From Dudresnaya verticillata (lineage: Eukaryota): 64,000 nt of DNA. The notes beneath the pieces are model-generated. The model ran no database searches, was not told the origin of the DNA, and saw nothing but the letters and a program-made list of their open reading frames with translations. Position 1 is the first letter of the stretch; the number at the start of each line of letters is the position of its first letter. The position numbers were made by a program, and so were the translations under genes. Location: the NCBI GenBank assembly GCA_977862235.1, contig OZ374559.1, positions 1,364,001 through 1,428,000 of the forward strand. The letters run 5' to 3'. Positions 1 through 64,000 of the stretch are shown here, piece after piece.

Positions 1-1173
1 AGCAATGCCTGTGGTGCAACGGCAAGGGGGCCGCCGAAAGGAAGAAAATCGACGGGGCAACTGTACGATCGGCCCAACCAAACGAAGACAGGTGGCCAAC
101 GAAGTCGAGCCGTCGGCGCGCGGACGGCGGTCAGCGCGCGCAAGTATGATACGTGGCCACCAGCTGTACACGTGGCTCACACGTGGCCACCTACGACACT
201 GAAGCGCACCACGTGTCCTGCTGTACATGTATGATCCGGTTCGCGGCCGGACACAAATGGAAATTGGATTTGGCCGCAAGGTGAATCCAAGAGAAGACAG
301 TGGAAAAATCAAGGGAAAATCTAACTCGCATGGCCAACCACTAACGAACAAGTACTTGGTTTAGTCTGGTAAGGGTACAGCATTGGCCCGACGCCGGAAC
401 ACAAGTAGATAATATGGCCGACCGGAGTAACCTCGGCCACTAACTGTAGAATAGCTCTAGATTAGCTCAGATGGCCGATTTTGGGCCTACTTAGCTGGCC
501 ACACACTACGGCTAAGCCGAAAAAGGTACGAAGCCGTCCCGCCAGAGGTTGGGAGTAAAGTTAGCAACTGAACCCCCGACTTGGCCATTCTCCGTCCTTA
601 TCACGGATTCTGGCCACGACTTCGTCTGCGCGCTCCCGCTCTACCACGCTTGCTACCGGCGCGCAGGTCCGTTCTACGTTCTGGCCAGTTTTGGTCAAAT
701 CCGACAGGTCTTTGTGGTCTTCTTGGGGTCTCGTTGTGCTGCCGTACGCGGTGGTGCTCTAGAGATACTACAATGCCCACGCGTCGTGGGACAGACGGAC
801 GGACCGCCTGCGCATCCCCGCGCACCGCCGCGCACCGTCGCGCGCATCCCCGCGCATCGTCGCGCGCCGCCCGCGCGCCTCCCGCGTCCCGCGCACATCG
901 TCGCGCGGCGCCCGCGCGCCGCCCGCGTCCGGCTTCACTCGCCAACAGGGGAATACCCCCAAGCTTAGCGCTTTATTTTTGGGAACACCCACGCGCTAGA
1001 CGCGACTTGCTACTACGCGAGTCAAACGCGCTGGCGCTCGCCCCTACGTGTCTACACGCCACTACAGCGACCCCGCTAGAGGTCGCCGTAGTCTACCAGA
1101 TCGTGGTCCTCCGCCGCCGCGGCGTCACCCTCGACCTCGACGTAATCGTCCAGGTCAGGTGACGCCGTCGCCC

Positions 1174-3183
1174 CTACCACATCGGGATCACCCGCGTCGG
1201 CCATTTCGACGTCCCCCGCTCCCGCTTGCGCGTCGCCGGCCCCGTTACGCTCAACGCGTGGGACAGGGGGAGGCTGGCTGCGCAGCAACGGGGCCGCCAT
1301 GGACTTCTCGGCCAACGAACGGGAACACCCGTACTCTTGGGGATCTCCCCGTCCTTGGCGCTACCAGCAGCAGAAGCTGCCGCCGCCCCCACCCGCTCAC
1401 GGCGCGCGTTGTTCGCCGCCGCGATGGCTGCGGGGGTGACGACGCCGCTGGGCCCAATCGGGGATAACCCCTGCGCCATCCAAGCAGGCACACCTGCTGG
1501 CAGCGCCGACGCCGGGGTCGGCTCGCTAAGCGATACCGTATCGCCCCCGGCGTCCTCACAGTTAGCGGCAGGATCCTCCTGAGCCGCTACGGTACCATTG
1601 GGGCTCACCCCTCCCACAGCGGACGAACCGCCTGGAGCTGCACCGCGAACGCGCGCGAGCAACCCTTCACGTGTTAACACGTCGTCCACCGCCACAATGC
1701 CAGCCTCCTCAAGGAAGCGGCGTACAACCGCAAGGTCCGGTTCGCCGGGGGCGGCTACCGTAGGCGGTGACACGGGAACTCCCGATTTAGGAACCGACCC
1801 ACCAGACGCGGTAGGCGCGTTGTCCGCCGCGCTTTCGGCAGGCGCAATGGCGCCGTCGCCCGTGGGTGATCCCATTTCCTCATCCGACTCGGCCGCGATG
1901 GCCGAGTCGGCATGCTGGGCTGCCTCGAACGGCGGCACCATGTCTGGTGAAAACACCCAACCACGCAAGTGGCCCCTCGGGATTGCCCGTCGCTGGTTGC
2001 GCAAGGACGCCGCCTGGTCGGCGTCCACAAACTCACGCGTCCACGCGTTAAACCACACCCAGTCGCCGCACACATTGTGACGGCGACCAGGTGCAAGGAT
2101 ACGGTGTTCACGCCTTTGGGAAGTTCCCTGCGCCCTTCCGGCTCTCCGGTTAGTCGACGGCACGTCGCTGGGGTCGTCCCAGTCGATCGTGCCGTAGATG
2201 CTTAACAGGGAGTAAAACTCCTCCGCGCTCGCGCGACTGCCGAGAACCTCGCGCAGGGCGAGCCGGTTGAAACGTGTTAACACGGGGGCGGGGACGTGCC
2301 ACATACGATAAGTGTCGTAGCACTCCCAAAGCCACGAGGCGGCGAACTCCGCCACCCACTCCGTGTAGAACACGCGCCAAAAGGGTGAACCCAAATCGTC
2401 CATTAGGTCCTTGCCTCGGTAGGACAGGACGGAAGGAAGCTCCACAAGCATGCCGTCGGGCGCTTCCCACTGAGCCCAGCCCGGCGGGAAGCGCACATAC
2501 AGGCGCGGCAGGACGTCGCGCCGGACGCGCTCGATCTCGACGTTTTGGTAGGGAACGAGCACGGCGTGGCGCTGCCGTGCCTCACGTTCCCACCGGATGC
2601 CCCGGTCGAAGAACGGGTAATCCCGCTTACGAACGTAGTGGAATTCCGCCATCAACCGCTGCCCCCCAAACAAGGAGTCGTCTCCAATATCTTTGACGTC
2701 CCCTCGCCACGCCGGTGGCAGCGGTCGGTCGAGCAGACGATACACGTAGGGGATATCCCCGTCTTGTCGATAGAACATGGGGTCTACCTCCACTTCGTAC
2801 TCCACCGGCACGCTGCACGGCGGCCGGTAGAGACGCTGATGCGTGAGCTTCACGAAGGACGCCCGCGCGTGCGACGCCGTCTCATGCCCGCGACGGCGCA
2901 CGCATGACGCGGGCATGGCGCCGTACAGCTTCCAGCTGTTGCGATCGACGCCATACAAGGGGATATCCCCAGGCAACCAGCCATTATGGGAGTACAACTC
3001 CAGCACTTCGTGGTTACTCACGTATTGCGGATGCATCCAGGGCGCCCTCGCGAACAGCCCTGGATGTTCCAACGGGGTTTTCCCCAGGTAATCGTTGGGA
3101 GCAGGAAACGATACCTGCTCCGACGGGGCGTTGATGACAACGCCCCCAAGCAGTAAGCTGCCATCCGCGTTGTACTGCGGCAT
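1174..3183 (-). CDS. Uncharacterised antisense ORF of an LTR retrotransposon (~670 aa from MPQYNADG; probable frameshifted C-terminus in 1076-1315)
   Basis: ORF track 1174..3699 is open. The first ATG giving protein-like sequence is at 3183. The Trp/Tyr-rich globular region is followed by an Ala/Pro/acidic tail. It lies immediately upstream of a PPT+LTR (3421-4899), in the opposite orientation. Confidence 0.65.
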   Translation of the reverse strand: MPQYNADGSLLLGGVVINAPSEQVSFPAPNDYLGKTPLEHPGLFARAPWMHPQYVSNHEVLELYSHNGWLPGDIPLYGVDRNSWKLYGAMPASCVRRRGHETASHARASFVKLTHQRLYRPPCSVPVEYEVEVDPMFYRQDGDIPYVYRLLDRPLPPAWRGDVKDIGDDSLFGGQRLMAEFHYVRKRDYPFFDRGIRWEREARQRHAVLVPYQNVEIERVRRDVLPRLYVRFPPGWAQWEAPDGMLVELPSVLSYRGKDLMDDLGSPFWRVFYTEWVAEFAASWLWECYDTYRMWHVPAPVLTRFNRLALREVLGSRASAEEFYSLLSIYGTIDWDDPSDVPSTNRRAGRAQGTSQRREHRILAPGRRHNVCGDWVWFNAWTREFVDADQAASLRNQRRAIPRGHLRGWVFSPDMVPPFEAAQHADSAIAAESDEEMGSPTGDGAIAPAESAADNAPTASGGSVPKSGVPVSPPTVAAPGEPDLAVVRRFLEEAGIVAVDDVLTREGLLARVRGAAPGGSSAVGGVSPNGTVAAQEDPAANCEDAGGDTVSLSEPTPASALPAGVPAWMAQGLSPIGPSGVVTPAAIAAANNARRERVGAAAASAAGSAKDGEIPKSTGVPVRWPRSPWRPRCCAASLPLSHALSVTGPATRKRERGTSKWPTRVIPMW

Positions 3184-3430
3184 CGTGTGGTCACGTTTAA
3201 CCAGCGGGTCGAGCCCAAGGTGTTGAGCGGCAAACCGCGTACGCTGAACGCAATGCACGCGCGTGCAACGTTGCAACTCAGCCACCGCTCGCGCGGGTCG
3301 GCTATGGGCGGACGGGCGGTTGACTGCTAGGACGACGGAGATTACTCCCAGTGTTGAAAGCCGCGTGGCACAAAAACAAGGAGTGAGTTCCAGGACTTGG
3401 CGTCGCGGTCGCGTCTTAGCGAGGGGGGTG

Positions 3431-4899
3431 TGTGGTGCAACGCCCAGGCCCTCTCCGAGCTGGGGGTTGATAACCCCATTTTTGCGCGTGATCGCTCGCG
3501 CGCGTCCGCGACGCGCGCCGCCAAGCTGGGCTTTCCCATTGGACCGTGGCTGACCACTACCGCGGGCCCGCGCCCACACTTGGAGCTTTCCCCCGCCGTC
3601 GCCTTTACAGGGCCGCACTCGCCGCCTTACAGCCACCGCCACGCAAGCGCGCGCAAGACACGCGCAACACACGTGACACGTGCACACGCACACACGCACG
3701 CGTCATTACAAGTCTTACAGCGTGCTGGTGTCGGTGTACGTACAGTAGGTACACTGTGCTACTGTAGTGTTAGTTTATTGTACTCTAGTGTTAGTTTATT
3801 TGCTAGTGTACAGTAGCCCTAGTCGCCACCGCCGCGGCGCCGCCGCCGGCGGTGGGACTTAAGGGGCTAGGACCGACCTCCTACAGTAAACCCAACCAAG
3901 CTTCGGCTCCACACTTAGGGTACCCCTACCTCCGTGCGCTTGGCGAGTGAAGCCATCGCGGAGCTGGGCTACGTATGCCTGTGGTGCTGACACCTTTTCT
4001 ACCTTCGTGTTCACACGCTTGTTGTGCCGGTGCCCCCACCTTCTGGCTCACTGCGTGCTCACACGGCTTTGGTGTGTGTTTACAGTCCGCACACTGGGGC
4101 CTTCCCCTTGCTCTACCCTACCACGCACTGACGCGCTCACACGCGTCACCGCGGCTACCCTCCCACGTCGGACTCGTGGGTTGTGTTGGTTGCGACCCTC
4201 ATTCGGAGGGTTGCACTACAGTAAACTCCCGGCAAGCCGGCCTTGGTCCAGACTTTCCCGTTCCGCACGCGCGTACCCTTCGCTACCGCTGCCTACGGCC
4301 TAAGCATCTACCTCCCGTGCTTCCACGTCCATTACCGTCGCAGACGTGTCTTCCTTTGGGTTTTCTTTGTTCCCTTTTCTTCCGCCTTGCGCGTTTACAG
4401 TCCGCCCCTGGCGTGTTCCAAGCTCTACCACCTACCGCGGTAGGCGGAGTCCGGCGGGTAGCGCGTCTAGAGACGCGTCTCTATTGCTATCTAAGGACAT
4501 ATCATAACTGCATTGCACAGTATTAGCTAAGTATTAGCATTAGAGCTCTAACTGAGCTAGTAGCACCTTTTCGGCTCTCGCCGTATTTACGGGGCCCCTG
4601 AGTAGCAGGGGCACGGCACTAAACCGCCAGCGGTCTGTGCCTTGGGTTTTCCCCTTTTTGGAGACTTACGGTGCTACCGCTACAAACCCCCTCGGGCGTC
4701 TACAAGCCCACTCGTCTACGACGAACTGCTCTATACGGCTGGTTTCGACTCCCCCTTTCCCCTCTTCTTAGGGCTTTAAGCCCTATCAAGTCTCTACCAA
4801 ACCCCTTTACCGAGCTACCATCTACGCAGTGGAGTATCTTCTAAGACAGCTCTCTTGTTGTGTTGTTGTCCTCGTTGACTTAGAAGTCATTCTACTACA
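3431..4899 (+). mobile_element. 3' LTR of a Ty3/Gypsy-type element (family related to the 46-54 kb element)
   Basis: Purine tract GAGGGGGG at 3421-3428, then TGTGGTGCAACG, ending ...CTACTACA at 4899. 4487-4899 is highly similar to 46338-46750, which precedes a PBS and gag-pol. The start could be 3429 or 3431. Confidence 0.75.
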
Positions 4900-6009
4900 G
4901 GTGCATCCGCCACTACAGGTGCATCCGCCACCAAGTCGCCTAACTGGAATGAAATTCCCCTATTTAAATTGTACTGACTGTATTAATCTTCGTACCTATA
5001 ATCACAGACTAACTTAGACCCCCTTTCGGGCTGATAGACTTTTCGGCTGTCAAGCCCTACTTATGGGCACTGGAATAGCCGGCGCCCTCAGAATAAACGC
5101 CCCGCGGAGTTGTTCGGAAAGTGCTAACCTTTTGGTCGTTCCACAGTTCGGACGCTCCGCGCCTGCAGAGGTCGTCCAGTACAGGCCCGGAAATCGATCG
5201 ATACGTACTCTACGAAATACCGGGTCGCAACCTCTATATTTTCCCTCAGTCGGTCGCGCCGAGTCTTTGCCGCGCTTCCGCAACCCCCTTTTCGGGCCGT
5301 CAGGTCTCGCTACGGGCATCACGGACGCACTACGCAGCTAGAGTAAAACCTCTGGAATAAGAGCCTTTTAGAACCCCGTTTTTAACGATTTTTCAAGGAA
5401 GAAGCCTATGTATCTTTCTGCTGGTCTTCCTACCCTCTATCAGACGTGCAAGCACCACAGCTTCCGAACAGAAATAAATTGCCTACTTATTGAACTGCCG
5501 TGCACTAGCAAAAAAGCGTTAAAATAGGTCGGGTTACACTACTTCTGAGCCCACTTTGCCGTACCTACATTCTCGTTCGTGTCTACTCCGTATTTGGCCC
5601 GACATGTTCGATGGCAGGCGAAGAAAAAAGAATATTGTAAATTGGATTAATGCATACGCCTGCCTCATTTGAGGCCAACTCTGGCCTAAGGTGAGGCAAA
5701 ACGTCGGTCGAATTTGGAGAAGAAAAGTGCGCTTTGCACTGATTCCGTGCTGCGCAAAACATAGTGCGCTGCTATCTGGGCAGCAGCAACAGAGCCTTCG
5801 AAAAAACAAGAAGTGAGAATCGATCGCAGTTGCTGCTCGTTAGGGGTCGCCTCGGCCAGATCTGAACGCCCACTCGTGCAGCCAGCAGACTGCAATGCGG
5901 ACTTCTGGACATCTTCTGGAGGGTGTGAGGGGCACGTCATTCCGTAGGGACATATTAAGGTTGGAGGGGCCGAAACGAAAGGGACCCCTTTCGTTCCGGC
6001 ACCCCGGGG

Positions 6010-6699
6010 TGTGTTACAATGAGCACCCAGGGGCTGTTAGCACGTACACGTGTTTGGCGCCTGTAATTCGCGGGTAATATTGCGCGTGGCATGCGCCTGT
6101 AAGGCGCCGCACGTACCGACGCACTGTAAGTCCCAATACATTGCTGGCCACTCTGGATGGCATTGCTGGGAACAGCACGACGCCAATGAGATGTCTAGCC
6201 GTGATTGGCTGATTTATCAAGGCCTTACCTGCAGGATCGCGTCCGAGTCATAAGCACCTTACGTGCGCAGGGCGGAGTAGGACCGTTCACTACCTCATTG
6301 TAATTATTAACGCTAACGTCAATAACTTAGAAGAGGAATAGCGGCGAAGGCGCTTTCGGTCTTCGCCATATTTATTGCGCCCCTGACTAGCAGGGGTCTG
6401 CTGAATAGAACTCTACGGTGGGTTTCGGGTCAGTACCCTTTCTTTGGCCTACACGTGCTCACCGTACTCCCCCTTCCAGGTGCTTCACAATCTTTAGCCT
6501 CGTACGGCTTTGTACTCTACGAGTGTTAGGGCAGCGCCGCCCCTTTTCCCTTTCTTTCAGAAACGCTAGCCTTTTTCCCTTTTCCCCAAAGTCTCTACCA
6601 ACTCCCCATTTGAGCTACCCTCGTTAGGGTGTGTGCGCGCACAGGACAGCTGTCCTTGCCGTTTAGCGGGCTACTGGCTCGTCGCGCCATACTACTACA
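6010..6699 (+). mobile_element. Solo LTR (690 bp), copy 1
   Basis: TG...CA termini (TGTGTTACAATG...CTACTACA) and co-linear with 14025-14714. Flanks CGGGG/GGGGG form an imperfect 5-bp TSD. Strand is assumed from the shared ...CTACTACA end with the other LTR family. Confidence 0.85.
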
Positions 6700-7015
6700 G
6701 GGGGGTTGAGCGAATGTGAGCTTACATTAGTATTAATGGCATTTCGAGCCTGCGCTGAAAATAATTTACAAGAAAACAAGAATAGGCGTTACGAAGAGGC
6801 ACAAGGAGCGTCGGCGGCGGGCGCGACAAGTGGGCATATCAGCTGACATCAGCACTCGACTGAGCAGTCCTGCCTCCCGCCCTTGCCGTTCCATTGATCG
6901 ACCTGCATCGGCACGCGCTCCGCAGTACGTCTTTTCTTTGTCAGGGAGACTGAGAAATTGGTAACAATATCTACGAGGTTCTGTACAGCTTTACCTGGAT
7001 GCTACTCAACAAATC

Positions 7016-8266
7016 CTAACGTGTACTCACAATCCCAGATGTAATTTGAACCACTAATCCATCCTCCCGCAAGACCCAGAGCGTCCCGCCAACATTGGAC
7101 TCGGTCACTCCCAGCCGTTCGTAGTTTCGTCCATCCGTGAGCGTTCCGTACACCCCGACTTCGCTCACATCTACCCCATTCAAGTTCCCATTAACCCTCT
7201 GCCATGAGTCTCCGTCGGGATTGGCACTTGTGATACCGACTCGCACATATATTCTCAGGTTATCGTCAAGAGCCCACACAGAATAGGGACCCACAGATAG
7301 CGATCTGAACGGAATACCACCCCCATTAGCCAGTAAGGACCAACCTGTCCCACCAGGGTTGGAAGCCGTCACACCCTGCCGTCGAAACACGTTCTTTTTG
7401 ATGTTAATGCCCCAAACACCCGCACCTCCAACGTCCATCGACAATTCTTTCCTCCCGTCCACCTTTTGCCATCCAGTCCCGCCCGGACTTGCAGTGCTGA
7501 GCCCTGTGCGGAAGAATATGTCTCCGACACTGTCGAGTACCCATAAAGTATCTTTCCCGGAAGCTACTTGCATCAATTTCCGAGTGGTATCAGCCCGTAT
7601 CCATCTTGTTCCTCCTGGAACGGCAGTCGTGATGCCTTGACGATAGTACGCAAAGTCGTCTCCTCCTACTCCCCAGACACCAACACCACCAACAGAAATG
7701 TAACTGAGAAAGCCAGCAATCGAACTCCAGGCTGTGTCTGCTGCGTTGCGAACGACAACGTTATTTCTAGCTGGAAGGGTCTGAGCCCAGATGGAGGACA
7801 ACGGCGTAGTAGGCGTAGTGGTTGTCGGAGGGACTGTTGGTATTTCACAAGAGCTTGTTTCAAGTTGTGTACAAGTGGTGCCTTGATTCCTGCACCTTGC
7901 CGGTCTCATACAAACGGTTCCTGCTGGACAAAATGAACCTTGCGTGCAAAAGGAGAAGCTACCGAATGTAGGTGTGGAACCTCCTCTACATTGAGCGCCG
8001 CACTTAAGCGCAGGATTTGGAGTCGGGGTGGGAACCCCACTGGCGCAAATGGCTTTGACAGAGCCCCTGCAAAAGCCAGCAAAATAGCCCCTGAGCTGAA
8101 CGCCGGTACACTGGCCTGTCACTTTGCAAATTGGCCTGGAGGCCGGGCAAAAGAACATGGCACATTTTGCTGTGGTAGCACTGCATTCTGAACCACAACG
8201 GCTATCTGCAAGTACTGATGTGGTCAGAGAGGCGAAAAGGAAGAGCAACACAAGTGAGGGCTGCAT
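7016..8266 (-). CDS. Secreted protein: signal peptide, Cys-rich N-terminal modules, Pro/Thr linker, tectonin (TECPR/Hyd_WA-like) beta-propeller repeats; putative lectin
   Basis: MQPSLVLLFLFASLTTSVLA reads as a signal peptide. Repeats such as ISVGGVGVWGVGGDDFAYYRQGITTAVPGGTRW, VGGAGVWGINIKKNVFRRQGVTASNPGGTGW and VGPYSVWALDDNLRIYVRVGITSANPDGDSW follow. A TATA-like CTATATAT lies ~75 bp upstream. The ORF is uninterrupted. Confidence 0.85.
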   Translation of the reverse strand: MQPSLVLLFLFASLTTSVLADSRCGSECSATTAKCAMFFCPASRPICKVTGQCTGVQLRGYFAGFCRGSVKAICASGVPTPTPNPALKCGAQCRGGSTPTFGSFSFCTQGSFCPAGTVCMRPARCRNQGTTCTQLETSSCEIPTVPPTTTTPTTPLSSIWAQTLPARNNVVVRNAADTAWSSIAGFLSYISVGGVGVWGVGGDDFAYYRQGITTAVPGGTRWIRADTTRKLMQVASGKDTLWVLDSVGDIFFRTGLSTASPGGTGWQKVDGRKELSMDVGGAGVWGINIKKNVFRRQGVTASNPGGTGWSLLANGGGIPFRSLSVGPYSVWALDDNLRIYVRVGITSANPDGDSWQRVNGNLNGVDVSEVGVYGTLTDGRNYERLGVTESNVGGTLWVLREDGLVVQITSGIVSTR

Positions 8267-9233
8267 GCTGAGGAGTTCGGTGGGGATGTGAAGAGTGTGA
8301 AGCGGGCGATATGACGCGGGGGGCTTTGGGTTTAAGCGGAATATATAGCATTGCGGATTATGCAACGAGCCTGTCTGCAAGCGGTGTTAGGGCTCGGTAG
8401 ACACAGAAGAGATGTGAACCGAAAGAAAGGTGGTGGTGGGTGTGGAGGAAGGGTGGTCCTGCGGACCGACGTATATAGCGGGGCATATTTAGGGGAAGGC
8501 GTTCTTGGAAATGCCCTGAGAAAACAGCGTGCGGGTAATCAGTATGGTGGGAAGCAAAGCAGGTGTCGATGTGCAAAGCGTAACACAAAGGAAAGCCTTC
8601 TAGAAGCATGCAGCCAACAAAAACAGTCTTCCTTTGCAATATATGTTGTGTGGACTTGGCTCACTCAAAGGGCTGCGCAGAACTGTACATGTAATAATTA
8701 ACTCACTACACGTAGTTTGGAGGTGGCTTTGGATGCAAGTTGCCTGCCCAAAGTGTGCTGGCAGTACCAAACTACCGTACTGTATGAGGTATCTTTCGGA
8801 GGCTAACATTGCCTGCGGCACACACCGAATAGTGCATGACCGGCATGCGTGTGTGACATCTGACAGAATTCCCCTCTCGACAAATTAGTAGAAAACACGA
8901 TTGAATAAATACCGGAGGCCGTAACAGGAACATCTGGTGCTGGGACCCCCCATGCAGCGATATGTGCACTGAAGGCACCGCCTGGGGGTGCCACTTGCGC
9001 GCAACCACTGGCGCGCTCGCGCTCGCGCAAGCCACGCCTCAACACTTTGCGGGCGTTCAGCAGTAACAGATGGCAGATCACAAGAACGAGAGATCAGATC
9101 AGTCTGCGACACGTCTGGGAGCATTTGGCTGGCCCTTTCCCACCCTCGTCACCCGCAGCCTCCCGCGTTACTCTGCAACAGTAGCCCCAAGGGGCACGGT
9201 GCTCTTGCATATGCCCCTTTGTTGCCCGCCAAA

Positions 9234-9309
9234 GAAGACCTAAACTGGTTTTAGTGTTTATGAATATGAATACGTTTATGAATAAACACTAAACCCAGTT
9301 TAGGTCTTC
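9234..9309. repeat. Short inverted repeat (~28-bp arms), hairpin/MITE-like relic
   Basis: GAAGACCTAAACTGGTTTTAGTGTTTAT ... ATAAACACTAAACCCAGTTTAGGTCTTC. Confidence 0.8.
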
Positions 9310-10275
9310 ATAAACTTATGAGCGACTTAAAAAACACAAACACCATAACTTGTTCACAAGCCATGGTTCAGAGCCTCACAAGACCAATCCGGGGAGGCAC
9401 GGTGAGCAAGGTGTATGGCGCCTTACTTTTGTCCGAAGATCGGACGATCCCATCTGACGGCCGTTGCTGCTTTCCTCTACTGGATGACACCCACTGCAGA
9501 ATCAAAAAGCACTGCTCCAATTTTGACCATGCCTGCATGTTCTCCGTGACCCCCAATCATTCATTACATTTGTCTCGGAAGCAATAACCCAAAACCTGTA
9601 ACCGATTGCAGCTTGCATCAACATAACATACCTCTGTAATCAGTACATGAGTATTGTACAAACAAAAAGAATTGCCACTGTGCCACACATGCTGCTTAGC
9701 TATGTTGAGTAGAGTATCGTGCTCTTGCCAATGTGCATGCACTTTAGTTACTCCAAGCCCGCCCATCAACCATCCCCAAAGACCTGCTCCCAAGTGTATG
9801 CAGATGCCCGATACATAAAGAACGCCGTCAAGTTGGCGGCGCCAACCTCTCCTCCAGCTCATTTGCAGTACCCACTAGTAGTCGCGTTGTTGACGATTCC
9901 TGAGTAACATTACTGAGCAACCTTTCAATAGCCATCTTTTCGAACAGCGTCTTTCCCCACCGGATGCAGTACATACTGCATCTTGACTACTTCGGTGATA
10001 CAACGTGTCTCACACAGCGCATCCACAGCCGCCGACTCCAAAAAGTGCATCATTGCGCTTCAAAGTTGTCCCTGATCGAACGTGCATCTTTCGACTTGCT
10101 ACTCGCCTTTCGCGCAAATAGCCCCGAATGGTCTCGCGGTATACACAGGTCCATACATACTTTACAACTTCAAAATCTATGGTGTGAGGTTATAAACGGT
10201 TCCTTTGTGCCTGCCTTCTGTTTGTTTTGCCAACTTCCCGCCTGACCTGCCGCCCTCTCCGCACTCCACCCGAAA

Positions 10276-11469
10276 ATGGCCTCATTCGCCGTCTTCATAG
10301 TCTTTCTGCTGGCAACCTTGCTCTGTGCTACCCGCGCAGTACCTCAGAACACACCGCTGAATGGACCCACCGTCATCCGGCGGAGGACGGTAAGATGCAA
10401 GGAAAAGTGCAGGGTGGGGCGAAGAGATCGCAGGAGGGCCGTGAAAGACTGCAGGAGGAAGCGTTTCTTCTGCAAGGTAGACATCTGCGAGAGAACGAAG
10501 CGAGGAAAAACGAAATCAGGCTTCGTCTGCACCAGTAAGACTTCTCCAACCACTCCTCCCCCAACAGATACCACAACCGTCGCAACAACCACAACGGGCA
10601 CTACTACAACCGTTGCGGACACCACCACAACCGTCGCCACAACCACAGCGGGCACTACTACAACCGTTGCGGACACCACCACAACCGTCGCCACAACCAC
10701 AGCGGGCACTACTACAACCGTTGCGGACACCACCACAACCGTCGCCACAACCACAGCGGGCACTACTACAACCGTTGCGGACACCACCACGACAACGTCG
10801 GACCCCACTACAGCACCACCGGGCACCACTGGTACCACTACACTTGTAGACCGTGTTCTTTCCTTTAGGGATACAGACATAGGTTTCAATTTGTTCTGTC
10901 AGTCTCGCACCGATGAAACGGACCTTGGAGAACCAATTGTCGGAGAAATATACGCTACGGCTGACTACGCATGCATTAGCGAATGCTTCTTGGGATTGGA
11001 CTTCTTAGTGGAAGCATGTTCCTTAAGTGAATTCCCCCCACCGGAGCAAATTGGCGAGCTCGCTTTCCAGGCCTGTTGTCAAAGTTGCGGAGGTGACTTT
11101 GCGGCAAGTGATCCTGACACCGGGGACGGCATATTGGCCACCTGTGCAAATTTGCAGCCTGACCCCCCCTCCTTTTCGCCGCAGTCAAACACATGTGAAA
11201 GCAGGGTCTTCCCGATTGAGGTGGGGGTTGGCTTTGATTGTCAATGTCCGTCTGGTATCACTAACGGCATATCCGCCGTCTTTGGGAATCAGGACCTAGG
11301 CTGTGTGCAAGACTGCCTGACTGACTCACCAGAAGACGTTTGCGACGACAGCTTCTCGGCTAGTGAAGTGAAGGATGCGATCGATTTGCGCTTCAGTGCG
11401 TGCTGTACCTTGTGTGGTGGTGAACCATTTAGGGACATTATTTGCTTCGGCCCGACAAGCTCCAGATAA
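10276..11469 (+). CDS. Secreted Cys-rich/mucin-like protein (basic Cys-rich domain, Thr-rich stalk, two acidic Cys-rich repeats)
   Basis: Signal peptide MASFAVFIVFLLATLLCATRA. Arg/Lys+Cys region, then 18-aa Thr repeats, then two CxxxC...C...CCxxCGG modules. TATAAA at ~10191. Confidence 0.85.
   Translation: MASFAVFIVFLLATLLCATRAVPQNTPLNGPTVIRRRTVRCKEKCRVGRRDRRRAVKDCRRKRFFCKVDICERTKRGKTKSGFVCTSKTSPTTPPPTDTTTVATTTTGTTTTVADTTTTVATTTAGTTTTVADTTTTVATTTAGTTTTVADTTTTVATTTAGTTTTVADTTTTTSDPTTAPPGTTGTTTLVDRVLSFRDTDIGFNLFCQSRTDETDLGEPIVGEIYATADYACISECFLGLDFLVEACSLSEFPPPEQIGELAFQACCQSCGGDFAASDPDTGDGILATCANLQPDPPSFSPQSNTCESRVFPIEVGVGFDCQCPSGITNGISAVFGNQDLGCVQDCLTDSPEDVCDDSFSASEVKDAIDLRFSACCTLCGGEPFRDIICFGPTSSR
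10567..10793 (+). repeat. Coding minisatellite, 54-bp unit, about 4 copies
   Basis: GTTGCGGAC recurs at 10612, 10666, 10720 and 10774; the unit encodes ADTTTTVATTTAGTTTTV. Confidence 0.95.
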
Positions 11470-11616
11470 ATCCAGGCTCAGGCTCGATTAGATAAATGTG
11501 TCCTGATTTGCACCGCTTTTTCAACGATTCTAGCGGGGGAGGTTAGTTGAGGGTTAATTGCGTATTATCGAAGGCATTGTAAATAGAGCCCCTTGTGTTT
11601 CCTTCGGGAGGCCGAG

Positions 11617-11699
11617 GGTGATCTGCAGCGCTGCGGCTGACCGGAGGGAATACCAATTGGTGATCTGCAGCGCTGCGGCAGACCGGAGGGAATACCAAT
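11617..11699. repeat. 42-bp tandem duplication
   Basis: GGTGATCTGCAGCGCTGCGGCWGACCGGAGGGAATACCAAT occurs twice in tandem. Confidence 0.9.
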
Positions 11700-13904
11700 C
11701 CGTTGGACTCGAGTTATTTAGCTTTGCTATCCTCAGGAGGCTTTACTGTAGGTGCCCCGCTACGGAATAAATATAAATACTACACTGCTCAACAGAAGAG
11801 TGAAGAGGACGTATGACAGATGGAGGAGTCCAGGCCTCATGGGCACTTGTAGATTTTGTTCGGAGCATGCCATGCCAATATTTGGCAGACTACAAACTTA
11901 CCTCGTTTAAGTGAGTCTTACGCATTTATCTCTCTGTGCTGCTTGAACAGGTTCTGAGTCTGGAACTTCATAAGACTAGTGAGGGTTTTCACTTTTCCCG
12001 AAGGGATAATATGGGACCGAGGCTTGTGTAGTCGCCGCTAGGTCGTACGCCTGGGCACTGTTCGCCAATAACACTTTTTGTTTGTCACTATCCTCCCTCC
12101 TACCGTACCACTATTGACTACCGTCATTGATTGTACAGAGAACTTTACACGACAGAGGCTTGACATTCAACTCGTATCGATTGTACATAGCAGTGCCGCT
12201 TTGTGCACTCAATGGGTGAACGTAGCTAAAAAAAAGTGCAAGTACTGTACCTTCGAAACAATGCGGCGAGAACGTGCTAGTTCTGGCTCTTTTAATCACG
12301 TTGCCATCAAAACAAATGGTGAAAAAAGGCCCTATCAGGGTTCATTCTACTTTCTTCCTCCGCTGCCTACACTCACCGTCATCGCCGTTATGCCGGCGCC
12401 CGCACGCGGCGACGTTGTCGCTGGCGAGGCGGGTGCCAGTACCGCTCTACCTCATCGCTTACGGCGATTCGATTACCAACGCGACGCGCTCTCTGCAACT
12501 ACTCCGGTGTCTGCTATGTTTCGAGTGCCTTCCCTCGCCCCCGGCGCACGAACGGGCCGAACCGGGAATGGCGAGCAAAGGAGCCCGGACATCCTTGGCG
12601 CAGCGCGACTTGCCAGACCCTGCCGCACCCAACCCACTCCGTTGCTTGACTTCGGAAAGCGAGGGGTCCCCGCAAGCCAAGCTGCTCCGCCGGCCGATGG
12701 AGAAGTCAAGAGTCCGCCCGCCGCCGTCGTCGTATGCTGCTGTAATGCGATAGAGGTGTCTACAGTCGAAGTTTTTCAAGCGACGTGTACCAATGGCAAC
12801 AGTGATATGTGCCGTGGAATTTTCTTCGAAAATTCTCAAGGGTCTCAGGTAGGTCCTTGTGTAGACGGGGCGGCGACTTAGCGCCCTTCGAACCCTACCA
12901 TAAAGTTCCTCCATCTCTCAAAACAATACAACTGAATTGTTCCCAGTTGGCAATATTTGCTGTACTCCTTGAAGAAGATGGCCGCAATATAGCCAAAAGA
13001 TCTTGCCTTGGTATGCGTGTGTATCACGACACGCGTGGCGTGAGTTGTACCGATTTTGTGTAAAGAGTTCCATGTGCACCCCATCTGCCCGACACCCAGA
13101 AGCACACGAAAGAAGCGATATTTGGAGGTACCTCATTCAGAACAGCGAATTGTGAGGACTTCCCACCTAGCCGGAGGCCCCCATGTAACCAACAATTTCT
13201 TTGCCGGGACAATATATTTACATATCCTCGTAGTAACCCCCCTAAAAAGTTCCCCATTCTCATGTACAACAGTACATGCTAGCAACGCCACACTTTTAGT
13301 CTTCACCACTACCGCACTCAACTGTGTAGACTAAACGACCTTCCTCGGCGTCTCCTGCTCGCCCTGCGCCGCAGACATTCTCCTACACAAACCTCTTCCA
13401 GCCTCCTTGCAATCATCCTTACCATTTCATCTTGGTACCAACGTTTCTGTCAAGACCCTACTGTACTACTCTGCATGACCGATTTTTTGGGTGATTTCCT
13501 GTATCAAATTGTGCGACAGGAGGCGGATTGTAGGAAGCAGGAGGGAGCATGTGTTGCACCCACTACCGACCGAAGATGGGACTAGCAGCTGGCCGTAGGG
13601 CTGGCAGGGGTGCCCGAAAGGCACCGTTGGGTGATAGGAAATGTGTGGAGGCGCCCCCGAATTGTAAGGAGGCGGTCGTGCGGATTGGAGAGCTAAAGGG
13701 CTGGATAGAAGCACTTCGCAGTAAATACTGGAACAGGACGGCGTCCCAGTAGAGTTACTTCGCAAAGAGCAGTGACTTCAGATGCTTCTGTGGCAGGCGG
13801 GAGACAGGAGTTCATGATGAGACGTGGTAAGCAGCCAGAAACACGTGCCAGCGTCTATTGTGCTGGTTAGGAAGAGGGTATGGCAACTGCGAGGGGTTGG
13901 GAAT

Positions 13905-14968
13905 TGTGAACTCAAACGGGTGCCTTTAGCCTTCCTGACTCTAGCTGTTAACTTGTGTCTCTCTCCTTCTCTAGCTCGCTCTGCCCTACCCTATTTATCC
14001 ATGCGCTCTTCCCCAGTGGTGTAGTGTGGTACAATGAGCCGCCAGCGGCTGTAAGCACGTACACGTATTTTGCGCCTGTAATGCGCGGGTAATATTGCGC
14101 GTGGCATGCGTCTGTAAGGCGCCGCACGTAACGACGCACTGTAAGGCCAAATGCATTGCTGGCCACTCTGTATGGCATTTCTGGGAACAGCACGACGCCA
14201 ATGAGATGGCTAGCCGTGATTGGCTGATTTATCAAGGCCTTACGCGCAGGATCGCGTCCGAGTCATAAGCACCTTACGTGCGCAGGGCGGAGTACGACAG
14301 CTCACTACCTCATTGTAATTATTAACGCTAACTTCAATAGCTTAGAAGAGGAATAGCGGCGAAGGCGCTTTCGGCCTTCGCCATATTTATTGCGCCCCTG
14401 ACTAGCAGGGGTCTGCTGAATAGAACCCAACGGTGTGTTTCGGATCTGTACCCTTTCTCTGGCCTACACGTGCTCACCGTACTCCCCCTTCCGGGTGCTT
14501 CACAAGCTTTAGCCTCGTACGGCTTTGTACTCTACGAGTGTTAGGTTGGCGCCGCCCCTTTTCCCATTCTTTCAGGCACGCTAGCCTTTTTCCCTTTTCC
14601 CCAAAGTCTCTACCAACTCCCCATTTCAGATACCGTCGGTAGGGTGTGTGCGCGCACAGTACAGCTGTCCTTGCCGCTTAGCGGGCTACTGGCTCGTCGC
14701 GCCATACTACTACATGTAGGCACGCTAACCAATATTTCTCATCTGCAGCCCGCTCTCCAATCTTGTCCTCGTTACCTGCCCCTCTTTCCGCCCGATTACT
14801 GCTATGGTATCCAGCACAGTTCAAATAGCCCGGAGAGTCGCTCCTCATTGCCCCTCCCGACGTCCGATTACCCAGACAGTAACAATCATCTTTTTCTACG
14901 GGAAAAGCTAATCGGGGGATACCCGAGCCACGGCTGGTGCGCGTGTGGGAACTTAACATATCATCACA
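13905..14968 (-). repeat. 3' LTR of the Gypsy element, split by a nested solo LTR
   Basis: Matches 19710-20078 on either side of the 14025-14714 insert. Confidence 0.9.
14025..14714 (+). mobile_element. Solo LTR (690 bp), copy 2, nested in another LTR
   Basis: TG...CA termini with a perfect TSD TGTAG (14020-14024 and 14715-14719). The empty site CAGTGGTGTAGGCA is visible in the sister LTR at ~19818-19832. Confidence 0.93.
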
Positions 14969-15004
14969 GGGCCCGATACATTCCTGACTCGCTCAGTGGA
15001 TGTA

Positions 15005-18000
15005 TCAATGTTTCTGAATGTGAATTTCACGTCGGGCCATAGTTGCGATCTGCTTTCGTGATTTAACCAAAAACTGCGTCACTTTCTCGGGAACGTCCTC
15101 AAATAGTATGTTCAGGGACTACCAAGTCCAGTCGGCTTTGTCTGGCTGACCCAGCCACTGTACGTGGATACATATCCCGTCTTTGGTCTCTCCAATGTCT
15201 ACTAGACGTTCCACCATTTCAAATTTCGTTTCGATATGCTCTGCCTGCCTCAGCAGTTTCTTAGAAATATCCTTTCCATCTTAATCAGCTCTGTACGGTA
15301 ACAACCTTGCGGCGTGCACTATCTCCGTTTTCTTATCGACAATCCCAGCAACTTCGTAGACTGTTTCCCCAATTACTTTAGTAATCCTACGGGGGCCTAA
15401 CCAGCGGAATGCGAGCTGGTGACTTTTGTCCTGTGCTCGTCGTACTAGAACGAAGTCACCGACCGTAAAGCTTGGACATATCAAATTTTCTTTCTTATTA
15501 TGATGAGTGATTTGCTTCTCACGGTTCTCAGAAACCGTTTCAGCTACTTGTTTGTGCATTTCACTTAGGCTCTTCTGAATGTTGTCAATTAGTAATACTT
15601 GGTTCGCTCTAACAACGTCAATGGCCTGAGACTTTCCCGCCCTCTTAATGCCCTGGATTCTGAATTGGGTCCGGTTCGGCATAATACCCGTCATTGCTTC
15701 TAGCGGCGTCCTGTAACTGCCATCCCCTCTCCTTCCCATTCGTTTGAGGGGAGCTTCATTGAGGGCCTGCATCACTACTTCAATTACGAGTGGCCAGTCT
15801 TGCGGACCGAGACGGAACTCCGAAAGGAGAGCAGTGCAAGCGGCACTAATATGGCGCATACAGTTCTCAACCGTTCCGTTAACCCATGGGGAGTATGCCA
15901 CGGTTAAAACGTGTTCGATGCTGTAGTCCTTGGCCAATGCTTTCATGACGTCATTTTTAAAGTGAGAGACTTGATCCGAAACCCAGAATCCCATAACTGT
16001 AAAGACTCTGATCCATCGAGAAATCTCCCGAACCACCACTTCTGAATTGGCCGCTTCGGAAGGGCACAGCCATAAATAGGAAGACATATCATCTCTGATG
16101 ACTAGAACATATTTGAGTCCATCCGTTCCGATACCCATAAAAGAGAAAATCAAAATGTATTACTTCATTTGGTTCTGTTCCATGTAACTTCATGGACAAG
16201 GGCCTCGGGACCTTGAGTCCGCCCTTTGCCAGGATACAGTGGATACAGTTCTTACAAAACTCGATACAGTCATTCGCCATGTCTTTCCATGTAAATAGTT
16301 CCGTTAGCACACTGTGCGTTGAATCACTCCCTCTGTGACCCGCCCTAGAGCAATGCGCAATTACTAATATCTTACCCAGTAGTTCTAAAGCATCCGACGG
16401 TACCCAAATCTTTCCTTTGATTTTCAGAGTCCCATCATCGTCTAGGTTACATTCCGTAGGTTTATTACTGCCCTTTCTTTGTTCATTGACGATGTCCTCA
16501 GTAGATGGCCATATAAAGTCTTCATCCGTAGGAGAGTCAATGATATCTCGGTCCATAAGTAGGCTAGTAATCCGGCGACAAACGTCGCTCTTTCCACGAT
16601 AACCGGTATTCCACCGTGTCATCATGTCGGCGGCTGTGTTTCGTGATCCTTCTATGTGCTCAATTGTGTACATAAATCTCGATAAATACAGCGCCCATCT
16701 CTGGACCTTGTTCACGACATGTCGCCCAAGAGTTGGCTTGATTATAAGGGGATCATATACAAAAAGCAGGTTTTGGTGGTCTGTAAAAATGTGTATGTCA
16801 TTCTCGCACGCCAGCATATAGTCCATTTTCTCAAAAGCTTGAAAAATAGAATATCCCTCCTTCTCAAATGTGCTCCAATGCCTCTGGGTTTCATTAAAAG
16901 GAGATCCCAAGAATGCTAGCGGTTGGTGCTTCTGGTCTTCAATTGGTAACTTCAGCTGGGTCGGCTCACATTGAGTGACCACTGCGGCCCAATGCTCGTC
17001 TGATGCATCTGTATATATACATATTGTCTTTGTATTGTCACGATGGGCCAATTTGACTGCGTCTCTCAGCTGTTCTTGGAGGTCTACGAAGGCTTCATCA
17101 TGTTCAGGGCCCCCATTCAACTCTGTCAGCTTGATGCTCTGTATGGACTTTGAGGTACGTTTTCCGGACTTACTGTATGCACTTTCGAGGACCGCTCGTA
17201 GGGCTGAAATTCTCTTAACAAAGTCTGGTATGTAAGTGCTCATCCATTGCAAGCAGTTCACAAATTGTGACAGTTCTGCAGCATTAATAGGAATATGCCC
17301 ATTTCGTAATCCACTGAGTCTGCGGTGGTCACATTCAACTCCGTCCTTGTCGACCACAAATCCACACCACCTGAGTATCTTAGCGAACAAGACGGTTTTA
17401 TTAGCTGAAAAATTTAGGTTTTTCTCTCTGCAAATGTTGAAGAAAGTCCGCAAGTGGTTAATAAGTCCTTCTTCCGTTTCAATGTGTAACGCGAAGTCGT
17501 CCAGCCAAGCTTTAACCGCCTCTTTCATAGTCCTGAAACACGGCTCTACTCGCGATTGAAAGTTCTGAGCAGCATTCTGCGCGCCTTGTAGAGTCCTTGT
17601 GGGCTGGCAAACACCCCTCGGCGTTAGAAAGCTATGGTAGGCCTGGCTGTCCGTATGCAGGGGGAGCTGCCGGTACCCGTTGCCAAAATCGATACTAGCA
17701 AAGAAATGGCTCTGAGCGAAGTCCATGAGCTCTGACTGGATATGGGGCATGGGCCATGTTACGGGTTGGGTACACTGGTTTACCCTTCTCAGGTCGAACG
17801 TCAGTCGGTACTTTGCCGGTGGATTTTTTTGGTACAAGTAGTGCGGGCGAGGCCCATTCCGCATTGCTGTTTTTCTTAGCCATATTGTAGGCGATCAGCT
17901 TGTCCATAAAATGTCCCATGAACTGCCTCTGGTCAATTGGGTAGCGTCGTGCCTTCGCAATGTAGGGCACGGACCCCGGGTTTAGAATCACTTGCATTGG

Positions 18001-18670
18001 TTCCACCGCCGCCGGTGGTCCTGGGCCTAATCGCACGCAGAAGACATCAGCATATTCGTCCAACAGTAGCCGCATGCGGTGGGAACCTTGCTCACTAATC
18101 CCATTTTCCTCAGCTTGTTTGAGCATTTTACCCAAAGCGGACTCTAATTCCTCTTCAGTTTCAATCCCAAGGTCGATCTCGTGGCATTTCTCTTCGGCCC
18201 CTTCGTCTTCGGCAGCTGCTCTGTCTGAATGAAATAATCCGGATGATAGAATTTTAGCAATAGACCCATTCCTGTAACCGTCGCTCTCGCCCAATTCTGC
18301 AGCGTCGACACTACCGCGGTACCTATCGCATGCGGCCTCTAACATTTTCTTCGTGTCCAGTCCGAGGGCCTCTTGGATTGGGCGTCCGAGCAGCGGCTCA
18401 TTTATTTTCTGTAGTGAGACGAACCACTTCAGATTGCGTATCATAAGAGATTTTCCGTGTCGAATATGTAGTTCGGTGTCCAGTACGACCTCCTTGCTGC
18501 ATTATACGTGACATTCTGATGCCGCGAGCCCGAACTTCTTTGGACTGCCGAAGGTTTTAACATTCATGTCCGTTCTCTTTTCCAACAGTGATGCATAGAG
18601 CTCTGGTGGCATGAGGTTAATGCCGGAACCACCATCGGCACAAATGGTCCTTTCCACCACGCCTCCAAAT
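15005..18670 (-). pseudogene. pol: Gypsy pol (PR, RT, RNase H, integrase, chromodomain), frameshifted with premature stops
   Basis: Protease-like CADGGSGINL. RT motifs include FASIDFGNGYRQL and AWLDDF. RNase H motifs YTDASD and FTDHQNL. Integrase zinc finger H..H..CIHC and core WVSDQ..F..NGTVE. In-frame after the TAA at 15281 comes VERLVDIGETKDGICIHVQWLGQPDKADWTW, which is chromodomain-like. Confidence 0.9.
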
Positions 18671-18699
18671 GTTGCCCCCACTAGTGTGGTGTTAGAGGC

Positions 18700-19625
18700 A
18701 ATTTCATCTTGTTTGTCGCGAACCTTTTTGGTCGCTCTACCATTCTCACGCTTCGCTGCTACATGTTCCTGGATGAGTGCCTCGGCCTTCTCGGGACTTG
18801 TATAAGGGCACTTTCAGACTCCTCCCTGGTGGCGTTTCCCTTTCTTAGCACAAATTTCGTTTAGACATAACGGCGCTGGACGCGAGTTTTCCTTACCTGC
18901 TTGTGAGCCCCCTGGCTTCGAATTTGGCTTAGTCCTAGTCTCTCCCTTTGTCTTAGTATCATCTGCTTTATAGTTTCCCACTCTGAATTTGTCTTGGATA
19001 ATAGCCTCTTGACATAGAGTTGAAACATAATTTTCCACATTTTCCTCAAGTCTTCCTGGAATTCCATGAGCTCTGCCATGGCGTTTTTCAAGTGCTTAGG
19101 ATAAAGGTGCTCTTGCAATATTTTATGGTCTTCTTCGGGTTGACAGTAGGGAATTCAGAGTACCCAACCCCGTCCAATCGTTCGAATACATCATAAACAT
19201 ACTCAAGAATACGGGCCTCTGGGTCGGCCACTTTCATTGGGACCTTAAGACCTTTTAGAGCCTCGTTCAACAGTAGGATTGAACGCATTTCCTTCTGCCT
19301 GCTTGACCAAGCTCTTAACGTAATCCTCAATCTGCTCCGAGGTGAGGTCTTCCAGCACAACCTCTGGTGCCACATGTCTGAGTCGGCCCAGAGTGTGCAT
19401 TGCCTTAAGCAATCCTCTGTCAACGGAAACTTTATATGAAGCCACCGATAGGCTCGGTACTTCCTTCTTCTTTTCTTGAATCTCATCAATATACCTTTCT
19501 CTTTCCTTCAAAAATATAGAAACCTTGTGTGGATCTACACTGCGCAGCACCGGGTGCTCAATTGGCGCAAATAGCGCTGCGCTGGATCCTTGGTCCTGTT
19601 GACCTCCATTCCTGGTAACTGGCAT
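18700..19625 (-). pseudogene. gag: Gypsy gag, frameshifted
   Basis: ORF pieces 19245..19625, 19088..19489, 18861..19118 and 18814..19038 lie between the 5' LTR and the protease. There is a Cys/His knuckle-like PLCLNEICAKKGKRH...C. Confidence 0.75.
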
Positions 19626-19709
19626 TTTGCCACAAACTCCTAGACAAGATACCCAACGTAGTCTGCTGTTGCTCGAATGATGTGTTCCCTGCAGGTGAAC
19701 AGAAATTTC

Positions 19710-20078
19710 TGTAAACTCAAACGGGGGCCTTTAGCCTTCCTGACTCTAGCTGGTAACTTGTGTGTCTCTCCTTCTCTAGCTCGCTCTGCCCTCCCCTATT
19801 TATCCATGCGCTCTTCGCCAGTGGTGTAGGCATGCTAACCAATCTGTCTCATCCGCAGCCCGCTCTCCGATCCCGTCCCCGTTACCTGCCCCTCCTTCCG
19901 CCCGATTACTGCTATGGTATCCAGCACAGTTCACATAGCTAGGAGTGTTGCTCCTCATTGCCCCTCCCGACTTCCGATTACCCATACAGTAAAAAACATC
20001 CTTTTCTACGGGAAAAGCTAATCGGGGGATACCCGGGCCACGGCCGGTGCGCGTGTGGGAACGTAACATATCATCACA
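19710..20078 (-). repeat. 5' LTR of the Gypsy element
   Basis: TG...CA termini; direct repeat of 13905-14968 without the insert. Confidence 0.9.
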
Positions 20079-21364
20079 GAATGGGGATTCGGTTTTGTGT
20101 TCTTTGCCGCTCTGGAACTAGAATATCCGTCACGATAAAGTTCTAGTTCTTCCTCTGAAGAGCTAATGTATGGTGATACCATCTACATGCAGACTTGTTG
20201 AGCAGACTGCAAGTACGATCGCTTCCTATTAGCAGTAGTACTAGTAGTAGGTTACTACGCGATAATTGCCTCTGGCCCGGACTCAGTCGCACGGAAGCAG
20301 TCTTTGGTAAGGCACTTTTGGCCTGTTCGCCTGAACGCCTTCCTGTGATGTTACAGTAGTAGAAACTGCAAAACCAAAGCCCTAATAAAGTAATGTTGGT
20401 AACAGTCTTGCACCTAGTATAACAGAAAGCCGGTAATTACGGAGGAGAAGTAAAAAAGACACCTACAGTGGTGCTGATAAATATAGGGACAAGCACCTTT
20501 CTGGCACTAGCGCAAAAACTACACATCCAATCACAAAGCGCGTTTGGATTCAGCATTCCAGGGAGCAACAGGAGAATCAACAGGTGACGGCTCGCTTGGC
20601 GCTCCACCTCGTTATGATAACAAATTGTCGCTCGAGTCGTCGGCCTAAATGAGCTTGAACCAACACCTCCCCTTGGACCTGTCGGCCATGGAGCACTGGA
20701 TATGAGGGGCAGCTCCACACGCTGTGCAACGCACAACGCAGCGGGTGTTCGGGTGTAACCGTAGCGCGAAGCAGAGCGCTGTTGTGACACGCAGAGGAGG
20801 GCGCCCCCGTGCCAGCGTGCGAGTCTGTAATGCTACTGTAATACAGCTGTAATGACTGTGGAACTTGTGGAACAAGCCTGCGAATCCGCTGGAGACCTTA
20901 TAATTGCTTCTCCTTTACCCGAGCCTGCTTCAGCGATGGTCTTTTCATTAGCGGCATCCTTCTGTACAGTTGCTCGCGCACTACTGTTTGCGTTTCCGCC
21001 CGCCTCTCGCACCTCCTTGTTTTCTGCGACCTTGGGCTCCGATGTCTTGATAGCATCTATTGTAACTTCTTCTCCTGATTCAGACCCCAATAAAGATGAA
21101 TCGTCCTTCTTGGATACCTTAATAGCCAAACGGCCGAAACCGCAACCCCCGTTCTGCTCCTTGACACTGCTCACGTCTTTCCCTAGTTCTTCCTTTTCAT
21201 CCTGGTTACCACCACTCTTCCCTTTCCCATCCAGACCGACCTCAGGCTCCAAACGCCCTTTTTTATTTGAGTCTCAAGCCAATTGATGATTAGATCTCTG
21301 GTCGCGTCGACGTCGCTCTTGCTGAACAAGGAAGCAGCGGAAACCTTCTTGATAGAGAACTTCT

Positions 21365-22159
21365 TCAATCCGCCTTCCTCCTTCCTGCACTTAACTGGGA
21401 ACGAGATCTTCGTATGGTACACTTCGCCATAGCGCTTTCAGACATTTTCGTAAAGTAACCCTTTTCACAGGACTTCAAACAGGGTGTCAAGACATAGAAA
21501 CCACATGACACTGCGTCAGACTGACGTGGGCCATCCATCGCCACTCCTAACTCCCTGAAGAACAAGCTTAATTGCTCACGGGCATCGTTGAAGAGACGAA
21601 TGGTTGGAATTTTCCCGGCCTCTTTTTTCAGAAATCTTGCGAGCAACATAACAACGAAACCAACAACTCTTCTGAAGATAGATACGGAGGTGTTGCCGGT
21701 AAGACTGTCAATGTAGAAGAAGTGGGGCTCCTTTAACTCCAATTCATGAACGACATCGTAATTACCGACATCGATTGATTTACCTTCTTTAATTCGCTTC
21801 ACAAGTGCCTTGAAAGCGAGCACCAAGTCGCGAGGAGCGATAAACGTCCTATGTTTCGATTCCGGAATGTAAAACGGGTACACAAACCAACTACTCCCAG
21901 ATGGACATGGTAAATGTTTTCCCGCGCGGCAAAATGCCTCGAATGTCTCAAGAGGGCTACCTTTCCCCTTGGCAAATCTTGTAATGAGATCGGAGCTGTG
22001 GAATGTGTCGCGGCAAAGACACGTCGACTCCTGATATTCCGCAGCCACAATCTTTCCCTTCAGCACCGCAATGCATCCCATGCCCATGAGCATACCCTCG
22101 TCACACAACATGAGAGCAGGGTAGTCATGGAACACGCGGAAGCCGGCGAGGGTCATCAT
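21365..22159 (-). pseudogene. Ulp1/SENP-like (peptidase C48) cysteine protease domain; likely the C-terminal part of a larger disrupted gene (~25.7 kb to ~20.8 kb)
   Basis: Catalytic H-D-Q/C order: VYPFYIPESKH(R)TF ... FFYIDSL ... PRQSDAVSCGFYV. It is flanked by same-strand low-complexity ORF fragments (20833..21252, 22217..22645, 22646..23074). Confidence 0.8.
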
Positions 22160-23868
22160 GGTCCGCCCTTCTGCATATAAGCAAGCAGTGTCATCCGGCC
22201 ACGGATCTAAACCCTTCTATCTGTGCGGTGAGGGCTCAGCATCCGATAACTCAATTACAGAAGGCACAACCTTCTGAACCGCTATAACCTCGACTTTTGA
22301 ACGCTTCTCGGCACTGGGCTCAATCATAATGCCCTTCTCGTCATTGGGTTCAACAGTAGTATGCTTTCGCTTCGCACGGAGGTTTGACTGGGCATGTTGC
22401 CGATTGGATTCTTCTGCCGGCGAATTATCTCCAGCGCTTCCCAACCCAGTAGCACGCTCTTTTCCGTTCCCAGCCTCGTCAGCCTCGTCAGAGTTTCCAC
22501 CATAGTTGTGAGAACGATCCTTTTGAAGGTCCCTACCAGACAGGCGCGCTAAGAAGGCATCCCTCTCCCTGCGTGAGGAGTTTTCTGGAAGATACTTCGG
22601 CTCCAAGGGCCGCTTCGTAAACTCAATACCAGACCAACTGGGCATTTACCCGCTGAAATGTTGGAAGACATCAATCTCCTTAACGCCGGGGTTTCCTTCT
22701 TTGTAGATTCCAATGTACCTGTGTAGCAGAGCTGTGCAAGCTGAAGCATTTCGTTGTCCACTCGCTCTGAGCTGCACTGCTTGATTATTAAGCTCGGCAC
22801 GCGTGATGGGGCGCAGCTGCAACGAGTCGTCGGCAGAGTAACCCGCATGCTTGCCAGAACCTATGTTACAGTCTCCTCCCTCTCCATCGCTTTCCGGTGG
22901 CAGCATAAAATCTTTATCGGAAGACTCGCTGATATCCATATAGTCTCTATCGAGCGCGGTCTGCCCGTCTACACGACTTCTTTTGCGTCCCTTCCTTTTG
23001 GCCATAGTCGGCGGTGACTGTCCAGCTCCAACCATTGTTCTCCCAATACACCAACGATTGAGTTGCAGCCCCACGGGGTACTACTAGAAAAAAATAAGCC
23101 GCAGTTTCGCAAACAACGCAGTAGACAAAGAAAAGTCAGAAACACAACGCTGCGCAATCTGTTCCTGTTTGCGTTCCCACTCAGGTTGCCACTTAGAGAC
23201 CGTTCCAATAACTTGAACCCTGCGACAATAATTGTTGGTTTCAGTCGTCGAGGTGCTAGCCAGCACCATAATAGCAGAAGTGAAAGGCTTGTTGCGGTGC
23301 GTGCGCATGTGGCTCACCAGGTCCCCTGGTTTGAGGTCAGGTTCGCACGAGCAGAAATGAACATTGGAAGAAAGAGGCACGACGGGCACGCATGGCCCGC
23401 GGGCTCAACTGGGTGATTACAGGAATTTCCTTTTTTCAACTCGGTGTTTACCTGACACACGAAACTTAAAATTTTGAAATGTATCGACTCTGCTTGTTTG
23501 ACGAGCAGCTTCGCCAGGTTAGAGCGCAGGTTAACATGGAAACCACGCCCCCCCCACGCCCAATTATCAACAAACATGATGACAGTACACTTTTCCAGCC
23601 ATCATTATTGCCAGAAATAGATATTTTGACATCAGTTCATCATTCTCCACAATAAGGATACCCTCCCACCACTGAGCAGCAATGACGTCATTGGATGTCC
23701 CACGGAGGCCTTTCGCGGGCTAAGGCTTTCTTGTAGCCAGATACAAGTACATGGGAGCGACAAGCTTTTGCCACAACTAAATCCCATGGGCAGTTCAACT
23801 TCACTGCAGATATTATCACCTTTATATCTGCGCAGAGCGCTAGCCCAGCAAGGGAATAATAGAATCAG

Positions 23869-25715
23869 TTAGTCTTCCTTTGAGGCATTCGACTGATCAG
23901 AAAGCTTCCTGGCTTTGTGCCTCTTCTTGTTTCCTCCAGTACATTTGTTGGCCGCACTAATGTAGAGTAAAGCCAGGAGCTTCCCATATACAGGCTCGAG
24001 GACATCGGGAGCTCTCAAACTTGCAATGGCGAGGGAAAGCAATCGCTGCATCTTCGCAACCCAGCGTTTGTCATGCTCATTTCGTATCGAGACAGCCACG
24101 TCGTTTAAATTCATAGGTAGTTTGAACTTTTCACGCGGAGCGAACCTCTTCATATCTCTGCTTAGGCGAATTGCAACCAATAAAGTATCGAACATGTCCT
24201 TGAGAAGGGCTTTCGCGAAGGAGTGTTCCTCTTCTCCTTCAGTTAACACAACAGTCTTCGCTTTATCTGTCTTGAGTTTCCTGATTTTGTGCTCCAAAGA
24301 AGCTACATTATCCAGAAATATATTCAAGTCACATGGAAGCGAGTATCGCATCACACCATTGCAACTCTTTCCCTGTTTGAGTTGCTGTGCACCCGACTGC
24401 GTTGCACGTTCTAGCGTTGAGACGGATTGTATCGCCAACGACGTGCTGACATGAAGAAGATTGCAGAGCTCCAACCACGACTCCACCTCGAGATTGATAG
24501 ATGCGAAGCCCTTCTCAATCTCTCTTACATACTTGTTAACTTTGTTGTAGGTTTGTGAAAGCCTTTCACCTCTATCGACGAGGAATTTCCCAACCTTTCC
24601 TTTCTTTGCAGTGCATGCACCCTCTTCTGATGAAGTAATACCGCAACTTCCATCTTCCAAGCTTTCCATAATAGCCATGCAAACACGAAACGCGCACTGT
24701 GGAAGGATTGCTCGCTGCAATGCACCGTAATTCATCTCTTGATCCCCAGAAAAGAGCGGGAAAAGGTCCCCAACTCTTACGCGAATGACGGAGGGAGTGA
24801 ATATTCGCTTCCAGGAATTATCCACACCTCGAAGAAGTTGAGTAAAATCCATCCAGTTCGAGCCGTAAGAACCATACCCGTAACGATGTAAAATGAGAGT
24901 AAGAGAAAGGCTCAACATGAAGACGGGAGAAAGAGCCACATTCAGGGGGCCCTTCTTGATAGATATCGAGGCATATAAACCGATCACGAATGGCCTTAAC
25001 ATCCCAGCACATGCATCCATCTTGTAGAGCGGGCCCTGGCGTGCTCCAACCTTCGTTGTAAGGTCGACAGTCAAAGACAAATATTATGAGATGTCCTCTG
25101 CTGCGGCCCAGTCAATAACCCGCTTGTTAGTGGTATGGATGCGCATAAAACCATGCCTCCCTCCTCGTATGCCAGTCTCAGGCGTCCGACCGAGGATATC
25201 TCGGATTATCTCTAATACCTTTTGCCTCCTTTCTTCCGGGAGTTTTTCAGCTTCATCAAGTACAATTCACATGGATGCACGCAGCATTGCGACTTCCGTT
25301 CCACCTTTCAGCCCTCCTACTTGCAAATCACCTGCGCCAGTACCCCAGGACGGACGATAATCTGGATGGCACAAAGTACGGAACGACATGTTCAGGCACG
25401 TGTAGAACTGTTCCGCGAGCAACACTCTTCGGCCCCGCAGCGTTTCTCTCCTCGATACCCAACTTCTGTGTCCCGGTCCATGATTGCCCTTTTGCGCTTA
25501 AGATGGCCACGACTCGATTTTTCAGCACAACCCGCATCGTCCGACAGTTGCTGCAATGGAGAAGCTTTTTCGGCTACTTCGTCTTGTGGTTGCGGAACGA
25601 CTCTCTCCTGATGATCTGCACTTGTCACTGCATCTTTGGTTTTTCCATGGCGGACAGCTGCAGACGGGGTTCCCCTACGGCGTCGGGAACTTTCATTGGG
25701 GTCCATTTCGCCCAA
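23869..25715 (-). pseudogene. Uncharacterised protein fragment (403-aa open segment plus upstream in-frame pieces broken by stops)
   Basis: The reading frame of 23869..25080 continues upstream through stops (..VIDWAAAEDIS*YLSLTVDL..). A possible intron end (CTAAC...TAG) at ~23870-23839 links it to further coding-like sequence at 23760-23084. Confidence 0.55.
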
Positions 25716-26909
25716 ACCTGTAGAGGCAAGCGCAAGACGCTTGTCTCGCGTGCCTCCAATGTCTGGTAGATTTCGGAGCCGATCCTATAGCACCACGCGT
25801 GCTGTTCCCGCGTACGTAGTTCTGCACCCAGCGGTTAGCTCTTAAGAGCTAAGAGTTCTTGTCAAAATGAATAAGCCGCAACGTAAACACACCGCACAAC
25901 AAGAACAGAAGTAAGTGTAGCGAGAACGGCAACTTGAGGATACGCAAAGGTCATAGACGATGCCATCTATCCCCAGCTGCGTGGCACTGTGCCGGAGGTG
26001 GCCGTCGACAAAGGAAAGCGGAGAGCAGGCTGGGAGAGAGGAACGACTGGGGTGGCGGGGTGGGTGACGGGTGGGAGGCAACATTTGGGGGAGGAGGCAA
26101 GCCCGGCGATATGCGACTGCAACTGCATTCCAGTGAGGAAGCAAGAGGAAGGAAGAAGGGAGCGAGCAAAAAGTCCAGCCACGAGGATTGGGGCCAGGGC
26201 GCAGCGGGTGGAGACAAATGTGTGGGTGCGCTTCAATCAAATAAAAATAAAAAATAAAATTTCTCTGAGACATGGCTACTCGGAATTACAGATGCCAGGC
26301 GCCAGGGGCATGGCATTACAGAAGCTGACTTTCAGCTGAACTTGCTGAGTACTACTGCTGAAAATCGCTGTAAAGAACACCAGGATAGAACATTCTGATG
26401 TTACCAACACGCGGCAAGGGAGTATCAATTACAAAACATAACACGCTGAGGAGATGAAACTCCAATTGGAGAGCCCGCACCTCTTGTGGGCACATGTTTT
26501 TCACAACTTGTGGAAAAGAGAGCAGCGGAGTCGTCCGTACAAACGAGGGCGGTGCGGCATTGTGGCCGGAGCTGGAGAGCGGCTGTGGCTGTTTGACCAC
26601 AACCCATGGGTGCGGTTTTGAGTAGGTTTCAACAGCGCGTCTGGGGAGGGAGAAGCCGCGGCAGGGTGCAGGTAACACGCGATGGATGGGAATGGATGGG
26701 AAGTAAAAAGGCAGAACGCAAAGAAAATATTGCAACCGTAAGGGACGCCTGAAGGCGGGAAGGGTGGAGAAAATGTATGCTGAGAGATCAGCAGTGTTGC
26801 ACAGGAATAGGATAAACATCATTTATGGGCATCTTCTAGAAGATTAGTTGAGGCCCAAATCACCTAAACCGCAGTACTCCAGTTCCCACGACTGCAACCT
26901 TTGTCGCCC

Positions 26910-29900
26910 TTAGGGAGTGTTTCTGCTTCTCAAGTCATACCCATCCCTATGCCTGTAGATTATGTTAGTTCGCGAATCTACTTCTCGACTTCGTTCGTGA
27001 TCGCGTCTTCCACGCCGCGGAGTAACGTACTCCACGGCCGCACCGGCAGAGTTCTGGAGGCAAGCTCTGCAGTAACTCTCAAGAACGTGGCTCCTCCGAC
27101 AAACTGTAGTGGCGTCACCAACAAGTATGAGCAAATAATTGGCTCTGCTTGTTGCCACATTGATGCGCCGTGAATCAGATAGAAACCCGATATGCACTCT
27201 CCTATTGCTGCGTGTGAGCGATATGATTACAGTACCACGTTCCAGACCTTGAAGAGAATCAATTGAAGATATGTCGACATTTAAGCGTTCTCCCCAACCC
27301 CTTCTCGAATAGGATGACTTATTCAAGTAATGCTGCAGGAAAGCAACTTGAGAACGATAAGGCGCTGTAACAAAAGTATCACCCCGTAGTAGTTCGTCCC
27401 CACCATAGAGTCTTGCAATGCTGCAGAGACGAGATAGTGTCTCATCAATAACTTTGGCTTCCAGCGTGTTTGTGAACGACCCTCTTCCTCTGCTGAGCTC
27501 GAACCGATCCATCGTAACGGATGTATCAATGAAGGTGAACGGAGCAAATGATCCCATGTCGGCAGAAGAGTCGTTGTAGGGACGAATGTAGGGATCACTA
27601 GACAAGGGGTGTTGCACGACGTCACGGTAAATCACCTTCGACTGTATCCTGCCGATGTCCGGATGCGTGCGATATTGCTGGTACAGCCAAAGAACAGGGC
27701 ATCGTCCACGATGAACCATTCTCTCAAACAACGACATGATTTGGTACTTGAAGTAGTCCTTGTATTCAAACCACTTGTTGTGACCTAGGAAGTAGGAGAA
27801 GGCATGTTCGTACCACACGAGGGGTAGAAGTTGGTGATGGTCCCTAGGCGTTACAAGTGAGAACGACGCAAACCCCTATGCAACCTAGCGACGCTAACAA
27901 TCGGTATACGTGCTTCCGACTCTGTGGCATGCGAACCTTCGTCCGAAATAACTACGTCGAAGCCGACACGAATATCATGAAGAACTTGGCTTGCAGGTGC
28001 CGAAAGCGTCGAAAGAACGACAAAACATTCTCGAGACATTGCATGGAGACCTTGTGTAGCCTCGCTTATTTCATCTTTGTCCTTTGTAGGTATACCTCCG
28101 TTCAGCTCCAAGAAATCAGCTTCGAAGGGAGCACTCTTCTCTTCAATCGAAATATGCTGCAATTCACTATACGAGTAATGCTATCGTGCTATTCGAAGAA
28201 TATTAGGGAATTTCTTGCCACCATTCCCGTCCGGCATGCCGTTCAATAGCTTCCGGGCGATGTGGTCCACCGCCTGATTTGAGGAACAACACACAAGAAT
28301 GCGGGGCCCATCTGGGTTATCGGTGAATCTCAATGTGTCGTCTTCGCAGTTAAGTAAATCCTTCGCAGACGCTCCTTCGTAGATATGCCCGGCAGTCGAG
28401 TGATGAAGTAGCGAAGTAATTAAGATACAAATGGTTGTGGTCTTCCCTGTACCAGGGGCCCCACAATCTGCGAATACGACGAGGACTCCGCTTTTAAGTT
28501 GCCCATGTCGCGCAGAATGCACGTTATTGCGTTCTTCTGCGAAGGGTTACAAACACTTTCATGCAAGGAATCCAAATACTGTAGACAACCGGGGTCAACA
28601 CCATGTCGTAGGTCCATTCGAAGCGATTTGTCGTAAATCTCCTCCCTCCTCTCACAAAATGCTCCATCGAAGTCCTCGAGCTCTTTGCCAAACAGGGTGC
28701 GTCGAATCTTCTCAGGTGCAAGAGGCATGTAGTGAATTGCTCTGAATTCCCTGTGTATCGCAACCAGTGACTCAAGGGCCGTTATATGAAGAACATCTCC
28801 CTTCTCCGGCGTCCATGCCTCTGCACGCACCTTGTTACAACAGATTCTCGCAGCTACCTTGTCTATTCTTCCTTCCGCACCCATGAAGTCAACATCTTCA
28901 TCGTCGTAGGTGACACTACGAGAAACGAAGAGCATAACATGCGAACACGTCGAGTTTCTTGAATAAGACTCACGTTGAAAAGATCCAAGGCACAGTGTAA
29001 CCCCTGCGAGCTCTGAAATTGTACGCTTGTTGAATCTCCGGTCACGGGTAGCGCACTTGAGGTTGGTAAGGAGACTACCAGACTTAGCCCTCTTGACAAT
29101 AAAACAAAGCATTCCCTCCTTTCGAGCATCAAGCGCCTCTCTTAAAATTTCGCTGTTGTAGGCTGATTCTCTCCGAAATAATTCCGGCACGGCCTTCTGC
29201 ATTGCACCTTGGATGGCGAAGAATAATTCAGCGTACAGAAAGACCTTGAGATGGTCACAATACTGCGCTATATGTGTTGAAGCAGTTGTTTCCGCGAGGA
29301 TAAGGCTTTTGTTTCCAGTTAAGAATTTCTGTACCCAATCCATGTCCCCAACATCGGCAATAGCAGCCTCTCGCGTGGCAATACGGTCTCGTGGGTCAGC
29401 ATTGAGAAAAGTACATGCAGCATGCCAGATTTCGAGCTCGGTGTTGAGCTCATCCGCGAGGCGCTCTTCCAAGTCTTTCGGATATTCTGACGAATCATTC
29501 GGAACATTCCGTAATCCATCGGCGACTGCGTAAAGGTCTGAATAGAAGTTCATTCTCTCATTGTCCGACTCAGGATTTTCGAGGTAAAATGGTTCTGTAC
29601 CCTGTGGTTCGCCGTTGATGGCATTTCGCTTCTCCTGAAAGTTAGTTAGAAAGTCACTTTGTACGCGAAGTGCGTCCAAAGCAAAACGCCTCTTCCTCTT
29701 TCCACGGCACTTCGGTGCATTAGGTTGCGAGCTTCCAACAAATTCAGCAACTTTATCCCCATCGGTTCTTCGGCTGCCTTCGCAATAACATGAGTTATGC
29801 TCCTCGCTTGTCGATCTGCCACCAGCAGGGCTCTCCTTCTTTTGTTGGTCATCAACCTCCATGCCCTCCAAGTGAATGTCATTGCTGACCAAACCCGGCT

Positions 29901-32478
29901 TCTCTGCTGTAGGATTTGCACTCGTGTCAGGACCAGAAATATCCTTAGTGTCAGGCTTTCCGGCCAGCATATACGGCTGGTTAATAAAAGAAATCAGCTC
30001 CTCCGTGTCGAGGTCACTCTCACTTTCTAATCTTCGAAAAGCTTCTTGATGTCTTCAAACTGCTCACCACTCTCCTCTGCAGGAGGTTCGATTTGTAGGG
30101 AGGGCGGTGCGACTGTTTCCGCAGCTGCAGTTTCCTCTTCCTGAGTATCAGTAGCATCTGTCAACCATTCCAGCACTCTTCTCGGTGGTTACGTTCTTCA
30201 GTTTGATATCATTGCAGATGCCGTCTCGGGGGGTAAGTGGTTCGAGGTATCCCGGTTGTTGCTCAGATGCAGGATCTTGGCCCTTTGGCTATAACGGTGC
30301 AGTAGAGTGCATGTAACAAGGCTTCACAACTTCTCACTCTGCCTTGCCTTCATAAGCATCACTGCAATTTGCCGAATGTGACATGATGGCATCAACCTCT
30401 GCAGCACACGCGCCCAAACGACCTGCTGGATACGGCGATAGTCGTCCTGGAGACCCCGCAATAAAACTACCACCACCAGACTCCGGAGAAAGGATCAGGG
30501 GCAGCTTATCTCCGGTATTCTTGTCCGTCGTTGGAGGTTCCAAGTATCGTGGTGTCAACGAGGACTTCTTCTTCAGTGGGGAATCAGCGATGAAGCTCCC
30601 ACCTCCAGACTCAGGCGAGATCGCTCGGGCAGAATACCATCCGCATCGTTAGGGTCAGAAGAGATCTCTGCATCGATGCAATGACGGCCGTCTCCCCGGG
30701 CAGAGGAGTGGTATGCGGCGTCCTCTTCTTCGAAGTCGACGCTCATGTCGTAAAAGCCATCGGTATGGTCTGCAGGTTTGCCAATTCTGGCAATCGAAAA
30801 ACCATTCCTTGTACTCGGGCCTTGCAACGAAGGTCGAATGTTTGTTCGCGAAGGCGCTCTTGGTAGAGGTACATTTGGACGATCAGCAATATATCGACCG
30901 AATGTCCAATGCCGAGTTTTCTGCAACACAGGCTTCTGGATCGGCACCGACTTTACCGCCACACCAAGAGCAGCGTTTAACCTCCTAGACAAGCTTCTCA
31001 ATTTGCGTTGTCTTTCGGGATCTCTTGAAAGAAAGCGACCGGCCGTAGGCAGCTCCTCTGACCCATCTCCATCTGACGATGACATAAGCCCTTCTGATTG
31101 TCCAGTAATGCACAACCTTTTATTCCTGGCATTGTTCTCCGCCGCTGAAAGGATGGAATACCCAGAAGTCCGATTATTCTCAGCCTCGCCGCGGTATTTT
31201 TCACTTGAGGCAAGCGAGGGTTCTCAGCGGGGGTAGCTCTCTTCTCGTCTTCATCTCGCAAGCGATTGGAAAGACAGCCAAGTACACTGTGAACGGCTTC
31301 TGCAAGCGATTGGAAAGACATCCAAGTACACTTTGAACGGCTTCTGATCCGACATCGCCAAGAAAATGCCTGCCCGCCAGGGATAAGTCCAGCTTGAAAT
31401 GCGGTCTCTTCCACACATGTATTGGGTTGTACCCTGACTTGATCGCATCCAGCATCTTGTTGAAATCAGCAGAGAACTCAAACCTGTTCATTCTCTGGAT
31501 GCATGTGTGCCTACACAGCCGGTTTCGGAGGAGACGATAAACCGCCACCATAGTAGTGCGCAGTTGCGCTACTGGGATGTTCTCCATACTGACCTCGCCG
31601 AGGCCGTTTCGGGTCCAAGTTTGCGCAGTTGTTTGAAGCATCCATACCGCGGTTTCCTGAACGATATCCTGAATCCACCTAGGGAGAAGTTTGCGGAGTG
31701 TCCTTACATTCAACTTCCCGTCATACCTGTCATCAGATCCGCTTTGCCACATACCGCCAAGCTTCACTTTAAGAATTTCATGACCAAGTTTCCAGCCGGA
31801 AGTTAGCCCTTCTATCCCAAGCCCGATAAATCCATTTCCTTCTGACGTTCCCTTCTGCCACCATTCCTTGCGGGACGTCTCCTCCAGCACACATACGACG
31901 TCACGGCAAGAAGAAACTTCTTTGGCCAGAAGAGAACCGCAGACTGCGCTCGAGAAGGAGCAGAAGCACAAAACAACGGCAACAACGGCGCGACGGGCAT
32001 CGGGTGTAAACCTGATCGCAAGGTCATCCCACTGAGATTGGTATGGTGTTGAAACTGGATCTTCATACGCCCTTGGGATTGCACCGCCTTTCGCAACCGC
32101 CTGTAGTAACATGCTCTCCACTATTTCTTGATTTCCGTTCTGGACCGTAGTATAGCAGAAGCGACGAAAGTCTTCAAAGATGGGGAAGGATTCGTAGCGC
32201 TTCCAAACAGATAGCAAACGAGGAGATTTCACAAGAGACATGAATCTGAACATTGTGCTCAACGACTTCGTTGCTATTCCGAGATCCTCGCATATTGCGC
32301 GATGATGGTCCTCAAAATAGCAGTGAAGGTCGTCGTCGATAATGTCTGCGCAGTCATTCTTCAGCCATATGAGTTTGGCGTTCAAAGAAACATCCTCTGC
32401 GGGAGGAGCCGCAGAGGGTGGGCCTTCAGTACCGCCGCCGCACTTCTTTTCAGCATTACCGCCATCTCGATTACTCAT
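26910..32478 (-). pseudogene. Sen1/Upf1(NAM7)-like SF1 helicase with a long N-terminal extension, frameshifted
   Basis: All SF1 motifs appear in order: G(A)PGTGKTTT, ILVCCSSNQAVD, VVLSTLS, FDVVISDEGSH, GDH.QLLP, SLFERM, LYQQYRTHPDI, TAPYRSQV, SIDSLQGLER, RRINVATSRA..LILVGD. Upstream same-strand ORFs 28420..29970, 30334..30558, 30573..31115 and 31201..32553 are contiguous. Confidence 0.85.
31258..31345. repeat. 44-bp tandem duplication causing a frameshift
   Basis: GCAAGCGATTGGAAAGACAKCCAAGTACACTKTGAACGGCTTCT occurs twice in tandem. Confidence 0.9.
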
Positions 32479-34286
32479 TTCCACAACCTGTGATCTTTGT
32501 CTGTTAACATCATGAGATGTTCTGGTAAAAATTAATAAGCCGCACGCACACAAAACACGAAATACACGGAGAAAAGCCAGTTAGAAACGCAACCGGTCGG
32601 TTCCCTACAACCGAGTTCGTTGTAGGGATGTCTTGAGGGGCAGGATGAAGAAGGGGCGGCGGGGGAGCGGGTGGCACAAGTGTTGTGAGTTGCGCGAGGC
32701 AAAGAGTGTGAAGGGGAAGGGTAGGATGGGCGCGTGTGTTGGTTAGAGGCTTGCCAGTTGCGAGGCTTGTTGAGGCGAGTTGATACGCGCGGATCAACGG
32801 ATGTTACTGTAGGATGTTGGGGCCCGGGCCATATGGCAAGTATGGCCCGTGCAAAGCGGTATCAGCAACTGGCCGCCGCAGGCCGCACGGTGAGCCGCAG
32901 CTCAGAGCCGACGCTGTAAAAGAGAATAATTTTTCTATTTATTTACACCTTATTTTTGTTTAATTTCAGAGGATCAGCTCCTAATCTACCAATCAGAAAA
33001 ATACAACTACTAAATACTTGCCATCGTGCAACTCACCTGACATCTATCCACAGAAAGCCCTTTTCGGCCCTCTTGAGAACGTGTTGGGTAATGTATACTC
33101 ACATCCATCAACCCTTCCATGACTGCAGTGAACAGGCATAAAATTGCTGCGCATTCCTACGACGGGCAAGAGTTGTGCAATCATTTACCTGATTTCGTTA
33201 CATGCGTAGGTGGAAAGTTGAAAAAAGATAAGTAGGAAAAAAGAAAAGGGGTCAGGAAAACGCGTAAATATCGCCTTAAATACCACCTTTCCAGTTTTAT
33301 ATTCCCCACGGTTGAACAAGCGCACTTTTCAGGGCAATGACTATCCAGGCTTTCGGCTAAGAGGCCCGTGCCACAATCCCAATCACTCTGAAGCATATTT
33401 TCGAAAGTTCGTATTACGACTTGTGTGTTCGGAAGATATGTCGCAATAACAGAGTTTCTGAATGTACTGAAGTAGAATGTTTGAAACCACACTTTAGACC
33501 TGAATAAAACAAATGGGTGCTAGGAGCTTCCTCTTTATGAGTACAGTACACCTATCCAATCGGTTTGGAATGAAACGAACTACTCGCAGAGATATCAGCG
33601 GAAATCGAAAAGTGCGTTTTTGGGTCCATTGAAGATTCAAACATCCCTCAATCTCCGCTCATAGGCGGCTAAAGTTCCCAACTCAAGATCCGAGTATATA
33701 TCTAGGACCCTGAGAAGAAGGGAAACATGTTGAAACACAGACAGATAGCGCTTCTGCTGTTGAAAGCAAGGCACTAACGTTTACAGCTATCGTGAAGAGG
33801 AGGTCCAGTACATTTAGACCCCATTCTAACCTGATTGATCGAATTGCTCCACCCGTTTTTCTGTAATTATTTTGACTTGTTTGGAAATGAGGGGAACTGG
33901 TACGGGGATCTGTTCACGACGGCGCTGTGGCCATGTGGCTCTGTCGGCGGCCACCAATTCATGGCAGCATGGGTTCGTGGAACTACAATCACCGGCTGAA
34001 CTCATCACACTGTTGTGAGCCGCCGAGCTGGTACCTGTACATGACGCCCTTGCGCGCAGAGCTGCAGCATACACACCGAGGCACCCTTTACGCTTACCCT
34101 ACCCGAATTCACATCCCACTAACCCCAATCCCGTACCCCCAATCGTTTATGAATGTTTGCATTATCGACTGTGCGGCATATTCCTATTTCCTAGCTACGT
34201 GCAAAGCTTGGGTACTGCTTTCTCCTACCGGTGCATTCCTTTCTTAACCTACTTTTCTCTAGCGACATATTTGACGATCGTTATCG

Positions 34287-37200
34287 ATGAATTCTGCACC
34301 AGAGGGAGTTGCGCGATTCCTTGTTGATGGTGAAGTTTCAGCTCGAGTTGGGTCCTTGCTACAGAATACCGCAAACGCCTCTGGCCGCGGTCCAGAACAT
34401 TTCCCCGGGCAGCTATTGTTGGAACGTAATGCGCCGTTATCGCGTGGAATGCTTCGGAGCCTCACCGCAACTCTGAACTCCTCTGTTCCTTTACGAAGCA
34501 GGGATAGCCTCTTGGAAGGCTGATATGCAATGACTGGCACAAGTGTTGAGTAGAAGGTCACGAAATTTGCGAGGTCTAATCCGACCTCGTTTTCATTCGG
34601 TCCCCGCTCTAAGCGAGAGGTTATAGCAGACCCTTGCTCTGCGTCTTGGAGTACCCCTGCGGGAATATTTTCCTTCTCAGATGGCACTAGGCTGCGAAGG
34701 GGCGGAAGTTTCAATTCAGGAGGGCGCAGAAGGGAGGCAACAGATGCGATAAGGTCTCAATACCCGTCCAGGAGTAGGTCTGTTTTATTTGGACACCTTC
34801 TCGGAATTTATGGTAGTGAAGAAGGGTTAGTCACCATGCTCCTTTCCATTCTCACCGAGGAATGCCCCACGGTGAACCTAGCGGTGTTGTCACAGATGAA
34901 ACAGGACTTACAACAACTCTTTCAAGACTGTTCAAAAGTAACATGTAGAGGTTTGGAGGTGATACCGGGACCGCATATCGCACTTTGTGCTCGCTTCTCT
35001 ACATCGGCATCCACAAGACCATCCGGAGGACAGGGGAGGGCTTCAAAGTCAAAGGAACGCCACACTGCTGCACTTGGATTGATAGCGCTGGGTTCGGTCG
35101 GTGTTCTTGTATCGGACAGACAGAGAACAGAATGCTACTCGTCTCCGACGGTTTTGAGAAGAGCTGCTGTGATCATGTAACAGCAATCTACACTTTGTTA
35201 GACAATCTCGCATCTATTTCTAGTAATGCAACGGTGTTATCAAGAAGCGTTTGTGGGAAAATATTGACGAGACTTGCCCGTGGTGCTTACGAAGACGGGT
35301 ATATGAAGGATTTGTACAGAGCCTTCCTATGCTTTCGGTACACCATAAGTCAAAGGTATCTGTTGTAGCAAGGAAGGAGGGAGGCAGCAATTCCGAGCCT
35401 TGCTTCGTACCATTGCGATGTGTCTCGCCAGATGGAAGCCACTTTCTTTGCGCGTTTTGTGACACTGAGATTGATAGTCGCCATTGCCAGCATGTAACAG
35501 AACTGAGAGCGCTCTCCGCGGGTGAGCCCCCCGTGATTGAGTTCTTCTCCGCAGGCAGTGCTTCGACGCTGCGATCTGGTCCTCTACCAGGCGGTTTAAA
35601 TTGGACCCCATGGATGATGTGGAGTCTGAGTCTACGTACCCCTTGTCCATCGTCATCTGTTCTGCAAGTATTCGTATTGATCGTCTCGTTGCTCAGCTGT
35701 ATCAGATGGGGCTGCCATACGTAGTCTCAGCTCCAAGCATTTGCTCCACTTGCGGTTCGGTTTGAGTGGAATCTACTCGACGCTTTCGAGAAGGCATCGT
35801 GCTGTCCACAGGCGGAAGCTGTCGAATGCATGTTGAAGACTATGACTGTAGCAAGCAGGACTGCACGGCGACTGTTCATTCCGAGGGCCGATATCACTGG
35901 ATCCTCTTGCTTTCACTCTCGTCTGCGGCGACACACGTACTCCTACGAAGAGAGCTGATTGGCGTAGTTCTAAACAATGGGACGCTTAACAGTTGAATGA
36001 GTCAGTACTACTCCGAGGTCGTAGCAAATGTGGACGCTGGACTTGTCCCTGGCATACAACTTGGGAATGAAACCACATCTGGTGTTCATGATAGGTGGAA
36101 GGCACAGCTGGTATCAAACTATGAATATTTCATGCCGCAGCTGTCCCCTTCCTTGAGACAGGTAATCTCTCAGTTCTTAGAATCTAACGGAGGGTCAGAA
36201 GCATTGTTGCATAGCATGCGCAATGTGTGGCTAGAAGGGATGAATGTCCAACCCGAGAAGCAAAGCTTATCACACGTTACAGATGGCGACACCAATATCC
36301 TCGGGCATCACCGGAAGTGGAGAACGACAGCTGCTACACAAGATGTGCAAGGGGATGTGCCAGCTAATGACAATGACCCCAGAGCCAAGTCTTTTTACCT
36401 GTGATACATGCGTCGGCGAGAATGGGAGACTTCATGCTGTCTGCACCGACGGAATCTGGAGTGGGTATCAGAAAAAGTTGGCATGTCCGTTCTAAAACAT
36501 CTCACAGTCGTGTGAGCCTTTGAACCCTTCCGGTAATTCTGGTAATATGGGCAGAACACCGAAGGGCCCCATCGCCGGATTGCTGTGCCGTGAACGAACT
36601 GCTGTGTTTCTAGAACTTGCATTGAAGGGTTCTCCTTGCATTGATGTCTCTAAATCAAGTGTTTCGTCAGCAGTATCGGCAATTCGCTTAGCAGACCCAG
36701 ATATTATTCCTCACCAGTATTGCTCCGAGTCAATGTGTGGGAAGAATGCCCATGATCACTTGGACGACATTGGAGAACAAGATGTGCTTTATCATCTGCG
36801 TACGTTGACTCGAACGGTGTTTGACGCCAGTGTGGTATGTGTTCGTTTGTGCAGGGCGTTGCTGAAATATTTGCGGTCTTGCAAATCAGAGTCACAGCGG
36901 CGGAAGCGAAAGAGTAGCGACACCGGCAGTCGAGCCTCTACAGAAGTGCCGTTGCAGAAGAGGGTGAAAGACGCTATTGTTCGCTTCATCACATCATGCA
37001 GTCCAGAGAAGCTTGCAACGGCGGGAAGGCAGCAGGTTTGTTGGCACACAAGGCTTGGTGCCGTTGACAGCTCCGAAACGCAAGCATTACTGAAGGATTT
37101 GCTGTCTATGTTCCGAGTGCTTATTCTTTCTCCTGGTCCGCAGATGATCGCCCGTGCACATCTCCCTAGTTTACGAAAGGTAGCTAAGTGTTGTGCCGAA

Positions 37201-38240
37201 GTTTCTGACGGAAACGAGGCATTCCATGACATACAGAACATCTTCTCTGCAGAAGGTCCGCTAGCTTGCTTCGGGGAAAAAATGTCCTTCTGCACTTACG
37301 CTTGTTGACAGCCGGATTGTTGAGTGTAATCGAGTGTGAATGGTATTTACCTGGTCTGACGAAAGCGATTGGTAGGACGCTTGAGGACATTTGTCGTCGC
37401 ATATCGGAATGGTATGCGGTTTATGACAACTTGCCACGGACGTCTTGCTCAGCAGCAGAGTCTGCTGTTGAATGGAAGAGTAAGAGACAAGAGGAACTTC
37501 GTATCAAGTACCTTGCCTTGCCGGGAGCGAGTGATCTGGAAGGGCCGGTTCCAAATGGCTATGTTACGGCATGCAGAACAGGGGTGTTTTTCCCTGCGCA
37601 TCCTCAACTGCGGCCTTTGGCATTTTCGGATCAGTTAACGATGCATTCCAATGTGGACGTTTTTGGTGTTTGCTCTAAAGGATATCTTCAGAAGAAAAAT
37701 ACGTTCATGCCGGGTGCATTGACGTTTTGTTGCTCTTGTGCCCATCCCGTTGTAATGGGATTTCGTGTGCTCTATAGGAATGAGGGCCCGCGCGCCGTCC
37801 TTGACGTCATTCAGTCTCGATTTGCTGACCCACCACGAAATATTCTGTATGATTTTGCATGCGGCGTTTATGGTAGTGCTGCGCACACACTATGGTGGGC
37901 AATTGACGACACAACAATATCCTCTGACGCCTTGCACAGCTTAAACCACAATTGTTCCCCAACGTTCACACCAGTAGCTCACAACGAGTTGAACATGGTT
38001 AACGCTGTGGCTCAGGAACAGAGAAATCGCGGAATCTCATCCATCGAGTCAAGCCTTCGTTACTGCGGGCAAGAACTTTACATCGCGCTACTGGCTTACC
38101 ATACATCTATCCTTAACCTGCGAGCGAAGACTAAGGCTTCTCCTTCATTCGGCAACAGAGAGGTCGACATTTCCGAGAAGGATCTTGAATGGGCTTATTT
38201 CCATTGCCTTAAAATGAAGTATTTGTGCTGCAGTTCTTAG
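34287..38240 (+). pseudogene. KDZ-superfamily (Kyakuja-Dileera-Zisupton/HMGXB3-like) DDE transposase with SWIM-like and CxC Cys clusters, frameshifted
   Basis: SWIM-like FLCAFCD..HCQHV. CxC-like ICSTCGS..DCSKQDC. First Asp in FTCDTC..VCTDG. Then GVFFPAHPQLR, CSKGY..PGALTFCCSCAHPVVMGF..EGP, ILYDFAC, D..H..NHNC and N..AQEQRN. The 5' start is uncertain. Confidence 0.8.
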
Positions 38241-38569
38241 CACGGTATGACAATGTTCTTGGATGTTGAAGCAACGTTTTTATACTTTTTTTATGCCTGT
38301 GATTGTTTCTTTAATGCTGTCGAGGCAAATGGAATATTATCCCACAAATTGATTTGAAAGGAGCACTACGACCTTGCTGAACTGCTACACCGCCTCAGCG
38401 CCAATCCGTTTCTACACACCTCACTCACAATCCACCCTCTCGGTGAACCTTGGTAACAGCAAGAATAACCCTGGGCTCGGAAGTATGCCCATCCATTCCC
38501 CGCTATTGCTTTGTTCAAATCCTGAAGGATGCATGCCACACATGCAACCAAGTGTAGATTCATGAATAT

Positions 38570-38671
38570 TGTGTGCGTGCGGCTTATTCCTATTGTATCA
38601 AACTGCTACTCAGACGTCATATGACGTCTAAGTAGCAGTTTTATACACTAGGAATAAGCCGCACGCACACA
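38570..38671. repeat. 102-bp zero-spacer palindrome (51-bp arms, 3 mismatches)
   Basis: TGTGTGCGTGCGGCTTATTCCTATTGTATCAAACTGCTACTCAGACGTCAT|ATGACGTCTAAGTAGCAGTTTTATACACTAGGAATAAGCCGCACGCACACA. Confidence 0.97.
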
Positions 38672-39486
38672 GTCACGCAGTAGAGCACACAGGTTAGTTC
38701 GAAGGGACAAGCGCGGGAGCGCGGCAGAGCGTGAGCGAGAGCGGGAGTGCGGCGGTGAAGAGAGAGGAGAGAGAAGGAGTAAAGCACCCAGACGCCGAGT
38801 CATATCGGCCCGTGCTAAGCTCTTGTCTCCCCTACTCAGACGTCATTTCGTGGTTCGTCACTGTGCCAAAGGAGTACTAGCTCTTTTCTCCGCTATAGCG
38901 GCTTTCAAGTATGCGTACAGGCAGTCCCGTTCGCGAGCCAAATTGGTATTTTTGCGGACAGTATTGACTTGGCGTAACATAGAATATCTGTGACGATATT
39001 GGGCAAGATAATATTGGGTTGGTCCCACAAACACGTGATGTCCGAATATTCTATTTCACTACATCTTCCAACATCCACATCTTCAATTTCCTACCTACAT
39101 AACACACAAATACTAATTTGAGGCTATTGGTAAACGCATAGGGGCTGGACGGGTGGATGTGTGCAACTCGGACCGAGAATGTACTGAGGCAACACACCTG
39201 TCATGTGCCTTTTGAAATATGGTTGATTTTTCGGAGGAGGAAGGCTGCGCTCATTGGAATCTCGAGTTCTCCTCCATACCGTAATAGAGCCGTTCAGCAT
39301 CACTCAGACGACGTGTGAAACAACTGCTTCTCTCTCTTGCTCCAAGGCACCATCTTCTGAAGAAGAGTGTGGTTTGAGCACGGATCTGCTCTCGCCATCT
39401 ACCTTCTTCGATTTGTGCATAGCGCTGCATGACAACTCTTCTTTTCTATTTCTTGCAAGCGGCTTATTACTTTCTATCTGTGCACA

Positions 39487-41621
39487 GTGCATGCACTGCG
39501 TACGGTCAGCCTTGACTTGAGTAGGTACCCGTTTCTGCACTGCACAGATATCTGCACACCTACGATGACTATTCGACACACTGGGGCCATTGCTACCCAG
39601 GCCCTCAACTGTCTCAGTTGGGTTTACGGAAACTCATGGGAAGAAGAGAGCATGCCGCGTGACGTTGCTGCAGTCGCATTAGCGTTGACGACGGCGATTT
39701 CTGCTTGCATGTTTGTGGAAGACGCGATGAATGCGAGCCGCAATCAAGGAAGTGGTTCTGTTTCGCTTCTGCTGTTCGCGAGAGCAGAAAAACTGGTGCA
39801 ATCCCCTACCGGCTCTAGGAACAACAGCAGGGCCAGCCCTGGAATTTTGCGGAAGAACTTTTATCTCTGGGGTCTGACAGAGTACTCTGATGCTGTGGAG
39901 GAAAGGGAAAGTTACAACACGCCAAGGAAAGAGGATGAAGATCCCAACCTGAGCTCAGTCCTCACTGCAGGAGAGGTTGCGCGCAATGATATAAGCAATA
40001 CAGCGATTCCTCTTGATCCTTCTGAGATATTGTCCAGAAGCCCAACTGAATTGACAATTGACCCAAATGCTAAGTCATCAGGCATACGGGCTCCGGATCC
40101 ATGTACCCCCGCTCATAGTAGCACACCGCGTATAATTACAGACCAGATGGAGAGAGGTTCGCAGGGGGAACGCTCAAGAGGCAAAACTCCTGGCCCGGGA
40201 ATATGGCTGCCTCCGTCCTTGGGGGGAGGAGCAGAGCTGATACGAGGAGTGGCCGAAGAGAATAGGTTGACTGAATTACATTCAAAGGACGTGTTCAGAA
40301 TCCCCGATGAGGTATCCTGCATGCTCACTTCCTATCTTCTCGACGCTTTTGGACACGCTAATCACACAGGAAACCTCGACGAGTCCGGATATAAGTATGA
40401 AACCATCCAATATCTTGAGATTCAACAAGCTATTGCCGCATTTCATGAGGTTGAGTATAGCCGCCGCATGGCGGAAGTTTCCGAGGGTGCCCAGGAAAAG
40501 AAAAAGGATATCACTGACCTCATGTACAAGAGCTTGGTCCCGGAGCAGCTCTTCGGAAACAGTATTTCCAGTATTTCCGTCCCTTTTGTGTCTTTGCGGC
40601 ATAGCTTCGAGATACTCTAAGGAACTAAAACGAACCGTTGTCTCTTCTTTCAACGTAAGAACTAGGAAGGTTTTGAATCTGCAGATTTCTAAACCAGATC
40701 GGAACAGCAAGGACAAAAATTTCTCCATGTTGTGCGTTGATGTTTTTGTTCGGGCGAGGATAGCAGTGCTTTAATGGCCTTGAAGAAGTTGGCTTTTAAA
40801 GGGAGAACTAACGTTGCACGTTGTGCACTACATCTTGCAGCAGCGAAGTCTAATTCCGCCAAATCCAAGAAGGGTAATGTCAGTGCAGTGCAATCTTCCG
40901 GCGGTGGTAACAAGTATCTTCAGGAAGCTGGTGATCATACCACAACCCAGCATGGGAATCTCTCGGGAAATATCGCCACGACTGTATGCGGCGGACCGGC
41001 AGCATGCGTTATGAAACCACGGGCTGTCTGTACTCTAATACCCCGGTCTCAGATAACAAAATTGTTGAGGTTGGTGTTGGTATGATATACCCATTGGTGA
41101 CGTTTATGGATGCGGGGATGATCCCTACGGACTCGGTCATGGCGCGTTTTAATTCCATCTTTAACTCGGAGAGCATAGATGCGGATATTAAATCGAAGGC
41201 TATGTCGCGGCCAGTTTTGTGGAAGTGGAATGGTGTGAAGAGAGTTATTGCAATGGGCATGTATAACCACCCGGTTGGTACTTGCATCATTGTCGAAGAA
41301 AAACCGTGGGATGCTGCAGGGACCTGCTCTACGTCACTAAGAACCCGAAAAAGAAGGCGTCACTTCACGATGGGAGTAGAACTCTCAAGAGCTGTTGTTA
41401 TATGCGGACTGCAATTGAATAATAATGTGCATGGAGACACTCATTATCCTTACTCTGAATGGTACGACAGCCAAAGAGCCAAGTCGTTTCTCCTGTCCCA
41501 TTTTCCAGGCGGTAGTGTCCCGACAAAATTGACCGACGCAGTTGGTTCCACTTGCCTGCTATGGGATGGGGCCATGATCAAAAATGATACACTGGAATGC
41601 AGGTTTACAGAGATGGTATGA
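39487..41621 (+). pseudogene. Uncharacterised protein, split across overlapping frames
   Basis: Consecutive plus-strand ORFs 39487..40620, ..40774, 40774..41085 and 40986..41621. No recognised domain. A possible splice donor GTATGA at ~41616 points toward the Pif1 ORF. Confidence 0.55.
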
Positions 41622-41898
41622 GCTTTGTGTTCACAAATTAAGAATTTCTTTTTTGCACCCTTGTATCTCGTATTACGATCTGCACGTACTGTCCTCTCTC
41701 TAAAGTCCTAGAAGACACTAATTTTCGCGCCAAATGGAGTATTACTGTTTTTGGTACATGTGTCATCCATGGCAATCCTTCGTGCATGGAAGAGAGATGA
41801 TGAAATTTGTCTGCCACCATAGTCAGGTCGACTTTGTGCTTTGCCTCTCCAAGTCGTATTCAAGGATCCTCTCAAGTCAATCGTGTTATTTCCAAAGA

Positions 41899-43309
41899 AT
41901 GCAGGCGTTTGGGGTTAACCTAATTAGATCCGGGGATGACTCTGATTGCGACCATGGCCAACTACTCGATGCTACGCAGAACAAGATACTCGATGCGTTC
42001 ATGGCTAGGAGAAGTGTGGCAATAATTGGTGGAGCAGGATCGGGGAAAACATTCTTGCTTCAAGAAATAGTTAAACGTGCTTCAAGTGCTGCTGGAGGCG
42101 TAATGGGGGTGGCAGTCAGCGCTTATGCAAATGAGGCTGCCACAAGGATCGGAGGTTGTACACCTCACTCGCTTTTTGGTGCCAAAGCCGGATGGCCTGC
42201 ATGGACTAAAGATCTTCTATGGAAGTCGCTGAAAGATTTTCCGGCCAAGATACGACGGTTGCGAGATATTCGGATTCTCATCATAGATGAAGTTTCCATG
42301 ATAAAGAACGAGATTGAAGCCATTGAATTCGTTCTGAGAAAGCTTACTGCGTCGGAAGAGGAAGGTGCCCGGCCATTACGCGGACGTCAACTGGTAGTCC
42401 CGGGCGATCCATTTCAACTTGAACCGATAGATGTATGTGACGGGAGCTGTTTGTATCAAACGTTTTTCGAGTCGCGAGTTTGGTTCCTAACATTCACAGC
42501 GTATGGAGACGGTGTCGTTGGGATTCTGGATGGAAACCACCGACAATCAAATGATACCGAGTTTTACCGAATGCTTCGCAGGATTAGGTACGGAGGAGTG
42601 ACGGAAGAGGGCTGCAGCACGCTTAACCGGACGAGCGCAAATTCTAAAATGGAACCCCCCGCTGGTCACACGCGCCTCTATCTAAGGTACCAGGTTGCCA
42701 AGATCAACAAAGAACGACTCGCAAGACTGCCTGGTGAGCTAGTGCGTTTCGAAGGGAGAGATAGCATCATTTCATCTTGCAATGTACAAGCGCTTCAACG
42801 CCGCCTTGAGATGATGGCTAGCGAAGTAGTTCAGCTGAAAGTTGGCTGTACAGTGATTCTGACGAGAAAATGCGGTGAACACAACCTGGAACTCGTTGGA
42901 AGGTTGGAGGCTTTGGCTCCGGTGGTGGACAGGGAAAAATCCAAGACGCGATAGTAACATTGGAGTCATGGAGAGCTGAGAGTGAGGGTGATCGTATACA
43001 TGCGTCTGATGTTATTAATGTCAAGGCAGTTGGATTCCAGGTTCACGGCAATGATCTGCGCGTCATAGGTACTAAGTACAAATTCCAGTACTAGTTGCAT
43101 ATGCCATGAAGATCCATAGAAGTCTGGGTATAGGTTTGGATGCTGTTGCCATTGACTTCACTGGGGAGACGCAGTGGAAACCAAACGGGAATGTCTACGT
43201 TGGACTCTCCCGTTGCAGGACCTTGATCGGGCTGTGGGTGAAGGGATTGAAGACAGATATCGTTTCTGTTAGTTGTAGGGGAGGAAAGTTATGGAGACAA
43301 TTAAGATGA
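41899..43309 (+). pseudogene. Pif1-family SF1B DNA helicase, frameshifted near the C-terminus
   Basis: IIGGAGSGKTFLL, AA..IGGCT.HSLFG, LIIDEVSMI, GRQLVV.GDPFQLEPI, NHRQSNDTEF..ML.RIRYG, LKVGCTVIL, AYAMKIHRSLG, VYVGLSRCRTL.GL. Confidence 0.88.
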
Positions 43310-44566
43310 TTCGTGAAAACCTACCCGATCGAATTATTGGAGAAGAAGCACTCGATAGGTACTTGGAGGAGATCAGGCATGACAAAGAGAACAACCTGGT
43401 CTGTCCAGTCGCCCTACCCGCGAAACGAACAAGGGAAGTGCTCCATGCATCTGGACACAGTAGGAGTGTCACAGGGGATACCCTAACTTCTAATCAATAC
43501 TCGATGGTTAGACGGACTGGAAAACGAATGTTGAGTCGCGCTGCTCTAACAGACACATCCCAAAATTCATCGGAGTAAGGGAAGTCCCTTCGATTAATGA
43601 AACTGAAACGTTCATGGTCGTACATTTCTTCGTATCCATGAAAACATCAGAACAGCCAAGACGTACCCAAGTTTTTTTATTGCGGCGACTGCTGATGTAT
43701 ATTGTGTGACAGATGTCCACACGGTGCATCCCTCTACACTCTCTTCCCCGGTGAGTGTTCTGTGCTTCTGGTCTTGTGTGCTCTGCTCGTGTGCTGTACT
43801 CTTGTACGCGAAAGGCAAAGTAATTAGGTAATGTAGTTTGTAGCGTAGAAATCAATTCCTCGTAAGGTAAACATTGGGGTTTGTACCACTTAGGATTCAT
43901 AGCTACCGTACCAACAACTACCTTCCTTTTGGTAGACAAAGGTAAATTCACCAACCTGTTTTTGCTCCAACTGATACAGGTGGCGGTTATCCATTTCACA
44001 CTGCATACTCATTGCGATTAACTCATTGCGTTTCTAATTCATTCAGAAATTACCGCAATGTTTAATATGTTTGAGAAGCCATTCTCGTGTCTTAAACTCG
44101 AATACAGTGTTGTTGAATGTTTTCTGTTGCAAAACCATCGCTTGGTAGATTGTGGTGTTTGAAAGATTCTTAAATGCCAGTTTATGATTTTTGTAGAGGC
44201 TGTCTGCTTTTATTCAATGGAAGTACAACAAGAATGTTTAAATATTGGTAGAGAATGTTCGCGTGAATTATTCACAGAAAATACGAATTGAATGTTTAAT
44301 AAATTGGAACACGCTTTCAGATGCATGTAATTCCTAAAAATGGCAATTAGAGTGTTTAATAGATGTAGAGCATCTTTCTATCTTTTTCAAGTCTTGTAAA
44401 GTGTGTATGGAATTTTTGTACTTCATTAGCGAAGAAGAATTAAAATGTATTCATCAAGAGTTAAGAACCAGTTTTTTATGTACAGTTCTGGGGGGGAATG
44501 ATCGAAACGGCGGCGAATTGCTGTGGCTTTTTCACCGCAGCACTGCAGGCCCAGAGGCTTGGAAGG

Positions 44567-44745
44567 CCGACAGCTCGAACCGCAATAACCGTCGGGCACC
44601 CGACGGCTCAAACCGCAAACGCCGTCGGGTACGTTCTATTTTGGGACCCCGCCGGCTGATCACGGTATACCGTCGGGTAGAAACTCTGTTCGAACCGTCG
44701 GGCCTGTATTGAGCCGGTGTAGGCCGACGGCAAGTCTGTCGACGG
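44567..44745. repeat. Cluster of CCGTCGG/CCGACGG motifs in both orientations (subterminal-repeat-like)
   Basis: Exact copies at 44589, 44600, 44622, 44670, 44695 and 44724, plus near-copies at 44567 and 44739. Confidence 0.7.
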
Positions 44746-46751
44746 TGCTCCCCAGCTTGTTAAATTAGAATTAGAATTTTTGTCGCAGCTCATCTCGACT
44801 TTGCTCACTTTGCTACTCTTACTTCTCGCTTCGCTCGTTCGCTTCGCTTCTGGCTTCGCTTCTGCATGATAGTCGTGCTAAGTTGCCAGAGCACCATCTC
44901 AACTCTGCATTTTTGTAAATATTGAAGTATAGGCTACTGCGTCGTTGCGAACATAACATCGTAATATTAGTACATCATCTCTACGACAGCCGTTCGAAGA
45001 GCTGTGTTCCGTCGAGAAAATAGTATCCTATGTCTACGTCAACATTTATTTAACAGGAGAGGCAGGAGGGGAAGGATTAGGAAGCTAGAAGTTCAACTTC
45101 GGTCTGGGGGCTCTTGGTGCCGTCCTGCAGCGAGGCCAGCAGCAACACAGCCCAGCCAGAACCCACCTACGACTCAACTGCAACCGCCGCCGGCGCGCGC
45201 GTGTGCTGTGGGTGCCTGTCACAGATGCGTTACAAGCGTTAACCCGCCACAGTATTGTTCCACGGGGTCCGCTGTCCACCACAGTAAGGCATCGACAGTA
45301 AGCATTTCGCATTACACTACTACATTGCCTGCGTTGCAGGCTCGTTGCAACTTCTTGCCGCGCTGTCCCGATGCCGATGCCCGAACCCCGGCGGGGGCCC
45401 TGTGGGCTCGCATAGGCCGCCTGGTCCAACGGGCAGTGGCGTTCTACGCTCGTATAGGCCGACGGCACGAAGCGGCACTGCACTTAGTCAAAAAGCCGTT
45501 CTCACGTAAACTTGCTATTTCCTTTATGCCTATGCAGCCCACCCCCTCCTTAATCATACACCTCCCTCTCTCCCCCTTCCCCTCCCTCTTTCACCCGTCC
45601 CCTGTTATTTCAATAGTTCCCAGGGAGGCGCTACAAGCGAATCTAGAAACCGTTTTATAAAAACTACAATCGTTTAGCCACGGCATGCATTTCCAACGAA
45701 GCAACAATGCGAACGCCACGGAGCGGAACGAACGGCGCGAGATGAGAAGCGCACGGTCGCAAAGACGCACACGAAGGAGCAGACGGGACCGCAAAGACCG
45801 AAAGCCAAGGAGCCGAAGGGAGTGGTGTGTGAGCGCGATGAACGGAGAACCAAGGCACTCGGAACCAGCGCAACACGAAGTTAAAATAACCCCCGCGGCT
45901 CGCACCCCGTCTCCGTGATCCGCGCGTGCAGGCGTCGACGGACGGTGTCGAAGCCCTAGCCTGTTTTAAGTACACGGAATATCTCTCTGATTAGCCAATA
46001 CGAAGGCTCCATCGCTAGGAACTTAAGGCGAGTAGCGCCCGCCACCCTCAGTAAATCAACCCCAAAGCATGGGCTCTGCAGCTGCCTTCCCCCGCGTCTG
46101 ACCCATGAGCTCGTCGCTCAGTGTGATAGAACGGGCGTTGAAGCCCTGTAAGGTGCGACGTGCACACGAGTCCTCTGTTAGGAATGGCAGGCGCACAACC
46201 GCCCGGGTGATACGGCACTATGCCATTGGGGGATTAACTATGACCGCAACATCGCGCCAAGCGCACTGCTGGCGGATGTTTGCACCGCGGCGCCCGACAG
46301 TGACGCCGCGCTCGCCTCGTGGCCTGACCACTCATTCCTATCTAAGGACATATCATAACTTTATTGTACAGTATTAGCTAAGTATTAGCATTAGAGCTCT
46401 AACTGAGCTAGTAGCACCTTTTCGGCGCTCACCGTATTTATGGGGCCCCTGAGTAGCAGGGGCGCGGCACTAAACCACCAGCGGTCTGTGCTTTCGGGTT
46501 TCCCCTTTTTGGAGACTTACAGTGCTACCGCTACAAACCCCCTTGGGCGTCTACAAGCCCCGTCGTCTACGACGAACTGCTCTAGACGGCTGGGTTCGCC
46601 TCCCCTTTTCCACTCTTCTGAGGGCTTTAAGCCCTATCAAGTCTCTACCAAACCCCTTTACCGAGCTACCATCTACGCAGTGGAGTATCTTCTAAGACAA
46701 CTGTCTTGTTGTGTTGTTGTCCTCGTTGACTTAGAAGTCATTCTACTACAG

Positions 46752-46764
46752 TGGTCTCCCGACC
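46752..46764 (+). promoter_or_regulatory. Primer-binding site, possibly tRNA-Tyr
   Basis: TGGTCTCCCGACC lies 1 bp after the LTR. Its complement ...CGGGAGACCA matches my recollection of the yeast tRNA-Tyr 3' end. Confidence 0.65.
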
Positions 46765-47820
46765 TAGAACAAGTTCTCGGGGTCGGACCCTTTTTCTACA
46801 TTACCCTCGACGGGCCAAATCAAGAGATTCAAGACAGGACGTAACGTCCGTTAAAGTCCCAAGTGTGGTGTAGTGAAAACCCACGAACTCCGATACGGAC
46901 AGCAGGCCTGACTTTCCTTAACGGACGAGAGCAACACTACCTCCACGGGGTGGTAGAGCAGTTCGCACCGAAACGGGAGAACAGAGAGCGGCTAACCGAG
47001 ACGGATATTGGGAAGCAACAGACAAGGGCGTGGTACAAGTGCCGGGACGGACTCCGTAACGGTGGTGGTGGTAGACCGCAACGGGCTCGGCGCGGGGAAA
47101 ACCGTAAAGGATTGGGCTAAGGTTGCTTACCCGTTTACCTTAGGAGCCGCTGCGGTGCCGCCCTGATATACAAGTCAGGGTGGCACCGAGCGGTCCGGTC
47201 CGTGGGGGCGAGACCCTAGTGGTCTGGTCCTATGGTGGAATCGGCCCTGCTGGTCCCACTCTCCGACACGGACATGCGCAGCATTCTCATTGGCTGGCGC
47301 GCTACTCTACACACTGTACAGATACTCACTAAAAATAAAGAATAAATACTACAAATACTCCGGTATGGTTGATGCGCTACACTGCTGTACAGCAATGCGT
47401 ACCAGCGTACAGCAATGCGCACAACACCGACACGGATAGAAGTTCACACGTCTCACAACGGTAGAGACCACACTATATGAATTTCCACCGTCTTGGATGC
47501 CGAATCTCACTTCACCACACCAAGACTTGGAACATTCAAGGGTAAAACCCTAGTTGTGTAATTGTCAAGGGTTTCTACGCTTTACATTAAGCTCCGGAGA
47601 GACGTCAAATCTTGTGAGCAAGCAAACTACATTTAACGGTTTTAAACCGTCCCCAGAAGTGTCCCTCAACGGCGGATTGACGCCTGGGTGGAGCCCGCTT
47701 CATCAGGTTTTCCGTGCAACCTGAGAAAACACGTGTAATCCTACGGTTCTGAACCGTCGAGAAGCTTGGGAAGAAGTCCCCGCTACCTCATCGGCAGAGC
47801 CGAGAATAATTGTGGCAATA

Positions 47821-50382
47821 ATGCCAACTTCTAATGGCGATACTACCCGGCCCGGACTATCGAGCCGGGGAGCAAGCCGTACAGGCAGTATTGCCTCCGC
47901 GAGAAATATGGGAAATCGCACCCGTGCGGTGACCACCGCTCTTGCAGGAAACCCCCTAGCGGGTGGCCCGGGACGCCCGCTTCAAGCGACGGGCGCCCCG
48001 GCCGGAAAAGGAGTCCCTGGGCCAAGTGGGAACCAGGTCCCAAAAGGAGAGAACACAGTTCGAACCGCAAGAGGAGTCCCCAGTGACATCGGGGAGAATG
48101 AGGGTTCGAACCTAGATTGTTGCCGCCGTCAATGGCCTTTGCCAGTGTGCAAGCCGAGGACGGACCGGCCCTAGAAGAAGAATTTTTGCCGCCTCCGGAC
48201 GTGGGGATGCCGACAAAAACGAAGTACAATTCGTCAGACGTTCGATGCTTCACCGAGAGAGAAATCGGACGAATGGTCGAGTTGGGATTCGAGCGTTCCT
48301 TGACGACCAGTGTCGTGGCGCTCCTGGAAAGTCAAGCCGATGACACCTTTTTAAAGGTCAAGAGATATATCGACGAGGCGTCGGCGCGCCGTGATGATCG
48401 CCTTTTGGCTAAGTGCCAACAGGAGATGGAACCTCGATTCCGGCAAGGTCCTCTTAGAGGATTAGAAGAAGAGAGGGTCGAAACTCTGCAAGCGCAAATG
48501 GACTCACTAGGTGGCCAATTGGACGCTGTCCATGGAAACCTCCATACGCCGACAAAGTTCACCGACCTAACTCGAGAAGAAACCGTATTGGCTATTGAAG
48601 ACGTTCGACGGATCGTAGAAGACACCAGGTGTTTCGAACAAGACCGAGCTATTGAGCTCCTGAGACAAGAGCTTGAAGCTGAAAAGCGGAAGGTATCGTT
48701 GCTGGAAGCAAAGATGCGACGAATCAGTCGCGAAAGGGATTTAATCCCTGAGGTAGAACGGCGACGCTCTCCCGTACCCCGTGGCACGAGGGACCGTCGC
48801 AGGACGTCTCCAAGACGTGACTCGGATGGGGAGTCTGGACAAGACGACTTTAGTCGTAGGAAGTGCACACACCCCCGGTGTGATTGCCGATCATCGCACG
48901 GTCCCACTGTATGTGATAATACACGGGACTCCCGACAAGACCGGCTTTCAAACCGTAATGATGAGGGCCAGCTTCGAAATGCCTCATACCCAGCGCCAAT
49001 GCAATCGGATGAGGACGAGCCGACATCAAGAGATCTCTCAAGACCCTCCTCGAGCTCCCGGCGAGGACCGCGTCGAGCGGGAATTAAGGAGTTAAATCCG
49101 CGAAACCTGGCGTTCATACAGGTACTTTCGTATCGGAGATACCGATTACTGAATGTCGATTCATACCGTGGGCCCGAGGTAACGGAAGCCACTTCGAAAA
49201 GATCAAGCGGATTAAATCCGTAATGAGGAGTCGGCGATTCGATGGGAGTGACCCAGTTTCCATCATAGGCTTTCTAGCAACCTTGAAGAGACAGTTGGAC
49301 CAAGCCCAAGTGAGCGAAGGAGCGGCCATCCTGGTCATACCTGAATTCCTTGAAAAGGACGCGAAGGACATGTTCGAAGCAAATTTCGACGCGGCCGGAG
49401 ACGACAATTGCGGATTCAATGAGTGGCCCGAGGCCATAAATTATCTCTTGCGGACTTACGCCAAAGACGTTTACATTGAACAGATTTCTTCTGAAATGGA
49501 TACGATGACCCAAGGGTCAGAGGAAAACGAAGTCTCCTTTTCAAGACGTCTACAGAATAAGACGCGAAAGGTCTCGGGAGTCTACTCAGAACAAGACTTG
49601 ATAATGCGTTTTATACGCGGGCTACTACCAGCGGTGAAACCGCTTCTAAGTACGTCCTCTCTGGACCCGCCCTCCGCGTGACTAGTCGACTATGTCGAGT
49701 TAGCGATAGCTCAGGAAGATTCTCACCGCGCCCTAGCGGGTGGTGCTCGTCTCAATAAGGCGAGCTCCTCGCTACCTTGCAAAAACCTGGCACGGGTCAA
49801 GACACACAAGTCTGGAAGAGCGCTTCTTATTCGCCAAAATAGTACTCAACAGTCCTCAGATACCGGTTCCACGAAGAGCAGCAGTTCTGAGGCCGACAGT
49901 GAGGACGCAGTGGTTGCAACCATTGACCAAGAAGCGCCTCCGTCCAGCGTAGCGTAACCCAAGCAGACTCGTGGTCTGCGGCGCTGAGCGACCACCCATA
50001 CCAAGGCGATGTGGACGCAGTACTTCAGAACTACAACCACAGGATAACTGCCTGGGCTCAGCCCACAAGAACACAACGTCCCGGTTGGGTGGCTGTCGAA
50101 GACAGGCCAAATGATATATGCTTCGAGTGTCTGGGCGTGGGCCATAAAAGGCCGAATTGCCCATATCCGGCTCGTACGGATGAACTGTCATTTGAGGTAC
50201 TAAAACGCCAGCAGTTTTATCAACTGTTTCGCGAACAGAAGGCATGGTTAGCCACCATAGGGCGACTATCTGATTTCGCCCCGGGGAATACCCGTAGGGA
50301 ACAACCCGATTATGCGTCGTCAGGCCGTGGAGCAGGGCCCTCGAGGGGGCCTCCTCAAAATTTGGGTCTGCCCCAAGCCTAA
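47821..50382 (+). pseudogene. gag: Gypsy gag, frameshifted
   Basis: ORF pieces 47812..48174, 48117..49223, 49223..49681 (capsid-like FDGSDP..F..GL) and 50011..50382 with the CCHC knuckle CFECLGVGHKRPNC. Confidence 0.85.
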
Positions 50383-50603
50383 ATGGCCATGTCCAATTTC
50401 AAGGGGGATTGAATCATCCAGTGGACACTCCGAGACGGCCGCCGACGGCGCCACGGTCGCCAAGACCAGGCTCCAGAAGCCTTTCGCCGCCTCCACCGCT
50501 TCAGCAGTCGCCTGCTAGTAGGCCGAAAAACTAGCAAGAGGGGAACCGGTTTCGGTCCACTGGGCGACCCCAGTCGTATCGGAACCCCCGATCGCTGCGA
50601 GGA

Positions 50604-53600
50604 ATGCCATTTCCTATGTCCTTCCTCACCCGAACGATCGGTCTCACGGAAACTCCCGCTTCCTCTTCCAAAGAAGATTTTGGCACGCACCGTGGGCTTA
50701 CCCCCGGGTATAAGTATGATGAGTATATTAAGGACCCAGTGTGCGCGCTATCGAGATACAACTATGACGTTGTCGCGTCCGTTGGGACCTCTGTCGAAAA
50801 TTTGACTCGAGTACTTTCAGTCCTGGACTCGGGCGCAGGCCCCAATCTCATCAGAGCTGACGTGCTCTCTTTGGACCACCGGAAGAAGGTTTCCTCGACC
50901 CAGTCGATCGTCAACACCACCTCGGCATCAAGCCACCGCTTACCAAAACTAGGGATAATCTCCCTCGTCGTCAGGATTGGACTCTACACGGTCCGTCAAC
51001 TCTTCGTCGTGGTTTCGGCGCTAGCCGTCGATATGATTCTAGGATGCACCTATATCGATAGCCCCGTCGAACAACTTCGAGTGCGCAAGCAACACGTAGT
51101 CTTACGTGACGGTTCGGTACATCCCATTCTACGACGGCGATGCGGAATCCCGAGAGCCACACGCTCTAGCGAAACCATGGAGTTCCCTCCCCTAGCTACT
51201 TCGCGCCTCGTACGAGTGGCTCGAATCACTAACTTACAGCCCGGTTCTGAAACCTGGGTTGCGGAATCCTGCACCGCACAAGGAACACACTTCTTGGATT
51301 CCTTCCAACGTCTTCACAACCGTCATAAAGTGGTCATCACGAATGGAATCGTCAAGATACAATAGAACGTTCTCTTCCGTGTCAAGATTGCTAACTTCTC
51401 TCACCGAGTGCAACGGTTAACCAAGAACCAAGTGATTGGTCGCGCCGTTCCCGCTCCCACGGCCACACCGGTTTATACTCTTTCCATCGCCGATGTCCCT
51501 GACAATACGGACCCGAAGCCACAGGACTCGAGTCCTCCTGCCGATACATCGTTTGATGTAGGGGGTCAGGGCTAGCTGCTGCTCTTGGCGCGGCAAACTC
51601 GCAATTAGGCGTCAAAACCGCCACTGAGAAGCTCACAGTCGACGACTTGGAATTAGAACACCTATCACCGCCTGACAGACTCCGCGTTCGCAACATGTTT
51701 CGCCCTTTCGCCGACATGTGGAACGGGAAATTAGGGACCACCAAGGTCACGGAGCATCGCATTGAGCTCACAGAAGGTTCCAAACCTGTATTCGCGCAAC
51801 TCTATCGTTCAGGGCCGAAAGCGCGACAAGCGGAGCAGGACGAGGTCGATAAGATGCTCAAAGAAGGATTCATAGAGCCAGCATGCTCTGAATTCGCAAG
51901 TCCAGTGGTACTGGTTAAGAAGCCTGACGGATCCCTCCGGTTCTGTGTCGATTACAGGAAACTGAACGCGATTAAAATCAAGGATTCTTAGCCTCTACCG
52001 TGCATGGATGAGTGCTTGGACTCGTTGGGCGACGCCCAGTATTTTACCACCCTCGATTGCAATTCGGGCTACTGGCAAATACCAGTTGCATCTGAAGATA
52101 AGCCCAAGACAGCGTTTACCTGTCATGCTGGTTGCTTCCAGTTCTGCCGAATGCCATTTGGATTGTGCAACGCACCTGCGAAGTTTCAACGAACGGTTGA
52201 CATTCTATTGTCGGGATACAGATGGAAATCCTGTCTCGTCTATTTGGACGACATAATATTCTTTTCTAAGAGTGTCGACGAACACATAGGCCACGTTCAA
52301 GAGATACTCTCTGTATTGAAGCAAGCAGGCGTATCGCTCAAGCTCAAGAAGTGTAATTTATTTACAAAGACTGTGGACTACCTCGGAAATGTGATCCGAC
52401 CAGGGCTGCTAGAGGTGTCTACCAAAAACACCCACGCTATCGAAGAGTTCAAGGAGCCTACGACTCAGACACAACTAAGGTCGTTTATTGGATTTTGTAA
52501 CGTCTATAGACGCTTCGTACCAAATTTCGCTAGGGTCGCGTCTCCTATTAATAGGCTTCTACAGAAGGATGTTGGGTTCCACTTACTCCCGTTTGATGAA
52601 CGGCGACGCGAAGCCTTCACCCTGTTGAAGAAGGCACTCATAGCGCCACCGATCCTCCGGCTCCCTAAGGAAGATAGACCTCTATCGGTAGATACCGACG
52701 CGTGTGATTATCAGATAGGGTGTGCCCTTATGCAGATGGAGCCAGATGGCACCCGCCACCCGATGGTTTCTGGAGCCGAGGCCTCACGCGGCTGAACGGA
52801 ATTATTCCGTTGGAGAAAAGGATTGTTTCGATGTAGTCTCGGCCACACAAATGCTCAGACCATATTTGGAAAGGTCGCATTTTGACCTCTACACCGACCA
52901 CCAAGCGCTCAAGTGGATGGTGATTATGACTGACGCATCAGGTCGTCTAGCGCGCTGGCGCTTGCGACTCTTGGAGTACGACTTCACGGTTCAATACCGT
53001 AAGGGAAACAAGAACCAGATAGCAGATGCCGCCTCGCGACTGCCCACTTATGGATTCACCAGTTGGGAACCGGATCTAGAGATCCATTGCTTCATTATCG
53101 CCGATAGCGAGCGCGAGGGCTTTCCCGATCGCCCTTCCGAAGGAGGAGCGAGAGCCAACGCCGAGCCGCGACCTTTGGAGGTTTGGGAAGTCGAACCCGG
53201 GGACCAATTAGCCGAGTTTGAATTCGAGGATGAGCAGTTGATAGCCACTGTGGCCGAAAAGGAAGTGGACGAGAAACGTTTATCTCTGATTACGGTGGAA
53301 GAAATACTTCGCACGCAATTGACAGATCCATTCTGCAAGGGAAATAAGCTTGCCATCGAAGCTGGAAAGCCAGGCTGTTACCTCGAAGATAAAAGGGGAC
53401 TTTTAGTCCGACGGTCTTACATCGACAAAACCTTGCAGGTACTGATACCTCGGGTCCGTCAAGAACAGGTTCTACATCTGGCGCACTATCCCGAGATGGT
53501 AGGCCATCCCGGTGGCACCAGAATGTATCATAACTTGCGCCGACAGGTCTACTGGCCTGGTATGGCTCTCGCAGTATCCGCGACCGTTCGAAATTGTGCC

Positions 53601-54331
53601 AAATGCGCTCGGGAACGAGTCCAATTACGACAAAATGCTTCGTATATGAAGCTTTCCCGGCTACGATGTCGTTAGAGTTCGTGGGGATTGACATCCTAGG
53701 ACCGCTACCCCGATCGAGCAAAGGTAACGAGTACCTTCTTGTAATAACCGATCGCTTCTCAAAGCTCACCAGGGCTGTCCCCTTGAAAACGGTAACGGCT
53801 TATACCGTGGCAAGAGCGTTCTGCGAACATTGGGTATACACTTACGGGCCTCCCCGCTATGTTTTATCGGACAACGGTCCGCAGTTCGCATCGCAGTTTT
53901 TCATAGCCGTGTGTGGCATACTCCGGATCAGGAATCTGTTCACGTCTACTTACCATCCACAGACTAATAGACAGACCGAGAGGTTTAATAGAACCTTGTT
54001 AGCCGGGCTGAGACAATTCATCTCCGATTACCAGAAGGATTGGGATGAATTCACGTCGGCTTTGAAGTACGCGTATAACACGACCGTTCACCGCGCGACG
54101 AGTCTCGCGCCAGTTGATTTGGTTTTATCTAACCCTTCAACGTCCATTCTAATGGAAAAGGCCGAGACCGTAGACGTTGACAACGTTCCAGCGACTAACG
54201 TGAAGAAACGACTGACTACCCGGGTCGAGAAGCTGATGGATACAGCGTTACCCGCGGCACGGAGCCCCCACAGTGGCACCAGACTACAGTGGCTCCTACA
54301 AGGAGTACGACGCGCACTTGCGTCATGGTGA
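50604..54331 (+). pseudogene. pol: Gypsy pol (PR, RT, RNase H, integrase), disrupted
   Basis: LDSGAG; LRFCVDYRKLN; MPFGLCNAP; VYLDDI; DTDACD; YTDHQAL; H..GHPG..CAKC; GIDILGPLP..SDNGPQF..TERFN. Confidence 0.93.
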
Positions 54332-54814
54332 CGAAAGTACTGCGCGCTCAAGGTGCTAAGCTAAGAACAGGTCGGGTCAAAGCCGGAGGAGATTCAACAA
54401 GAAGAATTACTTTACGTTAGCGGATAAGCCGCTCTTGCCCAAGTAAGGCGGATCACGGGACGGGAGCCTAAGGCGCATAAGGGAGCAAGGTATTGGAGCA
54501 AACGTAATCGCTTAATCGGACAATAGGCCGATGAACTCGTCCTCCTCAAGCGGAGGGTTAGGCTGCGGGGCCGAGTGGGATACCACGACGCGACGGACTT
54601 CGCGCACAACGCGACGTCCTCGACCAATTCGACGACTACCGCGTTCACAGTGCGATTCCACGTTACTATCACCGCGGCTTCCCGCTCTCGGCTGGTCGAT
54701 TTCCATCGCATCCACACCTTGAGCAGTCGCGGAAACTCCGGGCTCCACTTCTCCTCTTCTTTGACGACTAGCTCCGTCTTCACGACGACGTCGTCCCTAT
54801 CAACTGGATCAATC

Positions 54815-56509
54815 GAGATAACTTGAATAGTTTTAGAAAACTTGGGGAACTTGGGGCAGTGCTGTTAGTGCTACAGTGTCGATGCCCCGAGGGTAATAGT
54901 CGTGTTAAGCAGAGCAGTGCAGCTCACACAGCGAAGACGTGACGACGAAACTGAGAAATGTGTCGAACACGTCGGTAATATAATACAGTCACAAGCGGAG
55001 CACACTTTGCCAAGTAGCTCCCACGCTTGGAGTAATGAAACTCTCAGGTGATGATGGGATCACCTCGACTGAAGAAGAAAAGTTGAAACTTGAAGTTGAA
55101 AAGTTGATTCTTGATAGTTGAACGTCTTTTTGACGCGGGATGTTCTGGCACCAGGTTCTACCTAGTCACCCCTAGGAGTCGGACTCCTGGCCCTCGGATA
55201 TGATTCTCCGGGTGAAATGCGTCTTTCAGCAGCCCTTTCGTGTCGTGCGCACACAGACACGAAGTATGTAATCCTTACGAGACGTCCACCTTATGGGTAC
55301 TAACTCAAAACGAGTGTTCACCACACGAACAGGTCCAGTCTCTTGCAGGAATGGAACTAGGCCCAACCGTGTCAAGGTTCTGGATCTTACTGGAGGCTGC
55401 TCCCCTAGGCCAACGAGGTCCTGACTTAACGAGAGTCACCACGCACAACACTCAACCTCTCAGCAAGCTCACGGACCAAGACAACAGCGGACGAGAACCT
55501 CGAGAACTCTCTCACAAAATCAGAGACACAAGCCGACACAGTGGGATAGGGACCACTTTCAACAGACAACAAGCAGACAGGACAGGACACAAGCCGACAG
55601 GACAGGACACAAGCAGACAGGACAGGCCAGGACGGGACAGGACAGTATCAAGAATGAAAAGAAAAAGGAAGAAGGTTGCAGCGAAGCGATGAAGTCTGCG
55701 TAGGTCGACCTTCTGGGCCCATAACCTGAAAAGGAATATGAAGAGGTTGGAGTTGAACAAGATGAGAAATGGAAGTCGCTTGACTTCGTTTACTGCAGTC
55801 GACCATCCGACAAGGCTTATATCAGATTTTCGGATGAGTTGCTGCGTGAACACAAACAAAACAAATCATTAAAGAAGCGCCCAAAATCCCTATCATCAAA
55901 TGGGCGGGGAAAAGTAAAGCAATCAAATCTACCAAATCATACTCTCAGCACACTCACATCCGCCACCAAAATGGGCGGGAACTTGCACACCAGTGTTGCT
56001 AACTGCTGACATCAGCAATCCCTCTTGCGACCGCATTTCCTGCCATTCATATGTACTCCAACTTTGGGCGGGAACTCGAAAGTATCGAGTGTCCCCGCAT
56101 GGCTGCTGTCGGACAACACTGCACACCACGTGGCCGCACTTACGAGCTGAAGTCCGTCCATGAATATCCAACTTGGATCATTGACCACGTAATCACCCAG
56201 ATTTGCCTACGTGGCAGCTGTAAACCAACGTGTCGGCCGCACAACAGCTACGTGCCCACTGTAAACCAACGTGTCGGCCGCACGACAACTGCATCTGCTG
56301 ATATCACAAGCCAGGCTCCACGTAGCGCAAGTCCCTGCAGTACCAACAAAGACGCCATCAGCACATTGCATGGCACGTTCATATGTACTTGTGGAGTACA
56401 GTGCGCGTCATACCAGTACCATTCCATGCCATACCACGTGCATCCATGTGGTCCAATCAGATCGTTCCACTTGGCCGTTCCTGTTATAACCGCCAATTCC
56501 AGCACAACA
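54815..56509 (-). mobile_element. Inverted 5' fragment of the Copia element (LTR 56509-55727, PBS, 5' leader), ending just before gag
   Basis: Reverse complement of 56776-58511. TGTTGTGC start at 56509; PBS at 55713-55726. Confidence 0.92.
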
Positions 56510-57599
56510 CTTGTAAGCCATATAGACCATGGAGGCGGTTTGTAAAAACCAATCAGAAGCCCGTTTCACGTTGCTTTTGCAAAAGGCCTAAATGCGCCGT
56601 GATTTCGGAAGCCCGGAAAAAGGGCTGTCGTCTCCGGAAGGTTTGGTGAAAGCGTGCCAGGGTACCATCTGGGGTACCTGACCCGTGACGTGAGGCGCTA
56701 GCCACCATGTCCTCAACACTCCTCCTCGATGGCTCCTCCAAGTCCAATGTTGAGGACATGGTCGCTGGCGCCTCACGTTGTGCTGGAATTGGCGGTTATA
56801 ACAGGAACGGCCAAGTGGAACGATCTGATTGGACCACATGGATGCACGTGGTATGGCATGGAATGGTACTGGTATGACGCGCACTGTACTCCACAAGTAC
56901 ATATGAACGTGCCATGCAATGTGCTGATGGCGTCTGAGTTGGTACTGCAGGGACTTGCGCTACGTGGAGCCTGGCTTGTGATATCAGCAGATGCAGTTGT
57001 CGTGCGGCCGACACGTCGGTTTACAGTTGGCACGTAGCTGTCGTGCGGCCGACACGTTGGTTTACAGCTGCCACGTAGCTGTCGTGCGGCCGACACGTTG
57101 GTTTACAGCTGCCACGTAGGCAAATCTGGGTGATTACGTGGTCAATGATCCAAGTTGGATATTCATGGACGGACTTCAGCTCGTAAGTGCGGCCACGTGG
57201 TGTGCAGTGTTGTCCGACAGCAGCCATGCGGGGACACTCGATACTTTCACGTTCCCGCCCAAAGTTGGAGTACATATGAATGGCAGGAAATGCGGTCGCA
57301 AGAGGGATTGCTGATGTCAGCAGTTAGCAACACTGGTGTGCAAGTTCCCGCCCATTTTGGTGGCGGATGTGAGTGTGCTGAGAGTATGATTTGGTAGATT
57401 TGATTGCTTTACTTTTTCCCGCCCATTTGATGATAGGGATTTTGGGCGTATCTTCAATGACTTGTTTTGTTTGTGTTCACGGAGCAACTCATCCGAAAAT
57501 CTGATATAAGCCTTGTCGGATGGTCGACTGCAGTAAACGAAGTCAAGCGACTTCCATTTCTCATCTTGTTCAACTCCAACCTCTTCATATTCCTTTTCA

Positions 57600-57613
57600 G
57601 GTTATGGGCCCAG
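57600..57613 (+). promoter_or_regulatory. Copia-type PBS for internal (half-molecule) tRNAi-Met priming
   Basis: GGTTATGGGCCCAG directly follows the LTR's CA. This is the motif known from Drosophila copia-like elements that prime from the tRNAi-Met anticodon region. Confidence 0.75.
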
Positions 57614-58535
57614 AAGGTCGACCTACGCAGACTTCATCGCTTCGCTGCAACCTTCTTCCTTTTTCTTTTCATTCTTGATACTGTCCTGTCCCGTCCTGGC
57701 CTGTCCTGTCTGCTTGTGTCCTGTCCTGTCGGCTTGTGTCCTGTCCTGTCTGCTTGTTGTCTGTTGAAAGTGGTCCCTATCCCACTGTGTCGGCTTGTGT
57801 CTCTGATTTTGTGAGAGAGTTCTCGAGGCTCTCGTCCGCTGTTGTCTTGGTCCGTGAGCTTGCTGAGAGATTGAGTGTTGTGCGTGGTGACTCTCGTTAA
57901 GTCAGGACCTCGTTGGCCTAGGGGAGCAGCCTCCAGTAAGATCCAGAACCTTGACACGGTTGGGCCTAGTTCCATTCCTGCAAGAGACTGGACCTGTTCG
58001 TGTGGTGAACACTCGTTTTGAGTTAGTACCCATAAGGTGGACGTCTCGTAAGGATTGCATACTTCGTGTCTGTGTGCGCACGACACGAAAGGGCTGCTGA
58101 AAGACGCATTTCACCCGGAGAATCATATCCGGGGGCCAGGAGTCCGACTCCTAGGGGTGACTAGGTAGAACCTGGTGCCAGAACATCCCGCGTCAAAAAG
58201 ACGTTCAACTATCAAGAATCAACTTTTCAACTTCAAGTTTCAACTTTTCTTCTTCAGTCCAGGTGATCCCATCATCACCTGAGAGTTTCATTACTCCAAG
58301 CGTGGGAGCTACTTGGCAAAGTGTGCTCCGCTTGTGACTGTACTATATTACCGACGTGTTCGACACATTTCTCAGTTTCGTCGTCACGTCTTCGTTGTGT
58401 GAGCTGCACTGCTCTGCTTAACACGACTATTACCCTCTGGGCATCGACACTGTTGCACTAACAGCACTGCCCCAAGTTCACCAAGTTTTCTAAAACTATT
58501 CAAGTTATCTCTTCTCACCATCAGTCCCAACAGCT

Positions 58536-61500
58536 ATGACTGATACCGAAGCCGAGATGGATACTTCGAGCGGGGTCAAGATACCCCGTTTCCACGGCAG
58601 GAGAGGTGACGACTACAGTCTCTGGCGTCATCGCCTTCGTGCCGCATGCCGCATCAAAGGGGTTTGGAATGTTGTCCACACCTCAAACGACACACCGAGC
58701 AGCTCACAGTCAACTGGAGAGGCCTCAGCGGATACTTCCATTCTTCACGCCAGAACCTTGGCCAAACGTGAGAAGGCTTGCGGGATCATTATCTCCGCAC
58801 TTGGTGATGCTCCGCTTCGTGTCGTTATGGAGGTTGATGATGACCCCAAACGCATGCTGGAGCTATTGGACTCGCGCTATGCGTCCAGTCGAACCGTATC
58901 CCGTATCGCTATACAGACCAAGCTATTCCGTATGACGTACACCGGTCAGAATATGTCCAACTATGTCGACCAGTACACGTCACTGTTCGCCCAACTCGAC
59001 CGCATGGGCAACGACTCGGCGATACCGGAGACACATAAGGCACCTATGCTGCTTGCTTCCATTGATCCGTCCTGCCACCTGGAGTCAACAGCTGCCGCTC
59101 TTCGCACCAAAGATGCTGCTGAGCTGACTTGGGACTACGTCGCAACCACGCTGATCAATGAGTACAACGCCAAAGATTGTCATGGATTAAACGCAGGTGG
59201 GAGATCCAGTAAGTCGAAGAGTCGTCGGAAGAAGAAAAAGAAGTCCGCGTCGTCAGGTTCTCGCCAGCAACACAACCCGCTGGATGACAACGACGACTCC
59301 GATGACTCTTCTGATATTGAATCCACCGTCCGTGCGTTGGCGGTTGCACTCAAGTCCGCCAAGCAGGCTCACTCCACCCCGAACCGGCACCTTCACTGTG
59401 ATGTTTGCGAGAAGGATGGACACACCGCGGATCGATGCTATCTAAATCCGGAAAATCCTAACAACAAGCTTCCTCCAAAGGTGCGACAGATGTTCACCAA
59501 CCAGCGCAAAAAGGGCAACGCCAACTCGGCGGTAGCTGCATCTGGTAAGAATAATGGTAAATCTGCAAAGGTAGAAATCGCCGGTGCATCGGTTGAGATG
59601 ACTACTGTTGTTCCTCCGAACGACCAAGGAACGTATGCCGACAGTGGAGCAACTGTGCATTGCTTCCACTCAATGACTTCTTTTGTACCGAGCTCAGTAT
59701 CGCGCTGCGAAAAGCGTACTGTAGTGCTTGCGGACAAGTCGTCTGTCACCTCAGACCTATGTGGAGATGTGATTCTGCCGTTTGAGCATGCCAATATTCG
59801 GCTCAAGAAGGCCCTCTTCATCCCGCAGATGGGATACAATCTTGTCTCTACTGGGCGTTTGGCAGATAAAGGAATTGAATCCCACTTTCGCCGCTTGGAC
59901 GTGCGCTTGATACTCGACTCTGATGGGTACTATATTGGATCCGGTGTTCGCGATGCGAGTTCTGGAATGTACATGCTACCAGAACCCGAGCCGCACACTT
60001 CGGAGGAGCAAGTACTGGCTGTCCCCAGCACGCAGCAAACTACTGAGCTCTGGCATCGACGTCTTGCCCACATTAATTTTCGGGACTTGGCCAACGTGCA
60101 CGAGCATGTTGAGGGTGTTCCGGAGTTGGGCTCCACTCATGAAGTGTGTCGGGCTTGTAGACTTGGGAAAGCACACAAACAATCATTCCCAGGGCACTTC
60201 CGCCCGGCCAAAGCTGTCGGTGATCTCGTGCATTCCGACATTGTTGGTCCAATCCAGATCTCCTTTCCCGATCGTTTCCGGTATGCCACGACGTTTCTGG
60301 ATGATAAATCGCGTTTCTTGTTCGTCGCATGTATGAGAAGTCGCCGTATGTTGAGTGCAGCATTTGATCAAGCCTCAGCAAAGTTTATCGAGCTTGGAGG
60401 AGCGGAAATAACAAAACTCCACTCAGACGGGGCTCAGGAGTATTTGGCTTTGCAGAAAGATTTGGGAGGAGTTGGAGACAGTGGCAAATCCTTCTCCCCA
60501 CCTTATACTCCGGAGCTCAATGGAATCGCGGAAAGGGTGAACCGAACCATGGTGGAAGCTGCCCTGACTTTGCTGATCCAGGCTGATCTACCGGGGTGTT
60601 TGTGGCCGTTTGCACTGAAGCATGTCAACTACGTGCGCAATCGGGTACCACACTCAACCGTTGGGGCTACGCCATACTCGGTCATGACAGGTGATGTTCC
60701 TGATTTAAAACATTTAAGAGTGTTTGGATGTGCTGCATATGTCCTAAGGCTCCCACGCGGATCCAAGTTCGAGTCTCGTGCACTTGAGGGGGTGCACTTG
60801 GAGACTCTAGAGCATGGGATCTACAGGATATTGGTCACTGGCGGTGACGGTATACCTCGTGTGGTTGAGTCGCGGCATGTCACATTCGACGAGTCCAAAT
60901 TCCCGGGTGCTCCAAGCCTGTTGGAATATGGGCAGGACGAGGCAGATTCGGATGAAGATTACGACTCTAACTCAGAGGCCTCTATTTTCAACTCGGACTC
61001 TGATGACGATGTGTCGCTGGGTAACTTTGAGGATGAAGAGGATGCGATTGAAGTTGACACACCTTCTTCACCTCCACTACCTCCATCAGAACCCAGCTCA
61101 TTCGAATCTGATGACACGGCTGAGGAAGAAAACGTCTCTGACAGTCCTCCGGCTGGTGTGAGTTCAGATCCAGAACGCCAGCAACAGAGTCGATATCCTC
61201 GTCGCCAACGTCGCCAGACGTCGAAATGGTTTATGGCAAGCTCTGCACAAGCTGAACAACAGGTTGCCCTCACAACGGGAGATGAGCCCACTCTTCGAGA
61301 GGCCATGTCTGCCACTCCGGAGGAGCGCGGGTTGTGGCAATCTGCCATTGATGATGAGTTCGCATCCTTGGAATCCAAAGGCACTTGGGTCCGTGATGAC
61401 AGTCCCGATGCACAGCCGCTTCCAACGCACGCCGTGCTGAAAGTTAAACGCAAGTCCGACGGGACTGTCGAGCGCTTCAAAGCGCGGGTCGTCGCTGGTG

Positions 61501-61939
61501 GAAACTTCCAGACGTATGGTGAAGACTACATGGAAACATACGCCCCAGTTGTGTCGTTCTCGCTGGTGCGCATGTTCCTATACTTGGTACTGTGTTTGAA
61601 CCTGTTTGTTGCACAGCTAGACGTGAAGACGGCTTTCCTGAATGGTGATCTGGCAGAACACGTGTGGGTAATGTCACCGCGTGGGATTCCTGGAAGGGAA
61701 TCTCTCTGTTACAAACTTCTGAAAGCTATGTATGGGCTAAAACAGGCTCACCTATCTTGGCACACCAAGCTGTGTGGTGACCTTGCTAGGATGATGTTTG
61801 AGGAATTGCCAAGTGCACCTTGCGTGTTTCGTCGCAAATCCAAGTCTTCTGGATACGCATACATCTTGGTGTACGTTGATGACTTGCTCATCCTCGCGCC
61901 CACAAAGGCGGAGAGAGACGCCATTGTTAAGGAACTGCA
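58536..61939 (+). CDS. gag-pol: Copia gag-pol polyprotein, open but truncated in RT (reads through into an inverted LTR to 62222)
   Basis: CDVCEKDGHTADRC; YADSGATVH; LWHRRLAH..CRAC; VHSDIVGP..HSDGAQEY..NGIAERVNRT; RFKARVVAGG; QLDVKTAFLNG; YGLKQA; YVDDLLI. Confidence 0.95.
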
Positions 61940-63014
61940 TGAAAAGGAATATGGAGAGGTTGGAGTTGAACAAGATGAGAAATGGAAGTCGCTTAACTTC
62001 GTTTACTGCAGTCAACCATCCGACATGGCTTATATCAGCTTTTCGGATGAGTTGCTGCGTGAACACAAACAAAACAAATCATTAAAGAAACGCCCAAAAT
62101 CCCTATCATCAAATGGGCGGGAAAAAGTAAAGCAATTAAATCTACCAAATCATACTCTCAGCACACTCACATCCGCCACCAAAATGGGCGGGAACTTGCA
62201 CACCAGTGTTGCTAACTGCTGACATCAGCAATCCCTCTTGCGACCGCATTTCCTGCCATCCATATGTACTCCAACTTTGGGCGGGAACTCGAAAGTATCG
62301 AGTGTCCCCGCATGGCTGCTGTCGGACAACACTGCACACCACGTGGCCGCACTTACGAGCTGAAGTCCGTTCATGAATATCCAACTTGGATCATTGACCA
62401 CGTAATCACCCAGATTTGCCTACGTGGCAGCTGTAAACCAACGTGTCGGCCGCACGACAACTGCATCTGCTGATATCACAAGCCAGGCTCCACGTAGCGC
62501 AAGTCCCTGCAGTACCAACTCAGCTGCCACGTAGGCAAATCTGGGTGATTACGTGGTCAATGATCCAAGTTGGATATTCATGGACGGACTTGAGCTGGTA
62601 AGAGCGGCCACGTGGTGTGCAGCGTTGTCCGACAGCAGCCATGCGGGGACACTCGATACTTTCGAGTTCCCGCCCAAAATTGGAGTACATATGGATGGCA
62701 GGAAATGCAGTCGCAAGAGGGATTGCTGATGTCAGCAGTTAGCAACACTGGTGTGCAAGTTCCCGCCCATTTTGGTGGCGGATGTGAGTGTGCTGAGAGT
62801 ATGATTTGGTAGATTTGATTGTTTTACTTTTTCCCGCCCATTTGATGATAGGGATTTTGGGCGTTTCTTTAATGATTTGTTTTGTTTGTGTTCACGCAGC
62901 AACTCATCCGAAAAGCTGATATAAGCCATGTCGGATGGTCGACTGCAGTAAACGAAGTCAAGCGACTTCCATTTCTCATCTTGTTCAACTTCAACCTCTC
63001 CATATTCCTTTTCA
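61940..63014. repeat. Inverted repeat of Copia LTR 3' halves (494-bp arms, 87-bp spacer)
   Basis: 61940-62433 is the reverse complement of 62521-63014. The spacer 62434-62520 continues the minus-strand LTR. Confidence 0.92.
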
Positions 63015-64000
63015 AAAAGGATCAACAGGGTTGCCACAAACAGGAATGCTGTCTGCAGGGTTGCTGGCTTTTGAAGCCAGGGCATCACCTTGGACTTAGC
63101 GGATTTCTAGAAGATCAATGTTAAAGCCGGTCGGCTTTCTGTGCCTGTACAGTTCTTGCATAAAATTTTAGTAAAGTAGTACATCTGAATTAAACAGTTC
63201 CGTGCTGGAATTGAATGGCATGGCATGGGCCCACATGCATGCATATCTGCAGATACAGACCGGTCTATAGCCGCATGTGGGTAGCGCCACCTCCATGGTT
63301 GAAGAGAGGGATTGTAGCGACGGAGCCTCGTCACCACCGAGGTGGTTGCTACGAAAGCGCGTGGATTTAGAGAGGGGTCGAGATGCGACGGCAGCGGGGC
63401 GCGGGCGGGCGGCGGGTGTGAGAGCTCGTTGGTGGTGTGGGTTGAAGTCGGGCGCGGCCGCGCCGTGGGGCGGCAGTGGGGCATTGCGGAGGTCTGAGGT
63501 GGAGCTAGTATCTATACATACTATAGTTTGGGTACGATAGTACCCGTCGACGGGATGGGGCGCGTTTGTTGCGAGAGCAGCTTCTCACGACGAGCTGCTT
63601 GAATAGAAGGCGGCGATCTGCACGTTCAAGTTTACACCGCGAGAACACGCGGCAATCAGCAATCCCACACCCGCCCCCCGCTCGCCCAGAGCAGCTTCCC
63701 TCCTCGCCGCACTCCCGCCTGCACAATGCCACCCCGCTGCACTAGTGCGGGAGCTCTCGCCTGCACATTGTCGCTGCTGCAGCTCTCCTCAAAATCCCTA
63801 TCGCCGCCACCACCGCGCCCGCACTCCCACTTCGCCCCTCTCCTCACGCACCTGCGAACCGCCTGGCTACGCCCCTCCCTCTCCCCACGCTACCCTCGCG
63901 CTCCTTCCCGGCAACAACATACACCACGCAAGCCACCGCCATCCCGGTCCTGCCTTCCTGTGCACCTCCCCCTCGACCGCCCACCCCGAAACGCACCACA

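What the first reader, a model, noticed from the sequence alone, without database searches (positions are those of the whole stretch)
20833..44760. Candidate ~24-kb cargo-carrying KDZ-type DNA transposon: transposase + Ulp1 protease + Sen1/Upf1-like helicase + Pif1 helicase
Seen: four large, similarly decayed transcription units with no recognisable housekeeping gene among them. Two run leftward (unknown-Ulp1; long N-terminus + Sen1/Upf1-like SF1 helicase) and two run rightward (SWIM/CxC-KDZ transposase; unknown + Pif1) from a central region at ~32.6-34.2 kb. They share an upstream motif, and a subterminal-like repeat cluster lies at the right edge. Established: Zisupton elements couple a KDZ-type transposase with SWIM and Ulp1/SUMO-protease domains, and Pif1 helicases occur in Helitrons and some other DNA transposons. 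I do not know of a described element carrying a KDZ transposase with both a Pif1 and a Sen1/Upf1-type helicase. Inference: this is one giant mobile element with its own desumoylation, R-loop/RNA-unwinding and DNA-unwinding toolkit. The termini were not identified.
Basis: partly seen in the sequence, partly recalled or inferred. Interest (0 to 1): 0.9.

Follow-up and report, generated by a model that had tools for sequence, protein, structure and literature searches.

The report
Giant red-algal transposon carrying two helicases
This is a dead 25-kb copy of a DNA transposon, likely from a red seaweed, whose ends enclose a transposase, two different helicases, a likely SUMO-protease gene and genes of unknown function; the Pif1 helicase has been inherited together with the transposase across many related elements, so it likely serves their movement.

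Summary
The element spans 20,566-45,619 (25,054 bp), between two copies of an 8-bp target duplication. Its ends share the design and partly the sequence of intact relatives: short inverted repeats set 7 nt inside each end. It holds five decayed units, not four: Ulp1-like, an unknown ORF and a Upf1-like SF1B helicase (leftward); a SWIM-CxC4-KDZ-type transposase and an unknown ORF plus Pif1 (rightward). Each unit follows one 10-nt motif found nowhere else in the window. Pif1 lies beside the transposase in 54 of 80 related loci. The two gene trees agree (17 of 18 supported splits), Pif1 is under purifying selection, and three complete 11-12-kb relatives have 7-bp target duplications. Transposase plus Pif1 is therefore a real mobile lineage, which ten literature searches did not show. 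Ulp1 is intact in two relatives but only motif-level here. The Upf1-like helicase was seen in no relative and cannot be called Sen1. The role of Pif1 is inferred: most likely it helps refill the long donor gap by copying. Verdict: new variant of KDZ transposons, interest 0.63.

The parts
20558..20565 (+). Left copy of the 8-bp target-site duplication, CCAGGGAG
   Evidence: Identical to 45620-45627
20566..45619 (.). Whole element, 25,054 bp
   Evidence: Only pair passing exact 8-bp TSD plus >=14/18 inverted repeat at offset 7 in the searched end regions; 0 of 300 shuffles; also top pair of a whole-window scan
20566..20590 (+). Left end: 7 outer nt starting CAA, then an 18-nt inverted repeat
   Evidence: Same design and similar sequence as the left ends of L008, L009, L023
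20626..20694 (+). Deeper sub-terminal inverted repeat, left arm
   Evidence: 74% over 72 nt to 45406-45477; score 59 against shuffle maximum 37 and next real control 46
20833..23035 (-). Unit 1: decayed gene with low-complexity N- and C-terminal parts and a likely Ulp1/C48 protease domain at about 21.45-21.83 kb; the catalytic His position reads Tyr
   Evidence: ORF pieces; D, Q and C spacing aligns with C48 domains of L001 and L004. No library hit.
23093..23103 (-). Shared motif TGCGGCTTATT, 57 nt before the first in-frame ATG of unit 1
23869..25706 (-). Unit 2: decayed gene of unknown function; the last 404 codons are open and predicted helical at low confidence
   Evidence: no Pfam or NCBIfam hit, PHROG only E>=0.16; AlphaFold pLDDT 39
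25870..25880 (-). Shared motif, 163 nt before the ATG of unit 2
26910..32478 (-). Unit 3: decayed gene of about 5.6 kb; long unknown N-terminus plus Upf1-like superfamily-1B helicase core at 26.9-28.55 kb
   Evidence: AAA_11 E 1e-13 and 5e-8, AAA_12 E 1.5e-38; PDB UPF1 E 2e-18, SEN1 2e-13, IGHMBP2 4e-12
32534..32544 (-). Shared motif, 55 nt before the first in-frame ATG of unit 3
34172..34182 (+). Shared motif (one-base variant), 104 nt before the presumed transposase ATG
34287..38240 (+). Unit 4: decayed transposase of about 1,200 aa; two SWIM-like Cys/His clusters, a CxC4-like cluster and a KDZ-type core with D (about 36,448), D (YDF motif) and E (EQxN motif) retained; at least 7 breaks
38570..38671 (.). 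102-bp near-perfect palindrome carrying two inward-facing copies of the shared motif
   Evidence: 94% complementary; folding z -18
39458..39468 (+). Shared motif, 96 nt before the ATG of unit 5
39565..41621 (+). Unit 5a: decayed ORF of unknown function ahead of Pif1; either a fusion partner or a separate gene
   Evidence: two short collinear weak matches to L001:2133-3089 (best E 7e-4)
41722..43310 (+). Unit 5b: Pif1-family helicase, broken near its C-terminus
   Evidence: PF05970 E 4e-17; 44% identical to the intact Pif1 of L004
44564..44760 (+). Cluster of short CCGTCGG/CCGACGG repeats and a third copy of the deeper sub-terminal repeat
45406..45477 (-). Deeper sub-terminal inverted repeat, right arm
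45595..45619 (+). Right end: 18-nt inverted repeat, then 7 outer nt ending TTC
   Evidence: Resembles the right ends of L008, L009, L023
45620..45627 (+). Right copy of the 8-bp target-site duplication

Best explanation
This is one decayed 25-kb insertion of a KDZ-type DNA transposon, likely from a red seaweed, whose lineage carries a Pif1 helicase as a core gene, and the Pif1 likely helps the host copy the long element back into the gap left after excision. Shown: the ends, the 8-bp target duplication, the gene content, co-inheritance of Pif1 with the transposase, purifying selection on both in relatives, and loss of open frames here. Inferred: the transposase binds the recessed inverted repeats and joins the element into a target cut with a 7-8-nt stagger, as DDE enzymes do. 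Inferred (about 45%): the element-encoded Pif1 supports long-tract repair synthesis from the sister chromatid, so a move of 11-25 kb becomes a full-length copy gain rather than a deletion derivative; this rests on the recalled role of yeast Pif1 in D-loop migration. Inferred: the 10-nt motif switches all five units on together. Ulp1, the Upf1-like helicase and the unknown ORFs are lineage-specific accessories that likely counter host silencing (SUMO removal; unwinding of element RNA or RNA-DNA hybrids). About 0.93 that it is one element, 0.85 that Pif1 is functional for the lineage, 0.45 for the gap-repair role.
For: End rule taken first from relatives, then found once in the window with an exact 8-bp duplication; 0 of 300 shuffles. 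7-bp duplications in 3 of 4 relatives with both ends held. Pif1 in 54 of 80 loci; the 26 without it hold 0.1-4.4 kb downstream while Pif1 ends 2.0-6.6 kb from the transposase. Trees of 27 families: 17 of 18 supported splits shared in each direction, Mantel 0.92, 0 of 2000 permutations. Pif1 dN/dS 0.12-0.20 in 9 of 9 measurable pairs, like the transposase at 0.09-0.22. Motif 7 times inside, never outside. C48 above cut-off in L001 and L004.
Against: Only one copy is available, so no empty site or second insertion was seen. The duplication is 8 bp here and 7 bp in relatives, and L045 has both ends but no duplication. Two Pif1-less loci hold 4.3-4.4 kb downstream (L030, L048), above the median distance of 3.5 kb. 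The SF1B helicase, unit 2 and the relatives' third gene are not shared. No shared upstream motif was found in relatives. No host red-algal PIF1 was available as outgroup, so separate captures in the GC-rich and AT-richer hosts are not excluded. Nothing here tests the role of Pif1.
Confidence: 0.72

Rival explanations
1. Same element, different mechanism: copy-out-paste-in. The transposase nicks one end, Pif1 unwinds the element while the host copies it, and a circular intermediate is inserted, as recalled for bacterial IS3 and IS256 elements.
For: The outer 7 nt of the two ends are not inverted copies, which fits unequal treatment of the ends. Pif1 is as constrained as the transposase. Helitrons use Pif1 for a copy-type mechanism (PMC8788227, PMC10288648, passages).
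Against: Weak or absent terminal repeats also occur in KDZ elements without a reported helicase (Kyakuja, PMC12730594; KDZx1, PMC11343200). No end-to-end junction was seen, though none was searched for systematically.
Confidence: 0.3
2. Pif1 is core, but the Upf1-like helicase and unit 2 are one-off captured passengers with no role in the element.
For: No match in 80 related loci, no homologue for residues 150-544 of the ORF at 28,420-30,054 among proteins of 953-2,720 aa, and only weak viral or phage hits.
Against: Both genes carry the same upstream motif as the transposase and Pif1 units, which a recent passive capture would not. The closest relatives' contigs are only 4.7-10.4 kb long, too short to exclude such genes.
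Confidence: 0.3
3. The region is a chance nest of separate elements and host genes, such as an 11-kb transposase-Pif1 element next to an unrelated leftward block.
For: The right half alone has the size and order of GC-rich relatives (11-14 kb), and a third repeat copy lies at 44.67-44.77 kb.
Against: One exact duplication and matching ends enclose both halves. No further end-like repeat was found near 33-34 kb. The motif is shared by both halves. The helicase is too distant from UPF1 (E 2e-18) for a normal orthologue, by recalled conservation of UPF1.
Confidence: 0.06

Closest known systems
KDZx1 of Cryptococcus deneoformans and Zisupton-type KDZ elements (PMC11343200, passages read)
   Same: SWIM + CxC4 + KDZ transposase layout, 8-bp target duplication, no long terminal inverted repeats, extra ORFs of unknown function.
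   Different: 6.4 kb with two ORFs; the word helicase does not occur in that paper's main text. Here 25 kb, with Pif1 and a Upf1-like helicase.
Giant KDZ elements of Ectocarpus (to 30.3 kb) and Chlamydomonas (31.7 kb) (PMC12477816, passages read)
   Same: Size range, algal host, additional genes, frequently pseudogenised transposase.
   Different: No helicase cargo in the passages seen; supplementary family tables were not read.
Kyakuja and Dileera of fungi (PMC12730594, passages and section 3.2.1 read)
   Same: 7-bp (Kyakuja) or 8-bp (Zisupton, Dileera) duplications; Kyakuja ends start with CA and lack TIRs.
   Different: Their cargo is TET/JBP dioxygenase. Ends here finish in TTC or CAC, not TG, and have inverted repeats set 7 nt inside.
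Red-algal giant Plavaka/Mutator/Zisupton elements with PAG1-3 (bioRxiv 10.1101/2025.02.11.637652, passages read)
   Same: Red-seaweed DNA transposons with several dedicated accessory genes; Zisupton is mentioned in Bangiophyceae.
   Different: Accessory genes are methylase-SET and ParB-oxygenase; helicase, Ulp1 and KDZ have 0 occurrences in the main text. Supplements are closed.
AcademH and KolobokH (seen only through PMC10799480 passages; the AcademH paper is not held)
   Same: DDE-type DNA transposons that encode a helicase.
   Different: Different transposase superfamilies; their helicases carry DEAD/Helicase_C domains, not Pif1 or Upf1-like superfamily 1.
Helitrons (PMC8788227, PMC10288648, passages read)
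   Same: Pif1-family helicase in a mobile element.
   Different: There Pif1 is fused to an HUH Rep and no target duplication forms. Here Pif1 is separate from the transposase, and target duplications are present.

Membership tests
KDZ (Kyakuja-Dileera-Zisupton) DNA transposons | KDZ transposase domain (PF18758) | tested here: inconclusive
   No direct hit for window pieces. Among relatives from one phmmer search, 15 of 63 hit KDZ at E<=0.05, 2 above cut-off, and 2 of 23 hit weakly; 86 of the 185 stored proteins were scanned. Membership is by transitive homology.
KDZ (Kyakuja-Dileera-Zisupton) DNA transposons | N-terminal CxC cysteine cluster | tested here: met
   Close relatives P0026 and P0154 hit CxC4 (E 7e-5, 1e-4, below cut-off); 3 of 63 distant ones pass the cut-off. 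The window region 35.6-36.0 kb aligns to that stretch at 38-44%.
KDZ (Kyakuja-Dileera-Zisupton) DNA transposons | Conserved acidic triad of an RNase H-fold transposase | tested here: inconclusive
   D of the YDF motif, a second D before the His motif and the E of EQ are invariant in 14 sequences; the upstream xDG is kept in the window. That these are catalytic is recalled. No PDB match; the fold was not modelled.
KDZ (Kyakuja-Dileera-Zisupton) DNA transposons | 7-8-bp target-site duplication | tested here: met
   8 bp in the window; 7 bp in L008, L009, L023; none in L045.
Zisupton (strict) | Terminal inverted repeats at the very ends | tested here: not met
   Inverted repeats start 7 nt inside; the outer 7 nt differ. 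A search for true terminal repeats with a duplication found nothing convincing.
Zisupton (strict) | SWIM and SUMO-protease domains in the transposase protein itself (recalled, Bohne 2012 not read) | tested here: not met
   SWIM-like Cys/His motifs are present by eye, but the Ulp1-like domain is a separate gene 12 kb away on the other strand, and a separate gene in L001 and L004.
Zisupton, Dileera or Kyakuja clade | Placement in a tree with reference transposases | not testable with these tools
   No named reference sequences were held.
Helitron | HUH Rep fused to Pif1, no target duplication | tested here: not met
   No Helitron Rep hit in Pfam on the element ORFs scanned; L004 Pif1 is a stand-alone 507-codon frame; duplications are present.
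Ulp1/C48 protease | His-Asp-Cys triad with Gln, PF02902 | tested here: inconclusive
   Asp, Gln and Cys align; the His position is Tyr. Profile E 0.017; no Pfam hit; model unusable.
Sen1/senataxin | SEN1 N-terminal domain and closest similarity to SEN1 | tested here: not met
   No SEN1_N hit on the N-terminal ORFs; the C-terminal piece scores higher to UPF1 than to SEN1. Upf1-like superfamily 1B in the broad sense is met.

The most novel reading that the evidence does not exclude
A distinct, ancient red-algal lineage of eukaryotic DDE transposons moves by a helicase-driven replicative route, using its own Pif1 to copy itself out, and its largest members run a co-regulated five-gene programme that adds a Upf1-like RNA helicase and a SUMO protease to defeat host silencing.
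Probability: 0.2. Interest if true: 0.86.

Novelty: new variant of a known kind. Interest (0 to 1): 0.63.

Why it matters
Among transposons, Pif1 is treated as the mark of Helitrons. Here it is a conserved, co-inherited partner of a DDE-type transposase that makes target duplications. That affects annotation, since Pif1 copies in red-algal genomes need not be Helitrons or host genes. It also opens a direct test of how very large DNA transposons gain full-length copies: intact 11-12-kb relatives with defined ends exist (L008, L009, L023). The 25-kb copy shows how such an element grows by adding accessory genes under one upstream motif.

Tried and rejected
No whole genome is held, so copy number and empty sites could not be tested. 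No sequencing run was listed; this is no evidence either way, and read laying could not be used. A first search for terminal repeats at the very ends plus a duplication gave only chance-level pairs; the ends appeared only after the recessed-repeat rule was learned from relatives. The 20,626/45,477 repeat and the 44.7-kb cluster were considered as true ends and rejected: no duplication flanks them. Single-sequence AlphaFold models of the Ulp1-like ORF and unit 2 had pLDDT 34 and 39, so no fold search was run. Homologue searches for part of the helicase N-terminal ORF and for the Ulp1-like ORF found nothing; both were limited by length class and word sharing. Viral-contig scans gave no transposase or Ulp1 relatives and one weak helicase hit. 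The relatives' third gene has no match in the window. No shared upstream 8-mer was found in relatives (upstream regions were available for only 11 transposase, 25 Pif1 and 9 third genes of 25 families). GC at synonymous third positions is uniform in the element (0.45-0.51) but overlaps a host gene and a Gypsy ORF, so it does not discriminate. No Rfam hit. dN/dS for window versus L004 is saturated and was not used. L001 and L003 were left out of the trees because only about 100 Pif1 columns are held. No complex prediction was run, as no binding is claimed.


Full report
Setting. The window is a repeat-rich eukaryotic sequence with Gypsy and Copia remains on both sides of the finding. No genome is held for it and no sequencing run was listed. 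The closest named relatives of the transposase are from Chondrus crispus (52% over 314 aa) and Gracilaria domingensis, so the host is likely a florideophyte red alga. That is an inference.

Genes. Pfam finds AAA_11 and AAA_12 in three pieces at 26.9-28.5 kb and PIF1 at 41.7-43.0 kb. The ORF at 37.2-38.2 kb has no Pfam hit, but a search with its relative P0001 returned 730 proteins at E<=0.001. Intact relatives of about 1,200 aa align across 34.6-38.2 kb, and eight window pieces cover positions 45-1127 of their 1143-position profile in order, so the gene is broken at least seven times. Of 63 relatives scanned, 15 hit the KDZ domain at E<=0.05 (2 above cut-off) and 6 hit CxC4 (3 above cut-off); a first set of 23 gave only sub-cut-off hits. 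The transposase is thus KDZ-type by transitive homology, with SWIM-like and CxC4-like clusters. The SF1B helicase scores E 2e-18 to UPF1, 2e-13 to SEN1 and 4e-12 to IGHMBP2 and has no SEN1 N-terminal hit, so it is Upf1-like without a closer name. The Ulp1 call is the weakest. No library detects it. Aligned to two C48 domains from related loci, its Asp, Gln and Cys fall in register and the His position reads Tyr (profile E 0.017).

Shared motif. GCGGCWTATT occurs 7 times in 64 kb, all between 23.1 and 39.5 kb, against 0.12 expected. Five copies lie 55-163 nt before the presumed ATG of five units, on the coding strand; two lie in a 102-bp palindrome. This makes five units, not four, and ties both halves together. 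Whether it is a promoter or a splice signal is open. Relatives showed no such shared motif.

Related loci. A metagenome scan confirmed 215 stretches and kept the best 80 loci, which fall into 39 families. Five loci are 42-45% GC; the others measured are 60-67% GC, which suggests a Bangiales host by recall, untested. Pif1 lies beside the transposase in 54 of 80 loci. The 26 without it hold 0.1-4.4 kb downstream, while Pif1 ends 2.0-6.6 kb (median 3.5) past the transposase, so most misses are short contigs; L030 and L048 are less easily excused. L004 has transposase, intact Pif1 (44% identical to the window's) and Ulp1; L001 has a Pif1 end, transposase and Ulp1. No locus has the SF1B helicase or unit 2, but the nearest contigs are only 4.7-10.4 kb.

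Co-inheritance. For 27 families with enough of both genes (window and L081 included; L001 and L003 left out), the two trees share 17 of 18 supported splits in each direction, Mantel 0.92, and 0.91 for the 25 GC-rich families alone. Walker A is kept in all 27. Pif1 dN/dS is 0.12-0.20 in nine pairs, like the transposase. Pif1 is therefore a maintained part of this lineage. A single origin across both host groups is not proven, as no host PIF1 was available.

Ends. A direct search for terminal repeats with a duplication failed. Comparing flanks of relatives then showed their design: seven outer bases starting CAA at the left and ending TTC or CAC at the right, with the inverted repeat beginning inside them. 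L008 (12.2 kb), L009 and L023 (11.2 kb each, one family) have exact 7-bp duplications; L045 has both ends but none. In L009 and L023 the repeat can also be read as 8 bp if the last C is counted with it; in L008 it cannot. Applied to the window, the rule gave 20,566-45,619 with CCAGGGAG on both sides, CAA and TTC ends, and 14 of 18 complementary bases at offset 7. None of 300 shuffles gave such a pair with an 8-bp duplication; with 7 bp, 1 of 300 did and the window itself gave none at the strict offset. It was also the best pair in the whole window. The right end resembles those of L008 and L023 in sequence. A deeper 72-nt inverted repeat lies 60 and 142 nt inside.

Mechanism. The duplication shows integration at a staggered cut, as expected of a DDE transposase (established knowledge). 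What Pif1 does is not shown. I favour help with refilling the donor gap from the sister chromatid (about 45%): yeast Pif1 supports long repair synthesis (recalled), and an 11-25-kb element gains most from complete copying. Copy-out through a circle is the main rival (about 30%), helped by the unequal ends. The roles of Ulp1 and the Upf1-like helicase in countering silencing are guesses from family function. This copy is dead, as every unit is broken.

Literature. Ten full-text searches were run. None showed a KDZ element with Pif1 or a Upf1-like helicase: Pif1 with Zisupton returned two papers on other topics (listing only), and no listed paper held both Pif1 and a KDZ name (30 of 87 listed). 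I read passages of PMC12477816, PMC12730594 (plus section 3.2.1), PMC11343200, PMC5751038, PMC8788227, PMC10288648, PMC10799480 and bioRxiv 10.1101/2025.02.11.637652. Iyer 2014 and the AcademH paper are not held; Bohne 2012 is recalled. Repbase and the supplements of the Ectocarpus and Bostrychia papers were not seen and could already list such families. Earlier notes of this scan mention KDZ elements with other helicases in a sponge and a dinoflagellate; these are unchecked leads.

Verdict. The element is real and bounded. Giant KDZ transposons with accessory genes are known, so this is a new variant, not a new class. The solid new part is the conserved transposase-Pif1 pairing with defined ends; the two-helicase, five-unit form rests on this one copy. 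Interest 0.63.

Noticed in passing
L007-L081 (for example L013:8870-11809, L042:10390-14031, L081:8555-11248, all minus strand): GC-rich relatives carry a conserved third gene facing Pif1: a conserved block plus a long Gly/Ala-rich tail, found in 29 of 81 loci, with no Pfam, PHROG or NCBIfam name in the copies scanned.
   Followed up: partly
L081 (11.5 kb): A near-complete transposase-Pif1-third-gene element sits in a bacterial metagenome-assembled genome; most likely eukaryotic contamination of the bin.
   Followed up: partly
window 38570-38671: 102-bp palindrome made of two inward-facing copies of the shared motif region; possibly the fold-back scar of a lost sixth unit.
   Followed up: partly
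window motif sites 23093, 25870, 32534, 34173: The motif contains CTTAT or CATAT followed by a T-rich run and an AG within about 10 nt, so it could be a branch point and 3' splice site rather than a promoter.
   Followed up: no
L001:7464-8891 (-) and L001:2133-3089 (-): Two further unnamed genes in an AT-richer relative that also has Pif1 and Ulp1; the second weakly resembles unit 5a.
   Followed up: partly
L045:5324 and 5967: Left ends of two different families lie head to head, 643 nt apart; L008 also has a Pif1 fragment upstream of its own left end, suggesting insertion near or into relatives.
   Followed up: no
window 54815-58511: A 1.5-1.7-kb inverted duplication at 96-98% identity, with a Copia polyprotein ORF at 58494-62222 and a second fold-back at 61940-63014; either a real LTR rearrangement or an assembly artefact.
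   Followed up: no
window 13905-20079: Decayed Gypsy element just left of the transposon; one LTR is interrupted by a 691-bp repeat (14024-14714) that also occurs at 6009-6699.
   Followed up: partly
window 7016-8386 (-) and 10246-11469 (+): Likely host genes: a Cys-rich protein with a tectonin propeller, and a Cys-rich protein with a Thr-rich 54-bp tandem repeat.
   Followed up: no
window 25087-25398 (-): A broken part of unit 2 has a Gly-rich stretch followed by a Walker-B-like VLDE word; no Pfam support.
   Followed up: partly
window 4483-4900 and 46334-46751: 418-bp direct repeat at 94% identity, 41.9 kb apart, outside the element; probably LTR pieces.
   Followed up: no
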